From the IMG/VR virus record IMGVR_UViG_3300020345_000381, positions 6,474 to 70,473 of that record: a DNA stretch of 64,000 nucleotides. The stretch is one strand, 5' to 3'. Positions within the stretch are counted from its first letter, which is position 1. Each line of letters starts with the position of its first letter. The notes under the pieces were generated by a model. The model was not told the DNA's origin, searched no databases, and saw only the letters and a program-made list of their open reading frames with translations. Below are positions 1 through 64,000 of this stretch, piece by piece. Position numbers and translations under genes: made by a program. Source of the stretch: a virus. Lineage: Duplodnaviria; Caudoviricetes.

Positions 1-2
1 GA

Positions 3-212
3 GGCGGAGAATGGTATGATGCGTCTTATCATGGGATTTTAGTTCATAGAGATTATGAGGCTAAAACAGTAAAAGCGAAAGTATTGAAAGTTAAATTTCA
101 AAACTTAGGTGAAAATGGTGCTGAAGCTCATTTTAAATGGGAACCTAAATCTGGATGTTTTATTCCACAAGAAGATCAACAAGTAATAAATGATATTATG
201 CCATGGGAATAA
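3..212 (+). CDS. C-terminal fragment of DnaB/T7 gp4-like primase-helicase (partial, runs off window start)
   Basis: Manual translation from nt 3: GGEWYDASYHGILVHRDYEAKTVKAKVLKVKFQNLGENGAEAHFKWEPKSGCFIP...MPWE*. This resembles SF4 helicase C-terminal motifs. It lies directly upstream of the nucleotide metabolism genes. Confidence 0.7.
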   Translation, partial: GGEWYDASYHGILVHRDYEAKTVKAKVLKVKFQNLGENGAEAHFKWEPKSGCFIPQEDQQVINDIMPWE

Positions 213-481
213 AAAACAGAAAAAAGAAAACCAATCCAATACCTAATTACATACCTAATTCAGACGAAAGAAAATGGTATATTTATTGTACAGACAATGA
301 TATAAGATTATTTCCTGTACCAGTTAGTGGAGAAATAGGTGTGTGGAAAATAGGTATTAATATTGGGGAATATAAAAAAGGTGAAACTCCTCATTTGTCC
401 CCTAATATATATACTAAAGATAATTTTTCTTATTCTTACTATCAAATGTGTAAATATTATTATGACAAACGTGAAAAATAA
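203..481 (+). CDS. hypothetical protein
   Basis: 92-aa ORF overlapping the helicase stop and the next start; ordinary codon usage. Confidence 0.6.
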   Translation: MGIKNRKKKTNPIPNYIPNSDERKWYIYCTDNDIRLFPVPVSGEIGVWKIGINIGEYKKGETPHLSPNIYTKDNFSYSYYQMCKYYYDKREK

Positions 482-1115
482 TTTTAAAAATGCTAACGAA
501 GCTTTTAAATATTTCTATTTTCATATTAAAAAATATGGTATAGATTTTGGAGATACAAAAGCTTTATTTAATGTAGGGTTTTATTTAGATAATCCTTTAC
601 AAGTTAATATAACGCATCCAAATAGAAATTGGAATATAGATTATGCTGAAGCAGAATGGCAATGGTATTTATCAGGAGATCCTAGTGTAGAAAAATTAGG
701 AGAAATATATGGTAAAGTTCCTCCAATATGGGATAAAATGGCTGATTCAGAAAGAAAGTGTAGGTCTAATTACGGGTGGCAATGGAACAGAAATCATCAA
801 ATAGATTATGTTGTAGCTAAATTAAAAGATGTAAAAGATACAAGACACGCTGCAATATCTATTTATGATGGAAAAGAAATTAACACTTATGCTAAAGATA
901 CTCCTTGTACTTATGCAATACAGTTTACTATCGTAAATAATAAACTAAATATGGCTGTTATGATGAGATCTAATGATCTCTGGTATGGCTTTTGTAATGA
1001 TCAGTATTGTTTTGTTATGTTACAAAAAATGATTGCAGAGAGGCTATCTATTGAACTCGGAAATTATTATCATTTTGCACATAATTTCCATTTGTATAAC
1101 AATAAAATTAAATAA
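462..1115 (+). CDS. thymidylate synthase-fold enzyme, probably dCMP-specific (hydroxymethylase/methylase-like)
   Basis: Catalytic Cys in DTPCT, RSNDLWYGFCND and HNFHLY motifs. Start moved from 363 to ATG 462 because the upstream part is a shadow of ORF 203-481. Confidence 0.85.
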   Translation: MTNVKNNFKNANEAFKYFYFHIKKYGIDFGDTKALFNVGFYLDNPLQVNITHPNRNWNIDYAEAEWQWYLSGDPSVEKLGEIYGKVPPIWDKMADSERKCRSNYGWQWNRNHQIDYVVAKLKDVKDTRHAAISIYDGKEINTYAKDTPCTYAIQFTIVNNKLNMAVMMRSNDLWYGFCNDQYCFVMLQKMIAERLSIELGNYYHFAHNFHLYNNKIK

Positions 1116-1122
1116 AATAAAT

Positions 1123-1896
1123 ATGTATTATTTATATCACATACCTGGTAAAAAAATAGGTGTTACAAGTAATCTTAATACAAGAGTTACACTTATACAA
1201 GGGTATAAAGAAGGAGAGTACGAAGTTCTAGAATCAAGTAAAGATATTAATTATATATCGGATCGAGAGATAGAACTTCAAAAGTCTTATGGCTATAAAG
1301 TAGATAGACGTAAGTACAATGAATTATATAAAAAATCAAATGATATGAACATAAACGCAACAGAGCAAACTTCTACTTTCCCATATCCAGTAAATGAATT
1401 GGAAGAAGCCCTTGTTAAACACAACGGAATGATTTGGGAAACTCAGTTTGGTACATTCAAACTAACAGATAATAATATTAAATGGATTATGTCTAATGTG
1501 CATGTATCTATGTATAACCAGAATAGATCTTATGTGTACAACAAAGCTTTTTATGAAAACTGTGTTAAAAAAGAAAATGTTAAGTGTAGTAAAAAACCTT
1601 TAAAAATGTTTCAGCAAATAAGAGATTGGGCTGAAGAAAGAGGGTTATATAAAACAGGTAATGCAAGAATTCAATATATAAAACTTCAAGAAGAGTGTGG
1701 AGAATTAGCTAAAGCTTTATTAAAAGATGATCAAACAGAAGTTATAGATGCTATAGGAGATATAGTTGTTGTATTAACAAACTTAGCACATCAAAGAGGA
1801 ACACATATAGAGACTTGTATTAGTTCTGCATATAATGAAATTAAAGGACGTACAGGTAGAATGATTAACGGAACATTTGTAAAAGATGAAAATTAA
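1123..1896 (+). CDS. GIY-YIG-like N-terminal domain fused to MazG-like nucleotide pyrophosphohydrolase
   Basis: N-terminus YYLYHIPGKKIGVTSNLNTR...REIELQ; C-terminus KLQEECGELAKA...DAIGDIVVVL (MazG EExxE...D motif). Start moved from 1033 to ATG 1123. Confidence 0.75.
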   Translation: MYYLYHIPGKKIGVTSNLNTRVTLIQGYKEGEYEVLESSKDINYISDREIELQKSYGYKVDRRKYNELYKKSNDMNINATEQTSTFPYPVNELEEALVKHNGMIWETQFGTFKLTDNNIKWIMSNVHVSMYNQNRSYVYNKAFYENCVKKENVKCSKKPLKMFQQIRDWAEERGLYKTGNARIQYIKLQEECGELAKALLKDDQTEVIDAIGDIVVVLTNLAHQRGTHIETCISSAYNEIKGRTGRMINGTFVKDEN

Positions 1897-2149
1897 TACT
1901 AAAGATCAAATAGTTTTATCTGTTTTAAAGAAAATGGATGAACGTAGTTTAGTTGGCCAAAAGAAATATGGTGCAACTATGATGGAAGAAATCGAAGGAC
2001 AAAAAAAAGATTTAAGTAGATTTCTTAATGATGTACAAGAAGAAATAATGGATACTCTCTTGTATATCGAAGCTGCTAAAAGATGTCTACAAGACGAGGT
2101 CGAAGAATGTATGTTAAAGCAACTTCATGTAAACTATGAAACGGTTTAG
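1886..2149 (+). CDS. small all-alpha NTP-pyrophosphatase-like protein
   Basis: GQKKYG...QEEIMDTLLY pattern, resembling MazG/dUTPase-superfamily helical proteins in phage nucleotide-modification loci. Confidence 0.5.
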   Translation: MKINTKDQIVLSVLKKMDERSLVGQKKYGATMMEEIEGQKKDLSRFLNDVQEEIMDTLLYIEAAKRCLQDEVEECMLKQLHVNYETV

Positions 2150-2585
2150 AAGAAAAAAGAAAGGACCTGTAGTATCAAAAAAAATAAATTATGATGGTAT
2201 TACATTTTCATCTGGACTGGAGAAATATATGTATATAGCTTTAAAAAAAGCTAAAATACAAGCAGTATATGAAGGACAAACTTACGAAATATTTGAAGGT
2301 TTTGATTTTCCAAATAAAGCATATGAAAGATGCGGTAACGGAAAAGGCGATTATAAAAACCGAGGAAGTAAGAAAATCCTTAATATAAAATATACACCCG
2401 ATTTTATAGGAAAAGGATTTATTATAGAAACTAAAGGAAGGGCTAACGAAAGTTTCCCTTTACGTTGGAAAATGTTTAAAAGATATATAGTTAAACATTT
2501 ACCTGGCATAACTTTATATAAACCACAAAATCAAAAAGAATGCGACGCAACAATAAGCCTGATATTAGAGTCAAAAAACAATTAG
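2136..2585 (+). CDS. PD-(D/E)xK endonuclease, T7 endonuclease I/Holliday junction resolvase-like
   Basis: YDGITFSSGLE...YTPDF...IIETKG motif. Confidence 0.8.
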   Translation: MKRFRRKKKGPVVSKKINYDGITFSSGLEKYMYIALKKAKIQAVYEGQTYEIFEGFDFPNKAYERCGNGKGDYKNRGSKKILNIKYTPDFIGKGFIIETKGRANESFPLRWKMFKRYIVKHLPGITLYKPQNQKECDATISLILESKNN

Positions 2586-2710
2586 CAAGACAAAAATACG
2601 CTGAACGTCAAATTGACAAGTGGGTTAAATGGAGAATGGAAGTAAAAGGGTATTTATTTTACCGAGATCTTGTTGAAATGCAAGAAAAATTTAATATAAA
2701 ATGTTATTAA
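2540..2710 (+). CDS. small hypothetical protein (56 aa)
   Basis: Manual translation MRRNNKPDIRVKKQLARQKYAERQIDKWVKWRMEVKGYLFYRDLVEMQEKFNIKCY; fills an intergenic gap. Confidence 0.55.
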   Translation: MRRNNKPDIRVKKQLARQKYAERQIDKWVKWRMEVKGYLFYRDLVEMQEKFNIKCY

Positions 2711-2711
2711 A

Positions 2712-2855
2712 ATGAATAATAAAAGTTGGGAGTTAACAATAGGTTTTTATCCGGGAATTTTAATAGGGATGAGAAGTTATTCTCATACAGGATCAACACA
2801 ACACGTTGTGTATCTCCCTTTTGTAGACGTTTGTCTAGAAGTTTTTGAAGATTAA
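2712..2855 (+). CDS. small hypothetical protein (47 aa)
   Basis: Manual translation MNNKSWELTIGFYPGILIGMRSYSHTGSTQHVVYLPFVDVCLEVFED; starts 1 nt after the previous stop. Confidence 0.55.
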   Translation: MNNKSWELTIGFYPGILIGMRSYSHTGSTQHVVYLPFVDVCLEVFED

Positions 2856-2870
2856 ATTAAATTAAATATT

Positions 2871-3164
2871 ATGAAACAATTATTATATATAAGCTTAATA
2901 GCTTTAATATGTTCTTGTTCTGGAAGCCAATTGTTTTTAGAAGCAAGAACTACTTATGATGTTCCATTAAATAATAATGGACATATAAATAAAACTATGA
3001 TGGAATCTGATGCTAAAAACGTATCTGGGCTAGATCAGTTCAATCCTCAGATTAGAGTAACATATAGACAATATTTATTTGATGGTAAAAAAAATCAAAT
3101 AAAAAATATAGTTAAAAAACAAATTACAAATCAAACACTTGAATTAAAAAAGTTTAGAAAATAA
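2871..3164 (+). CDS. predicted lipoprotein
   Basis: MKQLLYISLIALIC-SCSGS signal peptide/lipobox; TAATG overlap with nrdB. Confidence 0.6.
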   Translation: MKQLLYISLIALICSCSGSQLFLEARTTYDVPLNNNGHINKTMMESDAKNVSGLDQFNPQIRVTYRQYLFDGKKNQIKNIVKKQITNQTLELKKFRK

Positions 3165-4132
3165 TGGGTTTATTTGATGAAAGAATTCCTTACAAACCTT
3201 TTGAATATCCAGAATATTATAATGAAGGTTGGCTTAAACAAGCACAAGCATTTTGGCTTCATACAGAAATACCAATGTCTAGTGATGTTAAGGATTGGAA
3301 TGAAAAATTAACTAAAGAAGAGAAGAACCTAGTAGGTAATATCTTACTAGGTTTTGCTCAGACAGAATGTGCAGTATCAGATTATTGGACACAAAAAGTA
3401 GTATCTTGGTTTCCAAAACATGAGATACAACAAATGGCTATGATATTTGGGTCACAAGAAACCATACATGCAGTAGCTTATTCATATTTAAATGAAACTC
3501 TTGGTTTGGAAAATTTTGAAGCGTTTTTACAAGACAAGGCAACAATGGAACGCTTTGATAATTTAATTAGTTATGACGGAAATAACACCACTGGAATTGC
3601 AAGAAGCATTGCCATCTTTAGCGCATTTGCTGAAGGTGTTAGTCTTTATTCTGCCTTTGCTGTTTTATATAGTTTTCAACTCAGAAATCTTTTAAAAGGA
3701 GTAGGGCAACAAATGAAATGGAGTGTAAGAGATGAATCTCTTCATTCTAAAATGGGATGTCAACTCTTCAGACATATGTGTGAAGAAGATCCTAAGTTGT
3801 TAAACAAATCTAAAAAAGATATATTTGATGCAGCAGAAACAATGCTTGAAGCCGAAGAAAAGTACATTGATAAAATGTTCGAGCTCGGTGATATCGAAAA
3901 CCTTAAAGCTTACGACCTTAAACAATTTATCCGTAAAAGACTCAACGAAAAAATTATTGAACTCGGTTACACAAACAAACGGGAATACTTTGAGTTTGAC
4001 AAAGACGCAGCAAAAAATCTTGACTGGTTCTACCATCTTACCGGGGGGCATACTCATACTGATTTTTTTGCTATTCGTCCTACTGATTACTCGAAAGCTA
4101 ATGAAGGTGAAGATTTTGAAGATATTTGGTAA
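3164..4132 (+). CDS. nrdB: ribonucleotide reductase class I beta subunit
   Basis: FWLHTE, QTE, QETIHAVAY (E/H ligands and radical Tyr), AEGVSLYSAF, RDESLH, DFFAIRP. Confidence 0.95.
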   Translation: MGLFDERIPYKPFEYPEYYNEGWLKQAQAFWLHTEIPMSSDVKDWNEKLTKEEKNLVGNILLGFAQTECAVSDYWTQKVVSWFPKHEIQQMAMIFGSQETIHAVAYSYLNETLGLENFEAFLQDKATMERFDNLISYDGNNTTGIARSIAIFSAFAEGVSLYSAFAVLYSFQLRNLLKGVGQQMKWSVRDESLHSKMGCQLFRHMCEEDPKLLNKSKKDIFDAAETMLEAEEKYIDKMFELGDIENLKAYDLKQFIRKRLNEKIIELGYTNKREYFEFDKDAAKNLDWFYHLTGGHTHTDFFAIRPTDYSKANEGEDFEDIW

Positions 4133-4136
4133 ATGA
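3828..4136 (+). CDS. putative overprinted +1-frame ORF in the nrdB 3' end, with a C-terminal transmembrane segment
   Basis: 102-codon ORF; nrdB avoids TTA/ATA throughout the overlap; ends GILILIFLLFVLLI-TRKLMKVK; ATGA overlap with the next gene. Confidence 0.5.
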   Translation: MQQKQCLKPKKSTLIKCSSSVISKTLKLTTLNNLSVKDSTKKLLNSVTQTNGNTLSLTKTQQKILTGSTILPGGILILIFLLFVLLITRKLMKVKILKIFGK

Positions 4137-4438
4137 AATTCTTATGCACTGCTTGTGGAGCCTGTTGTATGACTGCAGGTAAATTAAAATTAATGCCAGA
4201 CAGAGGAGATGGTGCTTGTATAAATTTAAATGATTTAAATTTGTGTAATATTTATGATGCAAGACCAGAATTTTGTAGTATTACTGATATGTATTATAAC
4301 TATAATTTAGAAGAAGAAGAAAATATAACTTTAAAAGAATGGTATATTAAAAACACAAAAGATTGTCATACTTTGATTGATCATTATAAATTAGATGATA
4401 AATATAAAGTAGACACCGAAGAATATGAGAACATGTAA
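4133..4438 (+). CDS. YkgJ-family cysteine cluster (Fe-S/Zn) protein
   Basis: CTACGACC...GDGACINL...LCNIYDARPEFC pattern. Confidence 0.8.
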   Translation: MKFLCTACGACCMTAGKLKLMPDRGDGACINLNDLNLCNIYDARPEFCSITDMYYNYNLEEEENITLKEWYIKNTKDCHTLIDHYKLDDKYKVDTEEYENM

Positions 4439-4781
4439 CATTTGCGGCAGACCAAAAAAAGATTCAAAGTTTAAACACATAAATAAAAAAACGTGTAAAC
4501 GCTGTGAGTTTAGATGGAAAAGATCTTTTTTAAGATTATTAGTTCATGATAGAAGACTTAGTGCTAAAGAAAGAATAGCTAATAGACTTGGATATTTTGG
4601 AACTGCTTTTATAATGATTAGTCCTTATTTGTTACCATATGGAAACATAGGCGCAATTACATATGTTATTGGGGGTATTGTGTGTATTCCTCAAGTATGG
4701 GTTGCTAAACAATGGAATTTAGTTTTAGTTAATTTAAATGTAACAATTGGTTACTTAATTTATTTATTATATAATGGATGA
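4425..4781 (+). CDS. Zn-finger plus small multi-pass membrane protein
   Basis: CxxC...CxxC N-terminus followed by about three hydrophobic helices with a PQ motif. Confidence 0.6.
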   Translation: MRTCNICGRPKKDSKFKHINKKTCKRCEFRWKRSFLRLLVHDRRLSAKERIANRLGYFGTAFIMISPYLLPYGNIGAITYVIGGIVCIPQVWVAKQWNLVLVNLNVTIGYLIYLLYNG

Positions 4782-4992
4782 TATAGAAAAAATAAAAGAA
4801 TACGCTTTAAAATATTATAAAAAACATTTTGTTAAAAAATACACAGTAATTGAACCAACAACACGAGGTAAAATAATGAGAACTAAATCTAAAAATTTAC
4901 CCGTTTTAATATCTATAAAAGATACTCATATTGAAGTAAAAAATAATAAAGATGCTTCACCAATTATATTAAATAAAACTATATTACAATGA
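4774..4992 (+). CDS. hypothetical protein
   Basis: ORF track; coupled to neighbours. Confidence 0.6.
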   Translation: MDDIEKIKEYALKYYKKHFVKKYTVIEPTTRGKIMRTKSKNLPVLISIKDTHIEVKNNKDASPIILNKTILQ

Positions 4993-5222
4993 AAGAAAGT
5001 AAATTAATAGAAAAATTTAACAAATTAGATAAACAAATGACAGCTGTAACTAATGTACTGCGTAAAATAATACACGATTTAGGTAACGTAGAAAATTTAG
5101 CTCAAGGTACTTTAACTACACTTAAAACTTTTATGGGAGAAAAAGAATGGGATAAAGTAATAAAAGAATTAAAAGATAAAGATATTATTAAAGACAAAAA
5201 AGAAAAAAAATTAGAAGTATGA
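4989..5222 (+). CDS. hypothetical coiled-coil protein
   Basis: ORF track; ATGA overlaps on both sides. Confidence 0.65.
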   Translation: MKESKLIEKFNKLDKQMTAVTNVLRKIIHDLGNVENLAQGTLTTLKTFMGEKEWDKVIKELKDKDIIKDKKEKKLEV

Positions 5223-5581
5223 AAAAAATTATATTAAGTATATTTACATTATTATCTTTTGAATTATATTCTCAAAATTTAGAAGATTTTGAAGGATTAT
5301 GGACAAGTGGAGGAACTAATTTCGTAACCGTATTTGCTCATAATGACATAGAAGACTCGTTGTCTGTTTATACATTTAGTTTTGTGAGTAATCATATTGT
5401 AAACGAAACTATAACCAAAACAAACGATACATTAGTTTCCACTAAAACTTTTAATCAGAAAAACGGATGGACTGTAACAACAGATTATAAACTTTTAAAT
5501 AAAAATACAATGTTAGCATCTTTTCAAGGAGATATAGATGTAAAACTTTTATTTTATAAAGCTAAATTTAATGTGGAATAA
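5219..5581 (+). CDS. secreted beta-rich protein with signal peptide
   Basis: MKKIILSIFTLLSFELYSQ signal peptide followed by a beta-strand pattern (GLWTS...). Confidence 0.6.
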   Translation: MKKIILSIFTLLSFELYSQNLEDFEGLWTSGGTNFVTVFAHNDIEDSLSVYTFSFVSNHIVNETITKTNDTLVSTKTFNQKNGWTVTTDYKLLNKNTMLASFQGDIDVKLLFYKAKFNVE

Positions 5582-7289
5582 CGATTGGGTAAAAGGAAAA
5601 GATTATCCTTCTTGGGGTAATAACGATATATATAAACAAACTATAACTGGAGGTTATTTATTACCTACAGAAACTCCTCGTGAGGCTTATCAAAGAGTAG
5701 CTAAAACAGTTGCAAAACGTTTATATAAACCCGAATTATCAGAAAGGTTTTTTGAATATATTTGGAATGGTTGGCTTTGTTTAGCTTCTCCAGTTTTATC
5801 TAATACTGGCACAGATAGAGGTTTACCCATAAGTTGTTTTGGAATTGATGTAGCTGATAGTATTAATGATATAGGCCAAAAGAATTTAGAAATGATGATG
5901 CTTGCTAAACACGGAGGAGGAGTAGGTATTGGTGTTAATATGATTCGTCCTGCTGGAGCTAAAATAACTGGTAATGGTACATCAGATGGTGTGGTACCAT
6001 TCTGTAAAATTTATGATTCTACTATACTAGCAACTAATCAAGGAAGTGTTAGACGAGGAGCAGCTTCAGTTAATATAAATATAGAACATAAAGATTTTTT
6101 AGATTGGTTAGAAATAAGAGAACCTAAAGGTGATGTAAACAGACAATCACTTAATTTACATCAGTGTGCTGTAGTAGGAGATAAATTTATGAGAAGACTT
6201 GAGGCTGGTGATTCAGTATCACGAAATAAATGGAGTAAATTATTACAAAAAAGAAAAGCAACAGGAGAACCTTATATTTTATTTAAAGGTAATACTAATA
6301 AAGCCAATCCATCAGCGTATAAAGACAACGCTTTAAAAGTACATATGACAAACATATGTAGTGAAATTGTTTTACACACAGATGAATCTCACAGTTTTGT
6401 TTGTTGTTTATCTAGCTTAAATTTAGCTAAATACGAAGAATGGAAAAACACCAATATTATATATGATTCAATATGGTTTTTAGATGGAGTTTTAGAAGAA
6501 TTTATTCAAAAAGCTAAATATAGAAAAGGTTTTGAAAATTCTGTAAGATCTGCAGAAAAAGGTAGAGCATTAGGATTAGGAGTTTTAGGATGGCATACTT
6601 ATCTTCAAGAAAAAGGTTTACCTTTTGAAGGTTTGTTAGCTCAATTTGAAACAAGAAGAATATTTAGTCAAATAAAAATAGAATCTGAAAGAGCTAGTAT
6701 GGAATTAGCTGAAATATATGGAGAACCTTTATGGTGTAAAGGTACTGGAATGAGACACACTCATCTAAGAGCTATAGCACCAACGGTGAGTAATTCTAAA
6801 TTATCCGGTAATGTTTCACCAGGCATTGAACCTTGGGCAGCTAATGTATTTACTGAACAATCTGCTAAAGGAACTTTTATTAGAAAAAACCCTACATTAG
6901 TTAAAATATTAAGAAAACATAAATTAAATACAAATGAAATTTGGGATAAAATTTTGGCGGATGGTGGTTCAGTGCAAGCCATTGATGAACTTGATTCTGT
7001 GGTTCTTGCTAACGACATACCGGCTAAAGACGTTTTTAAAACGTTTAAAGAAATAAATCAACTTGAATTAATAAATCAAGCTGGCATACGACAACAATAT
7101 ATAGATCAATCAGTTAGTTTAAATTTAGCTTTTCCAGCAGAAGCTCCACCTAAATGGATAAATAAAGTTCATATAGATGCTTGGAAAAAAGGCGTTAAAA
7201 CACTTTATTATATGAGAACTGAGTCGGTATTAAGAGGTGATATTGCCGCTAATGCAATGGACCCAGGTTGTGTTAGCTGCGATGGATAA
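5571..7289 (+). CDS. nrdA: ribonucleotide reductase class I alpha subunit (no ATP cone)
   Basis: LPISCF, GGGVG, TNICSEI, VCCLSSLNL, IAPTVSNS, TLYYMR and C-terminal CVSC; only 572 aa. Confidence 0.95.
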   Translation: MWNNDWVKGKDYPSWGNNDIYKQTITGGYLLPTETPREAYQRVAKTVAKRLYKPELSERFFEYIWNGWLCLASPVLSNTGTDRGLPISCFGIDVADSINDIGQKNLEMMMLAKHGGGVGIGVNMIRPAGAKITGNGTSDGVVPFCKIYDSTILATNQGSVRRGAASVNINIEHKDFLDWLEIREPKGDVNRQSLNLHQCAVVGDKFMRRLEAGDSVSRNKWSKLLQKRKATGEPYILFKGNTNKANPSAYKDNALKVHMTNICSEIVLHTDESHSFVCCLSSLNLAKYEEWKNTNIIYDSIWFLDGVLEEFIQKAKYRKGFENSVRSAEKGRALGLGVLGWHTYLQEKGLPFEGLLAQFETRRIFSQIKIESERASMELAEIYGEPLWCKGTGMRHTHLRAIAPTVSNSKLSGNVSPGIEPWAANVFTEQSAKGTFIRKNPTLVKILRKHKLNTNEIWDKILADGGSVQAIDELDSVVLANDIPAKDVFKTFKEINQLELINQAGIRQQYIDQSVSLNLAFPAEAPPKWINKVHIDAWKKGVKTLYYMRTESVLRGDIAANAMDPGCVSCDG

Positions 7290-7320
7290 TAAAAGAAGGG
7301 AGACCTTTCGATCTCCCTTC
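7288..7320 (-). terminator. intrinsic terminator at the convergence of the two gene blocks
   Basis: 9-bp stem GAAGGGAGA (7295-7303) / TCTCCCTTC (7312-7320); U-tract TTTTATT follows on the - strand. Confidence 0.8.
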
Positions 7321-7369
7321 AATACAGGAACTTTGGGGTGTGGAGCCCATTTTATCGTGTTCCCTTTTA

Positions 7370-7723
7370 TTAATATGTCCACATTACATCGGGATCTTTA
7401 TCAGGATCCATATCTACATGTATAAAGGTATTTCCTATACCTATTCTAGTAAATCCTACATCTAATAAACAATTAAGAAGATCATATCTGTCTCTTGAGT
7501 TTATACAATGAATATCAACTGCTAAACCTTTAAGATGAGAGGAATTCTTTTTTCCCCCAACCTTTTTATTATGTTCTTTTGTTCGATAACCACTATTTAT
7601 GTGGATCGCTCTATCAAACTTAGATCGCACTAGATCTATTTTATCTAGCATTTCTTGTTTCATGTTTCTTCCACTACCCATTTCATCAGGTGAATCAAAC
7701 TCTGTAATATTAAAATATTGCAT
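7370..7723 (-). CDS. peptidase M15A endolysin
   Basis: INSGYR...HNKKVGG...SSHLKGLAVDI...FIHVD Zn-binding motifs. Confidence 0.9.
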   Translation of the reverse strand: MQYFNITEFDSPDEMGSGRNMKQEMLDKIDLVRSKFDRAIHINSGYRTKEHNKKVGGKKNSSHLKGLAVDIHCINSRDRYDLLNCLLDVGFTRIGIGNTFIHVDMDPDKDPDVMWTY

Positions 7724-7800
7724 TATCTGTATTTTTTAAACATTAGTTTATAAAGCAAAGCATTCCACGCTGCTTGTAGTTTATCTATAAATTTTTTCAT
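7723..7800 (-). CDS. 25-aa amphipathic basic peptide
   Basis: MKKFIDKLQAAWNALLYKLMFKKYR; starts 1 nt after the upstream stop and has a TAATG overlap with the endolysin. Confidence 0.6.
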   Translation of the reverse strand: MKKFIDKLQAAWNALLYKLMFKKYR

Positions 7801-7801
7801 A

Positions 7802-8224
7802 TTATTTACCTTTACATTTACAATTATTTTCTCCACAAGTGCACTGTTTATTTTTACTATAAAGAGTATCAAATGCGTTTGCACCTAATAGAGTTAGTTG
7901 ATCAATCATGTTAGTTTGTATTTTAATTAACATTTTTTCAAGCTCATCTTTTTGAGTTACTAAATGATCTACTTTAGAAGTTAAACCTTCGTTTTGTTTT
8001 TTAAGTTCATTTACTTCATCTGGATTTCTTCCGATTACAGTCATTATTACCACTGACAAAGACCCTACAATCATACCTATTATAGATACAACAACATCTT
8101 TATTCATGTTTGGTATTTCGTTATATGATAAGAAAACTAGTATACCTATTACTAATAAAAATATACCAATTGCCCCTACATAATGCCTTAATTCTTTTGC
8201 TACGCCGTTTGTTATTTTCATCAT
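7802..8224 (-). CDS. 2-TM membrane protein with coiled coil (holin or spanin-like candidate)
   Basis: Two hydrophobic helices, heptad region and Cys-rich tail; adjacent to the endolysin. Confidence 0.55.
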   Translation of the reverse strand: MMKITNGVAKELRHYVGAIGIFLLVIGILVFLSYNEIPNMNKDVVVSIIGMIVGSLSVVIMTVIGRNPDEVNELKKQNEGLTSKVDHLVTQKDELEKMLIKIQTNMIDQLTLLGANAFDTLYSKNKQCTCGENNCKCKGK

Positions 8225-11200
8225 TTGTTGTACTTTATTATTTTTCTTTTTGGTTTTCTTTTAGATTTTTTATTTGATTTAGATTTCTTAATTCCTAGTT
8301 CCCAATCAGACCATCCTGCAAGCATTGCTATTCTTTGCCACGCTTCATAGTCTGAACTGCTAGCTTTTCTTATATTATCAATTTTTTTAAATGCTCTATC
8401 AAGTGGAATATTTGTAGTTGCAGCAATAACTTGGCCTGCTGCTAAATATGCAGGATTATCTAATGAAAATCCTTTTTCCATCATTTCTTTTTTATTCCAA
8501 TCATAAGTTCTACCAGCAGCTCTTAGTTTACTTAGTTTAGAAGATACAGGAGGAGAAAGTTGAGCTATTTCTTTAACTAATACATCTTGAAATTTAGGTG
8601 ATTTCTTTTGAGCTTCTTTACTTAATTTAATAGCTGTGTTTTTTAACACGGAAAATATAGCACCTCCTACACCAGCGCCTCTTAATATACTATCAGCCAT
8701 AGAATTGACTATATTATAATATTTTTCCTGTCTTTTTTCTGTTTCTTCTTCTTCATCTCCAAAGCCCATAGCAAATAAAGCTTGTTGCATAGCGTTGAAA
8801 AATAGATTTTGTACAAATCCATAATAAAATATCTTAGATATATTGGTTATTGTGTCTCCTCGGCCATTTCTAAGATCACTAGCAGCTTTTTTAATCAACC
8901 TAGTGTATTGCATTGGAGTGTTAGCAAAAGCTAATATAACGCGCCCTAATGGTCCAGCTTGTTGTTGACTAATTCTGTCCGGTCTACTGGACTGTTGAGC
9001 TTCTTCTGCAATTTCTCTAAAATCTATAAAAGCTTGATTCTCCGCTTCTGCTTTAGACATACCTTCTTTAGTATACTTTTTAACTCTATTTCTATAAAAT
9101 GTAGAACCACCAGATGCAATAGCAAAACTATCTGCTAACTGAGTAGGTAAAAATCCTATTCTAAGTATTTCACTTATAACTCCTCTTACACCACCTTTTT
9201 TAGCCATGTCAGCTATATCAGTTTCATTTACATTTAATCTCAATCCGTTTCTTCTATCTACTAAAAAGTCACTATTAAAAAGTGTAAGAAAATCTTTCCA
9301 AAATTGAGGTTGATTTGCAAACGCTTTACCCGCAGCAAATAAATTGTTGTCTTTAAAATTTATAAAGTTAACAGCAGATATAGTTTGAAGAACCGCTGAT
9401 CTTGTATTAAAAAACATTATTGCACCAATAGAATTAGTTAACCAATCTGTTACTCTACCTGTTAAAGAATCAGAGGTAAATTCCCTGTTTCTACCCGTAC
9501 GCATTCTTTTTAATATATTTTCCAGTGCATCTCTATATCCTTTACCATAAGCAGCTTCAAGTTTATTTAAATTAGCTTTAGTAAATATTTCATCTACATT
9601 ATACTGCCATTGTTCTAAATATTTAGCTCTTTTAATAGTGTTGATACCATCAATTAAATCAGTGGTGATATTTCCAGCTAACCAACCAAATTTAGGAGCC
9701 GGATATTGATCTCCTTTCTGCATTGCAATTAATTGATTTGCAAAAGTAACTAATTCGGGTTTACTATCTACAAAATCAGTTAGATCTTTTAAATCTTTTT
9801 TAGACATACCTTCTGGCGACATTCCCTGTCTATTCCAAATATAAGTTCTTATTGCTTGTTCTTGAGTAAAAGGTTCTCCGGGTAATTTTTTCTTAAGATT
9901 TTTAGGAACAATTTTTAATTCTTTTTTAAGAGCTTTAAAATCATTCATAAGCGCTATTCTATCTCTTGATATGTTATCCATTGCTGTAGCAAAAGGATCC
10001 AATAGGTTTTTCTTATACCAAGCCATTTGAGCATCTCCAAGCTTTCCTTTACCTAAGGTTTTATATAATAATCCTACAAAATCTTCAGCAGATGGTGGAA
10101 CAAAGAAATTGAATTTTCCTTTATTTGCACCAACTACTTGAGCTTTAACATCTGAATAAACTTTATCAGCACCAATACCAGTTTTGTTTTCTAATATTTT
10201 ATTAAAGTCTTCACTTAAATTTTGTGATTCACTAAATGCCAGACGCTTTTCGTTGTCAATATTATCAACTTCTGCCATTTTATCTAACACCACATCATTA
10301 ATTAACTCTCCTTTAACTTGATCTTTTTTAGGTAAAATTTTATTATTAATAGGAGCAGCTTTTAAAATAGAATTATTTAAAGCTAAAAATTCTGTTCCAT
10401 ATATTTTTCCTTTATCTCTTCCACCTATAGATTCTAAAGCATACATATCTTTAAACCCTTTGTTTAATGCATTATAATATCTAGGCAAAACACCCATGTA
10501 GATTTTCCACCATGAAGGAAATGACTCTTGATGTAATACGTTTATTCTTGCATCCATTTCCACTGGAATCATAGCAACAACTTGATTTCTTTTCAATACT
10601 TTTAAATCAACACCATCCCCATAAAAATGTTTAATCATATCTTTAGACAAAACCAAAGAAGGATACATGTGTTCAAATCTAATTTCTCCTTTTGCTTTAC
10701 CTTTATAAAAATATTTTGGATAAGCCACCCGCTTTCCTAAAGCATTCATATTAGATTTAAGAGCCATTAAAGCCATACCAAATTGATATTTATCTCCATT
10801 TTTGTTTACATAATCAAGATAATCTACCATAGCATCAAAAGCTTCACCTGCTTCTTTTTTTCTATCTTTATATTCTTTAGTAAGTATATTTTTAGGTAAG
10901 TTGTTTTTTTGAGAAAAATTTTTAATTTTTTCTTTAAACTCTTTATCGGTTAATTTTGTTTTTCCATTAAACTCTACATTTTTTATTCTAATATTTTTAG
11001 TACCACTAAATATTATTTTAATATTATTTGGAGCTAATGTTTCATTAAGAGTATTTATCCAATCTAAAGAACCAGCATAACCTTGATATCTTCCTTTACC
11101 AATTCTTCCTGCACTTGTATTAAAATCTTTAAGAAATTTTATAATATGAATAATACCTTCTAAATCTCCTAATTTTTTTATTTGATTTAGTTGATAATCA

Positions 11201-14200
11201 TTTTGTATTTTTCTAAATGTTTTTAATTGATCAATATTATCAAACCCTAAACCAGGATTTATTTCAAGTCCTAATTCATTTTTAATAGTAATATCCGCAA
11301 CCCATAATTCTAAAGCTTCTTCTGCTATATTTATAAATTCTCCTTTTTTTACTAAATCTTTCTTTAAATTTTTTATAAATTTTGGAGCTATTTTAGATAA
11401 ATTTTTAGCATAATTTTCTAATACTTCTATTGGAATATTAACTTCCGATAAGTTTTCTGTTAAAGCTAATAATGTTGCATTTTGAAAATTATAATCTAAA
11501 GTTTCAACAGCATTAAAAATAGTTGTAATTATATTTGCGCTTTTATTTTTAACAAAATCTAATTGTTTAGAAGTTAACTTTTGTTTACCTATGTTAGCTT
11601 CGCTAAACATTAAATCACTTTTACCTTCAGCTATAGGTAAAACTTGACTCGGTGTAAATCCTTGTTTAGTTAAAATATCTCTTACAGCTTTATTAGTTAG
11701 TGCCCTACCTGTTAATTCTAATATACCTTTTACAGCTTGCGAAGTGTTTGTTCTAACTTTAACATCAGGAGATTTAACATTACCTTCTATACCTAGTGCT
11801 TTTTTAAATTTATCTACTGTTAATCCAGGTTTTTTAGTCCATTGATAATTATTACCTATTCTCTTGCCTTTGTCATAAAATAAATTTAATACGGATCTAG
11901 GTATACCGGTTGGATCTCCACCAACTAAAGTTGTTTTACTAGGATCATTTAAATAAGGTACTCTAGCTAAATCTGTATTTGCTTTTGGTAATAAATTAAA
12001 TAAAGTCGAAGCATTTTTATTTATAAACATTAGAGCTTTAGTTAATTCTTCTTTACTAAGATTAGCAGTAGGATCAAATATTTTTTTAGCAGGTATTCCA
12101 ATAAGATCTGCTATAGCATCTTCATCTAAAGTTTTTAATGTTTTATAGTTTAATGCATTTATATCTTGATCTTTTAAAGCTTTTTCAGTTGTTTTTATAA
12201 ATTTATCTTTTAAAGCTGTATCAGTAAACAATCTTAATGGATCTATTGTTGGTGCTATATCTTTTTGTAAAGGTACAGTTTCAGTATCTGCAATAACTTG
12301 TTTAGCTCTAGGATCATCAACACTTGTTGTTTTTGATTTATCACCTATTTCTTTTTCATAGAATTCTTGTCTTTTCTTTAATATAGTATTAGTTAAATAT
12401 GTACTAAATTGAGATTTAGTAGGTTTAAATCCTCTAGTTATATTAGGAAAATATTTATCTACAAAACTAATAGCTTCAGCTTTAGTAATAGTACCTTTAG
12501 CAGGGTCAAACCCTAAAGCTTTTAAAGCTACATTTCTATATTGATTAACAAAAGACGTAAGGTTTTCAGTAGACATAGCATCTACATTTTCTTTATATTC
12601 TTTTGCTAATTCATTTAAAGTGTTTGGTGCAACAGAAGCAGCTATATCATATTGCTTTTCCATATCTACTTTTGACTCCTTAGGTACTAATTTAGATTTT
12701 TTAGCGGCTACAATATCAGTTTTACTCAATGTTCCATCTGCTATTTTTTTAGCTAATCCAACTACAAAATCTACAATATCTGTTTCTCCTTTAAAATCAA
12801 AAGAATCTTTAAATTCTCGTTGAACCATTGCTCCAAAAAACCCAGCTAATCCTTTACGCTTTTCATTTAATACAAAATCTTTTTTACCAGCTAATTCAAT
12901 AAATCTCATAATAGCTTCTTGACTATTATAACTATCACTTTCAGGATTAGCATCAGGATTGTTTTTAACCCAAGTTTGATAAAAATTAGGGTCTGAAATT
13001 TTTACAGTTTGTAATAATTGTTTAGCAATATTATCAAAAGCTTTTGATTCTCTACCAAATATTTTCCAAAACACTTGATGCCCTACCTCATGAGTAGCAA
13101 TATTTTTTCTTTGATTAGCAATTTGATTTTCAACTACTACAAAACTTCTATCTGTATTTGGATCTGCCCAACCATCACCACCTTCATTTACTATAGCCCA
13201 AGCTTTATCTCCTTGTCCCTCCTCATATTTACCACTATCTTTTTGTCTATCAATATAATCTAAGGCTTCTTGTTTTGTTGTAAATTGTCTTAACGAAACT
13301 CCTTCTGCACCTGCTTTATTGTTAGCTTTTATAATTTCTTCTTCTAAATAAGCTTCATAAGCATATCTTTCAACTTCTTTTTTATCTGGTCTATAATCTG
13401 GACCTCTATCTTTAACAGCAATTTTTCGACCTTTAGACATTAAAGAATTATAACGAGTTATATCTGTACTTTCTAATTGAACAAATTCAGGTCTATAAAG
13501 TTGTAAATTATTATCATTTAAATATTTTTGTTTAATATTTTCAACTATATCGTATTTTTTTTGTAAATTTCTTATTAATTGTTGTTTTTCTTCTACAGAA
13601 AGTGTTGTGCTATTTTGAATCTCTGTAGCACTTACTCTAAATTCTTCTTGGAGCTTTATCATTTCTACATACCCTTGTGCTCCTTTAGCTCTAATATTAT
13701 TTTTTACACTATTTTCTATTTCTTTAGAAGCTTCTTGTATTCTCCAAGCATTTTCTTTTATTTGTAATTCATATTCTTTTTTCATTAAAGGAGATCTAGC
13801 TCTAATTAACTTTCGTCCTAAATCTCTTTGTTCTTGTAATAAACCTTGCATTTTCTTATTTTTATTATAATCAGAAAAAGCAGAGTTATATACACTTTGA
13901 GCAAAAGGAATACCACCAAAAAGAATACCAAAACCAAAACCAGTAAAACCAGCATGATCAATACCCAACATAGGATCAACCCCGTCAATTAAATTTTGTG
14001 TAAATTGTGTTGCGCCTTCTGCTCCAGACTCAAGAAAGGGAGCATAAAGTAAAATATTATTATTTTTCCACCAAGCTTTCATTCCGTTGTCTACAACACT
14101 TTTTGCTGTTCCAGTAGCTAAACTATTTTTAGCAGCTCGTAAAATAGGAATAGTAGAAAGAGCAGCAAACCCACCTTCTGCAACTCCATAACCTAAGGAT

Positions 14201-15999
14201 TTAGCCCATATTTCCCAATCTTTCCAATCTTTTTGACCGGTTGCAATTTCAGTTTGCATGTCCATCATTTTCTTTCCGGCAGTACTAGCTCCAATAGTAT
14301 AAGCTGCGGCTCCTCCAGACAGTATAATAGTTGTAAGTATTGGAATTTGTTTTGTTATTTCTTGTGCAGCAAATTTACCAAAATTTTCTCCACTAGAAAA
14401 AGCATCATCAAAAGCAATATCTTCAACATATTCTTCCCTCATTTTATTACTCCATAAATTATATTGTACGCCTACACTAGTAACAACATCTTTTAAGTCT
14501 TTAATTTCATCGTCTTCTTTACTACTAAGAGCTAATCCTTTTAAGACATTTTTTGGTAATTTCTGGGAAACTAAATCAAGAGCTTTACCCGTTGTAGTAA
14601 AATTTAAAAGAGCTTGATATTGAAAACCCATTAAAGAAGCACCAATATCTACAAATCCTACCCCTAGTTCTATAATAGCTTTTTCGGCTAAATCATAATT
14701 TTTATTTGCAGCACTTAATATCATTTTATCTCCCGAAGCATCTTGTTGATATTGCACCATTTGGTTAATTAAAGAAGAATGTGTAGCTACTGATCCTTTT
14801 ATTTTATTAGTTAATAAATTATAAGCATTTAAAGTAGATTGATTTACAGTTCGTCCATTTGTTAATTGAACTTGTAAGTCATCTGTAGGATCTATTGGTA
14901 TTCCTAACTGTATAAGTTCTTTTTCTAATTCAATATAATCTTTTTCACTTAATTTATTATCTACACTTAAATAATTAACAAACTTAGGATAAGCACTTTC
15001 GAGTACTTTCATAGTAGGTATATTTAATTGTACTTTTTCTTGTACTTTTTTTAAATCACTTAACTCTCTTTCCTCAGAAAGTAGTGCACCTACATAAATA
15101 TCATCTTGTAAAGAAGGATCTTCTGCTATTATTCTTTGTGTCGCTTTATAGTTTGTATCTAAATTTGCTTGAAAAAGCAATCTTTCTCTTAACAACGATT
15201 CAGTTTCTTCGTTTAATTTATTTTCATTTGGTAAAGTTTTCCCTGATTTTTTGTAAGAATTAATTATCTCTTGTTTTGTAGCTTCTAATTCTTTTTTGTA
15301 TGGTTCTACAGTTTCTTGAAATGTATAACCTGTATTAGCTCGTCCATAAACCTCCTTAGTAACTTCATAAGGAACAAATAATTCAGGATTATAGTATTGT
15401 TTTTGATTTTCTTCTTTTTCTTTAATAACTTCTTTATTGTTATCTATTAAAGTTTCAAATGTAGATAACTCTTGTTCTTTTTCTTCTGCAAATTTATTTT
15501 TTTCTTCTTCTGAATAATTTCTTTCTTTAAGAAAATTTTTAATTATATCAGTATTCTTTTTAATTTTGTAAGGATTTTCTGTATCTAGTTCTATATAATC
15601 AGAAACAATAATTTCACCATCCGTATTTGTATAAGATAATCTTCCTTTATTACTTTCATTATAAGTATTAGGGGGATTCATAGGGCCTCCAACACCAGCG
15701 AAATGAACCAACTTAGCTTCATCTCTGTTAAACTCTATATCACTTCCTTCTAATAATTTATTAATTCTATCACTACCTTCTTTAGAGTCAATTTTATAAA
15801 AATCATCTCCAATAACATCAGTTATAGTATCAAGAGAAAATGGATCAGATTTAATATCTATTTCTTCCATAATCTCTATACCATCATCTAATTTTTTAAG
15901 ATTGAATTTTTTTACATATTCGTCAAAAGAAATACCCATTTGATCTGCAACAAATTGAATATCATCTTGGTTATATGCTTCCCCGTTTAATTCCCACAT
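8221..15999 (-). CDS. giant virion ejection/polyvalent protein (2592 aa)
   Basis: Size and position after the internal-virion genes; HEVGH zincin motif; LPD38-like C-terminal region (LAFANTPMQY). Confidence 0.7.
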   Translation of the reverse strand: MWELNGEAYNQDDIQFVADQMGISFDEYVKKFNLKKLDDGIEIMEEIDIKSDPFSLDTITDVIGDDFYKIDSKEGSDRINKLLEGSDIEFNRDEAKLVHFAGVGGPMNPPNTYNESNKGRLSYTNTDGEIIVSDYIELDTENPYKIKKNTDIIKNFLKERNYSEEEKNKFAEEKEQELSTFETLIDNNKEVIKEKEENQKQYYNPELFVPYEVTKEVYGRANTGYTFQETVEPYKKELEATKQEIINSYKKSGKTLPNENKLNEETESLLRERLLFQANLDTNYKATQRIIAEDPSLQDDIYVGALLSEERELSDLKKVQEKVQLNIPTMKVLESAYPKFVNYLSVDNKLSEKDYIELEKELIQLGIPIDPTDDLQVQLTNGRTVNQSTLNAYNLLTNKIKGSVATHSSLINQMVQYQQDASGDKMILSAANKNYDLAEKAIIELGVGFVDIGASLMGFQYQALLNFTTTGKALDLVSQKLPKNVLKGLALSSKEDDEIKDLKDVVTSVGVQYNLWSNKMREEYVEDIAFDDAFSSGENFGKFAAQEITKQIPILTTIILSGGAAAYTIGASTAGKKMMDMQTEIATGQKDWKDWEIWAKSLGYGVAEGGFAALSTIPILRAAKNSLATGTAKSVVDNGMKAWWKNNNILLYAPFLESGAEGATQFTQNLIDGVDPMLGIDHAGFTGFGFGILFGGIPFAQSVYNSAFSDYNKNKKMQGLLQEQRDLGRKLIRARSPLMKKEYELQIKENAWRIQEASKEIENSVKNNIRAKGAQGYVEMIKLQEEFRVSATEIQNSTTLSVEEKQQLIRNLQKKYDIVENIKQKYLNDNNLQLYRPEFVQLESTDITRYNSLMSKGRKIAVKDRGPDYRPDKKEVERYAYEAYLEEEIIKANNKAGAEGVSLRQFTTKQEALDYIDRQKDSGKYEEGQGDKAWAIVNEGGDGWADPNTDRSFVVVENQIANQRKNIATHEVGHQVFWKIFGRESKAFDNIAKQLLQTVKISDPNFYQTWVKNNPDANPESDSYNSQEAIMRFIELAGKKDFVLNEKRKGLAGFFGAMVQREFKDSFDFKGETDIVDFVVGLAKKIADGTLSKTDIVAAKKSKLVPKESKVDMEKQYDIAASVAPNTLNELAKEYKENVDAMSTENLTSFVNQYRNVALKALGFDPAKGTITKAEAISFVDKYFPNITRGFKPTKSQFSTYLTNTILKKRQEFYEKEIGDKSKTTSVDDPRAKQVIADTETVPLQKDIAPTIDPLRLFTDTALKDKFIKTTEKALKDQDINALNYKTLKTLDEDAIADLIGIPAKKIFDPTANLSKEELTKALMFINKNASTLFNLLPKANTDLARVPYLNDPSKTTLVGGDPTGIPRSVLNLFYDKGKRIGNNYQWTKKPGLTVDKFKKALGIEGNVKSPDVKVRTNTSQAVKGILELTGRALTNKAVRDILTKQGFTPSQVLPIAEGKSDLMFSEANIGKQKLTSKQLDFVKNKSANIITTIFNAVETLDYNFQNATLLALTENLSEVNIPIEVLENYAKNLSKIAPKFIKNLKKDLVKKGEFINIAEEALELWVADITIKNELGLEINPGLGFDNIDQLKTFRKIQNDYQLNQIKKLGDLEGIIHIIKFLKDFNTSAGRIGKGRYQGYAGSLDWINTLNETLAPNNIKIIFSGTKNIRIKNVEFNGKTKLTDKEFKEKIKNFSQKNNLPKNILTKEYKDRKKEAGEAFDAMVDYLDYVNKNGDKYQFGMALMALKSNMNALGKRVAYPKYFYKGKAKGEIRFEHMYPSLVLSKDMIKHFYGDGVDLKVLKRNQVVAMIPVEMDARINVLHQESFPSWWKIYMGVLPRYYNALNKGFKDMYALESIGGRDKGKIYGTEFLALNNSILKAAPINNKILPKKDQVKGELINDVVLDKMAEVDNIDNEKRLAFSESQNLSEDFNKILENKTGIGADKVYSDVKAQVVGANKGKFNFFVPPSAEDFVGLLYKTLGKGKLGDAQMAWYKKNLLDPFATAMDNISRDRIALMNDFKALKKELKIVPKNLKKKLPGEPFTQEQAIRTYIWNRQGMSPEGMSKKDLKDLTDFVDSKPELVTFANQLIAMQKGDQYPAPKFGWLAGNITTDLIDGINTIKRAKYLEQWQYNVDEIFTKANLNKLEAAYGKGYRDALENILKRMRTGRNREFTSDSLTGRVTDWLTNSIGAIMFFNTRSAVLQTISAVNFINFKDNNLFAAGKAFANQPQFWKDFLTLFNSDFLVDRRNGLRLNVNETDIADMAKKGGVRGVISEILRIGFLPTQLADSFAIASGGSTFYRNRVKKYTKEGMSKAEAENQAFIDFREIAEEAQQSSRPDRISQQQAGPLGRVILAFANTPMQYTRLIKKAASDLRNGRGDTITNISKIFYYGFVQNLFFNAMQQALFAMGFGDEEEETEKRQEKYYNIVNSMADSILRGAGVGGAIFSVLKNTAIKLSKEAQKKSPKFQDVLVKEIAQLSPPVSSKLSKLRAAGRTYDWNKKEMMEKGFSLDNPAYLAAGQVIAATTNIPLDRAFKKIDNIRKASSSDYEAWQRIAMLAGWSDWELGIKKSKSNKKSKRKPKRKIIKYNK

Positions 16000-16016
16000 A
16001 TTTTGGTAATGTTAGA

Positions 16017-17870
16017 TTAATTTCCGATTAATGGATTATTGGTAAATGTTGTTATTCCAGTAGGTAAATTATTTTTATTTCCTCTTGTAATATTTGTAGA
16101 ATCAGTTTTGCCTTTTATAAGCCCTTCAACAATTTGATCTATTAATATACTTCTCTCTTTTTGGCCTAAATCATATTGCTTATTTACATATTTTTTAACA
16201 ATAGGTTCTAATTGATTTCGTGTAGGTTTAATCTCATCATATCCTTTGATTGGTATTTCTTCTATAATTTCATCACCTATCTCAGAATCTTTGTACTTTT
16301 CTTTATTTTTTTCTGTAACAATTATTGGATCTGGTTCATATAAAAACGTTAATTTACCATCTTTAAATCTAAAATCACTAACTTTTTTTCCATCAATAGT
16401 CATACCTTTTACGAAGTCATTTCCTTGCACTTTACCACCTGTAAAAGCTTGAATGGTATTATTAATGTCTCTTATTTGTCGAGGAGTAAATTTACTAGTT
16501 GGTGGTTGATATTCTTTTGTTTTTATATTTGTTATACCTGCTTTTTCTTCATCTCTATAAGCTTCTTTATCATATTCGTAATTAAGTAGTTGTTTATTTC
16601 CTTGAGCATCCACCCACTCTACCTGTCCATTACCTTGATCTTCTCCATTTACAACTTCAAATCCTTTTATGTATTTACTTAAAGCATACGTTAACATTAC
16701 TTTTTCAAATTTATCTTTAGCTTCAGGAGTAAGTTCATAAGATCCTTCAGCTATAGTGCTTAAATCTTGTTTAGCTGCTTTAGAATCAATACCTATAGCG
16801 CTTAATTGTTCAGGTGTAAGCTTTGACATATATTCTAATATAGTAGCATTTATATCCGCATAATCATCCCAGTTGTTTACTGTTTCTACTTTAGCATTAA
16901 TAAAACTTTCAAACAGAGGCGTAACAGTATTTATCATTCGAGGAATATTAGCTTGTTTTATAAATCCACTAATTTCAGTACCATCTTCCATAGTAGTACT
17001 TACTTTTTTAAGTATAGGTAATCCAGTCTCTTCATCAGTTAAAATAAAAGCATCATTTATTTTAAAACCATCTTTAGACGAAATACCAGTATCATCATAT
17101 ATCCCTTTAAACCCTTTTTGAACACTTTTTTTACCATCAGGACCTGTAATAGTAATATTACTATCCATGTCTCTAATTTCAGCTAAAGAAGAACTCATAA
17201 CATCAGCTACATTAAAAGCGTTTTCTATACCTTCGCTTTCTAGATAAGCATACTGCATTGGAATACCATTTACAGTTTTTATAAAAAACTTAGGATTACC
17301 AACTGGTTTACCGTTTTTTACGCCTACTCCTGATAAAACAAGCTTTAAAAAATAATCTCTCCCTACTCTTTTTGCAAAATCACTTTCACTTTCTCCATCA
17401 TTAATTCCGGTATATATTCCACCTACTTCATTTTTAATCCCTGACAATAAAGGTCCTTCAATTTTTTTCCATTCATTCAATTCTTCTGCTGTTTTCATAG
17501 CAATAGTCACAGAATCTTGATAATATTGTATACCCTTACTTAATTCTGCAAGTTTTGTGGGATCTGTTTCTTTTGATTTTAATCCCATTAATCTAAACTT
17601 TTCATTAATCGCAAAATCTACTTGCTTAAAAAAACTTTCAGATTGAGCACCGCTTTTTACAGCATCAGCGTGAATTTGCTCACTATATATTTGATGAGCT
17701 CTATTAATAGATTGTTGCTCTTTTCTAGCTTCTGCAAGTTCTTTTACTCGTTGATCACTTTCGTTTTGTTGTTTTTTTAAATGATTTTCAGTAACCTTAT
17801 TAACTGTGTTAATTATAATATTACCAAGATCTCTATTTATAATTTCCGTGGGATTTCTATATGTGCTCAT
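16017..17870 (-). CDS. putative internal virion/ejection protein
   Basis: 617 aa, coiled-coil N-terminus, directly upstream of the giant protein. Confidence 0.5.
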   Translation of the reverse strand: MSTYRNPTEIINRDLGNIIINTVNKVTENHLKKQQNESDQRVKELAEARKEQQSINRAHQIYSEQIHADAVKSGAQSESFFKQVDFAINEKFRLMGLKSKETDPTKLAELSKGIQYYQDSVTIAMKTAEELNEWKKIEGPLLSGIKNEVGGIYTGINDGESESDFAKRVGRDYFLKLVLSGVGVKNGKPVGNPKFFIKTVNGIPMQYAYLESEGIENAFNVADVMSSSLAEIRDMDSNITITGPDGKKSVQKGFKGIYDDTGISSKDGFKINDAFILTDEETGLPILKKVSTTMEDGTEISGFIKQANIPRMINTVTPLFESFINAKVETVNNWDDYADINATILEYMSKLTPEQLSAIGIDSKAAKQDLSTIAEGSYELTPEAKDKFEKVMLTYALSKYIKGFEVVNGEDQGNGQVEWVDAQGNKQLLNYEYDKEAYRDEEKAGITNIKTKEYQPPTSKFTPRQIRDINNTIQAFTGGKVQGNDFVKGMTIDGKKVSDFRFKDGKLTFLYEPDPIIVTEKNKEKYKDSEIGDEIIEEIPIKGYDEIKPTRNQLEPIVKKYVNKQYDLGQKERSILIDQIVEGLIKGKTDSTNITRGNKNNLPTGITTFTNNPLIGN

Positions 17871-17879
17871 ATCTATATT

Positions 17880-18698
17880 TTACCAAGTTTTTCCTTTATC
17901 TGCTGCTAAACCTGAAGCTATACTTCCTACAGATTGAATTCCAGCTGCTGTAATTGCAGTTTGATCTCTTCTAGACTGAGCAGATTGTGCTTCTTGTCCT
18001 GTTAATTGAGCTGATAATCTATCAAGTTGTTCCATAGTTCTTGTTTCTTGCTCTCTATACATGAATTCAGCTCCTTTAGCTTCTGCCTGTTGCATTCTTT
18101 CTGCTCCAGCTATTTTTACACCTTGTATTCTTTGAGCTTCTTGCATTTTTAAATTTTCAAGACGAAGTTGTCCTTCTATTCTATTTTCTTCTGCAAGTTT
18201 TTGATTATTAACCTCTTGTTGCTCAATATTAGCAGCAACACCTTGTTTACTTTTTAAAGCCATTTGAGCCAAAGCTGTAGCTCCACCAGCAGAAGCTCCA
18301 CTAGCAGCTAATGTATCTAGGGTATTTGCTAAAGCAATATCTGCTTCTTCTATTTGCATTTCAGCTCCTTTAGTAGCAACGGCTAAATTCATTTTAGGAG
18401 CAGTAGCCATACCACTAACATCTTGAGCCATTGACGATAAGTCTGTATATCCTTCAAATGGATTTATTATTTCAGCTCTATCATTTTCTACTTTTTTAAT
18501 TTCAGCTTTTAATTCTTTAGCTCTTTTATCAGCTCTTTTTCTTTCTTTCTTAGCCTTACTAGCACCAAAAATAGTAGTTCCGATAGAAACAGCGCCGCTA
18601 ATAGCAGCTGCGGCTACTGCCGGGGGAAACCCGTATGTTAATCCGGATATTTCAGGACCGGTAAAAATTGTTTTTAATATTTCAAAGAAATGCTCCAT
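17880..18698 (-). CDS. putative internal virion (pilot/ejection) protein
   Basis: Ala/Gly/Gln-rich, AAAAAISGAVSIGTTIFG amphipathic helix, Q-rich coiled coil. Confidence 0.6.
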   Translation of the reverse strand: MEHFFEILKTIFTGPEISGLTYGFPPAVAAAAISGAVSIGTTIFGASKAKKERKRADKRAKELKAEIKKVENDRAEIINPFEGYTDLSSMAQDVSGMATAPKMNLAVATKGAEMQIEEADIALANTLDTLAASGASAGGATALAQMALKSKQGVAANIEQQEVNNQKLAEENRIEGQLRLENLKMQEAQRIQGVKIAGAERMQQAEAKGAEFMYREQETRTMEQLDRLSAQLTGQEAQSAQSRRDQTAITAAGIQSVGSIASGLAADKGKTW

Positions 18699-18725
18699 GT
18701 TATTTCAATTTATTTTTTTATAATT

Positions 18726-18803
18726 TTAGTCTACGTGCTTTGCACTTAATACGCATAATCCCCCTAGGATTATTAATACTAGTACATATAATAAAAATTC
18801 CAT
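18726..18803 (-). CDS. 25-aa single-TM peptide
   Basis: MEFLLYVLVLIILGGLCVLSAKHVD; TAATG overlap with the upstream gene. Confidence 0.5.
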   Translation of the reverse strand: MEFLLYVLVLIILGGLCVLSAKHVD

Positions 18804-19153
18804 TACTTTAACCCAGTAACTTTATCTATTGTTCCTAAAACATCATGTGCTCCTAACTTTAATCTAAAAGAAAGATCAGCACTCCACTGGTATTTTGTTT
18901 GCCCACCTATTCTTAACACTACAATAGGTAAAGGTTTACCAGCAAAACTTTTTTTAAAACCAGGACCTTGCTCTTCTAATAAAGCGTATTTAACTTTAAT
19001 AATATAGCCGCGGTAATTTTTAGGCATTTTATCAAGAAGCACATTATTATGTTGATTCCATTTGGCATTAATTTGTAATATTTCAACAGGAGGATTTTGT
19101 GCAAAACCCACATAAGCTATTAAAATTAAAACCAGAGTTAATATATATTTCAT
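18803..19153 (-). CDS. exported protein, thioredoxin-like fold without CxxC
   Basis: Signal peptide ending VGFA-Q; EILQINAKWN...PIVVLRIGG pattern. Confidence 0.5.
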   Translation of the reverse strand: MKYILTLVLILIAYVGFAQNPPVEILQINAKWNQHNNVLLDKMPKNYRGYIIKVKYALLEEQGPGFKKSFAGKPLPIVVLRIGGQTKYQWSADLSFRLKLGAHDVLGTIDKVTGLK

Positions 19154-19157
19154 TTTA

Positions 19158-19436
19158 TTATTTTTTGATTATTTCATATAATTTTTCATCGATTTTATCG
19201 AGTTTTTGAGAATTTTCCTCAACTTTTTCTTCCGTATTCATAATAGACTTACGGACTAATTCATCTTTTAAATCATATTCTGTTCTGGAAACCGGTGGTT
19301 CGGGTAAAAGTTTTGCTTCTTCTATATCTTGTTGTAATGCAAACCACATTCCTACCAATGTAAATATTGCTGCTCCAATACCTATAAGTGTTTTTATACT
19401 TACGTTAAACTTTGTGTCTTCACTTAATTCCGCCAT
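19158..19436 (-). CDS. TM plus coiled-coil membrane protein
   Basis: Start moved to MAELSEDTK (19436); one TM followed by a heptad region. Confidence 0.6.
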   Translation of the reverse strand: MAELSEDTKFNVSIKTLIGIGAAIFTLVGMWFALQQDIEEAKLLPEPPVSRTEYDLKDELVRKSIMNTEEKVEENSQKLDKIDEKLYEIIKK

Positions 19437-19443
19437 TTTTATT

Positions 19444-20916
19444 TTAATATGATGATTCGACATAATCCGTAGAAGCTGCAAATAATTCTTTCATGCCTCC
19501 TGGATCGGTTAATGTATCAGTAGAGATTTTAACTGTTGCATAATAGCCTTTAATACCAGTCATTTGATTGCCCCATATAATTTCTCCTGGAGCAGCGGTA
19601 CTGTTATTAATTAAGTTAGCCATATATTTATTTTCTTTTCTATCAAATCCCGCTCTTTGAATAGGAGGAATTAAAGCTGTTGCGTTTTGAGTAGGTGGTG
19701 TTGATGTAAAATTAGCAAAAGTATTTCCTCTATCATCATATGCTCCTTCGTTATAACTTTTAATAGATGCAATAGTATCTTGTGTGTTTGTTACTCCAAA
19801 TCCTTGAAAATCTGTATTTACATAACCTATACCAGTTAAATCAGAAACAAAACTATCTACTTCCCAACCATTACTTCCTTCATAGTTAATTGTTTTAAAT
19901 ACTTTAGAAACACTTACGTCTGGATTAAAAATAAATTCTATAGATGCATCATTATCTACACCATAAAATTGACAACGTGGTTGAGTAGAAATATAATGTT
20001 GATATAAACTAGCAGTGTCATCTGCTCCACCAGTTGAAGGCCCAGTAGTATAAAATTTATTTTTTAAACTTAACATCATACCAGGTTTATAAGTATATAA
20101 ACTAGTCCAACCTTGAATATTCTCGTCAAATGTTAAAGTCTTATAAACAACAGTTGCATCTTGAGGTTGTATAGATAAAACATATTGTTTGTTGTATATA
20201 TCCCAACCACCAGTTAATTTACCATTACCCATTGTTCCAAATTGATCTCTAAAGAAATCAATCATACCATAATTAGATATTTCTGTAAGACCATCTTGAG
20301 ATAATCTCATTACAGCATTTCTATCTTTATCTGTAAAATATTTTCTTCGGCCATATACTGCAAAACTTTCAGGGTTTTTGCTAATACCAAAATTACCTAC
20401 ATAAGCTTGAACTTGACCAATAACATTAGGCCCAGATGTTACCGTTGCATTTCCTTCTGCTGAATAAATAGCATCTTTATCTATTAATGCTCGACTAACT
20501 TTTTTCTCTTGAAATATAATTAAATTAGTATCTTCAGCATAAAGTTTTTGTATACTACCATTTGCTGGATCAACACTTTTAATAATATCTTCTCCAACAG
20601 AAAATACATTTGTATCATTTACACCAGTTCTTGCATTAAATACTCCAGAATAAATCATAGAGTTAATCCTTACAGATGCTTTAGGTTCAGCTTCAACTAA
20701 ATATGCTTTTACTCCTTGGCCTGCGTATGTGTTGTTATAACCACCTCTAATGCGCGCTTCTTCAACAGCCCAGTTATTCATATTTTGTGGTAAAGCTCCA
20801 AGTGTTCTATCTCCTCTAGATCCATTCCACCCTACTGCGGATGGTTGAGTTCCGTCTGTTGCTGTTTTACGTAAAATAAAACTGTTAAAAAACTTTACTT
20901 CAATAGTTGCTGCCAT
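19444..20916 (-). CDS. tail structural protein (nozzle/stabilisation-like)
   Basis: Beta-propeller-like content; follows the 1855-aa tail protein. Confidence 0.55.
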   Translation of the reverse strand: MAATIEVKFFNSFILRKTATDGTQPSAVGWNGSRGDRTLGALPQNMNNWAVEEARIRGGYNNTYAGQGVKAYLVEAEPKASVRINSMIYSGVFNARTGVNDTNVFSVGEDIIKSVDPANGSIQKLYAEDTNLIIFQEKKVSRALIDKDAIYSAEGNATVTSGPNVIGQVQAYVGNFGISKNPESFAVYGRRKYFTDKDRNAVMRLSQDGLTEISNYGMIDFFRDQFGTMGNGKLTGGWDIYNKQYVLSIQPQDATVVYKTLTFDENIQGWTSLYTYKPGMMLSLKNKFYTTGPSTGGADDTASLYQHYISTQPRCQFYGVDNDASIEFIFNPDVSVSKVFKTINYEGSNGWEVDSFVSDLTGIGYVNTDFQGFGVTNTQDTIASIKSYNEGAYDDRGNTFANFTSTPPTQNATALIPPIQRAGFDRKENKYMANLINNSTAAPGEIIWGNQMTGIKGYYATVKISTDTLTDPGGMKELFAASTDYVESSY

Positions 20917-20950
20917 AATTTATAATTGCATATTTATTTAGAATATTACC

Positions 20951-23900
20951 TTAAGGACAAGGGGTTGTTCCATTAATATAAAAATTTCTAGCATACCCAC
21001 CTTCATTAAAAGAGGTTAAAGCACTTGATGCCCCGGTTATAGTCATTTGTACATATGTTCCACTATAACCACCTAACGATACTGTTTCATACACAGCTCT
21101 TGCGCCTGCACTAAAACTCATACTACCTATTTGATCACATACAGTATTACCATAAACAACTAATTTAGCAACTCCTACAAGTAAAGCGTTTCTATCTAAT
21201 GCAGCGTTGTTTGTTAGTTTACCAAATAATGTAGCTAAATTACAAGTGGAATTCATCGTTAAAGCACTTAATGTTTGTACGAATTGTATTTGATTTGCCC
21301 CTAGTCTAACAATCTTCATTGATCCGTATTTATATGAATTAGATGGAACAGGACAAGGGTTTACATTTCCTCCAGTAGCTGGATCTAAATCAGCTACACA
21401 AGGTTCAGCGGTTCTAATAATTTTTTTACCATTTTGATCAAATTGTGCTGTCCATTTCATATCTCTAAAACCAGTACTTTTTCCTACTATTGAACTACCA
21501 TCAAAAACCATAGGATCTGGATAAATTGGAGCACCAGCTCTTGTAGAAGCATATTCATTACCCCATTCTACATTTAAAGTTCCATCTCCAGTAGCTATAC
21601 CTCTATAAGCAAACCATTTATTTGTAGCTCCAGGAGACCAACCAACAGTTAATTCTGGATCCATATAAAATCTAGAAATATATTTAAACGCCCATTCCCT
21701 TGCGTAGACAACTTGATCTGGAAAAGTACCAGAAGCAGCTTCTCTACTATCAGCAGGAACGCTACTAACTCTATATGCAAATGATGCTGGAGGAACTAAA
21801 TCATTACCAGATCCATTATAATAACTTGATGCTAATTGACTAGGATTATAAAAATCACCAAAACTTAAATAAACTCTTTGATACATTTGAGCATTATCAT
21901 AATTAGCATATGCACCTGTAGGACAATTATTTATTCCTAATGTAGGTATTTTAGGATTAGTGGTAGAAACAGAATTAGTAGGTGAAATGTTATTACCATA
22001 AGGATATCTAACTACTAATCTATATTCGCCAAACATATCTTGAGCATCTGTAGGAGCATTACCACTAGGTTCTCTATAAGCTTGATTTCGTCCAATTACA
22101 AATAATTTTCTTCCAATAGAAATCAATTCAGGATCAGTAGTTGATTCTCTTGATTCCATCCAGGATTCAAAACTATCTGTTTTAGCAGGATCACCACTTG
22201 TTCCTTCTTGAGTTATTGCGGAACTTAATTGATCTTTTACTCCAGTGGTATAAAAAGCTGTTGGTTGACTAGTGCCACTATAAACATTACCACCACCAAT
22301 TGTAACAGCACTATCTGAACTAGCCCTGTAATAAGTGTTTGCTTGAGCACCACCAAATTTTATTACATTACCTTCTACATCTTTAGCGTCTTGCCACGTA
22401 GATCCAGCGTCTTGTCTATATTGTAAATATGCTGGCCATATTACTCCTGGTCTATCGTTTGGAGCTTGAGCATAATTTCCTAATTCAAAATCCACTATAA
22501 TATAGGCACTACCTCCAGGTTGTGCTGTTGTTCCTTCGGTTATTCCTTCTGGACTAGCAATAGGTCCAGTGGTTTTACAATCTGTTCTTCCTTCAACTAC
22601 AACTGATCCAAGACCAGAATTAGTTTCTCCCATTGAAATATTCATATTTCTATTAGAGTTTTTCCAACTCCAACCACTACAATTAGATGCAGCTTGTGAT
22701 CCATAACTTGGTAATGAAGTACCTAAATTTAAACTTCCTGAATTTATAGGATTTCTATTTACTGGAGGAATTAAAGATGAATCTACGGGGTTTGAACTAG
22801 GAACAGCCCAATAAAAACCAGAAGATTCCGAAGCCTGATTTACACATTGATTTTTAACACGCCCAAAACTTTCGTTTAATGGAAAAGTGTCATATCCTGT
22901 ATTTCCATCTACCGAAGGTGCGCAAGTTACAATTGGATTTCCTCCAGTTCCACCACTAGATGTAATAGTGGTCTCTGTAGTACCAGCGTCTGTTAAAGAA
23001 ATAGTAAGTGATACAGGTTGATTAAGCTGTGGACAACTTCCATCTGCACAAGGATCAGTTACGACTCCGTTATTATCAATTTCTAATTGAGGAATTCCAT
23101 CTCCTACAGGATCTTGCGATGTAATAGACCATCTAAGATCTTCTGTATTTTTACTATTATCTGTTGTTCCATTAACTCCTGTAAAACTATAAACTGGTGT
23201 TTGTCCTGGTTCTACTACAATACCATCAGTAGGACAATCAATTGTAGGAGGAACATTTAAAAGTTTTTCAAATTTAGTAATAGTTGCTTCTCTTCCACCA
23301 GCATCATTGTTTTTTACTACAAAATTAAATTCAAAAGTATTTTTTGCAATGGAATCATCTCCTTCACCTTCTGGTCCATAATAAAAATAAGTATCAGGTG
23401 CAACAGTAATATTATATAAATCTGGAGAACCAGAATTAGGAGTTCTGGTTAAAATAAATTTATGCGTTACATCTTCTTGTAAAGAATTTTTTACCCAAAA
23501 CCCTCCATTTAAATCTATATCACTATTCATAACTGGAATCATATCACCATTAACAGCAAGAGAATAAGGGAAAAATGGAACTGAAGTATATGTACCGTTT
23601 GAATAAGAAGCTGTCATAGATGCTCCTGGAGTAATATCTTCAGCTAAATTAAAAGTCCAAGTCTCTGGACCACTTCCTCCTGTTGGAGGTAAAGAACCAG
23701 TAGTAAAATCTTTAATAGCGGTTTCACCTTCTTTAATCGCTTCATTTAATTCAGAAATTGTTCCAGATGATGAAGTTTCCCAATATATATCTATTCTAGA
23801 TTCTACAGGGGTTGTTTCATAAACTGATAACCATGTATTAACAGCTGTTGTTTCCGTTGCTGGAGCGATTGTACCAATAGGATTATCTAAATTAGAAATA

Positions 23901-26518
23901 CTTATTCTCCCCATTAAAGGATTAGAAGTAGTTTGATATACAGATCCGTATTTTACGTTAGTTGTATTATCAAATATATCATTTTGATCTGATATAGTTG
24001 AAACAGTATCAGGTATAGCTATTTTAGTAGTAGTATTTACTGGATTAAATTGAAAATTATTTAATGGTTGTGCTACTTGAGGTCTAGCTGGTGGAGGATT
24101 TTCTAAACCAGGAGCAATTCTTCCATATAATTGTACAGAACTTCTAAATTGTTTTTGTTCAGGACCTACTTCTGTTAAATCTCTTGGTACTTTATTTATA
24201 TTATCATTTAAAAGAGTAATAAATGATGTTGTATATTCTGGATCTGGTAATGTAGCTGGAACATTAGGATAAAAGTTCATTATACCAGGTAAATAAACAT
24301 TATAGTATTCTTGTTCTGTTTGCTTGACTACTATTTTATAAGAATACCAACCTAAAGGATTATAATCAGCACTTGTAATATCACCGTTATATAAACTAGG
24401 CCATCCTGTAATCACGTTGTGAGGTATTAATTCCTCAATAGGGGTGTTAAATAACACTTTTATTGAATCACCAGGCCATGTATTTATATCATTATCAGCG
24501 TTTGAAGTCGAAGATACTTCGTTGTATGGAAAATATACTGTATCTCCTAGAAGTGTTAAGTCATCAGCATTAGTTGCTTGTTTACTAACTGAAGATAAAA
24601 TTGTTGTAGAACTTCTACCATATCTATCTGATAATATAACGCCAACCTGATAATTTCTATTTTGCTTTACTGTATGCATAGGATATTCTCTAGATACAGT
24701 TCTTTCAATAGGTCTTTGAACATCTGGATTATCTGCATGTACACTAAAGTTAGTAAACTTATCAGATACCGCTACATTGTAATCAATAGTTTCAGGTGGA
24801 GTATGTTTGTTTTGAAAATTACTATATACTAAACGATTACTAATAATTTCTTGTCCATGTGCTCTAACTGGTGCTTTATCATAAACTCTTACTATTTCAC
24901 TTTCAGGTAAAGTTTTATAAGGTTTACCTCCTTGATAATTATATTCAATTGTAGTATCTGTATCAAATCTTTCATATCCTGTCGTGCCTTCTCTAGGAAT
25001 TACATCAACTACTTGTACAGCTAAAGCGTCTGATTCTTTATATAAAATTTCTATTTCATCTATTTTAAGAGAATTAAAAAGTTGCTTTGCTTGAACACCA
25101 TTGTTATCTTTATCTAAAGGTAAAGGTATTTGAAGATAAATGTTATTAACTTTATTCTCCATAAACCCTACAACTGTACTTCTATATGCGGCCTGTTCAT
25201 CGGTAGTCATACCTGTAGGAGTTGTATTGTTTAAAAAATAACCATCTTGTTTAGGTATAAAAGCAGGTTGAGTAAATGGTGCCATTATAGAATAATTACC
25301 ATCTTCATATTTGAATCGATAACTAAATCTTACAAATTTATCTTCTAAAAAGTCTGGATCTCCATTAAACTTGGGATTATAATTAGGGTTTTCAGTAAGA
25401 CCAGGGAAATCAGCACTATAAGTTGTAGCTGAACCGGGGTTCATAGGTGTACTAGAATCTTCCATGCTAGTAGACCATTGGTCTGTACCTGTTAAAGGAG
25501 AAGAAGTACCTGGTACAACATTTTCATTAAAACATAAAATACTCCCATCCGGAATATCTAAAATAGTAGTTGCTAAAGGGGTACCTGCTGAAAGATTAGT
25601 TTCATTAATTATAGTAGCTAAATTAGTAGAAGTATCAAAAGACGATAAAACAGTATCTGTGGGAAATGCTGCTATTTGAGTACCAGTTGCTGGATCTAAA
25701 GCAGTAACTATAGCACCTACTAGTACTTTAGTATTAGTGGGGCTAAATTCTCTAGCTAAACCTTCTCTGTAATCAGGTAATATTTTTATTGTACTTGATC
25801 CAGTTGAAGTAATTCCATCAGTTATACCAACTCCCCCATTAGGCCATATAGGTACAACATTATTATTCCATGCAAAATAAGGATTATAGTTTTGCCCTTC
25901 TGAATTAGTCGATTGAACATAATATGCTCCATTTCTTCTTCTATATAATTGTATAGGCTGAAAAGGCGCATATGTAGCAACAGAAATTTGATCTTCAGTT
26001 GTATAGTAATTAGGGGTAGTAGCTCTTTCTACATTAATTCTTCTTGGTTGATTTCTATTATCAGTCCAAAATAATATTCCTTCTAATAAATTAACAGATA
26101 ATATAGGATGTGTAGTAGAAAAATTTAAAAAAGGACCTTTAACAAGCTCAGTGGTAATTTTACTTGAAACATTATGAACATAAATATAATTATTAGCGCT
26201 AGGAGAATAATTTAAAGCTTGTAAATTATAACCTTCTAATTTAGTTTCATCATAATCAGTTAAAAATATATAAATATTATTATTAACTTCATCAGTATAT
26301 AAACCGATGGTGGTTAAATTACAATTACAACCGCTTAGTGCTTTTAAATCAACAAGTTCTTGATTACCTAACACATTTTCTAACGCTCCAACGTCGGCAC
26401 CTTCTGATTTACTTACTTGTATATTAATTCCTTCACGATATTCCCCATTAGGTAACAACCTGGCATCCAGGTCTTTATTCATTTTGGATTTAATAAAAGC
26501 GTTTTTAGCTTCTGCCAT
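20951..26518 (-). CDS. large tail nozzle/stabilisation protein
   Basis: N-terminus SKMNKDLDARLLPNGEYR...ENVLGN resembling crAss-like/Bacteroidetes phage tail proteins; variable C-terminal extension. Confidence 0.65.
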   Translation of the reverse strand: MAEAKNAFIKSKMNKDLDARLLPNGEYREGINIQVSKSEGADVGALENVLGNQELVDLKALSGCNCNLTTIGLYTDEVNNNIYIFLTDYDETKLEGYNLQALNYSPSANNYIYVHNVSSKITTELVKGPFLNFSTTHPILSVNLLEGILFWTDNRNQPRRINVERATTPNYYTTEDQISVATYAPFQPIQLYRRRNGAYYVQSTNSEGQNYNPYFAWNNNVVPIWPNGGVGITDGITSTGSSTIKILPDYREGLAREFSPTNTKVLVGAIVTALDPATGTQIAAFPTDTVLSSFDTSTNLATIINETNLSAGTPLATTILDIPDGSILCFNENVVPGTSSPLTGTDQWSTSMEDSSTPMNPGSATTYSADFPGLTENPNYNPKFNGDPDFLEDKFVRFSYRFKYEDGNYSIMAPFTQPAFIPKQDGYFLNNTTPTGMTTDEQAAYRSTVVGFMENKVNNIYLQIPLPLDKDNNGVQAKQLFNSLKIDEIEILYKESDALAVQVVDVIPREGTTGYERFDTDTTIEYNYQGGKPYKTLPESEIVRVYDKAPVRAHGQEIISNRLVYSNFQNKHTPPETIDYNVAVSDKFTNFSVHADNPDVQRPIERTVSREYPMHTVKQNRNYQVGVILSDRYGRSSTTILSSVSKQATNADDLTLLGDTVYFPYNEVSSTSNADNDINTWPGDSIKVLFNTPIEELIPHNVITGWPSLYNGDITSADYNPLGWYSYKIVVKQTEQEYYNVYLPGIMNFYPNVPATLPDPEYTTSFITLLNDNINKVPRDLTEVGPEQKQFRSSVQLYGRIAPGLENPPPARPQVAQPLNNFQFNPVNTTTKIAIPDTVSTISDQNDIFDNTTNVKYGSVYQTTSNPLMGRISISNLDNPIGTIAPATETTAVNTWLSVYETTPVESRIDIYWETSSSGTISELNEAIKEGETAIKDFTTGSLPPTGGSGPETWTFNLAEDITPGASMTASYSNGTYTSVPFFPYSLAVNGDMIPVMNSDIDLNGGFWVKNSLQEDVTHKFILTRTPNSGSPDLYNITVAPDTYFYYGPEGEGDDSIAKNTFEFNFVVKNNDAGGREATITKFEKLLNVPPTIDCPTDGIVVEPGQTPVYSFTGVNGTTDNSKNTEDLRWSITSQDPVGDGIPQLEIDNNGVVTDPCADGSCPQLNQPVSLTISLTDAGTTETTITSSGGTGGNPIVTCAPSVDGNTGYDTFPLNESFGRVKNQCVNQASESSGFYWAVPSSNPVDSSLIPPVNRNPINSGSLNLGTSLPSYGSQAASNCSGWSWKNSNRNMNISMGETNSGLGSVVVEGRTDCKTTGPIASPEGITEGTTAQPGGSAYIIVDFELGNYAQAPNDRPGVIWPAYLQYRQDAGSTWQDAKDVEGNVIKFGGAQANTYYRASSDSAVTIGGGNVYSGTSQPTAFYTTGVKDQLSSAITQEGTSGDPAKTDSFESWMESRESTTDPELISIGRKLFVIGRNQAYREPSGNAPTDAQDMFGEYRLVVRYPYGNNISPTNSVSTTNPKIPTLGINNCPTGAYANYDNAQMYQRVYLSFGDFYNPSQLASSYYNGSGNDLVPPASFAYRVSSVPADSREAASGTFPDQVVYAREWAFKYISRFYMDPELTVGWSPGATNKWFAYRGIATGDGTLNVEWGNEYASTRAGAPIYPDPMVFDGSSIVGKSTGFRDMKWTAQFDQNGKKIIRTAEPCVADLDPATGGNVNPCPVPSNSYKYGSMKIVRLGANQIQFVQTLSALTMNSTCNLATLFGKLTNNAALDRNALLVGVAKLVVYGNTVCDQIGSMSFSAGARAVYETVSLGGYSGTYVQMTITGASSALTSFNEGGYARNFYINGTTPCP

Positions 26519-26522
26519 TTAT

Positions 26523-27746
26523 TTAAAATTTAAGCCATTTAGATTTACCTCTCATAATCTGAACAAACTCATTAGATTTTATATTTGATAACCTTATTTT
26601 TGCGTTTCTTAATTTTGCACTTTTTTCTCTTCTTAAACGTTGAACTATATATTCAGGTTGATTAATTCTACTTGCTAAAATAGCATGACTTAAATAAGCA
26701 TATACAGCTTCTTCTGCTAATTTAGGCACGCGCATATCTTGTTCATATCCAAGTCCATCGGATATGTATTCTAAAACTATAATTTTATCTTTTAAATCAC
26801 TAGAAAAATTAAATGTTCCATTGCGTTCATTTATTGTAAACCAACCGTTTAATTGAGAAACCTCAGGTTGCATACCGTAACGTTGACCATACCCATAAAA
26901 CCAATTACCATACCATCCATATAATCCATCAGCAATTAACCTTCCAGTTATATCATCTCTTATTTCTTGTAATATTTCAGTATTTCTATCATCCCATCTT
27001 TTTTCTGTAATAGATGTTCCTGTTAGGTTTTCTCCTAGATTGTCTTGTGTGGCAATACCTTCTGCATCTTGAATAGGTTTAGTATAAGGATTTTTTGTTA
27101 AAGTAGTAGGATAAATAATGTGAGTTATTCCAACGTCATCTACCCAGGAAACATTAACATAATTAACATAATCTTGAGGTATAGGTACACTTAAATGATA
27201 AGGAATAGTTAATTCTTGTGATTTAATACTTCTTAAAGTATCATAACTAAATTCTTGTAAAGCTCGTTTAGTGTGAAAAATAACATCAGTTCTTTTTACG
27301 CTAGGAATTAATTTACCTTCTCCTACGTAAGCTACTAAAAAGTTATTTACTAAATCTTCTACTTTAATGTAAGAATAACTATTATAATTTTCTTGAGTTA
27401 CTTTACCATAAGCGTCTTTGTTTCCAAACTGCCCTCCAGTTTCAGTTAACAATTGAATAACTACATAAGTACCAGCTGCTTGAGCTGCTAACGTAAATAT
27501 ATTGTTTAATACAGTATAAGTAGTGGTATATTCAGTAAAGGTTCCAGGATTTCCAGTTAAACTTGTATATAATCTAAAATTATTTAAATTATAATCAGGG
27601 GACGCAGGATCATAACTACCAAATGTTATATCTGTATTAAAAGTAGCGGTAAATGCCGTTTGATCTGCTGTAGCAACAAACATTTGAGCTCCTGCATAAT
27701 ATTGCGAATTTGTTTCTTTAATTAATCCTACATCTGGTTTTGCCAT
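26523..27746 (-). CDS. tail ring/adaptor structural protein
   Basis: Position in the head-tail block; LPxDYVNYV-type motif (IPQDYVNYV). Confidence 0.55.
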   Translation of the reverse strand: MAKPDVGLIKETNSQYYAGAQMFVATADQTAFTATFNTDITFGSYDPASPDYNLNNFRLYTSLTGNPGTFTEYTTTYTVLNNIFTLAAQAAGTYVVIQLLTETGGQFGNKDAYGKVTQENYNSYSYIKVEDLVNNFLVAYVGEGKLIPSVKRTDVIFHTKRALQEFSYDTLRSIKSQELTIPYHLSVPIPQDYVNYVNVSWVDDVGITHIIYPTTLTKNPYTKPIQDAEGIATQDNLGENLTGTSITEKRWDDRNTEILQEIRDDITGRLIADGLYGWYGNWFYGYGQRYGMQPEVSQLNGWFTINERNGTFNFSSDLKDKIIVLEYISDGLGYEQDMRVPKLAEEAVYAYLSHAILASRINQPEYIVQRLRREKSAKLRNAKIRLSNIKSNEFVQIMRGKSKWLKF

Positions 27747-27752
27747 CGCTTA

Positions 27753-28529
27753 TTATATTTTTTCGTTTTGTTCGTTCATTGCAACTTGTTGAGTTGCATT
27801 TTCTACTATTAATGGATCTTCTATTATAATACCCGCATATTTTAATATCTGTAATATTACATTAGTCTGTTCTGATAAATGTAATTCAAAGTCCCTTGAT
27901 CCAGTAGGCATAGTATTAGCATTGTATAAACTTGAATTATAAGTATATTGACCTAACGTACCTACATCAAAACCCCAAATAGGGGTTATAGGTTGACGTA
28001 TATAATCTATTTGAACATCACCTTGTGTTGCTATAGTATTAGGTTTAATAAATAATTTATAGTTCTCGTATAAATAAACCGGAAAAATTTTTGAGGGTTT
28101 GGTAAGAGGAGATTTATCTACTTCATAAAATTCTTTTCTATCAATTCTTTGAATTTCAATTTCATTATTGTATAAAACTGTACCTAAGCGGTAGAAAGTT
28201 ACTTCTTCTCCATAAGCATCTAATCCGGGTAAAGTCCAATAAGATAAACTTGAACTAGCTCCAGAAGGAGTGGTAGTAACATAATTTGCGTCACCATAAG
28301 TTTTAAATATAGCTATTTTTTCATCAAGATTTACTACTCTATCTGCATAATCAGTATCAGTTTGAGGAACTCTTAATTGTTGATTTAAATCTTCAAAATA
28401 TTTTTCAAATATTTCTAACTGTACTTGTGCTCCTAGACTATTAAATTCAGTAGGAGTTATATATCCTCTCTGTTCTTTATTAAGTATAAGCAAAACAGTT
28501 TGATATACTGTATTTACGTTTATAGCCAT
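27753..28529 (-). CDS. head-tail adaptor/tail tubular protein
   Basis: NKEQRGYITPTEFN...DYIRQPITPIWGF pattern; follows the capsid genes. Confidence 0.55.
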   Translation of the reverse strand: MAINVNTVYQTVLLILNKEQRGYITPTEFNSLGAQVQLEIFEKYFEDLNQQLRVPQTDTDYADRVVNLDEKIAIFKTYGDANYVTTTPSGASSSLSYWTLPGLDAYGEEVTFYRLGTVLYNNEIEIQRIDRKEFYEVDKSPLTKPSKIFPVYLYENYKLFIKPNTIATQGDVQIDYIRQPITPIWGFDVGTLGQYTYNSSLYNANTMPTGSRDFELHLSEQTNVILQILKYAGIIIEDPLIVENATQQVAMNEQNEKI

Positions 28530-28543
28530 TTATATTGTTTTAT

Positions 28544-28573
28544 TAAAATAAAGGAGGCCCGAGAGCCTCCCTT
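28544..28573 (-). terminator. intrinsic terminator
   Basis: Stem GGAGGC (28553-28558) / GCCTCC (28565-28570), followed by TTTATTTT on the - strand. Confidence 0.75.
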
Positions 28574-28584
28574 ATTAATATAGA

Positions 28585-29409
28585 TTAAGAAAGTTTTTTC
28601 TCTATTGATTTGAAGACTGCTAAGCCTTCATCTGTCTTAAAAAATTGAGCCATTGCTGAATATGGGTGCTCATCAAAAGGCACAGTCATAAGTTTCTTTT
28701 GATTAGATGCCCACATAAAGGTTCTTTGGTCAGAACTTAATTTTATAATTCCAGCTTCTGTAGCTTTTATTGCAAAATTTCGTAATTGTACATTTTCATC
28801 ATTTGCTAAATCTAAGAACAATTTTGCATTCTTTTTAGCAAATACTAATAGATCTCTTTTAATTTCTTTAGAACTCATCTCTGATACCTTAGATCCCATT
28901 TCTACTCTCAATATAGCTTCAGCTTGATCTATATCAATATTTCTAGCCATATTTAACGCATCTATTTCTAATTCTAAATCTATTAATTCATCTTGAGCTT
29001 GCACAACTTCATCTACCTCTCTATATCTTGCTCCTTTTAATGGATGATATAAAGATAATATTTTTTGTAATGCTTCTTTTTCTTTTTTTACTAATAAAGC
29101 ACCGTCTCTAAAAACAATATGTCCTAAAGTAGCTTCTCCTTTTTGTTCATCTTTAAATGGAGAATTTTGATTAGTTGCATATCTAATTTCTCGTTGCTCT
29201 CTAGTTTTAGGATCATACCACAAAAGTGCGTGACGAGTAGTATGCCTAGATGGAATTTTATATGTTAAAGGTGTTTTATCACCTGTTAAAACGTAAGTTC
29301 TATCTTTTACCTCCCAATTATCTTTAAGAGTTATTTTTTCTTTTTTTGGTTGTTCAACCTGTATAGGTTCTTCTAAAACAACCTCTTCATTTTTTATTTT
29401 TTTTGCCAT
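28585..29409 (-). CDS. capsid-associated protein
   Basis: Immediately downstream of the major capsid gene. Confidence 0.5.
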   Translation of the reverse strand: MAKKIKNEEVVLEEPIQVEQPKKEKITLKDNWEVKDRTYVLTGDKTPLTYKIPSRHTTRHALLWYDPKTREQREIRYATNQNSPFKDEQKGEATLGHIVFRDGALLVKKEKEALQKILSLYHPLKGARYREVDEVVQAQDELIDLELEIDALNMARNIDIDQAEAILRVEMGSKVSEMSSKEIKRDLLVFAKKNAKLFLDLANDENVQLRNFAIKATEAGIIKLSSDQRTFMWASNQKKLMTVPFDEHPYSAMAQFFKTDEGLAVFKSIEKKLS

Positions 29410-29433
29410 GATATAATATAATTAAATAGTTAA

Positions 29434-29474
29434 AGTAAAGAATGGGAGCATCCGAAGACGCCCCTATCTTTACT
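29434..29474 (-). terminator. cUUCGg-tetraloop hairpin/terminator after the major capsid gene
   Basis: - strand GGGGCGTC-TTCG-GATGCTCC with outer stem AGTAAAGA/TCTTTACT. Confidence 0.7.
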
Positions 29475-29503
29475 GATATTAAATCCCTTTTGGTTTCACA
29501 GGA

Positions 29504-30955
29504 TTAAATACCTTTAAATAATACAAAGTTATTAGCAGCTTGAGTTACAAGACATCTTTCTGAAAGGAAGTTGACTTCCATTGCATCAAGATTAGAAGTG
29601 TAAGCACCTCCAGCTGATCCAGTTAACCAAGACTTCATACGTCTGTCTTCTGTTTGAGAAGCTCTATATCTAACGTGTAAGAATGGTCGTCTGATATTTG
29701 TACCTAAAATTTGATCGTAAACAGTAGATGTACCAGCTGGTATTAATACTCCTTCTATTGATTGAGTTCCAGCGATAGCACCTCTTGTAGACGCATCATT
29801 TAAATATTTCCAGTCAGTCTTATAGAAATCATAAGATCCTCTTCTGAAACCGCTAAATCCAAGATTTAAAGCCATTTCTTCTGAGTTTTCAAATAATCCA
29901 TAAGCAGTACCACCAGAACTTCCTGCAGATATTAGAGATAACATGTTATCAAATTCTAACGCAGTTGATCTTTGTAAGAATAACATATTTTCTTCAATAG
30001 CTCCTTGAGTATCTAGGTTTTTAAGTATTTCATCAAAGTCATCTATACCAGATGCTCCAGCGAATCCAACTTCTACATTACCTCTTGATGAGATAGCTGC
30101 AAAAAGACCTTCAGTACCTTTAAAACCTGAAGCAGCAGCGTTATTTCCAGCAGCCGCAACAGCGATCTCACCTTCAACACATACCATTTCTAGGTAATCT
30201 TCAAATCTTAATCTTGTTTCAGATTCAGCTTTTAAATACCATAAATATCCAGTAGTTCCATCTTCCGTTGCAACTTCAACCCAACCAATTTGAGCCATAT
30301 CAGAACCATTTATTGTATAAACGTTTCTGATAATGATTGGTGAATTGTTATATTGCTGGAAAGCAGGAGTAATAGTTATTTGTGGTTGTACAGTATTATT
30401 TAAAGCTAAAGCTCCAGCACCCGCATTAGATGTTGATGCACCTTTAATAAATTCTGAACCATAAACAAATATTTTTACTGAAGTACCTAGACCGCTTAGA
30501 TCTGTACTTAAATAAGGAGCAACAGTTATAACACCAGTACCGGTATTAGAAGCTGTTACAACACATTTTGCTTCATTACCATTATCGTCTAAAACTACAA
30601 TAGTTTGACCTGGAGATATTACATTTCTTGTAACACCAGGAGCTGTTGCAGCAGGTACAGTAACAGTAGATGGGTTAGCTTGATCGTTAACACAGTTGTC
30701 ATATGCAATATGTAATCTATTTTGCTCTGACCAAACAACTTGATCTGAAGTCAGAGGCATTTCAGCTCCTACCATACGTAAAAAACCTGATAGAGTTCTG
30801 TTTCCATATCTCTCTACTTCTTGTTCATATATTTCTGGTAGATATTGCTGAGCAAAATCATTATTACCATCTGTAAAAGATAGGTAATTACTGGCTAATA
30901 GCTGCTGATTAGGAGCAGGAACTATTGAGCCAAATTGTGGAGTTAATACACCCAT
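29504..30955 (-). CDS. major capsid protein
   Basis: 483 aa between scaffold and adaptor genes; FAQQYLPEIYEQEVERYGNR motif as in Bacteroidetes podophage capsids; followed by a terminator. Confidence 0.8.
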   Translation of the reverse strand: MGVLTPQFGSIVPAPNQQLLASNYLSFTDGNNDFAQQYLPEIYEQEVERYGNRTLSGFLRMVGAEMPLTSDQVVWSEQNRLHIAYDNCVNDQANPSTVTVPAATAPGVTRNVISPGQTIVVLDDNGNEAKCVVTASNTGTGVITVAPYLSTDLSGLGTSVKIFVYGSEFIKGASTSNAGAGALALNNTVQPQITITPAFQQYNNSPIIIRNVYTINGSDMAQIGWVEVATEDGTTGYLWYLKAESETRLRFEDYLEMVCVEGEIAVAAAGNNAAASGFKGTEGLFAAISSRGNVEVGFAGASGIDDFDEILKNLDTQGAIEENMLFLQRSTALEFDNMLSLISAGSSGGTAYGLFENSEEMALNLGFSGFRRGSYDFYKTDWKYLNDASTRGAIAGTQSIEGVLIPAGTSTVYDQILGTNIRRPFLHVRYRASQTEDRRMKSWLTGSAGGAYTSNLDAMEVNFLSERCLVTQAANNFVLFKGI

Positions 30956-30974
30956 AATTGATAATTATTTATTT

Positions 30975-32264
30975 TTAATTAAACGTTTTCTTTTTTATTC
31001 TTAATTTTGAAGAATCAAGCCCACTAATTGCTTTTACTTTTAATCCACCTACAAATACTTCTCCTGAAGCTGTTTTTCTAGGTTCAGTACTAATGTTTTT
31101 AGATTTTGCTAATTGTTCTTTAATTGCATCGGTTTTACCTTGCTCATAAAAATGATTAGCAATAGTATCAACATTTTGTGCTGCATATAAAGCTTTATGA
31201 TAACCTTGATGATTTTCTACTTCTCCGTTTTTATTCAGAAACTTCTGAATAAAATTAGATATATCACTTTGATTATCTGCAACGTTTGAAGGATCTTTTA
31301 CTCCGTATCTAAATTTTTTATCTCCTAATTTAAAATCAAAACCTTTGAAATCTTCGTTAAAAAGCGTTTTAGTTTTAGATACAAATCTTTCATGTTTAGC
31401 TTCATTTAATGCTTGATCTTCAGTATAGCGATTGAAAAAGTCCATTGCTTTTTGTTGTTCTTGTGTTACACCGGGTCTCAACTTGATTTCGGCATAATAT
31501 TTACTTTTAAGATCTTCTAAAAAGTTTTTGGCTTTAGCTATCTCTTCTTTGTAAGCGAGTTTTTTCTTTTTTATATCTCGCTCCTCATCCACCTCTTCAT
31601 CATAGCTAAAAGAATCTTCAATAATAAAGCTTCTTTCTTCCATGTTTAAATGAGGCTTAGCTTGTTTGTAATATTCATGTAATAATGCTTCATCATTTAC
31701 TTTACTATAATCCGCATTTAATCTAGCATAGTCTTCAACAGTTCCACCTGTTTCTTCCATGAATTTTACTAAATTTTCTATATTTTCAGGAAGTTTTTGT
31801 GTTTCTCCTTCCTGTTGTATTTCTTCTTGTTTTTGTGAGGCAGTGGTAGTTTCAGTGCTTCTATCCATTCCTGTCTCGTTAGTATTATCTTCTTCATCAG
31901 TAATTTCTTGTAAAGGTGAATCCGATTCTATTTTTTCTTCTTGAGTTTCAGAAACTTTGCTGGACTTGAGTACCGATTCGTCCACCTTAGTGCTATCTCC
32001 GGTTTGTTCGCCCACAGCCACTTCCTTTGTTTCTCCGACTTGAATGGCATCTTTTTCTTCTTTTTTAGGTTTACTTAAATCTACTTTAACTAAATCAGGA
32101 ACTAATTTTTCATCACCTAATTGTTTAGGTTTAGTTACTTTTTTTATTTTAAAACTACCTTCTTCTTGAGGAGGTTTTTCTTTTGTAGATTCAACTGTTT
32201 CTTTAGCTTCTTCTACTTTTTCTAATACTTTTTCTTTTATTGTTTCTTCTACTTTTTTTGACAT
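30975..32264 (-). CDS. putative scaffolding protein
   Basis: Acidic, low-complexity, helical; between portal and capsid. Confidence 0.65.
   Translation of the reverse strand: MSKKVEETIKEKVLEKVEEAKETVESTKEKPPQEEGSFKIKKVTKPKQLGDEKLVPDLVKVDLSKPKKEEKDAIQVGETKEVAVGEQTGDSTKVDESVLKSSKVSETQEEKIESDSPLQEITDEEDNTNETGMDRSTETTTASQKQEEIQQEGETQKLPENIENLVKFMEETGGTVEDYARLNADYSKVNDEALLHEYYKQAKPHLNMEERSFIIEDSFSYDEEVDEERDIKKKKLAYKEEIAKAKNFLEDLKSKYYAEIKLRPGVTQEQQKAMDFFNRYTEDQALNEAKHERFVSKTKTLFNEDFKGFDFKLGDKKFRYGVKDPSNVADNQSDISNFIQKFLNKNGEVENHQGYHKALYAAQNVDTIANHFYEQGKTDAIKEQLAKSKNISTEPRKTASGEVFVGGLKVKAISGLDSSKLRIKKKTFN
31778..31897 (-). CDS. overprinted +1-frame small basic protein B in the scaffold gene
   Basis: MKKIILTRQEWIEALKLPLPHKNKKKYNRKEKHKNFLKI; same frame as A, starts 30 nt after A's stop. 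Confidence 0.6.
   Translation of the reverse strand: MKKIILTRQEWIEALKLPLPHKNKKKYNRKEKHKNFLKI
31928..32050 (-). CDS. overprinted +1-frame small basic protein A in the scaffold gene
   Basis: MPFKSEKQRKWLWANKPEIALRWTNRYSSPAKFLKLKKKK; host GC3 jumps exactly at its ATG. Confidence 0.7.
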   Translation of the reverse strand: MPFKSEKQRKWLWANKPEIALRWTNRYSSPAKFLKLKKKK

Positions 32265-32292
32265 AATATAATAATATAAAATTAATTAATTT

Positions 32293-34704
32293 TTAAGATG
32301 GACTAAATTGTTCTAATCCAAAACCATCTAAGTTATCATTTCCTGCAGATTCAAAATCTTTAGGTAGTGAATCATTTTGACGTTGAGCTATTAGTTCACT
32401 TTGTTGTGTACCTTGTATTTTAACTCTTTTGTCTTTTCTATCTTCTATTTCAGCTTCCTTAGCTTTTTGAGCTTGCCCTTGTATTTGAGCTAATTGCATA
32501 TCATAATTAAATTCTTCTGCCATTAACTGTTTTTTAAGCAGCGCTTCTTGTTCCATTTTCTTTATTTCAAATTGAGATTTAGCTTGTTCAATTTGTATTT
32601 CTGTTTCAGCCAAAGCTTGTTGTTTTTGTACTTCTGCTAATGCTGCTTTTTCGGCGGCTTCAGCATTAGCCTGTGCTTGAACTTCTATATTTTCTAATTG
32701 TTGTGCTCTAGCTATTTCTTGTTTTTTCTTTTGTCTAGCTTTTAAACTTTGATTAGCAAGTTTTATATTTTTTATTTCTCTTAAATCAATAGCATCTTCT
32801 AAACCTATATTTTGTTGCTGAAGAGACATTTGAATATTTTGTTCTAACAATGCTTTTTCTTCTTCTTCTGGTTCTAATTCTAAAAATATTCCAAAGTCAT
32901 GCATACTTAATTTTTCAACTTCTATTAAAGTATTGGTATTAAAAGTATTTATACTTGTTAATAAACTTTGTTTAGTTAAAGGAAATTGTAGCATATCTGC
33001 TGCTCTTAAACTAATATTTTCGCATACTCTAACAGTTAAATACATTAAAGATTGTAACACGTGTTTTGTAGCTGTATTAGAGTTTGCAGCTGCTAATTTT
33101 TGTAAACCTACTAAAGAATCTTTTGTCGGAGCACTTCCATCTCTTGCTTCATTTAATCCAGTAACATCTCTTATCATTTGTAAATAATATTGATAAGTTT
33201 GTATCATAGATTGAATTTTTCCCATTCCATTAGAAGTTTGTAATTCTTGTACTGGAATTTTACCTCTATTTAATTCTCCATCTTGAGTTAGTGATCTACC
33301 AACTATACTACCAGTTTGAAAATACATATTTAATGCTTCTGCTGGATTATAATTAGTTCCATTGCCTAAATCAACTTCCGCTAATCCATCTACATCTAAA
33401 TAAACCCCATCTGGTACCATTTTAGATAATACTTGTTGTAATTTTAAATGAGTTAATTGAATCATATCAGCAAAACCTATACTTTTACTTACTAAAGATT
33501 CTATTCTTCCTTGATACATTCTAGGAGCACTTATAACATAATTCATGTTAACTTTAGTAGTGTCACTATATGGTCTAGTCATATTTTCACTTAATTCCCA
33601 TTTAAGTAAATTACCTCCTAAACCTAATACTTTTGCTCCGCAATATAATACTTCTATTGCTCTTGAAACTCTTTCAAAATTATCATTTGGTGGCGGATTA
33701 AATGTATCTGGTTTTTCTAATATTTTTTCTAATCCTTGTTCAGTTTGTTTTATTTTAAAAACTTGATCTTGATATGTTTTATATTCAAAATATAAAACTT
33801 GAACTTGATCTTGTGTTTCTTGTCCCCACCAAGTATTTTCTACATAAGAATTTCTTCCAGGATATTTTTGTATTTCTTCTAAATCACTATCAGTTAAATT
33901 AGGAAATTGTCTTTTAAGTTCTGATAATGACATATTTTTAACTTCTCCTACGTAGTATATATCTTCAAAATTAGGATCATCTGTATAAGAATAAACTATA
34001 TTAGCAGGATTAACATAATCAACGGTAATTCCTTCTGATAAATTAAAATCAGTTTTTACACACCCAATACCTAAAACCGTTAAATCATAAGCTAGACGCT
34101 TTTTAACTTCGTTATATTTATTATATGATAAAATATTATCTAATAATTCTTCCTCTGCAATTTCAATACTTTGTTTATAAGTTAATTGCATGTATAAATC
34201 TAATTCATTAGGATCTTCTGGTAAATTCTCAGGATCGGAAGAAGAATAAAAATTTTGACCAGTTAAAGATGTTAATTGATCTATTTCGGCTTTATTTTGA
34301 ATATCTCTTAACGCATTTTCAGCATAAACTGTTCTTTCTTTATTAGCAAAAGGATCTTGTGCGTAAGATTTTATTTCATATCCTTTATCTGTCATACCGT
34401 TTACAACAATATCAACAAATTTAGATAAAATAGGTACTGGTTTCCAATCTAAGTTAAGATAAGATAAATCACCATTAATAGCTAATTCATTTTTATATTT
34501 TTGAACTGGTTGTTCTCCTCTTGCATATAATCTTAATCTATTAAAATTTTGAAAATTACTGATAAAACGGTTTTGACCGCTGGAGTTTCTAAACCACTCA
34601 TGCTCAATTGCTTGCGCTACTTGTAGTCCATACTCTCTAGATTTTTTCTCTTCTTCAGGTACCACCTGATCAGGAAAAGCACTATTGTAGTTGATTTTAA
34701 TCAT
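32293..34704 (-). CDS. portal protein
   Basis: 803 aa directly after terL; SYLNLDWKPVPILSKFVDIVVNG motif. Confidence 0.85.
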   Translation of the reverse strand: MIKINYNSAFPDQVVPEEEKKSREYGLQVAQAIEHEWFRNSSGQNRFISNFQNFNRLRLYARGEQPVQKYKNELAINGDLSYLNLDWKPVPILSKFVDIVVNGMTDKGYEIKSYAQDPFANKERTVYAENALRDIQNKAEIDQLTSLTGQNFYSSSDPENLPEDPNELDLYMQLTYKQSIEIAEEELLDNILSYNKYNEVKKRLAYDLTVLGIGCVKTDFNLSEGITVDYVNPANIVYSYTDDPNFEDIYYVGEVKNMSLSELKRQFPNLTDSDLEEIQKYPGRNSYVENTWWGQETQDQVQVLYFEYKTYQDQVFKIKQTEQGLEKILEKPDTFNPPPNDNFERVSRAIEVLYCGAKVLGLGGNLLKWELSENMTRPYSDTTKVNMNYVISAPRMYQGRIESLVSKSIGFADMIQLTHLKLQQVLSKMVPDGVYLDVDGLAEVDLGNGTNYNPAEALNMYFQTGSIVGRSLTQDGELNRGKIPVQELQTSNGMGKIQSMIQTYQYYLQMIRDVTGLNEARDGSAPTKDSLVGLQKLAAANSNTATKHVLQSLMYLTVRVCENISLRAADMLQFPLTKQSLLTSINTFNTNTLIEVEKLSMHDFGIFLELEPEEEEKALLEQNIQMSLQQQNIGLEDAIDLREIKNIKLANQSLKARQKKKQEIARAQQLENIEVQAQANAEAAEKAALAEVQKQQALAETEIQIEQAKSQFEIKKMEQEALLKKQLMAEEFNYDMQLAQIQGQAQKAKEAEIEDRKDKRVKIQGTQQSELIAQRQNDSLPKDFESAGNDNLDGFGLEQFSPS

Positions 34705-36930
34705 CTAATTTAGAATTTTTGAATTTACTCCTTTATTATCATATTTTTTAAAACCTAAAGGCACCGATGTCAGTTTGCGTTCTGCTGTTGGCCTATATCT
34801 ATTTTTATTACATGCCATAATTGCTAAGCCTGAACTTATTGAGGCATCATGAAGTGTTCTGTTGTTTATATTAAATCTTGCCCAATCTTCTAAAGTGCGT
34901 TGAAAATATAAATCTCCATAATTTTCACCATTATATCCTATAAAATTTTCTATATAATCTTCTATAGCAGCTGCATGAGCTTGTTTGATATCTTCACTAG
35001 AGTTAGGTATACCACCTATTTCTCTTTCTGTTACTGATAATTTATTATAAATTTTATCTGGTCTATTCATAGAATATCCTCTATAACCTCTTCGTTTTAA
35101 ATAATATAATAATCTAGGTTTGTTATTTTCTGCAAGAAGTGGCATTCCATAAAATACTAATGCCATTAAAACATCTTCAAAAAAGATTTCAGCAGTTTGA
35201 GGTCTTGCTATATATTCTAAAAAAAAGCTATTAGGAGGAACATCCTCCATTGTAAATTTAGTTAAACCATGCAAAGAACCTTTTGAACCTCTACCATCTA
35301 CAGTTCCTGAAATATCATACGGATCACAACCAAAAGCACCACAATCAGTATTGGCAGGATATCGTATTCCATTTTTTATATTATACCTATTTTGTAAATT
35401 ATTAGGAGGAATCCACGAAATAAAAAATCTTCCATTATTATTAGGTATAAAAATAACTCTAGTATCTTTAATCCCATTTTCCCATTGAAAATTACCTTGA
35501 CTTATAATGTTTGTATTACGTAAATCTTCATTATAATCTATTTGTTCATATATTTTTGTAAGATTAAAAAGAGATTGTTTTGCTTCATCTCTAAAAGCGT
35601 GTTTTTCAGTTCGTGGGAATTGTCTATAAAATTCATTTAAACTGTCTTGATCTTCTTTTAAACCTTCAACTTCGTTTTCCCAGTGAGAGATAACCCCGAT
35701 ATTAATTTGTGATCCGTCAATCCCTTTAACGGCTTTTTTTGGAGTTTCGAATACAGGTATGCCATAAGTATTGATGTATCCTTCGTAGTTCCATTCCATA
35801 GGTATGAACAAACTATATAATCCTGTATTAGTCTGTCCATTGCGGTTTCTTTTTGTAACATCTGAAGCGTCATATAATTTTTTAAAGTTATCACCACCTT
35901 TGTCTAATGCATTTGATGTAGATCCCATCATACATTTTCCAACTATTCTACTCCCTAATCTTAACGTCGTTTTCGTGACTCTCCAGTTGTTGAGGATATT
36001 ATCCGGCCTCTCCCATTTCCCTGACTCGTCGTGCGCAAGGAGTTGTAACTTCTCCCCATCGTAGGAGTTGTCGCCGGTATTCTTCCAATCGATGGTTGTA
36101 TCCAACCCCTGGAGGTCTTCGATCTTACTATTCTGGTCCAATTTTTTTCTGGTAAGCTTCGAGGCAGGGACTCTATACGCGAGTTCCGTCTTGGGGCGGT
36201 CCATACCGTCCTGGATTGGTTTGAAAAAGAAGGGATAGTTAACTGATATTGGTACCACTTTGTCAGTAAACATCTTTTTCGCATCAGCTCCAGTTTTAGA
36301 TAATATTCCATATCGTGAATCTGAGGATATAGTGGCCTGGTGTACCAGTTCTGAGGATGCCATGAAAGAAAATCCCGATCGACGGTTCTTAAGGTAGCAC
36401 ATTCCATAACACCTAGTATCGGATTTACACGCTTCCCAAAAAATAAAGAAAAGTCTGTTGGACTCTCGAAACTCTGGTTTCCCAACATCAATCTTGGTCC
36501 ACTGCAAGTACATATAATGAGAACCAGTAATATAAGTGGGAATGCCTTTGTTATAAAACCAAAAGCCTTCTTCACGTCTTTTAAATTCTTCATCAATATA
36601 ATCATACCATTTATCTTTAAAATCAAGAGAAGTATTATTCCAATCAAAAACAGTTTTAAGTCTATCTAAAACTTTAGGATAATCAAATACTTCCCAATAT
36701 TGTTCTTCTTTTTTATTTCCTTTTTTATATACTTTTTCTTCTAGCGGTAAAGCAATTTTGAGACCTTGGATTTCATATATTTCCCCAATTTGGCCAGTTT
36801 TGCTGATAACCACGATATCATTTTCTTGATCGTACCCATATTTCCATTTTTTATATCTATTATTTCTTTTTATTATTTTTGGTTTAATATGATCAGATAA
36901 AATTTTATATAGAGTTTGTGTATATGTCAT
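34705..36930 (-). CDS. terL: terminase large subunit
   Basis: Walker A-like LKNRRSGFS, Walker B AHDESGK, MGST coupling motif, RuvC-like nuclease GCDPYD. Confidence 0.92.
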   Translation of the reverse strand: MTYTQTLYKILSDHIKPKIIKRNNRYKKWKYGYDQENDIVVISKTGQIGEIYEIQGLKIALPLEEKVYKKGNKKEEQYWEVFDYPKVLDRLKTVFDWNNTSLDFKDKWYDYIDEEFKRREEGFWFYNKGIPTYITGSHYMYLQWTKIDVGKPEFRESNRLFFIFWEACKSDTRCYGMCYLKNRRSGFSFMASSELVHQATISSDSRYGILSKTGADAKKMFTDKVVPISVNYPFFFKPIQDGMDRPKTELAYRVPASKLTRKKLDQNSKIEDLQGLDTTIDWKNTGDNSYDGEKLQLLAHDESGKWERPDNILNNWRVTKTTLRLGSRIVGKCMMGSTSNALDKGGDNFKKLYDASDVTKRNRNGQTNTGLYSLFIPMEWNYEGYINTYGIPVFETPKKAVKGIDGSQINIGVISHWENEVEGLKEDQDSLNEFYRQFPRTEKHAFRDEAKQSLFNLTKIYEQIDYNEDLRNTNIISQGNFQWENGIKDTRVIFIPNNNGRFFISWIPPNNLQNRYNIKNGIRYPANTDCGAFGCDPYDISGTVDGRGSKGSLHGLTKFTMEDVPPNSFFLEYIARPQTAEIFFEDVLMALVFYGMPLLAENNKPRLLYYLKRRGYRGYSMNRPDKIYNKLSVTEREIGGIPNSSEDIKQAHAAAIEDYIENFIGYNGENYGDLYFQRTLEDWARFNINNRTLHDASISSGLAIMACNKNRYRPTAERKLTSVPLGFKKYDNKGVNSKILN
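35658..35873 (-). CDS. second putative +1-frame ORF in terL (71 aa)
   Basis: Same +1 frame; C-ending synonymous codons enriched in terL over this stretch. Confidence 0.4.
   Translation of the reverse strand: MTLQMLQKETAMDRLIQDYIVCSYLWNGTTKDTSILMAYLYSKLQKKPLKGLTDHKLISGLSLTGKTKLKV
35961..36593 (-). CDS. overprinted +1-frame ORF in terL (210 aa from ATG 36593; frame open to 36647), possible lipoprotein
   Basis: 228 stop-free codons; terL GC3 about 66% at 36001-36240 versus about 15% in a downstream sample. Confidence 0.6.
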   Translation of the reverse strand: MKNLKDVKKAFGFITKAFPLILLVLIICTCSGPRLMLGNQSFESPTDFSLFFGKRVNPILGVMECATLRTVDRDFLSWHPQNWYTRPLYPQIHDMEYYLKLELMRKRCLLTKWYQYQLTIPSFSNQSRTVWTAPRRNSRIESLPRSLPEKNWTRIVRSKTSRGWIQPSIGRIPATTPTMGRSYNSLRTTSQGNGRGRIISSTTGESRKRR

Positions 36931-37199
36931 TTTGATCTACCTTCAGCAAAACCTTTAAAGTTATTACCTCGATTTTCTTTTTTAATTTCTTTTAACATAT
37001 TCTCTTCTTCTTCTATACGACTTAATATTTCAAACGCATCAAATACTGCTAATTTTTTAGTAGCAGCGGCGTTTTTTAATCTATCAGCCGAAACATCATC
37101 TTCTGAATCTACAATTTTTTCTTTTGCTACTTTAATTAATTCTTCAACTGCTTTTTGCCCAGCTTGGATTATACTCTTCTTGGTTTGTTTTGTGTTCAT
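36927..37199 (-). CDS. putative terminase small subunit
   Basis: 90-aa helical protein overlapping the terL start (ATGA). Confidence 0.45.
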   Translation of the reverse strand: MNTKQTKKSIIQAGQKAVEELIKVAKEKIVDSEDDVSADRLKNAAATKKLAVFDAFEILSRIEEEENMLKEIKKENRGNNFKGFAEGRSK

Positions 37200-37734
37200 A
37201 TTTAATTACAATATCATTTGATTCCATACAATATAAAAGTTCATTATCAATAATAAATTCAAATTCTCTAAGTGGTTTAAACCCTATTATATCTCCTGGA
37301 TTTATTTTAAGCACTTCTAATGAACTATTACCATATTTTAATATCCCTTTATTCTTTATTATTTTTTCATCTTCTAATAAAGGTTTTACAAAACAATAGT
37401 TTTCGTTAGGTATCCACTTATTTTTTTGATAATACATGTATACTTGAGAGGGAACTGCAAAATATAAATCATCTTTAAAATATTTAGTACTATTCACTGA
37501 TTTACCTTTCATGTTATAGTATCTTCTAAATAAATTATGATGTACTATAACTTTATCTCCTTTTTTAATTTTAGTATTATATATAAGCGGAACACTAACT
37601 ACTTCTGCTTCTCTATTTACAAATTTGTGACTAGATATAGTAGAATTAACAATTAATTCACAACCATCAATATTAATTTTGTTTTTATATCTTTCCCCAA
37701 TAGGTTTAATAATAAATTGATATAAACTTTTCAT
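37144..37734 (-). CDS. tandem GroES-like co-chaperonin
   Basis: Two GroES-like repeats: FIIKP...AEVVSVP...IKKGDKVIV and CFVKP...GILKY...INPGDIIGF...IDNELLYCMESNDI. Confidence 0.6.
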   Translation of the reverse strand: MKSLYQFIIKPIGERYKNKINIDGCELIVNSTISSHKFVNREAEVVSVPLIYNTKIKKGDKVIVHHNLFRRYYNMKGKSVNSTKYFKDDLYFAVPSQVYMYYQKNKWIPNENYCFVKPLLEDEKIIKNKGILKYGNSSLEVLKINPGDIIGFKPLREFEFIIDNELLYCMESNDIVIKYEHKTNQEEYNPSWAKSS

Positions 37735-37961
37735 TAATATTCTAAATCATATTCTACAGATATAGCCATTTGAGAATTAAACTTCTTCCAAGGCAATACC
37801 TCATCTCCTTTTTTTATAAATATATTATAAGATTGTTCTTCTTCATCATTTAAAATATGAGAAATCGTATGACCACCGTATACTTGCTGTCCAACAGCAT
37901 AGTGCATAGCGTCATTTTTATAATCAGATCCAATACTGATTTTTCTTATAACATTACTCAC
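37734..37961 (-). CDS. hypothetical protein
   Basis: ORF track; TAATG overlap. Confidence 0.65.
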   Translation of the reverse strand: MSNVIRKISIGSDYKNDAMHYAVGQQVYGGHTISHILNDEEEQSYNIFIKKGDEVLPWKKFNSQMAISVEYDLEY

Positions 37962-38271
37962 TATTTTTTGTATCTTCTGGTTTTGGAGTATCTATCATAG
38001 TATAACTACCATCTTCAAGATTGATATTTATACCACCATATTCTTCTTCAAGTTTTTGTTTAAATGCTTCAGCGTCTTGTACTATACCAGCATATTTATG
38101 TAAAAGTCCATGTTTTTGGCTTTCTACAAAACCTATTTCTTTAAGATATTTAGTTATATCTTCTTGTTGTTGTTGGATAGTTTTTAATTGTTCTTCTGTA
38201 ATTTTACCTGCAACTTTATTTTTTTCATCACAAGACGAACATCCTTCTTTTTTTGTTTCTTCTTTTTTCAT
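37954..38271 (-). CDS. hypothetical coiled-coil protein
   Basis: ORF track. Confidence 0.6.
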   Translation of the reverse strand: MKKEETKKEGCSSCDEKNKVAGKITEEQLKTIQQQQEDITKYLKEIGFVESQKHGLLHKYAGIVQDAEAFKQKLEEEYGGININLEDGSYTMIDTPKPEDTKNSE

Positions 38272-38302
38272 TTGAGTTAATTTAATTTAATTATTAATTT
38301 AT

Positions 38303-39013
38303 TTAATATAGTGCTACCATTTCTGTAGCAGTTGTAGCTGAATCGTTAGTATAAACTTTTCTAACTAACATATCTAAAGTACTTCCTGCTGGAATACTTT
38401 GTATTGTTACTGTTTGATTTGGTGGTGCTGCGGCAAATTCTAATTTAATATCACCAGTTCCACCTACATATAAACCAAACCCACTATAACCAGGTTCAGC
38501 ATCATAAACAGCGTTAGTACCAGCATCAGCTCCACTTGTTGGAGCTTGTAAATCAGTAACAGCTAATGCTATTTCTAATGTACCCGTAATATTAGTTTGT
38601 CCAAAAGCTGTATTTAGATCTGATGCAGTAAAAATAATTGTTTGTGTAGCAGCAGCCATATTTGGACCAGCTCCAGGATTAGTAGGTGCACCAGGTGCAC
38701 TTCCTTGATTTAATCCATCTGGTCTTGTTTGCATTACTCTTACATTTGTTATAGCACCAGCACCATCAGTTTCGATAGTATAATATGCTCCCCATTGTTT
38801 ATTTTGAGTATTACTTGCTGAACCTAAAAAAGTACCTCCAGAAGCAAAAGCTGTAACAGTTTGAGCACTTGCAGCTATATTTGCTGTAGTATCTGTAAAT
38901 TGTCCTACAGGTATACCAGCTGCGCTAGCTCCAGGAGCTCTTAATGTAGCAACTGTTTCAATAGATACAGCATGGGTAGCAGCATCAGTTAAATTTTTTT
39001 GATATATTCCCAT
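38303..39013 (-). CDS. putative structural/decoration protein
   Basis: Ala/Thr/Gly-rich, LYVGGTGDIKL...GSTLDMLVRKV motif. Confidence 0.45.
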   Translation of the reverse strand: MGIYQKNLTDAATHAVSIETVATLRAPGASAAGIPVGQFTDTTANIAASAQTVTAFASGGTFLGSASNTQNKQWGAYYTIETDGAGAITNVRVMQTRPDGLNQGSAPGAPTNPGAGPNMAAATQTIIFTASDLNTAFGQTNITGTLEIALAVTDLQAPTSGADAGTNAVYDAEPGYSGFGLYVGGTGDIKLEFAAAPPNQTVTIQSIPAGSTLDMLVRKVYTNDSATTATEMVALY

Positions 39014-39021
39014 TTTTTTAT

Positions 39022-39441
39022 TTATTTATGTTTATTGTTTCCGAATACTTTTTCAACTCCACGAGAACCGAAATAACCTCCGATAACAATGGATAGAAGT
39101 CCAGTAATAGATTCTAAAGGATAGTGTAAATACCATCCTATAACGTAACTAATTGTTAAAAATATTAATGTTAATGGACGAACATTAGCAGCAAGCCACG
39201 CTCCGGAACGAGCATCTGCAACCCATCGCCTTGTTGTTCCATCAATTTCAGCTCTTTCGATTGTTAGTTTTTGTAAAGCAATTTCTTTATCTGCTTCAGA
39301 TAAATCTTTATTACCTGTTATTAATTCTGAAATAACGTTACCTGGTAATATTGCATCACCAACAATACCTAAGATACTAGGTGCTTTTTGAATAAGAAAT
39401 TTTCCTACACCAGTATCTTTAAAGGCCTTTTTTTTACTCAT
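39022..39441 (-). CDS. 3TM-type holin
   Basis: WLAANVRPLTL...GGYFGSRGVEK motif resembling the GTA 3TM holin family. Confidence 0.7.
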   Translation of the reverse strand: MSKKKAFKDTGVGKFLIQKAPSILGIVGDAILPGNVISELITGNKDLSEADKEIALQKLTIERAEIDGTTRRWVADARSGAWLAANVRPLTLIFLTISYVIGWYLHYPLESITGLLSIVIGGYFGSRGVEKVFGNNKHK

Positions 39442-39794
39442 TATCCACCAATATTTCTATTTTTCTTTTTTTCCATAGCTTTCTTTTCTGCGGTAGTGTG
39501 TTTTATTCCCGTTAGTGCTTTACCTACAGTGGTATGAGCTGGTTTACGTCTCTGAGATAGTATATCACCTCCAGTGCCTAAACCTCCTCTAATTTCCCAA
39601 GTAAGATTATCTGCAATTGCTTGTTTAGCTTTACCCCATAGACTATGATTATTATGTAATGGACTATTTGATCCTTTACTTACTATTGAATGCTTGCTCA
39701 TCCAAGAACCACTTGCGTGATCTGGTATTGGATTAATCCCAAGTAAGTTTTTTCTTTCTTGAGCAGCAGATTCGTGTTTTTTACCTTTTCCCAT
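39441..39794 (-). CDS. basic hypothetical protein
   Basis: ORF track. Confidence 0.6.
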   Translation of the reverse strand: MGKGKKHESAAQERKNLLGINPIPDHASGSWMSKHSIVSKGSNSPLHNNHSLWGKAKQAIADNLTWEIRGGLGTGGDILSQRRKPAHTTVGKALTGIKHTTAEKKAMEKKKNRNIGG

Positions 39795-39804
39795 TTTATT
39801 TATT

Positions 39805-40131
39805 TTATGAATGATTATGTGCTTTTTGTTCCCAAGGTAAAGATTTACTTCCTTCTTTCATATTAGCACGAGAATGAATTTTCCATTTATCATTTACTGA
39901 TTTACGGCTATATACGTTTTCATCATCGTAATATAATAATCCAGATTGAATATCATTAATATGAATTTGTTCATGATTAATAACTTCTTGTCTTTGCTTA
40001 GGATCTTTTATGTTTTTATTTATTAATATATTTCCATTTTTATCAGCTTTACCTAATACACCATCTTCCATATCAATCTCATGAACTGGAGCAGTTGCTA
40101 CGTAAGGAGGGTTATTAAGTTTAAAAGCCAT
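39805..40131 (-). CDS. small zincin-like (HExxH) protein
   Basis: VINHEQIH motif; C-terminal LPWEQKA. Confidence 0.55.
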   Translation of the reverse strand: MAFKLNNPPYVATAPVHEIDMEDGVLGKADKNGNILINKNIKDPKQRQEVINHEQIHINDIQSGLLYYDDENVYSRKSVNDKWKIHSRANMKEGSKSLPWEQKAHNHS

Positions 40132-40292
40132 TATTTTCGTGTTGAATATGGAAACATTTTATTTAGTGCATCTTTTCTTTGTTGACATCCACAAGGAATA
40201 TTAAGACCTTCGGAGACAGAATCTACGATGGTCTTAATACCTGTTTTAGTGGTAAACTTTTCAATAGAATCGCCTAATCCTCGTGATTTCAT
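40131..40292 (-). CDS. small hypothetical protein with CGC motif (53 aa)
   Basis: MKSRGLGDSIEKFTTKTGIKTIVDSVSEGLNIPCGCQQRKDALNKMFPYSTRK; TAATG overlap. Confidence 0.7.
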   Translation of the reverse strand: MKSRGLGDSIEKFTTKTGIKTIVDSVSEGLNIPCGCQQRKDALNKMFPYSTRK

Positions 40293-40302
40293 CAACTAAT
40301 TA

Positions 40303-40698
40303 TTATGCCCAAGTAGCACCACTAAAATACATTTGTACTGGAGTAGCTGCTTGATCTTTCGGTAAACTTACACTAGATTTAACTCCACCTGGGTTAGCTG
40401 TCATTGCTTTTACAACTGCGTCATAAATTGGATTTGCGCTACCATCGTTAAGTGTTGGATTGGTAGTTGCAACCATATCAGCATGTACTGCAAAAGTAAC
40501 TGTTTTAGGGTTAGTAGCATCAGGTGTTCCTATAGCTGCTTGTTTAAAGCTTACAACTAATGTTTTAGCGTTTTGTCCATTAGCGCCAGTTGCTGCAATC
40601 TTTACAATGTCTTCCACATTAAGTAAGACATCATAGCTTGGGCCGAACGGTTGACCCGCGTTTATATTTACACAATGAAAATTTATAAATTTTGCCAT
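40303..40698 (-). CDS. hypothetical protein (possibly structural)
   Basis: ORF track; long A/C-rich leader. Confidence 0.65.
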   Translation of the reverse strand: MAKFINFHCVNINAGQPFGPSYDVLLNVEDIVKIAATGANGQNAKTLVVSFKQAAIGTPDATNPKTVTFAVHADMVATTNPTLNDGSANPIYDAVVKAMTANPGGVKSSVSLPKDQAATPVQMYFSGATWA

Positions 40699-40766
40699 TT
40701 TTGTTTTTGTTTTTGTTATTGTTATTGGTTTTGTTTTGGTTAGATTTATACAGTTCTATTCTGTTT

Positions 40767-41420
40767 TTATGTTTTAATTACTAAAGGTTTTCTAAATGAA
40801 CCTCCAGCTTCTTTATATGCTATAACGTTTTCTCTCATAGCAGCAACTGATTTTCTCCAATCTCTATGAGCAGTATAAGCCTTTTTCATATCGTTAAACT
40901 CCTTTTCACTTAATGTATTATTGCTAAGTTCTTGACCTGGTATTTTAACCTTCATAAATTCTTTATTTTTTATATCTTTGTAAGTTAAATTACCAAAATC
41001 TTCCCCTGTAATTTTCTTACCTTGATCCATAATAAAACCACTCCATTCTTTATTTCTTACATCAGTAGGATCAAACATATTAGTACCGGCAACAGCATCT
41101 TTGTAAGTTTGTTCAAAAGGTTTGTACGCATGATCTCCCATACCTCCTGTATCTTTAATATTTATAGGTCTATCTCCATCTTCATTCCAGCCAAATCTTG
41201 AATCTAAACCAGCTCTTGGATCTTCTTTTGGTTCTTTTTCTTTTTCGTAATCAGGACCTACAAGCTTAGTAATATGAGCTTGATTTTCTTTTCCGGGTTG
41301 ATGAGGATGTTCTTTTGATGTTTGATGATATAATGGTGAATCCGTATATAATAAAGCTCCATCATGGGTTTGACCTTGATAGGTTCCTAATCCTTTTTTG
41401 TAAAATGGAGTTTTACTCAT
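40767..41420 (-). CDS. hypothetical protein
   Basis: ORF track. Confidence 0.6.
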   Translation of the reverse strand: MSKTPFYKKGLGTYQGQTHDGALLYTDSPLYHQTSKEHPHQPGKENQAHITKLVGPDYEKEKEPKEDPRAGLDSRFGWNEDGDRPINIKDTGGMGDHAYKPFEQTYKDAVAGTNMFDPTDVRNKEWSGFIMDQGKKITGEDFGNLTYKDIKNKEFMKVKIPGQELSNNTLSEKEFNDMKKAYTAHRDWRKSVAAMRENVIAYKEAGGSFRKPLVIKT

Positions 41421-41421
41421 T

Positions 41422-41748
41422 TTAATCTCTAATTTTATATTTTGTTCCGTCTGGATTAGTTCCTACTTGTTTTTTCTTAAGATCTTTTCTCCAATCACCG
41501 TTTTCGTGTAAAGGCGAATGATGTTTTTTATCATATTTCATATCTCCGGCTAATTTAGATATATGTTTTTCATCAGCCGTCATATCTATATCACTATGTC
41601 CATGTTTGTCATCCCAAAGAATATCTCTTTTCAGATAGTCTATATGCGCTGCATCATCTCTTTCGGCGGCATGAACGTTATGTTTTGTTACCGGTGTACG
41701 AGAATGTCTAGCATTACCAGAATATTCTCCAAAATGTCCTTTTTCCAT
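41422..41748 (-). CDS. His/Asp/Lys-rich hypothetical protein
   Basis: ORF track. Confidence 0.6.
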   Translation of the reverse strand: MEKGHFGEYSGNARHSRTPVTKHNVHAAERDDAAHIDYLKRDILWDDKHGHSDIDMTADEKHISKLAGDMKYDKKHHSPLHENGDWRKDLKKKQVGTNPDGTKYKIRD

Positions 41749-41771
41749 AGTTATTTCTTTATTATTATTTA

Positions 41772-41918
41772 TTACTTCTTTTCTTTAAGTTTTACCCATT
41801 TAGATACTGTATATCCAATAGTTACGAGCAAAAGTATAATTTTAAGCCATACTTCTATATCCGTCATAGAAATAGCTAATGCTAACGCATTTATCAATAG
41901 TAACTTTACGTCTGGCAT
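41772..41918 (-). CDS. 48-aa 2-TM holin-like membrane protein
   Basis: MPDVKLLLINALALAISMTDIEVWLKIILLLVTIGYTVSKWVKLKEKK: two hydrophobic helices and a basic tail. Confidence 0.6.
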   Translation of the reverse strand: MPDVKLLLINALALAISMTDIEVWLKIILLLVTIGYTVSKWVKLKEKK

Positions 41919-41923
41919 TATTA

Positions 41924-42145
41924 TTAAAATTTACCTTGGGCAATTGCTGTAATTGGGTATTTTACTTGCATATCAACTTTAGAATTAGGATATTTAGATA
42001 CTTGCATACCTTTAATCCCAGAACTAGATCCTACTTGATGAATCCTTCCAACTTGATTTAATGGACCATCCCATATATGAGATTCTCCTACAATACCTAT
42101 TTTTTTATTTCTACTTGCTTTATTATATGCTTTATCGTCGTGCAT
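41924..42145 (-). CDS. hypothetical protein
   Basis: ORF track. Confidence 0.6.
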   Translation of the reverse strand: MHDDKAYNKASRNKKIGIVGESHIWDGPLNQVGRIHQVGSSSGIKGMQVSKYPNSKVDMQVKYPITAIAQGKF

Positions 42146-42164
42146 GATTATTTTTGTTTAAATG

Positions 42165-42233
42165 TTATAATGCATTTTCTAGTATAATTATAAATAAAAA
42201 TATAACTATACCCGCTAATAAATAGCCTGTCAT
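42165..42233 (-). CDS. 22-aa single-TM peptide
   Basis: MTGYLLAGIVIFLFIIILENAL; TAATG overlap with the upstream gene. Confidence 0.4.
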   Translation of the reverse strand: MTGYLLAGIVIFLFIIILENAL

Positions 42234-42472
42234 TAGTCTTTTTTTAATTGTGGATACTTTCGGTAAACACAAGCTTTTATTTTATCAGGATTTTTAGCAT
42301 TGTGAGCTAATTTAATAGCTGATTTTGCTCTTTTTAATGTATTTACAGGATATGTACCTTTAGGTCCACAAAAATCTGATTTAGCTACATTAGGATATTT
42401 ACCAGCATTTGACATTCCTGGTTCTTCCCTTATTTCTGATAATGTTTTTAAAAACGGTGAATTACTTTTCAT
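42233..42472 (-). CDS. basic hypothetical protein
   Basis: Start moved to MKSNSPFLK (42472) to remove the overlap. Confidence 0.6.
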   Translation of the reverse strand: MKSNSPFLKTLSEIREEPGMSNAGKYPNVAKSDFCGPKGTYPVNTLKRAKSAIKLAHNAKNPDKIKACVYRKYPQLKKD

Positions 42473-42485
42473 AATTTTATTTTTT

Positions 42486-43562
42486 TTAAAATCTATCCAT
42501 ACCTCCAAAAAAACTATTTGAAGAGGAACTTGTATTTTGGTTTTTATTTTTCTTTTTAAAACGATCTTTAATAAAATCTATTGCACCATAATTTTTATCA
42601 TTTCTCATTTTTTGATAATCTTCTACTCTTTGTTTTTTATTTACATTTCTATCTGCTATTCTTTCAGCTCTAGCCGATTGACGCATTTTTGTTCTTTCTA
42701 ATTTACCTTCTAATCTAGCTTTTTGTGCTGGATTTGCATCTCCTACTTTCTCAATTCTATTTTCTAATCTAGTAGTTTTAGGAACTGTCCAATCATCATA
42801 TGTTTGTGCAGATGTAGATTCAAGATTTGAAGCAGGATGAACATCACTACCACTTGCATCATCTCTTGCAGGAAAAGAATCAGCTATACTAGTAGGTTGT
42901 GGTTGTGAGATTATAGTTTCACCATCTGTTTCAGGTTTAGTATAAGTTCTGGCTGTTGGACTCCATTCTTTTTTAAGAGGAGTTCCTTTTTTAGCTAAAG
43001 CACTAACAACACCAGCACCTACACCTTGTACCACTTCATCAATAGCTTTACCTATTTTGTTATCATGTTTTTTAATTACGGTTTTGGGTTGAGTATAAGT
43101 ACTTTTTAAAGGACTTTTCATTGCAAAAGCACTTCCTTTATTTAAACCACCCATTAAAGTATTATAATCTCTATCAGCTAAAGTACCTGTTTCAACTGGA
43201 GGAGCAGCAATACTACTTCCTACTCCTGTAGGCCCTTGTGTTAAAGCAGATAGTCCACTCGCTTGAGCAACTTGTTCTTTTTGTATATCTATAGGATTAA
43301 CTTCAGTGTTTTCAACACTTGATAATGCTTCTTGTTGCATAGCTGTTGCATTATCAATGGCATCATTTCCACTTTGTTGTTGTAATGCTAATTTACCAAT
43401 AGCACCATGAATTCCTCCTTGTTGAGAGAAATTCTGAAGATTGTTTAAAGAATTGGGATCATTTTGGTTAGAATTTCTTTTTCTTTTTCTTCTTCCAAAA
43501 AGTCCAGATGCAAAACCTGCAATTCCTCCTCGTTTTTTATGATTTAATGGACTGTTACTCAT
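42486..43562 (-). CDS. low-complexity, probably disordered virion/internal protein
   Basis: Q/N/S-rich with basic termini. Confidence 0.5.
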   Translation of the reverse strand: MSNSPLNHKKRGGIAGFASGLFGRRKRKRNSNQNDPNSLNNLQNFSQQGGIHGAIGKLALQQQSGNDAIDNATAMQQEALSSVENTEVNPIDIQKEQVAQASGLSALTQGPTGVGSSIAAPPVETGTLADRDYNTLMGGLNKGSAFAMKSPLKSTYTQPKTVIKKHDNKIGKAIDEVVQGVGAGVVSALAKKGTPLKKEWSPTARTYTKPETDGETIISQPQPTSIADSFPARDDASGSDVHPASNLESTSAQTYDDWTVPKTTRLENRIEKVGDANPAQKARLEGKLERTKMRQSARAERIADRNVNKKQRVEDYQKMRNDKNYGAIDFIKDRFKKKNKNQNTSSSSNSFFGGMDRF

Positions 43563-43563
43563 T

Positions 43564-44010
43564 TTATCTATTTTTATCTTTATTTACATTTTTTATAGCG
43601 GTTATTAAAACTTTATCTGTATAAGTTTTACCATGCATTATTGAATTTCTTCTTTTACTTGTTGGTACATCTTCTTCACCTAGCATAATTCGGTACATTC
43701 GTGCTATTAGTTGTCTACACTTGAAAGAAACTTTATAGATATTATACTTTTGGGTTGTTCTGTTTCGATTTCTCCAAACTACAATCCAGTTGTTTTTTAT
43801 CATTTTGTTCCAGCGTCTATTATCCCAACTATACGCATAAGTACCGATTTTAAAATCTTGCTTAGTAAAAAGATCCATACAATCGAAATATATTAATAGT
43901 TCTAAATCCGCATCGTTTAAGTTATTGTTTCTACATGCCCATTTTCTAATAAGCCTATAATGTTTTAATAGATTTAAATCCTTTATATCACTTGAATTTA
44001 ATTTCCTCAT
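43564..44010 (-). CDS. putative winged-helix DNA-binding protein
   Basis: DLELLIYF...RWNKMIKNNWI...YKVSFKCRQL pattern resembling MarR-type wHTH. Confidence 0.4.
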   Translation of the reverse strand: MRKLNSSDIKDLNLLKHYRLIRKWACRNNNLNDADLELLIYFDCMDLFTKQDFKIGTYAYSWDNRRWNKMIKNNWIVVWRNRNRTTQKYNIYKVSFKCRQLIARMYRIMLGEEDVPTSKRRNSIMHGKTYTDKVLITAIKNVNKDKNR

Positions 44011-44267
44011 AAAACCACAACAACATCTTGTAATTTAATAACAGTAAATTTATCTTTGTTGAATTCAATTCCATGACCAGCATGACGATCATAATAAATT
44101 AAATCACCTTTATTTAAACCTTTTATATCCTCACTAACAGAAACTACTTCAGCTTTTCTATATCTAATATCTTCCCTATCTTTTTCTATTATAAGTAATC
44201 CACCTTTAGTTTTATCGGTTTTTATTTTTTCAGGTTTAATTATAATATTATTTCCTATTGCTTTCAT
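44007..44267 (-). CDS. groES: co-chaperonin GroES
   Basis: KAIGNNIIIK...KTKGGLLI...AEVVSV...KGDLIYY; adjacent to groEL. Confidence 0.9.
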   Translation of the reverse strand: MKAIGNNIIIKPEKIKTDKTKGGLLIIEKDREDIRYRKAEVVSVSEDIKGLNKGDLIYYDRHAGHGIEFNKDKFTVIKLQDVVVVL

Positions 44268-45819
44268 CAATTCTTAAATTATTGATTACACAATCAGTTG
44301 ATAATATTGTAGTTGCTACAGATACAGCATTTATTAAAGCACTTTTAGTTACAAGAAGTGGATCAATAATACCTTCTTTAATCATATCAACAACTTCACC
44401 CGTTATTACATTTAATCCTTTACCTTTTACTTTACCTAATAATTCCGGTAAAGAATCTTGAGGACATAGTATTCCAGCATTATCTAAAATTACTCTAAAT
44501 GGAGATTCTATAGCTTTTAATAAAACTTTTTCTCCATCATTATCTGTTTTAATATTTTGTCCGGCATTAAGAAGAGCTATACCACCACCGGGTACAATAC
44601 CTTCTTTTATAGCGGCTTTTGTCGCACAAATAGCATCTTCTATTCTATCGGATTTTTCTTTTAATTCTATATCAGAATTTGCACCTACTTTTACTATTGC
44701 TATTTTAGCGGATAATCTTGCTAATCTTTTCTCTAGTCTTATTAAATGAGCTGGATTAGGTTTATTAGCTAATTCTTCTTTAACTGTTTTTATAACATCT
44801 AAAACAGCTTGATTTGGTTCACCTACTTGTAATATAGTATCTTTTTCATCAGTTATAGACTTTAAACAACTTCCTAAAAATTCAGGTTGTATTAAATCCA
44901 TATCATCACCAAGATCTTCATTGATGACAGTAGCGCCAGTAAGCATTGCTAAATCATCTAATGTTTCTCTTTTATTTACACCGAATGTAGGTGCATTTAC
45001 AATATTTATTTTTATATTACCTTTAGTTTTATTCATAGCAAGTGTTGCCATTACAGGTGCTTCTACATCTGCTATAATAAGTAAAGGTATATTCTTTTTT
45101 ATAACATGCTCCAATACAGACTGAATTTGTCTTATATTTTCTACTGGAGATTCTATAAGTAATACTGCGGGGTTTTCTAGTTCTGCAGTCTTTTTTGCTT
45201 TGTTAGTAATAAAATGCGGATTTGTCAATCCTTTTTCATATTGTACACCATCAACTAATTCAATTTCAGTTTCAGGTAAGGATGAATGTTCCATCATTAC
45301 TACACCTGTTTCACCAACAGATCTAAATGCATCCCCGATAATTTTTCCAAGGGTTGGTTCATTATTTGTAGATATAGTAGCTATTTGATCAATCATCTCA
45401 CCTTTTACAGGAATAGATATTTTTTCTAAATATTTAACTACTTTTTTTACAGCCTTATTAATATTTTCTTTTAATTCTCTAGAATTTATATCAATACCTT
45501 TAGCTTGTTCAAGTATAGCATGAGCTAATACTGTTGCTGTTGTTGTACCATCACCTGCTTCTGAAACTGTTTTTCTAGCAGCTTCTTTTAAAAGTGTGGC
45601 ACCCATATTTTCTACAGGATCTAATAAAACTATTGAATTTGCTACAGTAACCCCGTCTTTAGTAATAATTGGGTTACCCTTATCATCTTCAAGTAAAACA
45701 CACTTACCGCTAGCCCCTAAAGTGGAGCTAACAGCTTGCGTGAGTTTATCGATTCCTTTAAATACTTGATTCTGAGCATCTTGCCCAAAATTAAGATTCT
45801 TGACTATTAAGTCTGGCAT
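44248..45819 (-). CDS. groEL: chaperonin GroEL
   Basis: STLGASG, ITKDGVTVA, GDGTTTATVLA, DRIEDA, GIVPGGG, GIIDP; no GGM tail. Confidence 0.97.
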   Translation of the reverse strand: MPDLIVKNLNFGQDAQNQVFKGIDKLTQAVSSTLGASGKCVLLEDDKGNPIITKDGVTVANSIVLLDPVENMGATLLKEAARKTVSEAGDGTTTATVLAHAILEQAKGIDINSRELKENINKAVKKVVKYLEKISIPVKGEMIDQIATISTNNEPTLGKIIGDAFRSVGETGVVMMEHSSLPETEIELVDGVQYEKGLTNPHFITNKAKKTAELENPAVLLIESPVENIRQIQSVLEHVIKKNIPLLIIADVEAPVMATLAMNKTKGNIKINIVNAPTFGVNKRETLDDLAMLTGATVINEDLGDDMDLIQPEFLGSCLKSITDEKDTILQVGEPNQAVLDVIKTVKEELANKPNPAHLIRLEKRLARLSAKIAIVKVGANSDIELKEKSDRIEDAICATKAAIKEGIVPGGGIALLNAGQNIKTDNDGEKVLLKAIESPFRVILDNAGILCPQDSLPELLGKVKGKGLNVITGEVVDMIKEGIIDPLLVTKSALINAVSVATTILSTDCVINNLRIDESNRK

Positions 45820-45850
45820 ATTAAATTAAATTTGATTTGATTTATTGAAT

Positions 45851-46138
45851 TTATTTAAAGGTCTTAACGACTTTTGGACCGTTTAAGAACTCTACTTTTT
45901 TCTCGTAATGCTTCACTGAAGCCATTACAGCTTCTTCAGCACCTTCGAGTGTTTCTCTACGGGTTACATCCATCCACTGTTCAGTTTCAAGATCTTGGTA
46001 TTCAGTTTGATAAAAACCATTAGGTAATTGGGTTATTCGCCAATTCTTCTTCTCTGCAATTTGCTTCCAAAGGTTTTGGGTTTTTTCTGAAATTTGTGGT
46101 TGACTATTCCACGAATGAGTCTGGTAATAAAGTGTCAT
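45851..46138 (-). CDS. hypothetical protein
   Basis: WRITQLPNGFYQTEY...TRRETLEGAE; directly upstream of groEL. Confidence 0.7.
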   Translation of the reverse strand: MTLYYQTHSWNSQPQISEKTQNLWKQIAEKKNWRITQLPNGFYQTEYQDLETEQWMDVTRRETLEGAEEAVMASVKHYEKKVEFLNGPKVVKTFK

Positions 46139-46215
46139 AAGGTTTTGGTTTTAATTGTTTGACATTTGGTTATAAATATATAGTTACTTGTTTTTCTTTG
46201 TTTTTAAGTGAATTT

Positions 46216-47778
46216 TTAATTACAAACTACTTCGTTATATAATTCTGATACTTGAGTACTAGTTAAAGCACTATTAAATACTCTAAATTGGTCAATTTTA
46301 CCATTAAAAGGATATTCAAATGTTCCACCATTAGCACCTATAGATAAATTTTGAGTTGTAGGGGTTGGTCTTGTGGTTGATTCTGTAGTAGAATTAGAAT
46401 CTAAAACATTATTTATGTAAATATTCATATTACCCCCAGCAACAATAGTAAAAACAAGATGATACCAAGTGTCTTTAGATAAAGCTGTATTGCTTACAAA
46501 ATAACTACCTCCAACATTAAAATAAAGCATACCATTATTAGAGCCATAAGAAACTCCATACATAGAAATATTTATAGGAGATCCTGCATCAGAACTTGTT
46601 CTTTGACTAACAATCATTTGATAATCACTATCATTTCCCTCGTTTCTCATCCAAAAAGAAACACTATAATCTCCTGCATTAAACCAAGTTTGATTACCTA
46701 ATACTATTCTACTTGTACTCCCGTTGAAATCAACGGCATTATTAAATTGACCAGTACCATACGTAATATCAGTTCCAGCTCCTGTTGGACTTCCGCAAGT
46801 ATTTATTAGATTATCATTAAATTGATATAATGCTGTACTTGTTATAGGATAGTTACATATACAAGTAGTAGGTTGATCAGATATATATTCATCTGCTATT
46901 TGAAGCCACGTGCTACCATCATAGTATTCTACATAACCTAATTGTTCATTGTATCTAAATTCACCCGCGTTTAAACTAGTTGTGGGTCTATAATAAGTGG
47001 TTAAATTTTCATTATATAATTCTGCTATTTGATCACCATTTAAAGCTTGATTATAAAATCTAACTTGAGCTATTTTACCATCATAAACAGTTGAACCATC
47101 TCTCCATGCTGCTATATGTGTTATTCCTGCTGTTAAAGTATTAGTTACAGAAGGACAAACGCTATTAGAAGTACCAGATCCACCTGTATTACCACAGGTG
47201 TTAACTAACACTCCATTTAAATATAATAATTGAGACGAACCTTCATAAACCCAAGCTATGTGATACCAAGTACTAGTGCTTAAGGCACTTCCTGTTTCAA
47301 TTTCTGATGTGGTTGTTGCACCATATCTTCCTTGAAACCTAACTTTACCGGATGATTGTAAACTTAATACTTCATAGTTTTCATTAGCCCCTGCATCTCC
47401 AATATATATAAGCGTACAAAAACCACCTGGAATAGTATCTATATTAATCCATAAAGATCTTGTTCTATCTGCACTAGCTCCTAATCCTACGCCATATGAT
47501 AAATAATTACTCCCATCAAAATCCGCAGATTGATATGAACCACCCCAAGGAGAATTAGCCGTAAAAGTTACACTATTATTGTTGGTTAAATTTAACGACC
47601 CACAACTGTCATCAGCATTACCATCCATAGTATATAAAGCTACATTAGCATTGGAACCAGGAAAAGTGCATAGAGCTGTATAACCTTTTGGTATTACCGT
47701 ACCAGATGTATTAGCACTAGATGTGCTATCATTTGGAAAATCTAAAAGCTCTGGTGTTGTTATCTTTGTTATTGACAT
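46216..47778 (-). CDS. tail fibre/receptor-binding protein with two LamG domains
   Basis: LamG motifs (WYHIAW, FNGKIDQFRVFNSAL). Confidence 0.8.
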   Translation of the reverse strand: MSITKITTPELLDFPNDSTSSANTSGTVIPKGYTALCTFPGSNANVALYTMDGNADDSCGSLNLTNNNSVTFTANSPWGGSYQSADFDGSNYLSYGVGLGASADRTRSLWINIDTIPGGFCTLIYIGDAGANENYEVLSLQSSGKVRFQGRYGATTTSEIETGSALSTSTWYHIAWVYEGSSQLLYLNGVLVNTCGNTGGSGTSNSVCPSVTNTLTAGITHIAAWRDGSTVYDGKIAQVRFYNQALNGDQIAELYNENLTTYYRPTTSLNAGEFRYNEQLGYVEYYDGSTWLQIADEYISDQPTTCICNYPITSTALYQFNDNLINTCGSPTGAGTDITYGTGQFNNAVDFNGSTSRIVLGNQTWFNAGDYSVSFWMRNEGNDSDYQMIVSQRTSSDAGSPINISMYGVSYGSNNGMLYFNVGGSYFVSNTALSKDTWYHLVFTIVAGGNMNIYINNVLDSNSTTESTTRPTPTTQNLSIGANGGTFEYPFNGKIDQFRVFNSALTSTQVSELYNEVVCN

Positions 47779-47788
47779 GTTTTAATTA

Positions 47789-50700
47789 TTAAGGACAATA
47801 AGTTTCATTGTATAGTTGAGTTACTTGCGCGGCTGTTAAATCTGTAGTAAATATTCGAACTTGATCAATATCTCCATTAAATTCATAAGTAAATGATGTA
47901 GGATGTGTGCCTATATATGAAGCTCCTTGGGATGTTAAATCAGTTGTTAAAGCTTGGGATGTATTAGTATCTAAAGAAGATCCATTGTAAAATAATTCCC
48001 ATTTACTATTATAAGTTCTACTTAAAACTATGTGTTGCCACACGCCAACTGCTACAGAGCCAGTTTGAAAAACAGCTCCTGATCCTGTACCCGCGCAACT
48101 TGAAGGAACACAAATCCAAGGTTCTAAGACAGCATAATTAAGATAAAAATTAAATCCACTATGTGTAGCGGCTCCATATCCATCTGTACCAATTATACTT
48201 TGCCATTGATTACTAACTGTATTAGGTCTAATCCAAAAAGATAAAGCAAAACTTCCCGAAAAATCAAAGTTATACGGTATTTGTACATAACCACTTCCAT
48301 TAAAAAAACCAGCTTGACCATATTTACCAGAACTCGTATATGTTATACTATTCGGTATTCCATTTGCCAAACCACATGTATCATTGCAATTATTGGTAAA
48401 TTGATATAATGCAGCTGCAGTAGTAGGATAATTACACATAGAAGTTGTACAATTAGTAAAATCTTTCCAACCACCTGAATTAAAATGTTCCATTTGACCT
48501 AAAGTACTGTTATACCTTAACATACCTATATCTGCGCCAGGTTCTGGATCACCGGTAAATGTTATCTCACCACTACCTTCTTTAAATACTAAAGTATCAG
48601 TTGAACCGCTTGTAAAATGAGTTTGTATATTACTTTCTTTTTGCCAAAGATCATAAATATTTTGATCAGTAAGAGTTACATCATAAAAACGCATTAAATT
48701 TATAGAACCATATGTTTCTCCACTATTACTTGCTGCTGGTCCCCAACTTCCTAAAGCTATAGCCTGCGCGGCTGCTCCTGTTAAAATGTCAGATCCAGTT
48801 ACATTTAAAGTATCAACTAATATACCATTTACATATATTTTTACATCACTACCGTTTTGAGTAACAGCTACGTGAGTCCATTTTCCCCAATAACTATTCC
48901 AATCTACGCTTGTAGTAACGCTAGTTCCGGTTGATACACCATCTGCAGAATTAATAAAAACTTTTAACACGTCTCCTGGGTAAGTTATTTGCATTGTTAT
49001 AGATATTGAGGTGTCGGAACCACCACTATTACCATCTCCTAAAAACACTTGTCGCGCACCTTGATCTAATAAATTAACCCATAAAGAAGCAGTAAAATTA
49101 AAACCACTTCTAGTATAGTTAGTACTTATTAAACCTCCACCCGCTCCGCTAAAATATAAAGCTTGATCAGTAAATTTACCAGTAGCATAACTTATAGCAC
49201 TTGTTATTGACCCATTATAAGTTGTAGGATCAGCAATTAAATCTCCATTAAAATCCCATAAAGCTTTTGTAGTAACACCTGAAGGAAAACTTAAACTATC
49301 AATTGTTGGAGCTGTTGAACTAAGCGGTGGTAAACTTCCAGGTTTAGAATTATTATAAATATCTTGAACATCTGTTGAAGATAAAATACTTTTATAAATT
49401 CTAAATTGTTCTAATTTTCCATCAAATCCATATGTAGAACCATTATAAGAGCCAAAAGCATTTGTAGAACTCATAGTTCTAGCTCCAGCGTTTGTATCCA
49501 AAATATAAGAAGGTAAAGCTATACCATCAACATAATGTGTAACAGTTCTTGTAGAACCTACATAAGTAGTAACTATATTATACCAAGTATTAATTACAGC
49601 TGTAAAAGGAGCGGCTGCAGTATAACTTGAATGATAATAACCTGTATTATTAAAATAACGCTCTAATGCTAAAGATACACCACCGCTAGCACCATAATTA
49701 TATAAAGCAAATGAACTATATGTTGTTCCATTACCATTACCACTTATAGCTCCATTAAATGTCCCTACAGATCCTGTTATAGTATCAAAATTAACCCATA
49801 TTGATATAGTAAAATCATCATTTTCATTACTTGCAGCTTGACCAATTGGGGAAGTAACATCTATCCTACTAGTAGTTCCATTAAAAACAGCCGCTTGATT
49901 AAATTTACCATTAGTATAGGTTATATCTGTTGCTGTTCCATCATAATTCCCACCAACATCTTTAACATCTAAATTCAAAGGCCAATAAGCTACACCGTAT
50001 TTATCCGCAGGCCAGTTAACTGTATAAGTATCTTCACTATTTAAACTATAACCAGTTACTATTGTATTATCGTATTTTAAAATAGCTACACCAGAACCAC
50101 CTTCTGCTCCAGCTCCCCAAGAACCACTATAACCTGCACCTCCAGCACCACCTCCAGTATTTCTTAAACCTTCTTGGGCATTTATTCTAGACGCATCACC
50201 GCCATGACCACCGCCTCCATTAGCATATGCTGGATAAGTAGGCCCACCATATGGAGTTCCTGCAGCACTAGACGATTGAGCACCACCACCACCTCCACCA
50301 GCAAACCATACATCTGATCCTGATACATCTCCAATTTGTGCTAAATTAGCATTAGCACTACTAATAAAACTATTCATATTTCTTCCACTACCTCCAGTAC
50401 CACCTAACGATGATGTTCCAGTACCACCTACTCCATCAGCAGCTCCCAAAGCTGTAGTGCTTGCTCCACCACCACCACCAGCTCCATATGCCGGAGCAAC
50501 ATTTCCAGCATTAACCCCTCCATCCATACCTTGGCCTGATGTACCTGATCCAACGCCAAATACAGCGGTTCCGCTTCCTGCTCCACCTCCTGATCCTCCA
50601 TCAATTCCGTAATTAGTAACACCATGACTACCGCCTGATCCACCTCCTAAAGCTCTAATTCCATTGAAACCTGAATCATTACCATTTCGTGCATATAATG

Positions 50701-50977
50701 GATCTGGATAAGATCCTGGACCTGCAGGACCACCTTTACCTACAGTTATAACAGTTGGTGTTCCTTTATAAACAGTAGTTGTACCAGTTAATAAACCACC
50801 TGCACCAGCACCACCCGATAATGTTCCATTTCCACCACCTCCTCCAACTATTAAATAGTCAATAGATGAAGAAATAGCTGGTTGCTCAGATGTATCACCA
50901 ACACATCCTTTTAAAGCATTAGTAGAACCTGATTGATTTAAATCGGCAAGATCGTTAATTACCTTTGTTAAAGCCAT
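47789..50977 (-). CDS. tail fibre with Gly-rich region and three LamG domains
   Basis: DYLIVGGGGG glycine-rich domain; repeated GxxxQxRxY LamG motifs. Confidence 0.8.
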   Translation of the reverse strand: MALTKVINDLADLNQSGSTNALKGCVGDTSEQPAISSSIDYLIVGGGGGNGTLSGGAGAGGLLTGTTTVYKGTPTVITVGKGGPAGPGSYPDPLYARNGNDSGFNGIRALGGGSGGSHGVTNYGIDGGSGGGAGSGTAVFGVGSGTSGQGMDGGVNAGNVAPAYGAGGGGGASTTALGAADGVGGTGTSSLGGTGGSGRNMNSFISSANANLAQIGDVSGSDVWFAGGGGGGAQSSSAAGTPYGGPTYPAYANGGGGHGGDASRINAQEGLRNTGGGAGGAGYSGSWGAGAEGGSGVAILKYDNTIVTGYSLNSEDTYTVNWPADKYGVAYWPLNLDVKDVGGNYDGTATDITYTNGKFNQAAVFNGTTSRIDVTSPIGQAASNENDDFTISIWVNFDTITGSVGTFNGAISGNGNGTTYSSFALYNYGASGGVSLALERYFNNTGYYHSSYTAAAPFTAVINTWYNIVTTYVGSTRTVTHYVDGIALPSYILDTNAGARTMSSTNAFGSYNGSTYGFDGKLEQFRIYKSILSSTDVQDIYNNSKPGSLPPLSSTAPTIDSLSFPSGVTTKALWDFNGDLIADPTTYNGSITSAISYATGKFTDQALYFSGAGGGLISTNYTRSGFNFTASLWVNLLDQGARQVFLGDGNSGGSDTSISITMQITYPGDVLKVFINSADGVSTGTSVTTSVDWNSYWGKWTHVAVTQNGSDVKIYVNGILVDTLNVTGSDILTGAAAQAIALGSWGPAASNSGETYGSINLMRFYDVTLTDQNIYDLWQKESNIQTHFTSGSTDTLVFKEGSGEITFTGDPEPGADIGMLRYNSTLGQMEHFNSGGWKDFTNCTTSMCNYPTTAAALYQFTNNCNDTCGLANGIPNSITYTSSGKYGQAGFFNGSGYVQIPYNFDFSGSFALSFWIRPNTVSNQWQSIIGTDGYGAATHSGFNFYLNYAVLEPWICVPSSCAGTGSGAVFQTGSVAVGVWQHIVLSRTYNSKWELFYNGSSLDTNTSQALTTDLTSQGASYIGTHPTSFTYEFNGDIDQVRIFTTDLTAAQVTQLYNETYCP

Positions 50978-50987
50978 ATTTTATTAT

Positions 50988-53171
50988 TTAAGATGCAAAA
51001 CACATGAAAATATAAGTTCCTCCACCAGCATTATAACTAGCATCCGTATTTATTAATTGAAAACCATTACTATAAAAATTAAGAGCTGTCCAAGTACCTT
51101 CTGCATTATTTAGATTAGGATATAATTCTTTATTTATAGGATTAGTAGTAGATCTTTTATTATCTAATATTCTCCAGTTAGCAGCTACATCTGTTCTTTT
51201 TATTAAAATCCAAGCAGGTTCAAAACCTGTATAAATAATAGGGTTATCAGTAGCACTACCCGTTCCAGTATAACTTCCTATTAAAGAATAACCTGGTACA
51301 GAATGCCAAGCATATGTTATAAATTCATTTACTTGTCCCCATCCACCACTACTTAATAGAGTATCATTAGCAGAATAATAAGTACTTGCTGTTGCAGCAT
51401 TAGTTAAATCAAGTCGCAAATATAACCAATCAGCGGGGGTTAAACTCCCTGATGAATTACCCCACAGACTTGCACTTGGTATCATCGTTTCCCACCCATA
51501 AGTGTAATCAGTTGATTTATGTATCCATAATTCAGGAGCTTTATTTAAACCATGATCCCAAGTATACGCACCTGCAGGTGATGTATTTTTAATAATACTA
51601 AACCCTAATTCAGTATTTACTGAACATGCACTAGGTGGATTGGTTCCTGTATTCATACTCGCTGCAGCTGCTGTAGCATAACCAACACCATCTATGTTGA
51701 AAGTATTAGAACTACCTCCAGCTTTCCAATTCCATGCAACATAGTTATTACCTGTATTATAATTAAAATAACTATTATCAACACTACCTGTAGTACTAGT
51801 AAACCCATCATTATCAAAAGAACTTAAGTAACCATAGGATGCAGCAGATGAAGCAAGGTAACTTTCTGTCCAGTCACCATCTGACGCTAACCAATGATTA
51901 GTGCCTGTTCCTCTAACGGAATCATATAATGTATGATTATAAGCGTTTGATCTTGATTTAGCCCATACCAAATCTGGCTTAAATCCTACTCCTGTAATAG
52001 AAATATCTGTATTCCCTGTTGAAGTCCAAAGAACTGTATTAAAATTATTAGATGGTACAACACTTACATCTTGCCCTGTTTGTTGTAATGCTCTCCAACC
52101 TTTAGCACCAGTATATATTTCCATTTTACCAGTTGTAGTATTTTCCCTCATAGTACCTATAGCAACAGATGGTAAAGTAGAATCAGTAAAAGTTACAGTA
52201 CAAGATCCTGTAGTAGCTGTAACAGAATAAATATTTGTACTTGCAACACTTGTATCTAAAGTTGATGTTACACCACTTGAAAATGTTGCTGTAATAGTAT
52301 TAGGAACTCGTATAATTATTATACCTTTTCCTCCAGAACCAGCAGTACCTGATTTTGTACCACCACCACCACCACCAGTATTAGCTGTTCCACTTGTAGC
52401 AGTACCACTATCTGAACCAGCACCACCGCCACCGAGTCCTCCAGAACCTGGAGTATTACCACCGGCCGATCCTCCACCACCCCCAGCATAATCTACACCA
52501 GTTCCTGTTATGGTATTGTTTCTACCAGCACCTCCATTTCCTCCTGGTCCTCCATCTGATCCAGATCCATTAGTAGATCCATTCCCACCTACAGCATCAG
52601 CACCACCACCTCCAGATGCAGAAGACCAACCAGTACCTTGACTTGTTCCTCCGTTATTACCTTGATTAGTTGTTCCTTCACCATATCCACCTGGATTTCC
52701 TATTGGATTAAGAGCTCCGTCTCTAGCACCACCACCTCCAGAACCCCCATTACCTCCTTGGTAATGATAATATGGAGCGCCAGCTAATTCTACACCACCA
52801 CCACCACCACCAATAGCGGTTAAAGAAGCAAAGACAGAATTTTCACCATTAGGTGAATGCCCAGCAACACTACTACTAGATCCACCAGCACCACCAAGTC
52901 CAACTGTTATAGTATATGAAGTTTCAGTATATAAACTTAATGCAGCACCAGTTGAACCACCTCCTGCATATGTTGAACTAGTAATATATCCACCAGCACC
53001 ACCACCACCTCCATAATACCAACCACCAGATCCTCCTCCAGCAACTACTAAATAATCAATAGTTTGAGTAATTAATACACCTCTATTGTCATTACTCCCT
53101 TTAGGCATCTTTAACGCGGTTGTATCCGAGCTAAGATCTATAGTATCGGTTATTATTTTGGTTAAAGCCAT
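50988..53171 (-). CDS. tail fibre with Gly-rich domain and GFKPDLVW-type C-terminal domain
   Basis: DYLVVAGGG...GSGGKGIIIIR; VGFKPDLVWAKSR; GFEPAWILIKR. Confidence 0.8.
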   Translation of the reverse strand: MALTKIITDTIDLSSDTTALKMPKGSNDNRGVLITQTIDYLVVAGGGSGGWYYGGGGGAGGYITSSTYAGGGSTGAALSLYTETSYTITVGLGGAGGSSSSVAGHSPNGENSVFASLTAIGGGGGGVELAGAPYYHYQGGNGGSGGGGARDGALNPIGNPGGYGEGTTNQGNNGGTSQGTGWSSASGGGGADAVGGNGSTNGSGSDGGPGGNGGAGRNNTITGTGVDYAGGGGGSAGGNTPGSGGLGGGGAGSDSGTATSGTANTGGGGGGTKSGTAGSGGKGIIIIRVPNTITATFSSGVTSTLDTSVASTNIYSVTATTGSCTVTFTDSTLPSVAIGTMRENTTTGKMEIYTGAKGWRALQQTGQDVSVVPSNNFNTVLWTSTGNTDISITGVGFKPDLVWAKSRSNAYNHTLYDSVRGTGTNHWLASDGDWTESYLASSAASYGYLSSFDNDGFTSTTGSVDNSYFNYNTGNNYVAWNWKAGGSSNTFNIDGVGYATAAAASMNTGTNPPSACSVNTELGFSIIKNTSPAGAYTWDHGLNKAPELWIHKSTDYTYGWETMIPSASLWGNSSGSLTPADWLYLRLDLTNAATASTYYSANDTLLSSGGWGQVNEFITYAWHSVPGYSLIGSYTGTGSATDNPIIYTGFEPAWILIKRTDVAANWRILDNKRSTTNPINKELYPNLNNAEGTWTALNFYSNGFQLINTDASYNAGGGTYIFMCFAS

Positions 53172-53180
53172 TTAGTATTT

Positions 53181-55526
53181 TTATGGATTAAGAACAACAG
53201 ATTCAACTACTGCCCCATTAGGAAAATTACCACTTGCTAAAGTAACAGTGGTTTTAGTGGTTCCAGCATCATAAGCCGCTGTATAAAGATTTTTTGTTTG
53301 ATAAACACCACTAACATATAAATCAATATAGTTAACATCTGTTTGATTAACAACTCCGCAATCGTGTGTGTTTGTTGATGTACCACTAATAGTACTTCTA
53401 TTTACGGTACGAGTAGGTGCTCCTGTGGCTACTGTATCCCAAGTACCATCACCTTTTAAAAATTTAGTTTGATCTCCTGTTGTAGAAGTTACTACACCAG
53501 CTGTATCTACTCCAGCAAACTTTTTAGCTTTAATTACTACTGCACCTGTTGTGGGCGTTATTTCTAAAGATTCATTTAAAGTAGTAGCTGCAGCAATAGT
53601 ACCACCTTGTGTAAATGTTACGGAACTTACACCAGCTGTAACAGTTCCCCATTCCCAACCATTACCAGCACCTAAACTTTTTAATACATCTCCTGCATTA
53701 CCTGATCCTGGAGTTGTGTTAGCTGTTATTAAATCACTTGCAGCACCAAACTCTAGATCAATTCCATTAGTAATACTTAATTTAGTAGCAGTAGCACTAG
53801 CAGCATCTTGACTTAATACAGAATCTCCTAATGTTCCTGTAGTATCCCAAAGCGGAACACTAAATTGAGTTCCTGTTCCAGGATTAGCACCAACATAAGT
53901 TTTAATTTTTGATAATGCAGCGTATTTAATAATATTACTATCAGCATCATCACTAAACATAAATGATTCACTGCCTGTTAAAGTAACACCAACACCATCT
54001 GTACCCGATAAAATAATATTAGCTGCACCTGTATAATCAGGACCAATATTACCTGTAGAAGTTATAGGATTTGAAGTACCAGTAAGACCTGCATCTATAG
54101 TTATAGATGAAACATTTGTTACAGGACCTGCTGCCCAAGTACCATCTCTTTTTAAGAATTTATCACCTGTTTCTGCACTTGCATCTGGTACATATCCTCC
54201 AGTTAAATTAGATCCGGAAAATATTTGTGCTGTAACAGCACCAGCGGTTATATCAAGTCCGTCGTTTCCTGTAGGGAATTTAGCCACACCTAAAGTAGTA
54301 GCAGTAGCTGTATCATGACCAGATTCAATTACAGTCCAATTTCCTTCTGTAGTTCCAGGATTATCAGTATTAGCAAAAATTAAATCACCAGGTTGTACGG
54401 TAACTGAAAAGAATGTTCCTCCAGTTTGTACTGCCCAAAACCAACCATTTTGAATAGAAGTAGAAGGAGTACAACCGCCACCTCCTGTTCCATCTAAACA
54501 AGGACTATCAGTTGAAGCATTATATCCACCTTGAAAAGTACCAGCATTAGCTACAGCAGAATCAACATATGTTTTAGTTGTAGCATCTGTTCCCGCTACT
54601 GGAGTACCTAAATTTATTATTTTTTGACTTCCTGCATCTATATCACCCGTAGCAGCTGCAAAACTATTTAAAGGTAGTGCTACTGTAAAATCATAAATTT
54701 GATCTCCAGTTGCTAAAGTAGTTGTAGCACCATTTGTTACTGCTGCTGTATTAGCTGCAATTGTTAATGTAGAAGTTGGTGATGCTCCACCTTCAGTTAA
54801 TGTAATTCCAGTGCCTTCAGTAAATTGAATAGTAGAATCTGCACTACCAGCACCAACCAAAACAACAGGTATATAATCAGTTACTTTAGTTTGAGTTTCA
54901 ATATTGTATAAATCCCCAAAGCTACTTGTACTAGTCCATGTCATAGCAGCTCCTGGACCTCCTGATGTTAATACTTGGCCAGCTGTTCCTTCGCTACCAT
55001 TAGCATTTAAAGAAGTTCCAACTACTAAAGATGTTGTATTAGTTGTTGTTCCATATATAGCATTCCACCTAGTACCTGTTAATCCAAGATCCACTGCACC
55101 ACTAGCAACAAAGTTTTTAGTACTTGTTACTGTTGTTCCACCCGATGGTTCAGCTATAGAGGAATTACCAAGAGTTACAGCACTTGTAAATACAGGTAAT
55201 GAATCTGTGCTACCTGAAATTCCACCAATTTTGTTATTAAATATACTCCAATCAGTTGAAGATAAATAACCATCTGTAGTAGCGTCTGATTTTGGTATAC
55301 CTACTGTACCGGATAATGTTATTGTACCACCAGTAAGTGGTGCTGAAAAAGTAATTGATTCTACACCAATCCCACCAAGTGATTTTATATAATCAGTTAT
55401 CACCTGCATTGTGTAGGTTCTTGTTACGTTTGTTTGTTTACCATCAACAGTAGCTGTGGAAGTACCCAGTATTAAATCACCAGGTTGTGGACTAGTCTCT
55501 GCCGGGTAGCTATAAATTATTGCCAT
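53181..55526 (-). CDS. tail fibre protein
   Basis: Thr/Gly-rich; DAATKxYVD-type motif (DATTKTYVD); FLKGDGTW repeats. Confidence 0.75.
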   Translation of the reverse strand: MAIIYSYPAETSPQPGDLILGTSTATVDGKQTNVTRTYTMQVITDYIKSLGGIGVESITFSAPLTGGTITLSGTVGIPKSDATTDGYLSSTDWSIFNNKIGGISGSTDSLPVFTSAVTLGNSSIAEPSGGTTVTSTKNFVASGAVDLGLTGTRWNAIYGTTTNTTSLVVGTSLNANGSEGTAGQVLTSGGPGAAMTWTSTSSFGDLYNIETQTKVTDYIPVVLVGAGSADSTIQFTEGTGITLTEGGASPTSTLTIAANTAAVTNGATTTLATGDQIYDFTVALPLNSFAAATGDIDAGSQKIINLGTPVAGTDATTKTYVDSAVANAGTFQGGYNASTDSPCLDGTGGGGCTPSTSIQNGWFWAVQTGGTFFSVTVQPGDLIFANTDNPGTTEGNWTVIESGHDTATATTLGVAKFPTGNDGLDITAGAVTAQIFSGSNLTGGYVPDASAETGDKFLKRDGTWAAGPVTNVSSITIDAGLTGTSNPITSTGNIGPDYTGAANIILSGTDGVGVTLTGSESFMFSDDADSNIIKYAALSKIKTYVGANPGTGTQFSVPLWDTTGTLGDSVLSQDAASATATKLSITNGIDLEFGAASDLITANTTPGSGNAGDVLKSLGAGNGWEWGTVTAGVSSVTFTQGGTIAAATTLNESLEITPTTGAVVIKAKKFAGVDTAGVVTSTTGDQTKFLKGDGTWDTVATGAPTRTVNRSTISGTSTNTHDCGVVNQTDVNYIDLYVSGVYQTKNLYTAAYDAGTTKTTVTLASGNFPNGAVVESVVLNP

Positions 55527-55542
55527 TTTTATTTTTTGTTTT

Positions 55543-57102
55543 CTATGTTAATTGTAGTGTTCCTGTAATAGTTGTAACAACCGTTTGTGAACCATATATT
55601 ATATAAGCTGGAGGAGTTACAGTAGGACCAGATGTCCATGCATATCCAGCGGGTAAATTTGCTGTAGTAGTAAATTGTCCAGTTACATCTAATTGCGTTG
55701 ATCCTGGTGCAGCACTTACAGTTGCACCTGTATCATTTCCAGTTACGGTTGGATTTGGTCCTCCTTGTATATCATATACAATTTGAAGCGTTGCAGTAAT
55801 TGTAGGTGTTGGATTAGCAGCTATTACACCAGCTAATGTTTGAGCAACTGAAACTCCAGGATTAGTTATATCTCCTGTAACTGTTAATCCTGTAACAGGT
55901 GTTGAAAAATAATATCCTGCAGCAGGTGTTGCAATAGTAGTAAAACTATATTCTTCACCTTCACACCCTATAGCTGTTGCACCATTTGTATCGCCAGATA
56001 AAGTATATTCAACTCCTGCTGTCCCACCAGTTATATTATTTGTGGTGGCTAATGTCATTGTTTGTGCTGTACATTTAGTTGCATCTGCAATTGCTATGTA
56101 TAAGGTATTAGCATCTTTAGGTGTTAATGCTGCATATTCTGTATCTGTTAAAGTAACAATTTTTGTAACTTTAGGTGTTGTAGTTTTATCATCAGTTGTA
56201 TTTTTAATCGTATTTGCATCACCATCATCTATATATTGTTCTACAAGAGGCATAGCTGTTGCTGGTATTGTACCAAATGTAGAGGTTTTTACATTACTAG
56301 ATGCTAATTGATTAAATGCTATAAAATCATCTGTTGTAGGAACTGTTGCTGGTGCTGCTCCAGATGTTTTACCAACTAATATATAATTGTTTGATCCGTC
56401 ATATTCTATACCAATAGCAGGATTAGAAGTTAATGTTCCCGAATCTAATTGTAACCCACTCCCTGGTATAACACTTTGTACTGTACCTGGGTTGTTTATT
56501 GCATTTATTGTAACATTACCTACACCACTTGTTGGGTTTAAAGTAATATTTGTTCCAGCGATTAAAGATGTAACACCAGTATTTGTTACGGTTACATCGC
56601 CTGTTGCTTGATCCACACTTATTCCTGTACCTGCAATTAAACTAGATACTGCACTTGTGGGAGCGGGTATATTTACTGTTACATCATTACCTGATGCACT
56701 GGCGGTTACACCACCACCTGTAAAATTTAAACTTTCTACTGCTGTAGTAATACTAGTTCCTTCATCTAATACAGCTATATTTGGAGAACCAGTACTAGTA
56801 GCAGGCGCCCAAGTATTATCACCCCTTAAAAAAGTAGAGTTTGATGGAGTACCACTAGCTGATAAAGAAGCTTGTAAAGTACCACTTGTACTTATAGGAC
56901 CTCCTGTCATATCAATAAAAGTTGAATTTGCTGTGGCAACATTTGTTACCGTACCTGTGCCAGCGTTTGCACTTACAAGAGCAGCTAAACTAGCTATTGT
57001 AAAAGTTTTTGTAGGTTTGTTGTCATCAGCTACCGAAGTTCCTAATAATAAATCTGAAGTTGTTGGTGTTGCTTCGATTGGATAACTATAAATTATTGCC
57101 AT
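55543..57102 (-). CDS. tail fibre protein (paralog of its neighbours)
   Basis: MAIIYSYP N-terminus; FLRGDNTW; TEYAALTPKDANTLY motif. Confidence 0.75.
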   Translation of the reverse strand: MAIIYSYPIEATPTTSDLLLGTSVADDNKPTKTFTIASLAALVSANAGTGTVTNVATANSTFIDMTGGPISTSGTLQASLSASGTPSNSTFLRGDNTWAPATSTGSPNIAVLDEGTSITTAVESLNFTGGGVTASASGNDVTVNIPAPTSAVSSLIAGTGISVDQATGDVTVTNTGVTSLIAGTNITLNPTSGVGNVTINAINNPGTVQSVIPGSGLQLDSGTLTSNPAIGIEYDGSNNYILVGKTSGAAPATVPTTDDFIAFNQLASSNVKTSTFGTIPATAMPLVEQYIDDGDANTIKNTTDDKTTTPKVTKIVTLTDTEYAALTPKDANTLYIAIADATKCTAQTMTLATTNNITGGTAGVEYTLSGDTNGATAIGCEGEEYSFTTIATPAAGYYFSTPVTGLTVTGDITNPGVSVAQTLAGVIAANPTPTITATLQIVYDIQGGPNPTVTGNDTGATVSAAPGSTQLDVTGQFTTTANLPAGYAWTSGPTVTPPAYIIYGSQTVVTTITGTLQLT

Positions 57103-57116
57103 TTTTATATTTTATT

Positions 57117-59843
57117 TTATGATTCTCTTATATAACATGTTACGATATCTCCTGTGTTAGCAGATGGGTATACTGTATATTGCGCACCTGTGACACTTGT
57201 AGATCCAGCGGAATACCATTGAGTCATTACGTTTTGATAACCTGAGTTTAATTGTAATTTAACATACCCAGTGGTTGAGGCTGGTACACTTCCACTACAA
57301 CTAAATCCTGGTCCACAAGCTGGCCATGTGTTAGCTGAGCTATACCATGCATCATGCGTTCTACTTACTACACATTTTATTGCGGTTCCTCCAGTCATAT
57401 TTACGGCTATTATTGAAGGTGCTCCACTTCCAATACCAACCCCATCAACACTTGAACTTGTAACACCTATTGTTGTAGGTCCTGTTATAGTTTTAGTACC
57501 TATTGAAGTACTTCCGCTAAAAAATTCAACATTATATATTGCTCCTTTACCATTTTGATATTGATTACCTGATAATTCCCAATCTATTTTCAGTATTACT
57601 GTTTTCCAATCTATTGTTCCTGTTACACTCCATTCAGAGGGTGTTCCATTAGGTGCATTAGTAGCGGGCATTGTTGCTGTTCCATCAATAGCTAATGCAT
57701 TGCCATTTACAGGCGTTCCTCCAGAAGATATATATTGACCTGTACTTACCATAGTAACACTTGCAGTTCCAGGTGAAATTGTCCAACCAGTACTTCCAAT
57801 TGATGCATTACCACTATCTCCTGCTGTGCCAGGACCTCCTGCAACATAAGCTGGTGGACTTAAATTATAACCAGCACTTGTATTATCCGTTATACTAGTA
57901 CTAGTCCAATCCATTGTTACAAAGTTTAAACTAGGTGGTGCTGTATAAACAATAGTACCTTGTGAATAAATAGTTAAACTTTGATTAGATGTTGCCATTG
58001 TTCCACCATAAGGGAAAGTTGCAGCACTTGAACCAGCAGCATCTGTAGAAAATGTAACTGCTGATGCATCATAATTTGCGTTTACAGCAACTCCTGGTTG
58101 ATTCCAACTAAAAGCATTTCCATTTACTAACCCTGTGATTGTTTGCCCGTAACTCGTGTTTGGAGTGTTTGATTGATAAGTATAAGAAATACCAGAACCA
58201 GATAATGTACCACCTGCTCCTGATACAGCTAAAGTATCTCCTTGTACAACGGTTAAAGTTGCACTATATGTTGTTTGCAATATTGTACCACTAATATAAG
58301 CATCTGCTGTAAAACTAGCCTGCGAAGGAGCAGTACCTGTAAATCCGGAATAACTTGGGCTTGGACTAAAATAATACCCACTATTTGCGGTAGCAGTAGA
58401 ACTAAAAGTATATTGACCAGTTCCTTGATCTACTACATCTGTATCACCTGTTTGATTACCACTTACTGTATATTGTCCTGCACCTATTCCACTTGTGCTA
58501 TCAATTATATTTAAAGTAACTGTACACTGAGGGGTTGGAGGTGGTGCAATTACTGCAGTGATACTTAAATTATCAGTTGTGTTACTACTTGGCATTGTTA
58601 AAGTACCAGTGCTAGCAGTTAATGAACCAGACGATAAAGTATAACCGTTTATAAGGGTTAATGTAATTCTAAATTCATAAGTAGTACCTGCCACTGCGGT
58701 TAAAGAACTTGAAGCAACCCAACCAGTTCCATCGTTTACTTCAACCGTTGTTGTATAACCAACTCCTAGCGCTCCACCTGTTACATTATAAGTTGGATTA
58801 AGTGTAGCAGTATATGCTGTACCTGGGCCTACAATTAAATATAAAGTATTTTTATCACAATTAACACCTGGACAAATTGCATTGTATTCACTAATTGTAA
58901 GTGTAACCATTTCTTTAGCTTTCCATACACTTGTAAAAGTATCAATATTTTTTACTTTCCCTACGTCTGCATCATCTATTTTAGTTTTTACAGTTGTTAA
59001 AGCTGAAGCTGGTACAGTGTTTAATTTAGCTGTTTTAACTTCACTTGCTGATAAATCTTGAAATGCTATTATATCATCAGGGCCTGCTGTATCAGCATTT
59101 GCTAATATAAAGCTATCAAGTCCTGCATAATCTATATCTATTTCAGCATTGGTCGATGCATTTGTTATTTCTGTTCCTTGACCTGGATTAACATTTGTAA
59201 TGGTTCCAGCATTAGAAGTTGTATTTACTGTAACTGCACTTGAATATTGTAAAGGCGTGGCGCTTCCAGATAAAGTTATATTTCCACCAGCCCTTGCTTG
59301 ATATACACCAGAGTTTGCTACAGTAACATTACCTGTTGATGGATTACTTGTTGCACTACCTGTAGCTGTTATAGCAACTCCGTTTAATACAGAGTCTACA
59401 GAAGAAAGTAATCCTAATACTTCTACTTGTACATTATCATTTATAGACGATGCCGTAACTCCTGTACCTGTAAATTTCCACTGAGCAGTATCTGTGGTTA
59501 ATGTATTTCCACTGTTTTGTGATATAATATCAGTGGGGGTAGGCCCGGGTTCTGCCCATGTATTATCCCCTCTTAAGTAAGTTCCAGCTGAAGGAGTACC
59601 GGTAGCAGACAGACTAGAGGTTAGAGTACCTGTAGTGGTGATTGGTCCGCCTGCTAAATTAACAAATGTTGAATTACTTGTTGATATTGATGTTACTGTA
59701 CCAATGCTTTTTGCCGCAAGTATTGATGCAACGATATCTGATACAGGTAAACTTCTTGTTACATTCTCTGCGCTAACATCTGTACCAATAAGGTAATCAG
59801 ATAGCTTCAGGGTACCTGAACTATATGAAGTTATACCTGCCAT
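57117..59843 (-). CDS. tail fibre protein with Ig-like repeats
   Basis: YLRGDNTW; SEYNAI...NTLYLI motif; beta-rich repeats. Confidence 0.75.
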   Translation of the reverse strand: MAGITSYSSGTLKLSDYLIGTDVSAENVTRSLPVSDIVASILAAKSIGTVTSISTSNSTFVNLAGGPITTTGTLTSSLSATGTPSAGTYLRGDNTWAEPGPTPTDIISQNSGNTLTTDTAQWKFTGTGVTASSINDNVQVEVLGLLSSVDSVLNGVAITATGSATSNPSTGNVTVANSGVYQARAGGNITLSGSATPLQYSSAVTVNTTSNAGTITNVNPGQGTEITNASTNAEIDIDYAGLDSFILANADTAGPDDIIAFQDLSASEVKTAKLNTVPASALTTVKTKIDDADVGKVKNIDTFTSVWKAKEMVTLTISEYNAICPGVNCDKNTLYLIVGPGTAYTATLNPTYNVTGGALGVGYTTTVEVNDGTGWVASSSLTAVAGTTYEFRITLTLINGYTLSSGSLTASTGTLTMPSSNTTDNLSITAVIAPPPTPQCTVTLNIIDSTSGIGAGQYTVSGNQTGDTDVVDQGTGQYTFSSTATANSGYYFSPSPSYSGFTGTAPSQASFTADAYISGTILQTTYSATLTVVQGDTLAVSGAGGTLSGSGISYTYQSNTPNTSYGQTITGLVNGNAFSWNQPGVAVNANYDASAVTFSTDAAGSSAATFPYGGTMATSNQSLTIYSQGTIVYTAPPSLNFVTMDWTSTSITDNTSAGYNLSPPAYVAGGPGTAGDSGNASIGSTGWTISPGTASVTMVSTGQYISSGGTPVNGNALAIDGTATMPATNAPNGTPSEWSVTGTIDWKTVILKIDWELSGNQYQNGKGAIYNVEFFSGSTSIGTKTITGPTTIGVTSSSVDGVGIGSGAPSIIAVNMTGGTAIKCVVSRTHDAWYSSANTWPACGPGFSCSGSVPASTTGYVKLQLNSGYQNVMTQWYSAGSTSVTGAQYTVYPSANTGDIVTCYIRES

Positions 59844-59855
59844 TTAATTTTTTTA

Positions 59856-59987
59856 TTATGGATAAACCTGTTTATCTCCTAAATATACCTCACTTACTAC
59901 GTTTTGAGGAGGTGCTGCTAAACCGTCACCTACGTATAAAGCGGCTATAGTGTAAGAGCCATCTGCTAAATGTATTGCTGCTGCCAT
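59856..59987 (-). CDS. 43-aa fibre-associated small protein
   Basis: MAAAIHLADGSYTIAALYVGDGLAAPPQNVVSEVYLGDKQVYP. Confidence 0.6.
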   Translation of the reverse strand: MAAAIHLADGSYTIAALYVGDGLAAPPQNVVSEVYLGDKQVYP

Positions 59988-59992
59988 AATTT

Positions 59993-60334
59993 TTATTTTT
60001 TGCTTTTTGTTACTATATTTTTTCTTTGGTATTCAATAGATTGTTTAGTAGGCTTTATCTGAGCTATTCCCTTATTTACATCATCATAATGCTTTTTCAT
60101 TTGAGAACCTGTAGGAAACTTTTTATTTAGTTTACTTAAATAAGATGCCGCTTTACCAGCTTTTAAAACCCGACCAATTGGAAGCATTGACATTGCAACA
60201 TCACCAGCCATACGACCTAATTGCTTTAATGTATACTTCGATTCCCTGCTTTTAGTAGTTGGGAACGATGTTGTACCTGATTTAGGCTGTGGAGCACTAA
60301 TACCTGTCTGATAGAAGGGCGGTTGCTTTTTCAT
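59993..60334 (-). CDS. basic hypothetical protein, first gene of the late block
   Basis: ORF track. Confidence 0.6.
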   Translation of the reverse strand: MKKQPPFYQTGISAPQPKSGTTSFPTTKSRESKYTLKQLGRMAGDVAMSMLPIGRVLKAGKAASYLSKLNKKFPTGSQMKKHYDDVNKGIAQIKPTKQSIEYQRKNIVTKSKK

Positions 60335-60417
60335 GTTTTTATATTTAAAGTGTATACTTACTATATTTACACAAAACCACTTGTTTTTACGTATAAAATA
60401 CTCTATTTACAAAAATA

Positions 60418-60508
60418 TGACACTAGGTAGTTACTCTTATACTACTTATAATGGTATTATATAGAATATAATACATAATATAACTAATAGTGACATAAGG
60501 TAGTTACT
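60418..60508 (+). repeat. 18-bp direct repeat pair
   Basis: TGACACTAGGTAGTTACT (60418-60435) and TGACATAAGGTAGTTACT (60491-60508). Confidence 0.8.
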
Positions 60509-60866
60509 TAAGGTATCTTTATTAGCTATTGTCACACTGCTCTGTAATTTGTTTGTAAGATAGTTAGGGGTATTGTATTCCACCTATCCCTCTGATTATC
60601 AACCAGTTAACCAAAGTCGTTTTTAATAGCCCCACCGCCCCAATTTATATATATAATTTTGTAAAAAGTTTCGGCTTTTACCATATTTCCCTGGAATGTT
60701 TTGACTTTTTCCTTAGATAGTACTAAACTAATCTAAATATTATAATATAATGACATTAATTCATTTCATTATGACAATATGACATATATATATTAATAAG
60801 ATGTCAATGTGTCATGTGGTATACATACCCAATATATTTCACATACAAATATTACTACACCTTTTA

Positions 60867-60898
60867 TACAATCTTAATACGATGTCTAATAGATAATA
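60867..60898 (+). promoter_or_regulatory. 32-bp early motif, copy 1
   Basis: TACAATCTTAATACGATGTCTAATAGATAATA, upstream of ORF 60955. Confidence 0.7.
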
Positions 60899-60954
60899 TA
60901 GATGTAAGAAATTAAGTAATAATACTAATACTAATAACAATAAATATAATAAAT

Positions 60955-61188
60955 ATGAATACTAATAAATTAACAAATAGATTTGTCATAAGTGTAAATG
61001 GCATTAAAAATAAAACAACTAACGAATTCGTGAATAAAAAAGGCGAAAGATTTATATATAATCAATACGTAATATTCACTCAATTAAAAGAAAAGTTTGA
61101 AAACATGAATTGTTTTAAAAAATATAAAACTTATACTTCAACTAATAATTTACCAACTTTCGTTAGAAATCTTGAGAAATTAGTTTAA
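60955..61188 (+). CDS. early hypothetical protein
   Basis: ORF track. Confidence 0.55.
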   Translation: MNTNKLTNRFVISVNGIKNKTTNEFVNKKGERFIYNQYVIFTQLKEKFENMNCFKKYKTYTSTNNLPTFVRNLEKLV

Positions 61189-61220
61189 TACAAATTAAAT
61201 ACGATTATAAGTAGATAATA
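61189..61220 (+). promoter_or_regulatory. 32-bp early motif, copy 2
   Basis: TACAAATTAAATACGATTATAAGTAGATAATA. Confidence 0.7.
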
Positions 61221-61273
61221 TAATAAAGAAGTTTTATAAAATTCGTTGCCTTCTAAAAAATATTAACGAATGA

Positions 61274-61317
61274 TTGAGTAAAAGGTTAATGTGAGTTCGA
61301 TTCTCACTACTCAACTA
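61274..61317 (+). ncRNA. tRNA-like minihelix (acceptor stem plus T-arm, no D or anticodon arm)
   Basis: TTGAGTA/TACTCAA 7-bp stem; GTGAG-TTCGATT-CTCAC canonical T-arm. Confidence 0.55.
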
Positions 61318-61448
61318 TGAATAAATTAAATAAAATATACAAAGAATTACAATTAATAGAAGAATTTGAATCTAACTTTAATATAACTAAAGAATCTAAA
61401 GAAAGACGAGAATACTTGTTAAAAATAATAAATAAAAATGAAAATTGA
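61317..61448 (+). CDS. early hypothetical protein (43 aa)
   Basis: Manual translation MNKLNKIYKELQLIEEFESNF...; ATG abuts the minihelix. Confidence 0.45.
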   Translation: MNKLNKIYKELQLIEEFESNFNITKESKERREYLLKIINKNEN

Positions 61449-61581
61449 TATAGAAAAAGAAGAAATAAATGAATTAATAGAATTTATTTTAAAGAATGAT
61501 AAAGAAAGAGATATAAATTTCTTAAAACTTCAAACAATAGATGAATTAGAAGATATAAAAGATAATATAATAAATAGATAA
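61438..61581 (+). CDS. early hypothetical protein (47 aa)
   Basis: Manual translation MKIDIEKEEINELIEF... Confidence 0.45.
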   Translation: MKIDIEKEEINELIEFILKNDKERDINFLKLQTIDELEDIKDNIINR

Positions 61582-61582
61582 A

Positions 61583-61774
61583 ATGAGTAAAACAAAAGAA
61601 CTTAGAATGATAATTGATTGTGTAAAAGGTATTGTACATGATGAATTAGTAAAAGCAGTTGAGTGGCAAGTAGATGACACTTCAGTTAGTGAATTAGAAA
61701 ATGATGAATTTAACGAAAGTACAAATTACATTATGAAGATAGTTTTAGAAGAATTATTAGACGAAATTAAATGA
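61583..61774 (+). CDS. early acidic hypothetical protein
   Basis: ORF track. Confidence 0.55.
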   Translation: MSKTKELRMIIDCVKGIVHDELVKAVEWQVDDTSVSELENDEFNESTNYIMKIVLEELLDEIK

Positions 61775-61778
61775 CATT

Positions 61779-61919
61779 ATGACAAGAAATTTATATTATG
61801 GTGCGATTTTAAGACAAAATGACATAGATGGTATGACATATTGTCATGAAATTGGTGAATGGATAGATACAGAAGAATTAATAAAACACTATTATGAAAC
61901 AGGTGAAGAAATACAATAG
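61779..61919 (+). CDS. early hypothetical protein (46 aa)
   Basis: Manual translation MTRNLYYGAILRQNDIDGMTYCHEIGEWIDTEELIKHYYETGEEIQ. Confidence 0.45.
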   Translation: MTRNLYYGAILRQNDIDGMTYCHEIGEWIDTEELIKHYYETGEEIQ

Positions 61920-62006
61920 AAAAACTAAAACTAAAAGAATTAGTTTATTTAAATTTTCAAGAGCAGAATTTGAAGCATTTGAAAGAGAATATTGGAAGAA
62001 ATATAA

Positions 62007-62038
62007 TACAAATTAAATACGAATACAAATAGATAATA
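62007..62038 (+). promoter_or_regulatory. 32-bp early motif, copy 3
   Basis: TACAAATTAAATACGAATACAAATAGATAATA, 15 nt before ORF 62054. Confidence 0.7.
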
Positions 62039-62053
62039 ATAATAAATAAGAAT

Positions 62054-62239
62054 ATGAATATAACAAAGAAAATGATGGACGAGAAATTGCTACAAATAGC
62101 AAAATTTGAAGCAAAATGGGGTGAAAACACTCATACCAGAGCGATGAAGAAATATTGCACGAATGAAAAATATAGAAATAATGTACATGCTTTTAATAAA
62201 GCAAGTGTTAATACAATGTTAGGTTATGAAAAATACTAA
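62054..62239 (+). CDS. early hypothetical protein
   Basis: ORF track. Confidence 0.6.
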   Translation: MNITKKMMDEKLLQIAKFEAKWGENTHTRAMKKYCTNEKYRNNVHAFNKASVNTMLGYEKY

Positions 62240-62386
62240 ATGGTGTTTTAAAAATAGTAGAAAACTAGGTAAAATTGAAGGTAAAATTTATGCCTTGAAA
62301 CTAATGATAAAAGGATTTTGTTCAGATGATAATCCTTTATTAGTACAAATAGAAGAAATAGAAGAATTAGTAAAAGAAATAGAATT

Positions 62387-62608
62387 ATGAATAGAGTAAT
62401 AAATAAATCAAGATTTAGAATTGGATTTCACATAAATAAGAAATATAATTTTGTAAAAGGATTAACAATAAGTCAAATCGTAGTGTATACTTGGATTGGA
62501 GTATTAGCGTTTACAGCTATTTTTGGAATAATTGCAGTATTTGCTACAGCGATTACTGATCCAGAAGCGTTTGGAAATGCTATGAATTCAAGTGGATTTG
62601 AATTTTAA
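62387..62608 (+). CDS. early membrane protein (1 TM)
   Basis: Hydrophobic segment IVVYTWIGVLAFTAIFGIIAVFA. Confidence 0.55.
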   Translation: MNRVINKSRFRIGFHINKKYNFVKGLTISQIVVYTWIGVLAFTAIFGIIAVFATAITDPEAFGNAMNSSGFEF

Positions 62609-62611
62609 ACT

Positions 62612-62683
<72 letters not shown>

Positions 62684-62849
62684 CTAATTTAAATAAAATA
62701 CAATGGTAGAAAAAGGAGCAATTATAACATTATTATTAATAGTGTTAATGTTAGCAATTATATATAAATTATTTAACTAATGAATAAATTAATTTGGAAA
62801 TTATATAATGAAAATATGATAAGTGAAGAAGTTGTTCATTTATTATTAG

Positions 62850-63104
62850 ATGAATTATATGGTAGAGAAAATAAAAAAAGATATTAAAATGAATAAACTT
62901 AAAGTAAATCATAAAATAACAATAACTATCACTAATTTATCTGATGAAAATAATTGGACAGATGGTGAAAGATATGAATTAGATATGATACATTTAGATG
63001 AATCAGAAGAAAAAATAGATAATAAATATAGAATTATTTATAATAAATCTAAATTAATAAGAAAAATAATAAACTTTCTTGAATTAAAATATAATAAACT
63101 TTAA
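62850..63104 (+). CDS. early hypothetical protein
   Basis: ORF track (true start may be the downstream MNKLK). Confidence 0.5.
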   Translation: MNYMVEKIKKDIKMNKLKVNHKITITITNLSDENNWTDGERYELDMIHLDESEEKIDNKYRIIYNKSKLIRKIINFLELKYNKL

Positions 63105-63105
63105 T

Positions 63106-63137
63106 TACAAACTAAATACAAATAAAAATAGATAATA
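63106..63137 (+). promoter_or_regulatory. 32-bp early motif, copy 4
   Basis: TACAAACTAAATACAAATAAAAATAGATAATA, 5 nt before ORF 63143. Confidence 0.65.
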
Positions 63138-63142
63138 AATAT

Positions 63143-63355
63143 ATGAAAACTATAAAACAAATAAATAAAAATTTAATTTCAGTTAATAAACAGTTTTATA
63201 AAGGTTATATACTTGGAGATTTACCTCCAACATTTTCTTTCTTATTTAAAGAAGAAATGAAATGGAATGATATAGAAGAAAAATATGAAACTATAAAAGT
63301 ATTTGGAATTAGTAAATGGTTTAATTATAAAGGTTTAACATGGATACAATTATGA
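63143..63355 (+). CDS. early hypothetical protein
   Basis: ORF track; YKGYILGDLP motif. Confidence 0.6.
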   Translation: MKTIKQINKNLISVNKQFYKGYILGDLPPTFSFLFKEEMKWNDIEEKYETIKVFGISKWFNYKGLTWIQL

Positions 63356-63636
63356 AGAAATTAACACAAGAAGAATTAAATCAAAGAGCTAGTGATAAAG
63401 CATTTTCTAAAATATTCTTTTTAGAAGAAGATTTAAAACAGGCTAAAAAGGATGTAATAACAGGTGGTGATGGTAGAAATAGTCAAGAACTATTAGAAAT
63501 ATGTCGAGATTCTACAGATAGAGAATTACAAACCTGGAATTATATAGCTAAATTAATAGAATTAGATAATAAAGAAGAAACTTCAAACATAGAAGTTTTG
63601 AAAGAATTAATTAAAATAAATAAAAATGGCGAATAA
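63340..63636 (+). CDS. early hypothetical protein
   Basis: ORF track. Confidence 0.55.
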   Translation: MDTIMKKLTQEELNQRASDKAFSKIFFLEEDLKQAKKDVITGGDGRNSQELLEICRDSTDRELQTWNYIAKLIELDNKEETSNIEVLKELIKINKNGE

Positions 63637-63760
63637 ACCAATAAAACCTTATATCTATCAAGTAACTTATGTTGAAAATGGTCATCAAATGTCGTTTCAA
63701 GGAAGTGCTAGAGATGTTATAATACATATATTGGATTCGCAAATTAAATATGGGAACTAG
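63626..63760 (+). CDS. early hypothetical protein (44 aa)
   Basis: Manual translation MANKPIKPYIYQVTYVENGHQMSFQGSARDVIIHILDSQIKYGN. Confidence 0.45.
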   Translation: MANKPIKPYIYQVTYVENGHQMSFQGSARDVIIHILDSQIKYGN

Positions 63761-64000
63761 AAGTTTAACAAGAGTAATACCAAGACAAGAAGGTGTTGCG
63801 TATGACAAAGGTCATAAGATGATCAAGAAGTCGATAATAAATATGTACCAACAATATGATGGTTATCCATCTTATGTAGGTGTTAAATTAGCTGAGTTTG
63901 TAAAACCAATTAAAATAATAAATGGTATTTCAGGTTCAGTTAAAATAGGTGAATATGCTAATGGTCCGGGTTGTTTAGCAGCTCAGATAGTGCAGGAATT
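63750..64000 (+). CDS. phage hypothetical protein (partial, runs off window end)
   Basis: Manual translation MGTRSLTRV...NMYQQYDGYPS...LAEF...ANGPGCLAAQ. Confidence 0.7.
   Translation, partial: MGTRSLTRVIPRQEGVAYDKGHKMIKKSIINMYQQYDGYPSYVGVKLAEFVKPIKIINGISGSVKIGEYANGPGCLAAQIVQE

Follow-up and report, generated by a model that had tools for sequence, protein, structure and literature searches.

A short thymidylate synthase homolog with dCMP hydroxymethylase-type residues, encoded next to a MazG domain in a common marine phage lineage

Does the short thymidylate synthase (TS) homolog of this phage supply dTMP, or does it modify cytosine, and in the latter case, which modified base would the phage DNA carry? 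The original prediction, made from the window (the whole stretch of 64,000 nt that was analysed), was a candidate cytosine hypermodification locus making 5-hydroxymethyl-, 5-methyl- or 5-hydroxy-dCMP. The phage is marine and uncultured, and its genome is 70.5 kb long, is rated 100% complete and is 70% A+T. The TS homolog is located in a DNA-replication and ribonucleotide-reductase operon of this lytic-type phage, with the following features:

203..481, + strand: 92-aa protein, function not assigned (from the ORF list; no Pfam or PHROG match)
462..1115, + strand: TS-family enzyme of 217 aa, read as a probable dCMP 5-hydroxymethylase (from Pfam, alignments, model and conservation)
1123..1896, + strand: gene 2, a two-domain protein of 257 aa
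1123..1512, + strand: N-terminal ~130 residues of gene 2, starting MYYLYHIPGKKIGVT, tentatively GIY-YIG/T5orf172-like
1513..1896, + strand: C-terminal MazG/PRA-PH domain of gene 2 (from PF03819, PF01503, phrog_715 and PDB 1vmg)
1886..2149, + strand: gene 3, an acidic two-helix protein of 87 aa (from the model), overlapping gene 2 by 11 nt

The end of the 203..481 gene overlaps the 5' part of the TS homolog by 20 nt, and a gene of 93 aa is found in the same place, the interval between primase-helicase and TS homolog, in the related contigs L010-L013. Close relatives of the TS homolog are present in at least 588 IMG/VR loci, and the exact gene 3 protein is found on 80 contigs. A scan of IMG/VR contigs with a 16-sequence alignment returned only close relatives, and the synteny count given below is that of one lineage.

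Diagnostic residues, fold and phylogeny of the TS homolog

The translation of 462-1115 (+ strand) contains DTPCTYAIQF and MRSNDLWYGFCNDQYCF, and matches PF00303 (E 4.7e-24, 85.4 bits against a cut-off of 24.3) and phrog_160 (5.6e-38). Query RSNDLWYGFCND aligns with RSCDVFLGLPFN of E. coli ThyA and RSNDVVFGFRND of T4 gp42, and Asp180 (codon 999-1001) therefore occupies the Asn177 position. At the catalytic Cys149 (906-908), the query reads PCT where ThyA reads PCH and T4 gp42 reads MCT. Both of these residue assignments had been made in the original prediction, and both hold in the alignment. Asp is found in the Asn177 column of all 116 full-length nearest 50%-identity cluster representatives (C-T in 107 of the 116), and is thus a trait of the family rather than a chance substitution. 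The diagnostic residues, Asp180 and C-T included, are invariant in 121 close homologs (69-100% identity), and the core set is invariant in 60 homologs with identity down to 31%. The other key residues are Glu65, Ser102/Tyr104, Arg128, Arg169-Ser170-Asn171-Asp172 and His210/Tyr212. Among them, the equivalents of ThyA Glu58, Tyr94, Arg166, Ser167, Asp169, His207 and Tyr209 (Glu65, Tyr104, Arg169, Ser170, Asp172, His210 and Tyr212, respectively) are, together with Cys149, invariant in both the 60 diverse and the 121 close homologs. The Arg21/Lys28 phosphate ligand shows no obvious conservation in the query alignment, and an invariant Lys33 may take its place. Residue 129 is His or Gln in the 121 close homologs, where a second Arg would be expected.

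Three residues that ThyA carries, Asn177, His147 and the hydrophobic Leu143, are replaced in the query by Asp180, Thr150 and Asp146 (897-899), and the protein terminates 5 residues past HLY (His210-Leu-Tyr212), without a ThyA-like C-terminal tail. An Asp three residues before the catalytic Cys together with Ser-x-Tyr is a signature of hydroxymethylation, and a D145N substitution abolishes 5hm-dCMP formation (PMC6400193). The query has this signature as Asp146-Thr-Pro-Cys149 and Ser102-Asn-Tyr104. Arg128 and Ser170 occupy the positions of MilA K133 and A176, which are determinants of CMP versus dCMP, and by alignment are of the dCMP type, not the CMP type.

The product list of the original prediction can be narrowed with published diagnostic residues. 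All 5-hydroxy-dCMP synthases tested carry D169N (PMC13326640). RB69 gp48 reads RSQN where the query reads RSND, and the retention of Asp172 argues that the query is not a flavin 5-hydroxy-dCMP synthase. The Xp12 methylase has KNVPCP, with Asn before the Cys, and a ThyA-like tail of ~65 residues, whereas the query has KDTPCT and is tail-less. The active site would fit 5-hydroxymethyl-dCMP, the one product kept from that list, with 5-methyl-dCMP disfavoured by the Xp12 features and 5-hydroxy-dCMP by D169N.

The AlphaFold model of the TS homolog (pLDDT 96, pTM 0.92) has at least 396 matches in the PDB at E<=0.001, TS-family throughout among the matches listed. The best structural match is MilA (TM 0.90, rmsd 1.8 A), while T4 dCH and ThyA are matched with TM about 0.78-0.81, and the flavin monooxygenase 9iqc with TM 0.86. 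Sequence matches to solved structures are strongest for MilA (1e-18) and T4 dCMP hydroxymethylase (7e-16), followed by ThyA (~4e-12) and 9iqc (1e-6).

In the tree, the query falls within a supported clade of short forms (23 rows), which is nested in a supported clade of 44 rows with T4 gp42. T4 gp42 has an end branch of 2.24 in this tree, which comes from a quick search alone, and its placement is unsure due to this long branch. The Xp12 methylase, the SPO1 and phiW-14 dUMP hydroxymethylases and RB69 gp48 are outside the supported clade of the query. In the phylogeny that the original prediction had proposed, the separation from Xp12 and dUMP hydroxymethylases is seen, and the grouping with T4 gp42 is less secure. 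Among longer Asp-type homologs, the sole fusion partner seen is a GIY-YIG/NUMOD3 homing endonuclease; no kinase or pyrophosphatase was found as a partner in those checked. A 36%-identical homolog adjoins a beta-glucosyltransferase in Enterococcus phage VPE25. The DNA of VPE25 resisted bisulfite conversion.

Neighbouring genes and pathway partners

The next two genes were both originally described as MazG-like. This holds for residues ~131-257 of gene 2. Its N-terminal domain is a different one, and for gene 3 the description gained no support from profile or fold searches. The C-terminal part of gene 2 matches PF03819 (24.8 bits, cut-off 22), PF01503 (24.5 bits, cut-off 21.3) and phrog_715 (1.6e-32), and its QEECGE and EVIDAIGD, which are EExxE and ExxD metal-binding motifs, align to the MazG-like protein of PDB 1vmg (E 0.0033). 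The N-terminal 130 residues have no Pfam match at E<=1. Their neighbours by protein language model carry T5orf172 in 11-48% of members, and a likeness to GIY-YIG/T5orf172 is offered as a lead only. Of the related loci, 3 lack this domain and have the MazG domain on its own.

Of 73 related IMG/VR loci, 72 have the MazG domain directly after the TS homolog, and the adjacency is kept through rearrangements. The TS homolog, which belongs with cytosine-specific C5-modifying homologs as originally predicted, thus does have a conserved MazG-type neighbour. However, as the 73 syntenic loci represent one phage lineage, the conservation of the neighbourhood may be by descent. It may also reflect generic pool-cleaning, since members of phrog_715 are often carried by phages that are not noted for modified bases, such as those of Streptococcus, Staphylococcus and Riemerella. 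The gene 2 MazG domain is a candidate dCTP-clearing enzyme, a role proposed from its position and from the co-occurrence of such domains reported in PMC8670742.

Gene 3 has no Pfam, PHROG-function or PDB-sequence match, an EncFtn-like hit at 0.011 aside. It is modelled as a two-helix hairpin (pLDDT 74), for which fold searches (Foldseek against the PDB, VIA-align) gave generic coiled-coil matches only, and no function was obtained for it in a language-model atlas. Against the MazG profile of gene 2, hhalign gives a probability of 4.6% over 14 columns. Its conserved residues include KYG, EE35 and QEEIMD. A gene 3 homolog is present in 66 of the 73 related loci; in 3 of these, it separates the TS homolog from gene 2.

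A search of the rest of the genome for a dNMP kinase or a transferase, as originally proposed, detected neither. No match to a T4 gp1-like dNMP kinase and no extra P-loop protein were found in the whole genome, nor was a DNA polymerase found in six-frame searches of it with PF00476 and PF00136. The absence of a visible glycosyltransferase, originally stated for the window, extends to the whole genome with the families tried (six-frame PF09198 and PF00535 included). Pfam and PHROGs detected no carbamoyltransferase, deaminase, other transferase or sugar-nucleotide gene in the ORFs tested, and there is no dNMP kinase, glucosyltransferase or DNA polymerase among 49 further ORFs. The notion of a hypermodification locus is therefore not borne out, as the searches of a genome rated complete detected neither a transferase or carbamoyltransferase nor a deaminase or kinase. 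With no phage kinase, polymerase or glycosyltransferase detected, plain 5-hydroxymethylcytosine, made via host kinases and a host polymerase, is the best reading.

Restriction-site avoidance was considered as a proxy for modification, and was rejected as uninformative either way. Most C-containing 4-mer palindromes are near expectation (observed/expected: GATC 1.04, CCGG 0.98, GCGC 0.97 and TCGA 1.0; low only for CATG, 0.60, and CTAG, 0.73), and 6-mer palindromes are depleted about equally with and without G/C.

Proposed pathway and its alternatives

With a probability of roughly 0.6, the locus encodes a minimal folate-dependent dCMP 5-hydroxymethylase, which would act together with MazG-type dCTP removal and with host kinases and replicase to give DNA with undecorated 5-hydroxymethylcytosine. 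By homology to T4 gp42, the enzyme would be a TS-superfamily protein, presumably homodimeric, in which Cys149 would attack C6 of dCMP while Asp180 would read the N3/N4 face of the cytosine. Methylene-tetrahydrofolate would be opened by Glu65, the one-carbon unit would join C5, and the C5 proton would be taken by a water held by Ser102/Tyr104. A water activated by Asp146 would then attack the exocyclic methylene, so that tetrahydrofolate and 5-hydroxymethyl-dCMP would be released and no methyl group formed. Most likely, the MazG domain of gene 2 would hydrolyse dCTP (perhaps also dUTP) to the monophosphate, which would both remove the competitor and supply the substrate of the hydroxymethylase, like T4 gp56. 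Host CMP and NDP kinases would make 5hm-dCTP, and the phage primase-helicase would recruit the host replicase to incorporate it. Undecorated 5-hydroxymethylcytosine in virion DNA would protect it from host nucleases. As the active site matches those of dCMP-hydroxymethylating enzymes, the phage DNA probably holds this base.

Several alternatives concern the reaction itself. An ordinary, divergent thymidylate synthase, supplying dTMP for the 70% A+T genome, would be suggested by the database label of the relatives and by the location of the gene, which is encoded beside ribonucleotide reductase and is the sole TS-family gene of a genome in which no ThyX was found. This is nevertheless hardly credible, given the replacement of the dUMP-reading Asn177, of His147 and of Leu143, the missing tail, the Asp in all nearest relatives and a ThyA match weaker than those to hydroxymethylases; the original view that the protein is not a dTMP synthase stands. 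A MilA-like hydroxymethylase of CMP, a ribonucleotide, for an RNA or small-molecule pathway is very improbable too: MilA is the top match among solved proteins in both sequence and structure, but its K133 and A176 are Arg128 and Ser170 in the query, like T4 dCH, and the gene shares its operon with genes for DNA replication and ribonucleotide reductase, in a phage of the lytic type. Another C5 chemistry on dCMP, be it Xp12-like methylation, flavin hydroxylation like that of RB69 gp48 or a new reaction tied to the C-terminal loss, is unlikely. It would be in keeping with the good superposition of the model on 9iqc, a similarly short enzyme, and with the new reactions recently found in the family; the recent 5-hydroxy-dCMP synthases illustrate that similar sequences in this family can mask a reaction nobody expected. 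Against it, Asp172 is retained where the hydroxylases have Asn, the sequence similarity to 9iqc is far below that to MilA and T4 dCH, the query has neither the Asn before Cys nor the ThyA-like tail needed for the hydride transfer of Xp12-type methylation, and Xp12 and RB69 gp48 fall outside its supported clade.

The fate of the product is a separate matter. 5hm-dCMP may be made with little substitution of the phage DNA, the cassette then acting on pools (for instance as a dCMP/dCTP drain) or giving low-level substitution, which we regard as rather unlikely. We know of no precedent for a pool-only role of such an enzyme. T4 requires its own dNMP kinase, and the query genome, rated complete, yielded no gp1-like kinase, extra P-loop protein or DNA polymerase, which would suit a role in pools. 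Further in its favour, a synthase expressed without its kinase gave only a trace of modified base in E. coli DNA (PMC13326640). Such trace incorporation and the kinase need of T4 count against high-level replacement by way of host kinases. On the other hand, the invariant active site across hundreds of relatives argues for a strongly selected function, and among virome contigs, no marker of full cytosine modification was stronger than homologs of the Asp177 type (PMC8670742). It is also improbable that 5-hydroxymethylcytosine is a first step, with an undescribed group added after replication by small unannotated proteins, as in true hypermodification. Candidates for this would be the two small proteins of 87 and 92 aa and the N-terminal part of gene 2; gene 3 and the gene 2 N-domain are conserved beside the synthase with no function assigned, and many early genes have no family. 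However, these candidates (87-130 aa) are too small for known DNA transferases, and the searches above (Pfam and PHROGs on the ORFs tested, six-frame PF09198 and PF00535) gave no transferase, kinase or sugar-nucleotide gene.

DNA with 5-hydroxymethylcytosine is already known from phages, and the query would be a further case, in a group of ocean phages that is very common; its points of interest are the minimal size, the minimal gene set and the abundance in marine viromes. If the hydroxymethylase reading is true, 5-hydroxymethylcytosine DNA would be common in the ocean, beyond the T-even and a few gut and sewage phages. This would affect the sequencing and quantification of marine viromes, since nanopore calling and some ways of preparing libraries are sensitive to DNA modification, and would bear on the host defences that shape flavobacterial phage-host dynamics and on the smallest gene set able to rewrite a DNA base. 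At 217 aa, the enzyme would be among the most compact members of its family, and would suit studies of how water attack is enforced over hydride transfer when the C-terminal segment is missing.

Comparison with known systems

T4 gp42 (PDB 1b5e, 6a9a) shares with the query its superfamily and fold, the Asp at the Asn177 site, the C-T after the nucleophile, the Asp three before Cys, SNYGW, RSND and the lack of a ThyA C-terminal tail. It differs in that identity is ~23-24% over the structural alignment and the query is 29 residues shorter, ending before any equivalent of T4 Arg220, with T4 Lys28 not clearly conserved. The T4 partners, namely the gp1 kinase, the glucosyltransferases and its own polymerase, were not detected in the query genome. 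MilA, the CMP 5-hydroxymethylase of Streptomyces rimofaciens (PDB 5jnh, 5b6d), carries Asp at position 177 and again at position 143, like the query, but is a bacterial antibiotic-pathway enzyme of 325 aa with a C-terminal extension, and differs at K133/A176.

T4 gp56, a dCTPase/dUTPase, is the proposed functional analogue of gene 2, and both are encoded near the hydroxymethylase. Gene 2 matches PRA-PH above the curated cut-off and gp56 matches it weakly, its own family being dUTPase_2; dUTPase_2 and PRA-PH belong to one Pfam clan. The pairwise match of the two proteins is not significant (E 0.09), and gene 2 has the extra N-terminal domain of 130 residues. The family of gene 2 also occurs widely in phages that lack a TS homolog. 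Pairwise BLAST of gp56 with gene 3 is likewise not significant.

The closest protein of a cultured phage is that of the Bacteroides phage BF503P2 group (226 aa, 47% identity), which resembles the query in its short architecture and its motifs, groups with it in the 23-row clade and is annotated as 'deoxycytidylate 5-hydroxymethyltransferase'. These phages are of another type, and in the neighbourhood of the gene, MazG is replaced by a gene with the trimeric dUTPase fold and a divergent second TS paralog. The cultured structural relatives of the query phage (Maribacter phage Panino, an Elemovirus and a spring-water podovirus) have no TS homolog, and are therefore unusable as test organisms. No report linking 5-hydroxymethylcytosine with marine flavobacterial phages was found in the literature.

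In the MetaGPA study (eLife 2021), which selected for cytosine-modified virome DNA, the modified contigs were marked by PF00303 proteins that combine Asp177 with a change at residue 147, and that co-occurred with PF01503 and DNA ligase domains (PMC8670742). All three, the PF00303 domain with the Asp177-type residue, the PF01503 pyrophosphohydrolase and an ATP-dependent DNA ligase, are found in this phage, with the same signature at 177/147. The MetaGPA contigs differ in often carrying carbamoyltransferase or deaminase genes, neither of which was detected in the query genome; no sequence motif of the query lineage and no family table was found in the supplementary text of that study (PMC8670742).

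A bolder proposal, which we consider doubtful, is that the 217-aa enzyme, the fusion of a MazG-type dCTPase with a GIY-YIG-like domain and the 87-aa protein would suffice, with host kinases and replicase only, for wholesale replacement of cytosine by 5-hydroxymethylcytosine in an abundant marine Bacteroidota phage lineage. Either the 87-aa protein or the N-terminal domain of gene 2 would then be a new pathway component. Such a minimal cassette would do for cytosine what the three-gene set of cyanophage S-2L does for 2-aminoadenine.

Active site and predicted product

The synthase homolog and the two genes downstream of it occupy the following positions.
462-1115, + strand, open reading frame of the synthase homolog (217 aa)
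1123-1896, gene 2, two-domain protein with a MazG/PRA-PH match over residues 131-257
1886-2149, gene 3, acidic 87-aa protein modelled as a two-helix hairpin

The synthase homolog matches PF00303 (85 bits, E 4.7e-24) and phrog_160 (5.6e-38) far over threshold. Its ATG lies inside a preceding 92-aa ORF, with an overlap of 20 nt, and gene 2 begins 8 nt past its stop. It was compared with E. coli thyA, T4 genes 42, 56 and 1, the Xp12 dCMP methylase, the SPO1 and phiW-14 dUMP hydroxymethylases, RB69 gp48 and td, and homologs from Enterococcus phage VPE25 and Bacteroides phage BF503P2. ThyA RSCDVFLGLPFN and T4 RSNDVVFGFRND align under RSNDLWYGFCND of the homolog; thus, Asp180 replaces Asn177, and PCT stands in place of PCH. 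Site 177 is Asn in both dUMP hydroxymethylases and Asp in both dCMP enzymes, the split by substrate that established biochemistry leads one to expect. Asp is present in 116/116 full-length nearest cluster representatives from a 1.8-billion-protein library and is invariant among 121 close homologs. The Asp and PCT residues named in the original prediction are therefore correct, and are a fixed trait of the family.

The protein also carries Asp146-Thr-Pro-Cys149, Ser102-Asn-Tyr104, Asp172 (not Asn), Arg128 and Ser170, and ends five residues beyond His210-Leu-Tyr212, the ending HLYNNK[LI]K being the native terminus throughout its clade. The phosphate ligand Arg21 (T4 Lys28) has no clear equivalent, and invariant Lys33, a few residues further on, may take its place. 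Of the paired arginines, the second is replaced in this group by His or Gln; SPO1 gp29 has Gln there too.

In the ternary-complex study of T4 gp42 dCMP hydroxymethylase (dCH), two features mark hydroxymethylation. The substrate water is activated by an Asp or Glu at the third position ahead of the catalytic Cys, and the water that abstracts the proton is held by a Ser-x-Tyr; with D145N, no product forms (PMC6400193). The CMP preference of the CMP hydroxymethylase MilA is set by K133 and A176, and K133R/A176S shifts it to dCMP (restated in PMC6400193). Some gp42-like proteins are flavin-dependent 5-hydroxy-dCMP synthases, with D169N in every one tested (2026 glycosylated 5-hydroxycytosine study, PMC13326640); the RB69 gp48 sequence, RSQN, agrees with this. 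The Xp12 methylase has Asn ahead of the Cys and a ThyA-like tail of ~65 residues, whereas the homolog has Asp146 and no such tail. Given Asp146, Ser102-x-Tyr104, Asp172, Arg128, Ser170 and the missing tail, every testable residue rule points to 5-hydroxymethyl-dCMP as the predicted product, and away from dTMP, 5-methyl-dCMP, 5-hydroxy-dCMP and hm-CMP. We put the probability of dCMP hydroxymethylase activity at about 0.75; the full statement, with 5-hydroxymethylcytosine (5hmC) becoming part of the phage DNA, is favored with somewhat less confidence.

AlphaFold, run with 60 homologs, models the protein with very high confidence (pLDDT 96, pTM 0.92), and so this short sequence is predicted to hold the complete core fold. 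In the PDB, the model best matches MilA (TM 0.90, rmsd 1.8 A) and T4 dCH; ThyA enzymes have TM scores close to that of T4 dCH (0.77-0.81), and for the flavin monooxygenase 9iqc TM is 0.86. Sequence matches rank as MilA (1e-18), T4 dCH (7e-16), ThyA (~4e-12) and 9iqc (1e-6). A 62-sequence tree, from a quick maximum-likelihood search, places the homolog among 23 short forms, the BF503P2 protein included, whose supported clade is nested in another supported clade of 44 containing T4 gp42. Xp12, SPO1, phiW-14, RB69 gp48 and the VPE25 group lie outside the latter. As T4 gp42 is a long branch, its grouping with the homolog is consistent with the hydroxymethylase reading rather than decisive.

The neighboring genes

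The original prediction described both following genes as MazG-like, which holds for gene 2 residues 131-257 but is not supported for gene 3. The gene 2 segment exceeds the curated cut-offs for MazG and PRA-PH, matches phrog_715 and aligns with the MazG-like protein 1vmg, both acidic motifs included. T4 dCTPase gp56 matches dUTPase_2 and, weakly, PRA-PH, which gene 2 matches too. Caution is needed in reading the context of gene 2, as its MazG family is widespread also in phages without a synthase homolog. Residues 1-130 have no match in a Pfam search; a language-model search finds a likeness to the GIY-YIG-type domain T5orf172, which is only a lead. In gene 3, the EEIEG...QEEIMD spacing is reminiscent of MazG motifs, but comparison with the profile of the gene 2 MazG domain puts the probability at only 4.6%, and the fold searches yielded generic coiled coils, so that a pyrophosphatase identity is not accepted. 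The gene 3 protein is very common across marine metagenomes.

Of the related IMG/VR loci, 73 extend far enough downstream to show the neighbors: in 72 of them the synthase homolog is followed by a MazG domain, and 66 have a gene 3 homolog. Three loci have gene 3 ahead of gene 2, and in three others the MazG domain stands without the N-domain; adjacency outlasts both types of rearrangement. Gene order from primase-helicase to reductase is identical in four longer contigs. In other lineages, the Asp-type homolog adjoins a trimeric dUTPase-fold gene (VPE25, BF503P2) or a dCMP deaminase; thus, a nucleotide-pool enzyme of varying type is its recurrent partner.

Several related loci show further arrangements. 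The cultured gut phage BF503P2 has two synthase-family paralogs (6055-6861 and 8935-9615), one short-clade and one very divergent, both annotated as dCMP hydroxymethyltransferase, with the trimeric dUTPase-fold gene between them. A 47%-identical short-clade homolog, P0134 (Logan SRR8893622 contig, 6001-6669), reads correctly only if TGA is Trp, so this phage may use a recoded genetic code. There, unlike in the present locus, a dCMP deaminase directly follows the homolog, and a methyltransferase-like gene and a dUTPase precede it. In one metagenomic representative, P0124, the gene 2 N-module MYYLYHIPGKKIGVT... (window 1123-1330) is fused in frame before a truncated synthase homolog, and in P0184, an Asp-type homolog, a SegE-like GIY-YIG + NUMOD3 endonuclease forms the N-terminal part. 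These fusions suggest homing-endonuclease traffic near these genes, or gene-calling chimeras.

Genome, probable host and possible fate of the product

The window covers bases 6474-70473 of the source record, a single 70,473 bp sequence rated 100% complete by CheckV, with ~30% G+C. An ORF running off its end (window 63750-64000) stops four codons past the junction with genome base 1, which fits a complete, circularly permuted genome. The capsid-region protein shares 42-48% identity with its counterparts in Maribacter phage Panino, Flavobacterium Elemoviruses and Cellulophaga phages, which makes marine Flavobacteriia the probable source of the host. One scanned structural ORF matches the Crassvirus muzzle families PF25729 and PF25731, hinting at kinship with crAss-like podophages. 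A 2592-aa ORF (window 8221-15999, -) lies beside lysis genes. Chaperonin-related ORFs lie at window 44007-44267, 44248-45819 and 37144-37734 (all -), with a GroEL-like and GroES-like pair recognized by eye, and two stretches of a 196-aa protein match the GroES co-chaperonin family phrog_13932. CATG is scarce genome-wide (103 observed vs 172 expected, z -5.3), other C-containing 4-mer palindromes being mostly at expectation.

The early region encodes DNA ligase, a sigma factor, an Erf-type annealing protein, an exonuclease, a primase-helicase and both ribonucleotide reductase subunits. Directly after nrdB, between the two reductase genes, is a 101-aa CxxCxxCC (PF03692) putative zinc- or iron-chelating protein (window 4133-4438, +). 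A six-frame search of the whole genome found no T4 gp1-like kinase, family A or B DNA polymerase, dCMP deaminase, ThyX or second synthase-family gene, and no T4-type or GT2 glycosyltransferase, extending to the genome the earlier remark that no glycosyltransferase was visible. A Walker-A scan found no P-loop proteins in the early genes besides the helicase, nor did any transferase or kinase emerge when ~70 ORFs were scanned against Pfam and PHROG. With these searches negative, a hypermodification locus is not demonstrable; the interpretation given in the original prediction is partly supported. Incorporation of the product into DNA, if it occurs, would depend on host kinases and the host replicase, and the base would remain undecorated, barring action of an unknown small protein.

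Relation to known systems

The minimal size of the enzyme and the conserved three-gene block, with its two unassigned parts, are noteworthy, as is a very abundant lineage (at least 588 IMG/VR loci) apparently without dedicated kinase, polymerase or transferase. Our literature search found no report tying 5hmC to marine flavobacterial phages. In MetaGPA, PF00303 was the family most strongly associated with virome DNA surviving modified-cytosine selection, its most discriminating positions were 177 (Asp) and 147, and co-occurring families included PF01503 pyrophosphohydrolase and DNA ligase domains (PMC8670742). The phage described here has the signature together with all three domains. In VPE25, cytosines in the DNA resist bisulfite (PMC4999554), and the VPE25 homolog is 36% identical to the one studied here, with the same motifs and an adjoining beta-glucosyltransferase. 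This kind of system is already known, and similar metagenomic homologs have previously been linked to modified DNA.

What the first reader, a model, noticed from the sequence alone, without database searches (positions are those of the whole stretch)
3492..36647. Systematic +1-frame overprinting of core genes: a hidden layer of nested genes
Seen: the internally nested same-strand ORFs I found all lie in the +1 frame of a core gene: scaffold (31928-32050, 31778-31897), terL (35961-36647, 35658-35897), nrdB (3828-4136) and nrdA (6934-7056). In the best cases the host gene switches from about 0-15% G/C-ending codons to 40-66% over the nested ORF. The switch starts at the nested ATG (scaffold A) or ends at the nested stop (terL). 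Established: the host's third codon position is the second position of the +1 frame, so protein-level selection on the +1 product shows up as a local GC3 island. Inference: the phage hides small basic or membrane-targeted proteins inside its most conserved genes. They are co-expressed with replication or morphogenesis and invisible to standard gene callers, and could be regulators, host-takeover factors or lysis factors.
Basis: partly seen in the sequence, partly recalled or inferred. Interest (0 to 1): 0.9.

Follow-up and report, generated by a model that had tools for sequence, protein, structure and literature searches.

The report
Conserved hidden genes inside phage genes
In an uncultured marine phage, four small reading frames hidden in the +1 frame of the terminase, scaffold-like and ribonucleotide-reductase genes are kept open and conserved in dozens of related phages, so they are very probably real overlapping genes that gene callers miss; two other claimed frames are not supported.

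Summary
All six nested ORFs exist, and all lie in the +1 frame of their host gene. The GC3 islands are strong in terL and the scaffold-like gene and moderate in nrdB.

Tests on about 80 IMG/VR homologs per host gene support four ORFs:
- **terL-nested ORF (214 aa from ATG 36605):** 63 of 81 homologs carry it. None of about 10 stop-capable synonymous sites per sequence is used, against 50-70% in the flanks.
- **Scaffold ORF A (40 aa):** about 72 of 79 homologs carry it. It is more conserved than the host frame, matches phrog_1375, and has stand-alone homologs in unrelated cultured phages.
- **Scaffold ORF B:** always 39 aa, with 75% identity against 58% for the host frame.
- **nrdB-nested ORF (about 100 aa, C-terminal membrane helix):** open in 63 of 81 homologs.

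Two ORFs are not supported:
- **nrdA ORF (6934-7056):** it carries stops in homologs whose nrdA is 88% identical.
- **Second terL ORF (35658-35897):** unresolved.

Frames +2 and antisense, and seven control genes, show no such signal. Relatives carry a further 120/124-aa nested gene in nrdA that this phage lacks.

Host-synonymous rates are reduced only in parts. The long tails evolve fast, while frame openness and composition are kept. Translation is inferred, not shown. The kind (overprinted embedded genes) is known; these members are new.

The parts
34705..36930 (-). Host gene: terminase large subunit (741 aa).
   Evidence: phrog_6681 E 3.9e-166. 80 IMG/VR homologs at 75-92% aa identity. The host frame is highly conserved across the island, with aa diversity 0.03-0.27.
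35961..36605 (-). terL-nested +1 gene: 214 aa from the conserved ATG at 36605 (the mechanical ORF starts at TTG 36647), stop at 35961-35963. It has an N-terminal basic and hydrophobic helix ending in a conserved C-x-C-S-G motif. The rest is a basic tail rich in S, T, P, R and Q that looks disordered.
   Evidence: 63 of 81 homologs have an ATG-started ORF of 145-248 aa at the same place, ending at discrete stop classes. In 52 fully open homologs, 0 of 10.3 stop-capable sites per sequence are used, against 51-72% in the flanks and 60% in 17 closed homologs. Permuting synonymous codons within the island expects 2-5 stops. AlphaFold2 gives a helix at residues 2-34 and pLDDT below 50 for the rest. 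pI is 10.8.
35941..36570 (-). GC3 island of terL (codons about 121-330).
   Evidence: GC3 is 0.4-0.7 against about 0.1 in the flanks. Homologs that carry the nested ORF have the island and homologs that lack the ORF do not.
35658..35897 (-). Second terL +1 ORF (80 aa, GTG start): unresolved, probably not a gene.
   Evidence: There are only about 2 stop-capable sites per sequence, so its openness is uninformative. A run of 8 unused sites is expected about once per genome by chance. However, host-synonymous change is low at codons 343-400 in homologs that carry the nested ORF (0.60x flank in close pairs), and GC3 is 0.41 at codons 361-380 in all homologs.
30975..32264 (-). Host gene: scaffold-like protein (429 aa). 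The label rests on its position between the portal and the capsid-like gene. Its acidic N-terminal 165 residues are variable.
   Evidence: No Pfam or PHROG match. Its neighbours are the portal (phrog_6547) and a virion structural protein (phrog_13704). The host frame stays open in 79 homologs despite many indels.
31928..32050 (-). Scaffold-nested ORF A: 40 aa, basic, Trp-rich, starting MPFKSEKQ.
   Evidence: A +1 ORF of 37-52 aa starting MP[FLI]K/R/Q sits at the same aligned codon (72) in about 72 of 79 homologs. Pairwise identity is 0.46 in +1 against 0.37 in the host frame. Host-synonymous change is 0.61x flank. 14 of 32 members hit phrog_1375, best E 7.9e-6; the window's copy scores E 0.0096. 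Stand-alone homologs occur in Streptomyces phage FlowerPower gp48, phage C75C1 and Prochlorococcus phage P-RSP2.
31778..31897 (-). Scaffold-nested ORF B: 39 aa, basic. It lies in the same +1 frame, 30 nt after the stop of ORF A.
   Evidence: It is exactly 39 aa in all 13 homologs that carry it, the closest relatives plus L127/L140. Mean column identity is 83%. Pairwise identity is 0.75 in +1 against 0.58 in the host frame. There are only weak sub-threshold DUF7230 hits.
3164..4132 (+). Host gene: ribonucleotide reductase small subunit (nrdB).
   Evidence: PF00268 E 3.9e-57. 80 homologs at 83-98% aa identity.
3828..4136 (+). nrdB-nested +1 gene: 102 aa, with a basic N-terminal part and a C-terminal membrane-type helix. 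Its TGA stop overlaps the ATG (4133) of the next gene.
   Evidence: 63 of 81 homologs are open over nrdB codons 225-318. Over the wider span 214-322, 51 of 81 are open, and 8% of 13.8 stop-capable sites are used against about 50% elsewhere in nrdB. An ATG lies at codons 217-222 in nearly all homologs. Deep synonymous diversity is 0.25-0.33 against 0.38-0.48 in the flanks. The Kyte-Doolittle maximum is 2.94 at residues 69-87, and pI is 10.7. Close-pair synonymous rate is not reduced, at 1.08x.
5571..7289 (+). Host gene: ribonucleotide reductase large subunit (nrdA).
   Evidence: PF02867 and PF00317.
6934..7056 (+). Claimed nrdA-nested ORF (41 aa): not supported, best read as a chance ORF.
   Evidence: Homologs at 88% nrdA identity have several +1 stops inside it. 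Only the 99.5%-identical L164 keeps it.
5974..6339 (+). Place in nrdA (codons 135-255) where 48 of 53 relatives carry a 120- or 124-aa +1 gene. In this window the frame is closed, with many stops and GC3 0.08.
   Evidence: The ATG is fixed at codon 135 and the stop at codon 255 or 259. Stop-capable sites are used 5-6% of the time, and GC3 is 0.35-0.40 in carriers.

Best explanation
The window is an uncultured, AT-rich (about 30% GC) marine podovirus-like phage, by its nearest relatives a phage of Flavobacteriia. It carries at least four real protein-coding genes embedded in the +1 frame of larger genes:
- one of 214 aa in terL;
- two of 40 and 39 aa in the variable N-terminal part of the scaffold-like gene;
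- one of about 100 aa at the 3' end of nrdB.

**How it most likely works (inferred).** The nested ORFs lie on the host gene's mRNA. They are translated from their own internal AUGs, which sit in A-rich surroundings. Bacteroidetes ribosomes do not use Shine-Dalgarno sequences, so an internal AUG needs no special signal.

The host's synonymous third base is the middle base of each +1 codon. Choosing it removes +1 stops (NTA becomes NTT or NTC) and sets the chemical class of the nested residue. That creates the local GC3 islands.

**The products (shown by sequence analysis).**
- The terL product has an N-terminal membrane or signal-like helix and a long, basic, disordered-looking tail.
- The nrdB product is a basic protein anchored by a C-terminal helix.
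- The two scaffold peptides are small, basic and soluble.

**Evolution (inferred).**
- The terL, nrdB and (in relatives) nrdA genes are accessory. Alleles with and without the nested gene coexist and seem to move between backbones by recombination inside the host gene.
- Their tails evolve fast, while frame openness and composition are kept.
- Scaffold ORF A belongs to an older, widespread small phage protein family, so the scaffold gene probably extended over it.

Functions are unknown. My guess is membrane-associated or host-interaction factors for the terL and nrdB products.
For: **Frame-specific stop avoidance**
- terL: 0 of 10.3 stop-capable sites per sequence are used in 52 homologs, against 51-72% in the flanks and 60% in closed homologs. 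The replacing base is mostly T (69%), not G or C.
- nrdB: 8% against about 50%.
- Stop counts in terL are bimodal: 52 homologs have 0 and 17 have 4-10.
- Synonymous sites are near saturation among carriers, so the openness is not inherited by chance.

**Controls**
- Frames +2, -0, -1 and -2 of the same alignments give no signal, apart from one by-product in nrdB.
- Seven other genes give no +1 signal.
- An outgroup terL with uniform GC3 0.42 has 9 or more stops in the same stretch.
- Permuting codons within the island expects 2-5 stops.

**Fixed boundaries**
- A conserved ATG at terL codon 109 or 113 and discrete stop classes.
- ORF B is always 39 aa.
- The nrdA gene of relatives is always 120 or 124 aa.

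**Protein-level conservation**
- ORF A and ORF B are more conserved in +1 than in the host frame.
- ORF A matches phrog_1375 and has stand-alone homologs in three unrelated cultured phage lineages.
- The second Cys of the C-x-C motif in the terL product requires a rare CTG or TTG Leu codon in terL. Carriers have Cys there, while the closed homologs examined read Ser or Tyr.

**Other**
- No Rfam family lies there, and the island folds no better than shuffles.
- SD-independent initiation in Bacteroidetes: PMC6847099.
Against: - There is no direct evidence of translation. Metatranscriptome contigs cover the region but cannot separate a nested product from the host mRNA.
- Between close relatives, host-synonymous change is not reduced in nrdB (1.08x), in the nrdA gene of relatives (1.09x) or in the terL tail (1.25-1.47x). 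Purifying selection on these protein sequences is therefore weak or masked.
- Most of the terL product is predicted disordered, with pLDDT below 50.
- No family or fold gives a function.
- Nucleotide contexts of three of the four starts lack A at -3.
- Many database 'proteins' matching the terL ORF are frame chimeras from fragmentary contigs, so they are not independent support.
Confidence: 0.75

Rival explanations
1. Compositional mosaicism. The GC3 islands are segments recombined in from GC-richer relatives, and the long +1 frames are a passive by-product of fewer A-ending codons. No +1 product exists.
For: - Island and flank trees of terL disagree. Alleles with and without the island are scattered over the flank tree but separate in the island tree, so recombination does act here.
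- Synonymous change in the terL tail is higher than in the flanks.
- Local-GC3-preserving shuffles explain the length of the nrdB ORF in the single genome (p 0.34).
Against: - At stop-capable sites the replacing base is mostly T, not G or C.
- An outgroup terL with uniform GC3 0.42 has normal stop numbers.
- Carriers with island GC3 of only about 0.30 still have 150-230 open codons.
- Permutation that keeps the island's exact codon usage expects 2-5 stops.
- ORF starts, stops and lengths are fixed.
- ORF A and ORF B are conserved as proteins and ORF A has stand-alone homologs.
- No GC-rich donor lineage was found.
Confidence: 0.07
2. The +1 frames are read by ribosomes but not as separate genes. 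They are the second part of programmed frameshift or slippage products (host N-terminus joined to the +1 frame, or a +1 peptide joined back to the host frame at A-runs). Alternatively they are tolerated translational noise whose only constraint is to avoid harmful truncated or hydrophobic products.
For: - Two contigs (L133, L083) join the first 22-29 residues of ORF A in frame to the scaffold C-terminal part.
- Many ORF A variants end in Lys or A-runs just before the stop.
- The terL tail is constrained in composition, not in sequence.
Against: - Conserved ATGs lie just after the last upstream +1 stops.
- ORF A homologs stand alone in other phages.
- The slippery A AAA AAG upstream of ORF A would shift to -1, not +1 (sequence read directly).
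- L083 is a 5x-coverage contig, so an assembly error is likely.
- Fixed product lengths of 39 and 120/124 aa argue for discrete proteins.
Confidence: 0.1
3. Chance ORFs in an AT-rich genome. Short +1 frames of 40-80 codons are expected in every gene and mean nothing.
For: - The longest +1 frames of most genes are 30-60 codons, and the scaffold and nrdA ORFs are unexceptional by length.
- This reading is correct for nrdA 6934-7056 and probably for terL 35658-35897.
Against: For the other four ORFs: conservation in dozens of diverged homologs, frame specificity, negative control genes, and protein-level conservation above that of the host frame.
Confidence: 0.03

Closest known systems
Gene E (lysis) embedded in gene D (external scaffolding protein) of phage phiX174, and B within A (from my own knowledge).
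   Same: A small gene lies wholly inside a larger morphogenesis gene, on the same strand, in an alternative frame, and is translated from its own start. ORF A and ORF B likewise sit inside a scaffold-like gene.
   Different: phiX174 is a 5.4-kb ssDNA phage under strong size pressure, whereas this is a 70-kb dsDNA phage. E has an N-terminal membrane helix, while ORF A and ORF B have no hydrophobic segment. No lysis function is shown here. ORF A has stand-alone homologs, so it is probably older than the overlapping part of its host.
Rz1 o-spanin embedded in the +1 frame of Rz in phage lambda (from my own knowledge).
   Same: A +1 embedded gene in a tailed dsDNA phage whose product has an N-terminal signal-like hydrophobic segment followed by Cys. 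The terL product has a similar N-terminus.
   Different: The host gene is terL, not an i-spanin. A canonical lipobox is present in only 2 of 62 homologs. The product is 145-248 aa and rich in S, T, R and Q, rather than about 60 aa and Pro-rich.
Overprinted viral genes detected by comparative constraint; reviewed in PMC8227390 (title and abstract seen; not read in full).
   Same: A new frame sits over an existing gene and the product looks disordered and basic. That overprinted products tend to be disordered, basic and of restricted phylogenetic range is my own knowledge. The terL ORF fits: it is absent from both outgroups.
   Different: Excess synonymous conservation, the usual signature, is seen only in parts here. 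The clearest signal is frame-specific stop avoidance plus maintained composition. The genes are polymorphic (present or absent) among close relatives.
phrog_1375, small phage proteins of unknown function (for example Streptomyces phage FlowerPower gp48).
   Same: ORF A shares the N-terminal motif MP-[FY]-K-S-x-K-Q-[RK]-x-[YWF]-[LM]-x-A-x-x-P. 14 of 32 relatives match the profile.
   Different: In those phages the gene stands alone. Here it is embedded in the scaffold-like gene. The window's own copy matches only weakly (E 0.0096).

Membership tests
Embedded same-strand overlapping (overprinted) protein-coding gene | The alternative frame is kept free of stops in diverged homologs beyond chance, and in that frame only. 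| tested here: met
   Met for terL, scaffold ORF A and nrdB. Control frames and seven control genes are negative. Not met for nrdA 6934-7056.
Embedded same-strand overlapping (overprinted) protein-coding gene | Conserved start codon and stop position. | tested here: met
   terL has an ATG at codon 109 or 113 and discrete stop classes. ORF A starts at aligned codon 72 in about 72 of 79 homologs. ORF B is always 39 aa. nrdB has an ATG at codons 217-222 and ends at the nrdB stop.
Embedded same-strand overlapping (overprinted) protein-coding gene | Reduced synonymous change of the host frame, or an alternative-frame protein more conserved than expected. | tested here: inconclusive
   Met for ORF A (0.61x, and +1 identity above host), ORF B (+1 0.75 against host 0.58) and terL codons 113-150. 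nrdB is reduced at deep divergence but not in close pairs (1.08x). The terL tail is elevated at 1.25-1.47x.
Embedded same-strand overlapping (overprinted) protein-coding gene | Direct evidence of translation (ribosome footprints or peptides). | not testable with these tools
   Only metatranscriptome contigs were available, and they cannot show translation or a separate transcript.
phrog_1375 (small phage protein, unknown function), for ORF A | Significant match to the family profile. | tested here: inconclusive
   The window's copy scores E 0.0096 over residues 3-26. 14 of 32 orthologs score E 0.01 or better, best 7.9e-6. tblastn finds stand-alone homologs at E 1e-4 to 8e-3.
Rz1-type o-spanin or bacterial lipoprotein, for the terL product | Canonical lipobox [LVI][ASTVI][GAS]C after a signal peptide (pattern recalled from memory). 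| tested here: not met
   Only 2 of 62 homologs match. The conserved motif is (V/A)L(I/T)(T/I)-C-x-C-(S/N)-G, with T or I at position -1.
Rz1-type o-spanin, for the terL product | Embedded in, or adjacent to, an i-spanin gene of a lysis cassette. | tested here: not met
   The host gene is the terminase large subunit (phrog_6681).
Single-gene lysis proteins (phiX174 E, MS2 L type) | A membrane helix plus a basic region in a small overlapping-gene product that causes lysis. | not testable with these tools
   The nrdB product has a basic N-terminal part and a C-terminal helix (KD 2.94, pI 10.7). ORF A and ORF B have no hydrophobic segment. Lysis activity cannot be tested here.
DUF7230 (PF23876), for ORF B | Score at or above Pfam's gathering threshold. 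| tested here: not met
   16.1 bits against a cut-off of 27. 7 of 12 orthologs give weak hits, best E 0.0029.

The most novel reading that the evidence does not exclude
Core genes of this abundant marine phage group serve as carriers for a mobile layer of embedded accessory genes. Alleles of terL, nrdA and nrdB with or without a nested +1 gene are swapped between phage backbones by homologous recombination inside the essential gene. The nested products are fast-evolving, membrane-targeted or disordered basic proteins. They would act in host interaction (superinfection exclusion, counter-defence or lysis control), and embedding protects them from deletion.
Probability: 0.3. Interest if true: 0.85.

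Novelty: new member of a known kind. Interest (0 to 1): 0.68.

Why it matters
Tailed dsDNA phages are usually annotated on the rule of one gene per stretch of DNA. Apart from a few classics such as Rz1, embedded genes are treated as rarities of very small genomes.

Here a globally distributed marine phage group carries up to five conserved embedded genes. They lie inside terL, both ribonucleotide-reductase subunits and the scaffold-like gene. One is more than 200 codons long.

If they are translated, three things follow:
- Phage coding capacity and the count of small or disordered phage proteins are underestimated.
- GC3 islands in AT-rich phage genes become a cheap single-genome flag for hidden genes.
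- Phylogenies and selection analyses of marker genes such as terL and nrdA are biased in the overlapped parts.

The presence/absence alleles also give a natural experiment for function.

Tried and rejected
- **ORF length against shuffles.** This flagged only terL and nrdB, and I first took the scaffold ORFs for chance. Homolog tests overturned that.
- **'Stand-alone' ORF A in contig L083.** Retracted. The contig is a 5x-coverage relative whose scaffold gene is broken by frame changes.
- **Family searches.** Pfam and PHROG searches of the terL, nrdB and relatives' nrdA products gave no significant family.
- **Searches of cultured phages.** tblastn of ORF B and of the nrdB product found no match.
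- **Profile search with the terL product.** It found 158 clusters, but the five long ones I read (P0025, P0026, P0040, P0054, P0094) all join the nested frame to terL-frame sequence, so they are not independent evidence; the contexts of the rest were not checked.
- **PDB profile search with ORF A.** Only designed repeat proteins came up, which I judged spurious.
- **ESM Atlas.** It returned small viral hypothetical clusters and a weak DUF3008 lead at 0.83, which is not usable as evidence.
- **RNA explanations.** No Rfam family lies in the islands, and the island folds no better than shuffles, z +0.93.
- **Metatranscriptomes.** Contigs from four runs of three studies cover 31700-37000 but show neither strand, ends nor translation.
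- **Second structure prediction (ORF A).** Not accepted by the tool.
- **Canonical lipoprotein reading of the terL product.** Rejected.

Full report
**What the window is**

The window is bases 6474-70473 of a 70,473-bp IMG/VR virus record that CheckV rates 100% complete. Over most of its length it has about 30% GC.

- The genes called terL and portal match phrog_6681 and phrog_6547.
- nrdB and nrdA match Pfam PF00268 and PF02867/PF00317.
- The 'scaffold' gene (30975-32264, minus strand) has no family match. It sits between the portal and a virion structural protein (phrog_13704), so the label is positional.
- The nearest cultured relatives of terL are Flavobacterium, Tenacibaculum and Maribacter phages at 60-80% DNA identity over part of the gene.
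- IMG/VR holds hundreds of relatives. I fetched 80 loci each for terL, the scaffold-like gene and nrdB, the last with nrdA in its flank.

**Checking the observation**

All six ORFs exist, and each starts at an offset of 1 mod 3 from its host start.

The GC3 islands are real:
- terL rises from about 0.1 to 0.4-0.7 over codons 121-330 and falls just after the nested stop.
- The scaffold-like gene has GC3 0.00 for its first 70 codons and 0.43-0.47 from the nested ATG on.
- nrdB rises moderately.
- nrdA hardly rises.

Judged by length against synonymous-codon shuffles, only the terL ORF is exceptional. It has 234 open codons, with 0/300 global shuffles and 0.007 when local GC3 is kept. The 40-aa ORFs are ordinary by this measure. 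Length was a poor guide, and the decisive evidence came from homologs.

**The terL-nested ORF**

63 of 81 terL sequences, including the window (75-92% aa identity), carry an ATG-started +1 ORF of 145-248 aa at the same place.
- It starts at the window's terL codon 109 or 113.
- It ends at a few discrete positions: codons 264, 270-273, 295, 313-318 and 323-325.
- The other homologs have 4-10 stops in the core stretch and no GC3 island, so the distribution is bimodal.

I counted 'stop-capable' sites. These are host codons where some synonym would create a +1 stop given the next base.

| Region | Sites used as stops |
|---|---|
| Flanks, both groups | 51-72% |
| Island, closed homologs | 60% |
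| Island, 52 fully open homologs | 0 of 10.3 per sequence |

The base used instead is T in 69% of cases, C in 19% and G in 11%. The frame is therefore not open merely because the region is GC-rich.

Three controls agree:
- Permuting synonymous codons inside the island, which keeps its exact codon usage, expects 2-5 stops.
- An outgroup terL (MW202828, 63% aa identity) with uniform GC3 0.42 has the usual stops in that stretch, as does Flavobacterium phage elemoF.
- Frames +2 and the three antisense frames give no signal.

Synonymous sites are near saturation among carriers, so the open frame is maintained rather than inherited.

The product has three parts:
- a Lys-rich start;
- a hydrophobic stretch ending in a conserved C-x-C-(S/N)-G;
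- a tail of about 180 residues rich in S, T, P, R and Q.

The second Cys needs a rare CTG or TTG Leu codon in terL. Carriers have Cys there, while the closed homologs examined read Ser or Tyr. AlphaFold2 gives a helix at residues 2-34 and no confident structure for the rest. pI is 10.8. A canonical lipobox is present in only 2 of 62 homologs.

The usual signature of overlap is only partly there. Host-synonymous diversity is lower over codons 106-150, at 0.31 against 0.41-0.48 in closed alleles. It is higher over the tail, and in close pairs it is 1.25-1.47 times the flank rate.

A GC-rich third position in an AT-rich genome is expected to mutate faster, which may explain part of this (inference). 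Even so, the tail is clearly not a conserved sequence. What is kept is the open frame, the length classes and the composition. Carriers have less L, I and V and more S, R, T and P than the same frame in closed alleles.

Closed alleles are scattered over the flank tree but form one group in the island tree. I read this as two old allele classes exchanged by recombination within terL (inference).

**The scaffold-like gene**

The N-terminal 165 residues of the host protein are acidic, variable and full of indels, yet always in frame.

*ORF A*
- At the aligned codon 72, about 72 of 79 homologs (50-95% aa identity) have a +1 ORF of 37-52 aa beginning MP[FLI]K/R/Q-S/H.
- In this stretch the +1 frame is more conserved than the host frame (0.46 against 0.37), the reverse of every other part of the gene.
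- Host-synonymous change is 0.61 times the flank rate.
- 14 of 32 orthologs match phrog_1375, best E 7.9e-6. The window's copy scores only E 0.0096.
- The same N-terminal motif heads stand-alone small ORFs in three cultured phages: Streptomyces phage FlowerPower (annotated gp48, between 'peptidase' and 'holin'), phage C75C1 and Prochlorococcus phage P-RSP2. The last two are unannotated.
- ORF A is thus a member of an old small-protein family. The scaffold gene's variable N-terminal region probably extended over it, rather than the small gene arising de novo (inference).

*ORF B*
- It lies 30 nt downstream in the same frame.
- It is exactly 39 aa in all 13 homologs that have it, with 83% mean column identity.
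- It is 75% identical pairwise, where the host frame is 58%.
- It has only sub-threshold DUF7230 hits.

Two contigs (L133, L083) join the start of ORF A in frame to the scaffold's C-terminal part. One of them is a 5x assembly.

**nrdB**

- 63 of 81 homologs are open over codons 225-318. Over the wider span 214-322, 51 of 81 are open, and 8% of 13.8 stop-capable sites are used against about 50% in the rest of the gene.
- Twelve homologs have three or more stops.
- An ATG lies at codons 217-222 in nearly all.
- The product ends in a strongly hydrophobic helix (Kyte-Doolittle 2.94) followed by a short basic tail.
- Its TGA stop overlaps the ATG of the next gene.
- Deep synonymous diversity falls to 0.25-0.33 from 0.38-0.48 although GC3 rises. 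In close pairs the rate is not reduced, at 1.08x.

**nrdA**

The claimed 41-aa ORF at 6934-7056 is broken by several stops in homologs whose nrdA is 88% identical. I treat it as chance.

The scan instead revealed a different nested gene.
- 48 of 53 relatives carry a +1 ORF with a fixed ATG at nrdA codon 135 and a stop at codon 255 or 259, giving always 120 or 124 aa.
- In carriers GC3 is 0.35-0.40 and stop-capable sites are used 5-6% of the time.
- The window and four others have that frame closed, with GC3 about 0.1.

**The second terL ORF (35658-35897)**

Its openness is uninformative because only about 2 stop-capable sites per sequence exist. A run of 8 unused sites is expected about once per genome. 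However, codons 343-400 show low synonymous change in close pairs of ORF-carrying homologs (0.60x), and GC3 is 0.41 at codons 361-380 in all homologs. It stays unresolved.

**How general is it?**

- Portal, the GroES-like gene and five early genes show no +1 signal in their homolog sets.
- Across 48 genes of the window, long +1 runs of unused stop-capable sites occur only in terL and nrdB.

The phenomenon is therefore recurrent in this phage group, with five nested genes in four host genes, but it is not universal.

**Mechanism**

*Shown:* frame-specific selection against stops, conserved boundaries, and protein-level conservation for ORF A and ORF B.

*Inferred:* translation from internal AUGs on the host mRNAs. 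Bacteroidetes do not use Shine-Dalgarno sequences. Initiation there depends on low structure and upstream nucleotides such as A at -3 (PMC6847099). All four starts lie in A-rich surroundings, though only ORF A has A at -3.

RNA-level explanations find no support. Metatranscriptome contigs cover the region but cannot show translation. No earlier report of embedded genes in terL or the nrd genes turned up.

**Verdict**

They fail for one ORF and are open for one. 'Systematic' and the proposed functions go beyond the evidence. Embedded overprinted phage genes are a known kind; these members are new.

Noticed in passing
L167:5186-5548 (relative); homologous place in window 5974-6339 (+): 48 of 53 relatives carry a 120- or 124-aa +1 gene inside nrdA, with a fixed ATG at codon 135, a stop at codon 255 or 259 and GC3 0.35-0.40. 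The window, L164, L169, L187 and L197 lack it. No significant family match.
   Followed up: partly
window 35731-35904 (-), terL codons 343-400: Host-synonymous change is 0.60x the flank rate in close pairs of ORF-carrying homologs. GC3 is 0.41 at codons 361-380 in all homologs, carriers and non-carriers of the long nested ORF alike. This could be a third short nested ORF or some other constraint.
   Followed up: partly
L133:650-1693 and L083:3001-3174: In two contigs the first 22-29 residues of ORF A are joined in frame to the scaffold's acidic and C-terminal part, at different junctions. These may be natural fusion variants or assembly errors; L083 is a 5x contig.
   Followed up: partly
window 4130-4136 (+): The nrdB stop (TAA), the next gene's ATG (4133) and the nested ORF's TGA (4134-4136) are packed into TAAATGA. 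This arrangement would allow coupling of the nested ORF to the downstream gene.
   Followed up: no
P0040, P0054, P0094, P0026 (database proteins): Public protein collections hold chimeras that switch between the terL frame and the nested frame, from contigs with indels. Gene callers sometimes prefer the GC-richer nested frame on fragments.
   Followed up: partly
L244:2271-2913 (Streptomyces phage FlowerPower): The stand-alone ORF A homolog (gp48) lies between a 76-aa 'peptidase' and a 'holin'. This is a possible but unsupported hint of a link to lysis.
   Followed up: no
window 48000-60000 and 60000-64000: A block with GC 0.37-0.39 is followed by a block with GC 0.25 on the other strand, with a change in GC skew. 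A tRNA lies at 62612-62683.
   Followed up: no
window 35836-36527: In two metatranscriptome runs of one study, the contigs nearest to identity with the window (2 differences in about 600-690 nt) cover just the terL island. Neighbouring contigs differ more. This may reflect strain mixtures and is not interpretable as expression.
   Followed up: no

What the first reader, a model, noticed from the sequence alone, without database searches (positions are those of the whole stretch)
3828..4136. Nested C-terminally anchored membrane protein in nrdB
Seen: over the last ~100 nrdB codons all 8 Leu codons are CTT/CTC and all 7 Ile codons are ATT/ATC. TTA and ATA, which are common in this genome and create +1 stops before a purine, are never used. 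The +1 product ends GILILIFLLFVLLITRKLMKVKILKIFGK (TM plus basic tail), and its TGA overlaps the ATG of the Fe-S protein gene. Inference: a tail-anchored membrane protein co-expressed with RNR.
Basis: partly seen in the sequence, partly recalled or inferred. Interest (0 to 1): 0.7.

Follow-up and report, generated by a model that had tools for sequence, protein, structure and literature searches.

The report
Hidden second gene inside phage nrdB
The last third of this marine phage's ribonucleotide reductase small-subunit gene carries a second reading frame that related phages have kept free of stop codons, so it very probably encodes a lineage-specific small protein with one hydrophobic helix.

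Summary
In nrdB (3164-4132) the +1 frame is stop-free for 110 codons, from ATG 3828 to TGA 4136. Resampling nrdB with the window's codon usage never reached this (0/5000).

The main evidence comes from 130 distinct nrdB relatives in IMG/VR, whose synonymous sites are close to saturation.
- Type A is a single clade of 69 that includes the window. All 69 keep about 93-135 +1 codons open. A tree-aware neutral simulation keeps 19.5±9.6 open.
- Type B (54) has normal stop density in codons 229-260, is open from about 253-261, and has ATG at codon 261 in 53/54.
- Type C (7) and Cellulophaga phage phi14:2 lack the frame.

In type A, NTA codons before a purine are 0/790, against 30-52% in the 5' part. 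Codons that would stop only the antisense frame are not avoided.

Four rare-codon third positions (codons 269, 271, 273, 275) are fixed while NrdB varies there. In +1 they read T-x-T-x-G-x-T-L.

No homologue exists outside nrdB.

My reading is an overprinted accessory gene (about 0.7). The membrane-anchor idea is plausible but not shown: both flanks are strongly basic, and hydrophobicity and charge are partly automatic by-products of the NrdB sequence. There is no expression evidence, and function is unknown.

The parts
3164..4132 (+). nrdB, the host gene of the overlap: class I ribonucleotide reductase small subunit, 322 aa
   Evidence: ORF list. Pfam PF00268, E 3.9e-57. 130 distinct relatives at 82-98% aa identity.
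3801..3803 (+). Last +1-frame stop (TAA) upstream of the nested ORF, at nrdB codon 213
   Evidence: Read from the sequence. The stop-free run of 110 codons starts at 3804. In most type A relatives the run starts at codon 214, 222 or 229, within 0-8 codons of the first ATG.
3828..4136 (+). Nested +1 ORF: 102 codons from ATG 3828 plus TGA (TTG at 3825 is an alternative start). Candidate overprinted gene.
   Evidence: Open in 69/69 type A relatives against 19.5±9.6 in a tree-aware neutral simulation. NTA before a purine is 0/790 in type A.
3945..3947 (+). Position of the short-form start (nrdB codon 261). It is ACG in this window and ATG in 53/54 type B relatives.
   Evidence: Many database proteins start exactly here.
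3969..3992 (+). +1 motif T-x-T-x-G-x-T-L, overlapping nrdB codons 269-276
   Evidence: Third positions of codons 269, 271, 273 and 275 are the only non-Met columns of the whole gene with G/C in at least 90% of type A. NrdB varies there (D/N/H, G/R, Y/H/N) while the +1 residues are invariant. No conserved RNA structure was found.
4032..4088 (+). Hydrophobic helix of the +1 product (residues 69-87), overlapping the conserved NrdB stretch YHLTGGHTHTDFFAIRPTD
   Evidence: KD19 of 2.94. AF2 helix with pLDDT 80-87. Thr297 and Thr299 are ACT in 70-74 of 77 and ACA in at most 1, although ACA is 53% in the 5' part. Hydrophobicity exceeds stop-free resampling.
4089..4136 (+). Basic C-terminal tail (net +6) and TGA stop overlapping ATG 4133 of the next gene
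   Evidence: In some relatives Met313 plus this tail form the n-region of a downstream lipoprotein signal peptide.
4133..4438 (+). Downstream CxxCxxCC (putative Zn/Fe-chelating) protein gene. It is a neighbour, not part of the nested gene.
   Evidence: Pfam PF03692, E 1.4e-5.

Best explanation
Window 3828-4136 is a real protein-coding gene overprinted in the +1 frame on the last third of nrdB. The phage is an uncultured marine podovirus-like phage, probably of Flavobacteriia.

Proposed mechanism, with shown and inferred steps marked:
- The nested gene is transcribed as part of the nrdB mRNA (inferred).
- It is translated from an internal ATG (inferred from comparative data). The start is codon 222 here, codons 214-229 in other type A genomes, and codon 261 in the short type B form.
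- The product is a lineage-restricted, very basic protein of about 100 aa (about 62-70 aa in type B). It has a conserved T-x-T-x-G-x-T-L motif and one C-terminal hydrophobic helix.
- The helix most likely associates the protein with the cytoplasmic membrane (inferred).
- Like most overprinted viral genes, it is probably an accessory factor acting at the host envelope rather than a component of ribonucleotide reduction (weak inference).

The +1 frame is absent from the most distant relative examined, and no homologue exists outside nrdB. The gene therefore arose de novo inside nrdB. A short form and a long form exist. Which came first is unresolved.
For: 1. Chance is excluded for this window. 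0/5000 codon resamplings reach 110 open codons.

2. The frame is conserved despite near-saturated synonymous sites (mean pS 0.67 in the 5' part and 0.60 in the 3' part).
- Among 130 distinct nrdB sequences, 69 form one clade (type A, support 92) and all keep at least 93 open +1 codons.
- A neutral synonymous simulation was run on their tree, started from an open root and rate-matched to the observed mismatch. It leaves 19.5±9.6 open, maximum 44 in 250 runs.

3. There is a natural control. With the 5' codon usage of the same genes, codons 229-260 should carry 3.5-3.8 stops. Type B carries 3.73. Type A carries 0.12.

4. The avoidance is specific to the +1 frame.
- In type A codons 229-321, NTA before a purine is 0/790, against 0.30-0.52 in the 5' part.
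- Leu TTA/CTA before a pyrimidine is 28/37 and Ser TCA is 0.26, so the antisense frame is not protected.
- The +2 frame keeps 7-10 stops per 53 codons.

5. Start codons sit at the edge of the open run.
- The first ATG lies within 8 codons of the last stop in 68/69 type A and 52/54 type B, against 40% in the control. It directly follows the stop in 22 type A sequences.
- ATG at codon 261 occurs in 53/54 type B and 52/69 type A.

6. There is constraint on the product.
- The only non-Met columns of the gene with rare G/C-ending codons fixed in type A are 269, 271, 273 and 275.
- NrdB varies there while the +1 frame reads an invariant T, T, G, T.
- No RNA structure explains this.
- Thr297 and Thr299 avoid ACA, which keeps Leu in the helix.
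- Hydrophobicity is 2.6 against 1.75±0.56 for stop-free resampling. Type C is at 1.82.

7. De novo origin.
- There are no Pfam or PHROG hits.
- A profile search of 1.84 billion representatives gave 40 hits, and the ten whose sequences I read all contain the nrdB-3' +1 sequence.
- Phage phi14:2 nrdB (52% aa identity) has many +1 stops.

8. A review of viral overprinting reports that such genes have restricted distribution, encode accessory proteins, and evolve fast under weak constraint when young (PMC8227390).

9. A second long nested +1 ORF, in terL, is also kept in 60/80 relatives.
Against: - There is no expression evidence of any kind.
- Synonymous divergence in the overlap is barely lower than in the 5' part (pS 0.60 against 0.67).
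- An OLGenie-like dNN/dNS for the +1 frame is 0.65 in the overlap and 0.64 in the 5' control. There is thus no general purifying selection on the +1 residues. Constraint is confined to openness, a few motif sites and hydrophobicity.
- The context of ATG 3828 scores -3.7. True starts in the window have a median of 3.0, and 36% of random ATGs score as high.
- For the short core alone (codons 261-322), phylogenetic inertia explains much. The simulation keeps 88±27 of 130 open, with a maximum of 123, which equals the observed count.
- Seven relatives (type C) have lost the frame.
- The fixed p2p3 dinucleotides of the motif would also be silent-wobble-compatible in the direct antisense frame (V-x-P-x-V-x-V). 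That frame carries stops in many relatives, including inside the motif in 5 type A sequences.
- AF2 confidence is low outside the helix (mean pLDDT 57.5).
- Both flanks of the helix are strongly basic, so membrane topology is unclear.
Confidence: 0.7

Rival explanations
1. There is no gene. The open frame is a by-product of a locally different codon usage in the 3' third of nrdB, for example a recombined segment from a donor that prefers CTY/ATY/TAC codons, inherited by descent.
For: - Local permutation of codons gives an open frame 44% of the time in the window and 37.5% on average in type A.
- nrdB is recombinant. Type B sequences are scattered in the 5' tree but cluster in the 3' tree.
- C-ending Tyr, Asp and Asn codons are also enriched.
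- For codons 261-322 alone, inertia from an open ancestor keeps 88±27 of 130 tips open.
Against: - Synonymous sites are near saturation, so a donor's codon bias should have decayed. CTT and CTC flip freely at at-risk Leu columns but never reach TTA or CTA.
- The avoidance depends on context: 0/790 before purines against 28/37 for Leu before pyrimidines.
- 64/66 sequences were open against 37.5% expected even under local permutation.
- The tree-aware simulation gives 19.5 of 69 against 69 observed.
- ATGs sit at the edge of the open run.
- Rare codons are fixed at four alternating positions.
Confidence: 0.1
2. The +1 frame is reached by ribosomal frameshifting or transcriptional slippage from the nrdB frame. 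This would give a trans-frame NrdB with its NrdA-binding tail replaced by a hydrophobic, basic tail.
For: - A-runs lie in the overlap (for example GAAAAAAT at codons 262-264).
- Databases hold proteins that begin in the NrdB frame and continue in +1 (P0004, P0006, P0007, P0014, P0032).
- The poor start context of ATG 3828 would not matter under this model.
Against: - The one chimera traced to DNA lies on a 4x long-read contig riddled with frameshifts (L163). The chimeras switch frame at different places, as sequencing errors would.
- The A-runs are only 5-6 long.
- In 22 type A sequences a +1 stop directly precedes the first ATG. In 68/69 the ATG lies within 8 codons of that stop. This fits initiation, not entry from upstream.
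- ATG 261 is nearly invariant only in the short form.
Confidence: 0.07
3. Only the act of translating the +1 frame matters, for example to couple or tune translation of the downstream gene through the ATGA overlap. The peptide itself would have no function.
For: - The +1 TGA overlaps the downstream ATG in the window and about ten relatives.
- General amino-acid constraint on the +1 product is weak.
Against: - nrdB's own TAA already abuts the downstream ATG, so coupling needs no second frame.
- In relatives the +1 stop lies anywhere from 1 to more than 200 nt past nrdB and in front of different genes.
- The fixed T-x-T-x-G-x-T-L codons and the excess hydrophobicity point to selection on the product.
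Confidence: 0.06
4. The selected frame is the direct antisense frame (window ORF 4057..3800, 85 aa), not +1.
For: - Avoiding TTA and CTA also removes antisense TAA and TAG.
- The window has an 85-codon antisense ORF.
- Antisense stops are fewer in the 3' part.
- The fixed p2p3 dinucleotides at codons 269-275 would read Val/Pro with free wobble in that frame.
Against: - Codons that stop only the antisense frame are not avoided. Ser TCA is 0.26 and Leu TTA/CTA before pyrimidines is 28/37.
- The antisense run ends at codon 265 in 23 type A sequences and has stops inside the motif in 5.
- Avoidance of ATA and GTA before purines (0/304 in type A) has no antisense meaning.
Confidence: 0.03

Closest known systems
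phiX174 gene E (lysis protein embedded in gene D) and other Microviridae overprinted genes
   Same: Both are small proteins (91 aa against about 100 aa) encoded entirely inside an essential gene on the same strand in the +1 frame. Both have one hydrophobic helix and a basic remainder, and both arose de novo. This comparison rests on established knowledge and on references in PMC8227390.
   Different: E has its transmembrane helix at the N-terminus and is the phage's only lysis function. This phage is a 70-kb dsDNA phage with its own lysis cassette at about 7370-8224 (earlier scan note). Its helix is C-terminal. There is no sequence similarity.
Levivirus L-type lysis proteins (MS2 L)
   Same: The architecture is similar: a basic, polar N-terminal half followed by a hydrophobic C-terminal half. 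L is encoded in the +1 frame across other genes (my own knowledge, not tested here).
   Different: L overlaps two genes in an RNA phage. The L-family layout with its Leu-Ser motif after the hydrophobic domain was not tested and is not evident here. A lysis role is unlikely in a phage that has an endolysin.
Lambda Rz1 embedded in Rz (o-spanin within i-spanin)
   Same: Rz1 is a nested +1 gene in a dsDNA phage that encodes an envelope-targeted small protein. In several relatives the same +1 frame at the nrdB 3' end supplies Met313 and the n-region of a small Cys-rich lipoprotein.
   Different: The window's product has no lipobox and no signal peptide. The host gene is a metabolic enzyme, not a functional partner. 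It is not located in the lysis cassette.
Overprinted accessory genes of viruses in general (Rancurel, Sabath, Pavesi data sets)
   Same: The shared features are restricted phylogenetic distribution, unusual composition, fast evolution with weak purifying selection, and distorted codon usage in the host gene (PMC8227390).
   Different: Those sets come mostly from small eukaryotic RNA and DNA viruses with experimental proof. Here the genome is a 70-kb phage genome and only comparative evidence is available.

Membership tests
Overprinted (same-strand, +1) protein-coding gene | Alternative-frame ORF longer than expected from the host protein sequence and the genome's codon usage | tested here: met
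   110 open codons. 0/5000 resamplings with window usage reach this, and P = 0.0026 with nrdB's own usage.
Overprinted (same-strand, +1) protein-coding gene | ORF kept open in diverged relatives beyond phylogenetic inertia, and specifically in that frame | tested here: met
   69/69 type A sequences are open against 19.5±9.6 simulated. NTA before a purine is 0/790, while +2 and antisense stops persist. Type B matches the null in codons 229-260. The short core alone is weaker, at 123/130 against 88±27.
Overprinted (same-strand, +1) protein-coding gene | Start codon present and positioned at the 5' edge of the open run | tested here: met
   The first ATG lies within 8 codons of the last stop in 68/69 type A and 52/54 type B, against 40% in the control. 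ATG 261 is present in 53/54 type B. However, the sequence context of ATG 3828 is not start-like.
Overprinted (same-strand, +1) protein-coding gene | Purifying selection on the alternative-frame amino acids, seen as reduced synonymous rate in the host gene or dN/dS below 1 in the alternative frame | tested here: inconclusive
   pS is 0.60 in the overlap against 0.67 in the 5' part. dNN/dNS is 0.65 against 0.64 in the control. Four rare-codon third positions are fixed and hydrophobicity is raised.
Overprinted (same-strand, +1) protein-coding gene | Direct evidence of translation (Ribo-seq, mass spectrometry, tagged product) | not testable with these tools
There is no cultured relative with NrdB above 55% aa identity.
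Tail-anchored membrane protein | Single hydrophobic transmembrane segment within about 30 residues of the C-terminus, and no N-terminal signal sequence | tested here: met
   KD19 maximum of 2.94 at residues 69-87 of 102. The N-terminal 68 residues are polar. AF2 predicts a helix with pLDDT 80-87.
Tail-anchored membrane protein | Short, weakly charged C-terminal tail that can cross the membrane, with the cytosolic side more positive | tested here: not met
   The 15-residue tail has net +6, and the N-terminal part has net +11. The tail's charge is dictated by NrdB's acidic C-terminus.
Tail-anchored membrane protein | Demonstrated membrane insertion | not testable with these tools
   This needs fractionation or reporter fusions.
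Embedded o-spanin / lipoprotein (Rz1-like) | Signal peptide ending in a lipobox Cys | tested here: not met
   The window product has no Cys after the hydrophobic segment. Some relatives do run on in this frame into a lipoprotein with an LSC-type lipobox.
Programmed frameshift product of nrdB | Conserved slippery site, with the open frame needed only downstream of it and no need for its own start | tested here: not met
   The A-runs are at most 6 long. ATGs sit at the edge of the open run. The one database chimera traced to DNA lies on an error-rich contig.

The most novel reading that the evidence does not exclude
The nrdB overlap preserves two stages of a de novo gene. One is a proto-gene of about 62-70 aa starting at codon 261 (type B). 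The other is a form of about 95-135 aa (type A) in which about six stop-making NTA codons across codons 229-260 are replaced, and which is kept in all 69 sampled descendants.

Together with the conserved 234-codon +1 ORF in terL, and possibly those in the scaffold gene, this would mean that these Flavobacteriia phages routinely build envelope-directed accessory proteins by overprinting essential genes. Shine-Dalgarno-independent initiation in Bacteroidota may make this easier.
Probability: 0.3. Interest if true: 0.78.

Novelty: new member of a known kind. Interest (0 to 1): 0.62.

Why it matters
Nested genes are discarded by standard annotation of prokaryotic and phage genomes, and well-supported cases in large dsDNA phages are few.

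This case has unusually clean comparative support, all within one abundant marine phage group:
- an internal control clade that behaves as the null model predicts;
- independent losses of the frame;
- two length variants.

That makes it a workable system for studying how a new protein is born inside an essential enzyme gene, and how the two frames share the sequence. NrdB's variable linker accommodates the new protein's conserved motif, while NrdB's conserved C-terminus dictates the new protein's helix and charge.

There is also a practical point. nrdB is widely used as a phylogenetic and ecological marker for marine viruses. Its 3' third in this group does not evolve neutrally at synonymous sites, and the gene is recombinant.

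Tried and rejected
- **OLGenie-like dNN/dNS and dSN/dSS for all five alternative frames.** The +1 ratio in the overlap equals that in the 5' control, so the test is uninformative here.
- **Pairwise pS, 5' against 3'.** There is no clear drop, and the sites are near saturation.
- **Local codon permutation as a test on the window alone.** It is circular.
- **Family searches.** Pfam and PHROGs and ESM Atlas feature search (best score 0.76, low recognition) gave no family.
- **AlphaFold2 with a 59-sequence alignment.** Mean pLDDT was 57.5. Only the C-terminal helix was confident, so I ran no fold search.
- **RNAalifold on codons 258-304.** The result was -1.8 kcal/mol with no covariation, so I rejected RNA structure as the cause of the fixed third positions.
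- **Start-context weight matrix from 43 window genes.** ATG 3828 is not start-like.
- **TAnnTTTG motif.** A Bacteroidetes-type -7 motif sits at 3820-3827 but overlaps the ATG. I did not take it as a promoter.
- **Antisense-frame rival.** Rejected.
- **Frameshift chimeras in databases.** I traced one of the NrdB-to-+1 chimeras to its contig, which is error-rich. Three other proteins join unrelated sequence to the nrdB 3' part. I traced one of those to a short scaffold and did not trace the others.
- **Cultured relatives.** None has NrdB above 55% aa identity. Phage phi14:2 lacks the frame.
Full report
**What is there**

The window is bases 6474-70473 of a 70,473-bp IMG/VR virus record that CheckV rates as complete. 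Its large terminase is closest to Flavobacterium 'elemo' podophages (46% aa) and to Cellulophaga, Tenacibaculum and Maribacter phages. It is therefore an uncultured marine phage, probably of Flavobacteriia.

nrdB lies at 3164-4132 (322 aa; Pfam Ribonuc_red_sm, E 4e-57). It sits in a nucleotide-metabolism block, with nrdA at 5571-7289.

In the +1 frame (nrdB positions 2, 3 and the next codon's position 1) there is no stop from 3804 to the TGA at 4134-4136, which is 110 codons. ATG 3828 opens a 102-codon ORF. Its TGA shares ATGA with the start of a CxxCxxCC gene.

**Check of the observation**

- Leu is 8/8 CTY and Ile is 7/7 ATY in the last 102 codons, against TTA 70% and ATA 51% in the window.
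- Tyr is also 6/6 TAC (window 13%). This cannot be stop avoidance.
- Resampling synonymous codons for the NrdB protein with window usage never gave 110 open codons (0/5000; median 31, maximum 71). With nrdB's own usage P = 0.0026.
- Permuting only the local codons gives 0.44. That last test is circular, so relatives had to decide.

**Relatives**

Two scans of IMG/VR gave 160 loci, which reduce to 130 distinct nrdB sequences at 82-98% aa and about 75-99% nt identity. Synonymous sites are close to saturation, with mean pS 0.67 in codons 1-212 and 0.60 in codons 222-322.

The sequences fall into three states.
- **Type A:** 69 sequences including the window, one clade in the 3'-region tree (support 92). 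The +1 frame is open for at least 93 codons.
- **Type B:** 54 sequences, open only from about codon 245-261.
- **Type C:** 7 sequences on 3-4 scattered long branches, with stops inside codons 261-322.

Cellulophaga phage phi14:2 (NrdB 52% aa) has many +1 stops. No cultured phage is closer than 55%. In the 5'-region tree the type B sequences are scattered, so nrdB is recombinant.

**Is the openness selected?**

I used the 5' codon usage of the same genes as the null model.

| Region | Group | Expected stops | Observed stops |
|---|---|---|---|
| Codons 229-260 | Type B | 3.50 | 3.73 |
| Codons 229-260 | Type A | 3.83 | 0.12 |
| Codons 261-321 | Types A and B | about 3 | 0 |

Type B in codons 229-260 therefore calibrates the null.

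Even under conservative within-region permutation, only 37.5% of type A sequences should be open, and 64/66 were.

To allow for inheritance, I simulated neutral synonymous evolution on the type A tree. The root was open and the rate was tuned to the observed synonymous mismatch. 19.5±9.6 of 69 tips stayed open, with a maximum of 44 in 250 runs. The observed count is 69.

The same test on the short core (codons 261-322, all 130 tips) is much weaker. It gave 88±27 open with a maximum of 123, which equals the observed 123. The core alone would not carry the case.

**Frame specificity**

In type A codons 229-321, NTA codons before a purine (the +1 stop makers) are 0/790, against 0.30-0.52 in the 5' part. 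Leu TTA/CTA before a pyrimidine is 28/37 and Ser TCA is 0.26. The direct antisense frame is therefore not protected, and it has stops inside the motif region in 5 type A sequences. The +2 frame keeps 7-10 stops per 53 codons.

Type B shows no avoidance in codons 229-260 (0.55-0.62) and complete avoidance in 261-321 (0/213).

**Start codons**

- Every type A sequence has a +1 ATG between codons 214 and 229. A subset is open from about codon 185-189 and also has an ATG at codon 190.
- The first ATG lies within 8 codons of the last upstream stop in 68/69 type A and 52/54 type B, against 40% for stops in the 5' control. It directly follows the stop in 22 type A sequences.
- ATG at codon 261 is present in 53/54 type B but only 52/69 type A, which is the baseline AAT usage.
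- Gene callers in public data often start proteins exactly at Met261.

These patterns fit internal initiation better than frameshifting. Against this, the sequence context of ATG 3828 is not like the window's true starts (score -3.7 against a median of 3.0). That context is itself constrained by NrdB.

**Constraint on the product**

General measures show none. pS is hardly reduced, and an OLGenie-like dNN/dNS is 0.65 in the overlap and 0.64 in the 5' control. Local signals are nevertheless sharp.

- In type A the only non-Met columns of the entire gene with G/C at the third position in at least 90% of sequences are codons 269 (TAC), 271 (xAC), 273 (xGG) and 275 (xAC).
- NrdB varies there (D/N/H, G/R, Y/H/N) through first-position changes only, while the +1 frame reads invariant T, T, G, T followed by L.
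- Under the calibrated neutral model a C-to-T change at such a site would be expected many times over the type A tree. This is my own arithmetic from the parameters and it gives about 18 changes per site.
- RNAalifold finds no structure.
- In the hydrophobic segment, Thr297 and Thr299 are ACT in 70-74 of 77 and ACA in at most 1, although ACA is 53% in the 5' part. This keeps Leu in +1.
- The maximal 19-residue hydropathy is 2.6 in types A and B, against 1.75±0.56 for stop-free resampling and 1.82 in type C.

**What the product looks like**

The product has 102 residues. The N-terminal 68 residues are polar and rich in K, T, S, N, Q and L, with net charge +11. A 19-residue segment with KD 2.94 follows, then a 15-residue tail with net +6. 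AlphaFold2 with 59 homologues gives low overall confidence (57.5) but a helix with pLDDT 80-87 over the hydrophobic part.

Much of this is automatic. T-ending NrdB codons give xTx (hydrophobic) codons in +1, and GAA/GAT of NrdB's acidic tail give AAx/ATx (Lys, Asn, Ile). The 'transmembrane helix plus basic tail' is therefore not independent evidence, and the doubly basic flanks leave topology open.

No family matches exist. A profile search of 1.84 billion representatives found 40 proteins. The ten whose sequences I read all carry the nrdB-3' +1 sequence. Some are read-throughs into downstream genes or chimeras, and the one NrdB-to-+1 chimera I traced lies on an error-rich contig.

**Interpretation**

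The best explanation is an overprinted accessory gene, born inside nrdB and restricted to one group of marine phages, with a short and a long form. Midpoint rooting places type A inside a type B grade, which suggests 5' extension. Without a close outgroup, truncation in type B cannot be excluded.

Weak overall constraint, restricted distribution and distorted host-gene codon usage are what reviews describe for young overprinted viral genes (PMC8227390).

Function is not known. My best guess is a membrane-associated accessory factor acting at the host envelope. I base this on the helix and on the small lipoprotein genes that flank nrdB here (2871-3161) and in relatives. This is a weak inference.

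The rivals (codon-usage or mosaic by-product, frameshift product, translation-only coupling, antisense frame) are each contradicted by specific results given under Rival explanations.

**Novelty and verdict**

Nested +1 genes for small membrane-active proteins are a known kind (phiX174 E, MS2 L, lambda Rz1). I found no report of one inside nrdB or in this phage group, and the protein has no relatives. I file it as a new member of a known kind.

- Confidence that it is a real coding gene: about 0.7.
- Confidence that it is membrane-anchored: about 0.5.
- Confidence in any specific function: low.

Noticed in passing
window 34705-36930 (- strand, terL); nested run about 35961-36665: terL carries a 234-codon stop-free +1 run whose product contains a lipoprotein-like LILLVLIICTCSG. 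Among 80 IMG/VR TerL relatives (75-92% aa) the longest +1 run is at least 150 codons in 60 and at most 82 in most of the remaining 20. +2 runs stay short, at most about 43 codons in the 30 relatives listed. This looks like a second conserved nested gene in the same lineage.
   Followed up: partly
relatives L008, L013, L028, L047, L052, L063, L067, L068, L107, L136, L139 (just past the nrdB stop): In these genomes the +1 frame runs on past nrdB into a small Cys-rich lipoprotein. Its Met (nrdB codon 313) and n-region (MKxKILKIFGS) lie inside nrdB, followed by an LLLLLSC-type lipobox. In others (L083, L128; proteins P0018, P0028) the frame runs into a multi-pass membrane protein related to window 4425-4781.
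   Followed up: partly
nrdB, 5' against 3' parts (window 3164-3800 against 3800-4132): Trees of the 5' two-thirds and the 3' third of nrdB disagree. Type B sequences are scattered in one and clustered in the other. nrdB is therefore recombinant within this phage group. This matters when nrdB is used as a marker gene.
   Followed up: partly
L162 (638-bp ENA scaffold); proteins P0009 and P0023: Three independent database sequences join unrelated sequence to nrdB at about codon 254-268. The unrelated parts are an unknown 5' segment, what looks to me like a dipeptidyl-peptidase-type N-terminus, and what looks to me like a 3-hydroxyacyl-CoA-dehydrogenase-type N-terminus. The result is read in the +1 frame. 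These are probably assembly chimeras at an A-rich stretch, but an insertion or intron site was not excluded.
   Followed up: partly
window 2871-3164 (+): The gene upstream of nrdB encodes a 97-aa protein with a lipoprotein-type signal (MKQLLYISLIALICSC...). Its TAA overlaps the nrdB ATG as TAATG.
   Followed up: no
window 41563-41952 (+) against 41422-41748 (-): A 129-codon ORF lies antisense to and partly overlapping a 108-codon ORF. It is the only other alternative-frame ORF of at least 100 codons in the window besides those in nrdB and terL.
   Followed up: no
window 3820-3827: TATATTTG matches the Bacteroidetes -7 promoter motif TAnnTTTG but directly abuts ATG 3828. It could not give an mRNA that includes that start, and is probably a chance match in AT-rich coding sequence.
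   Followed up: no
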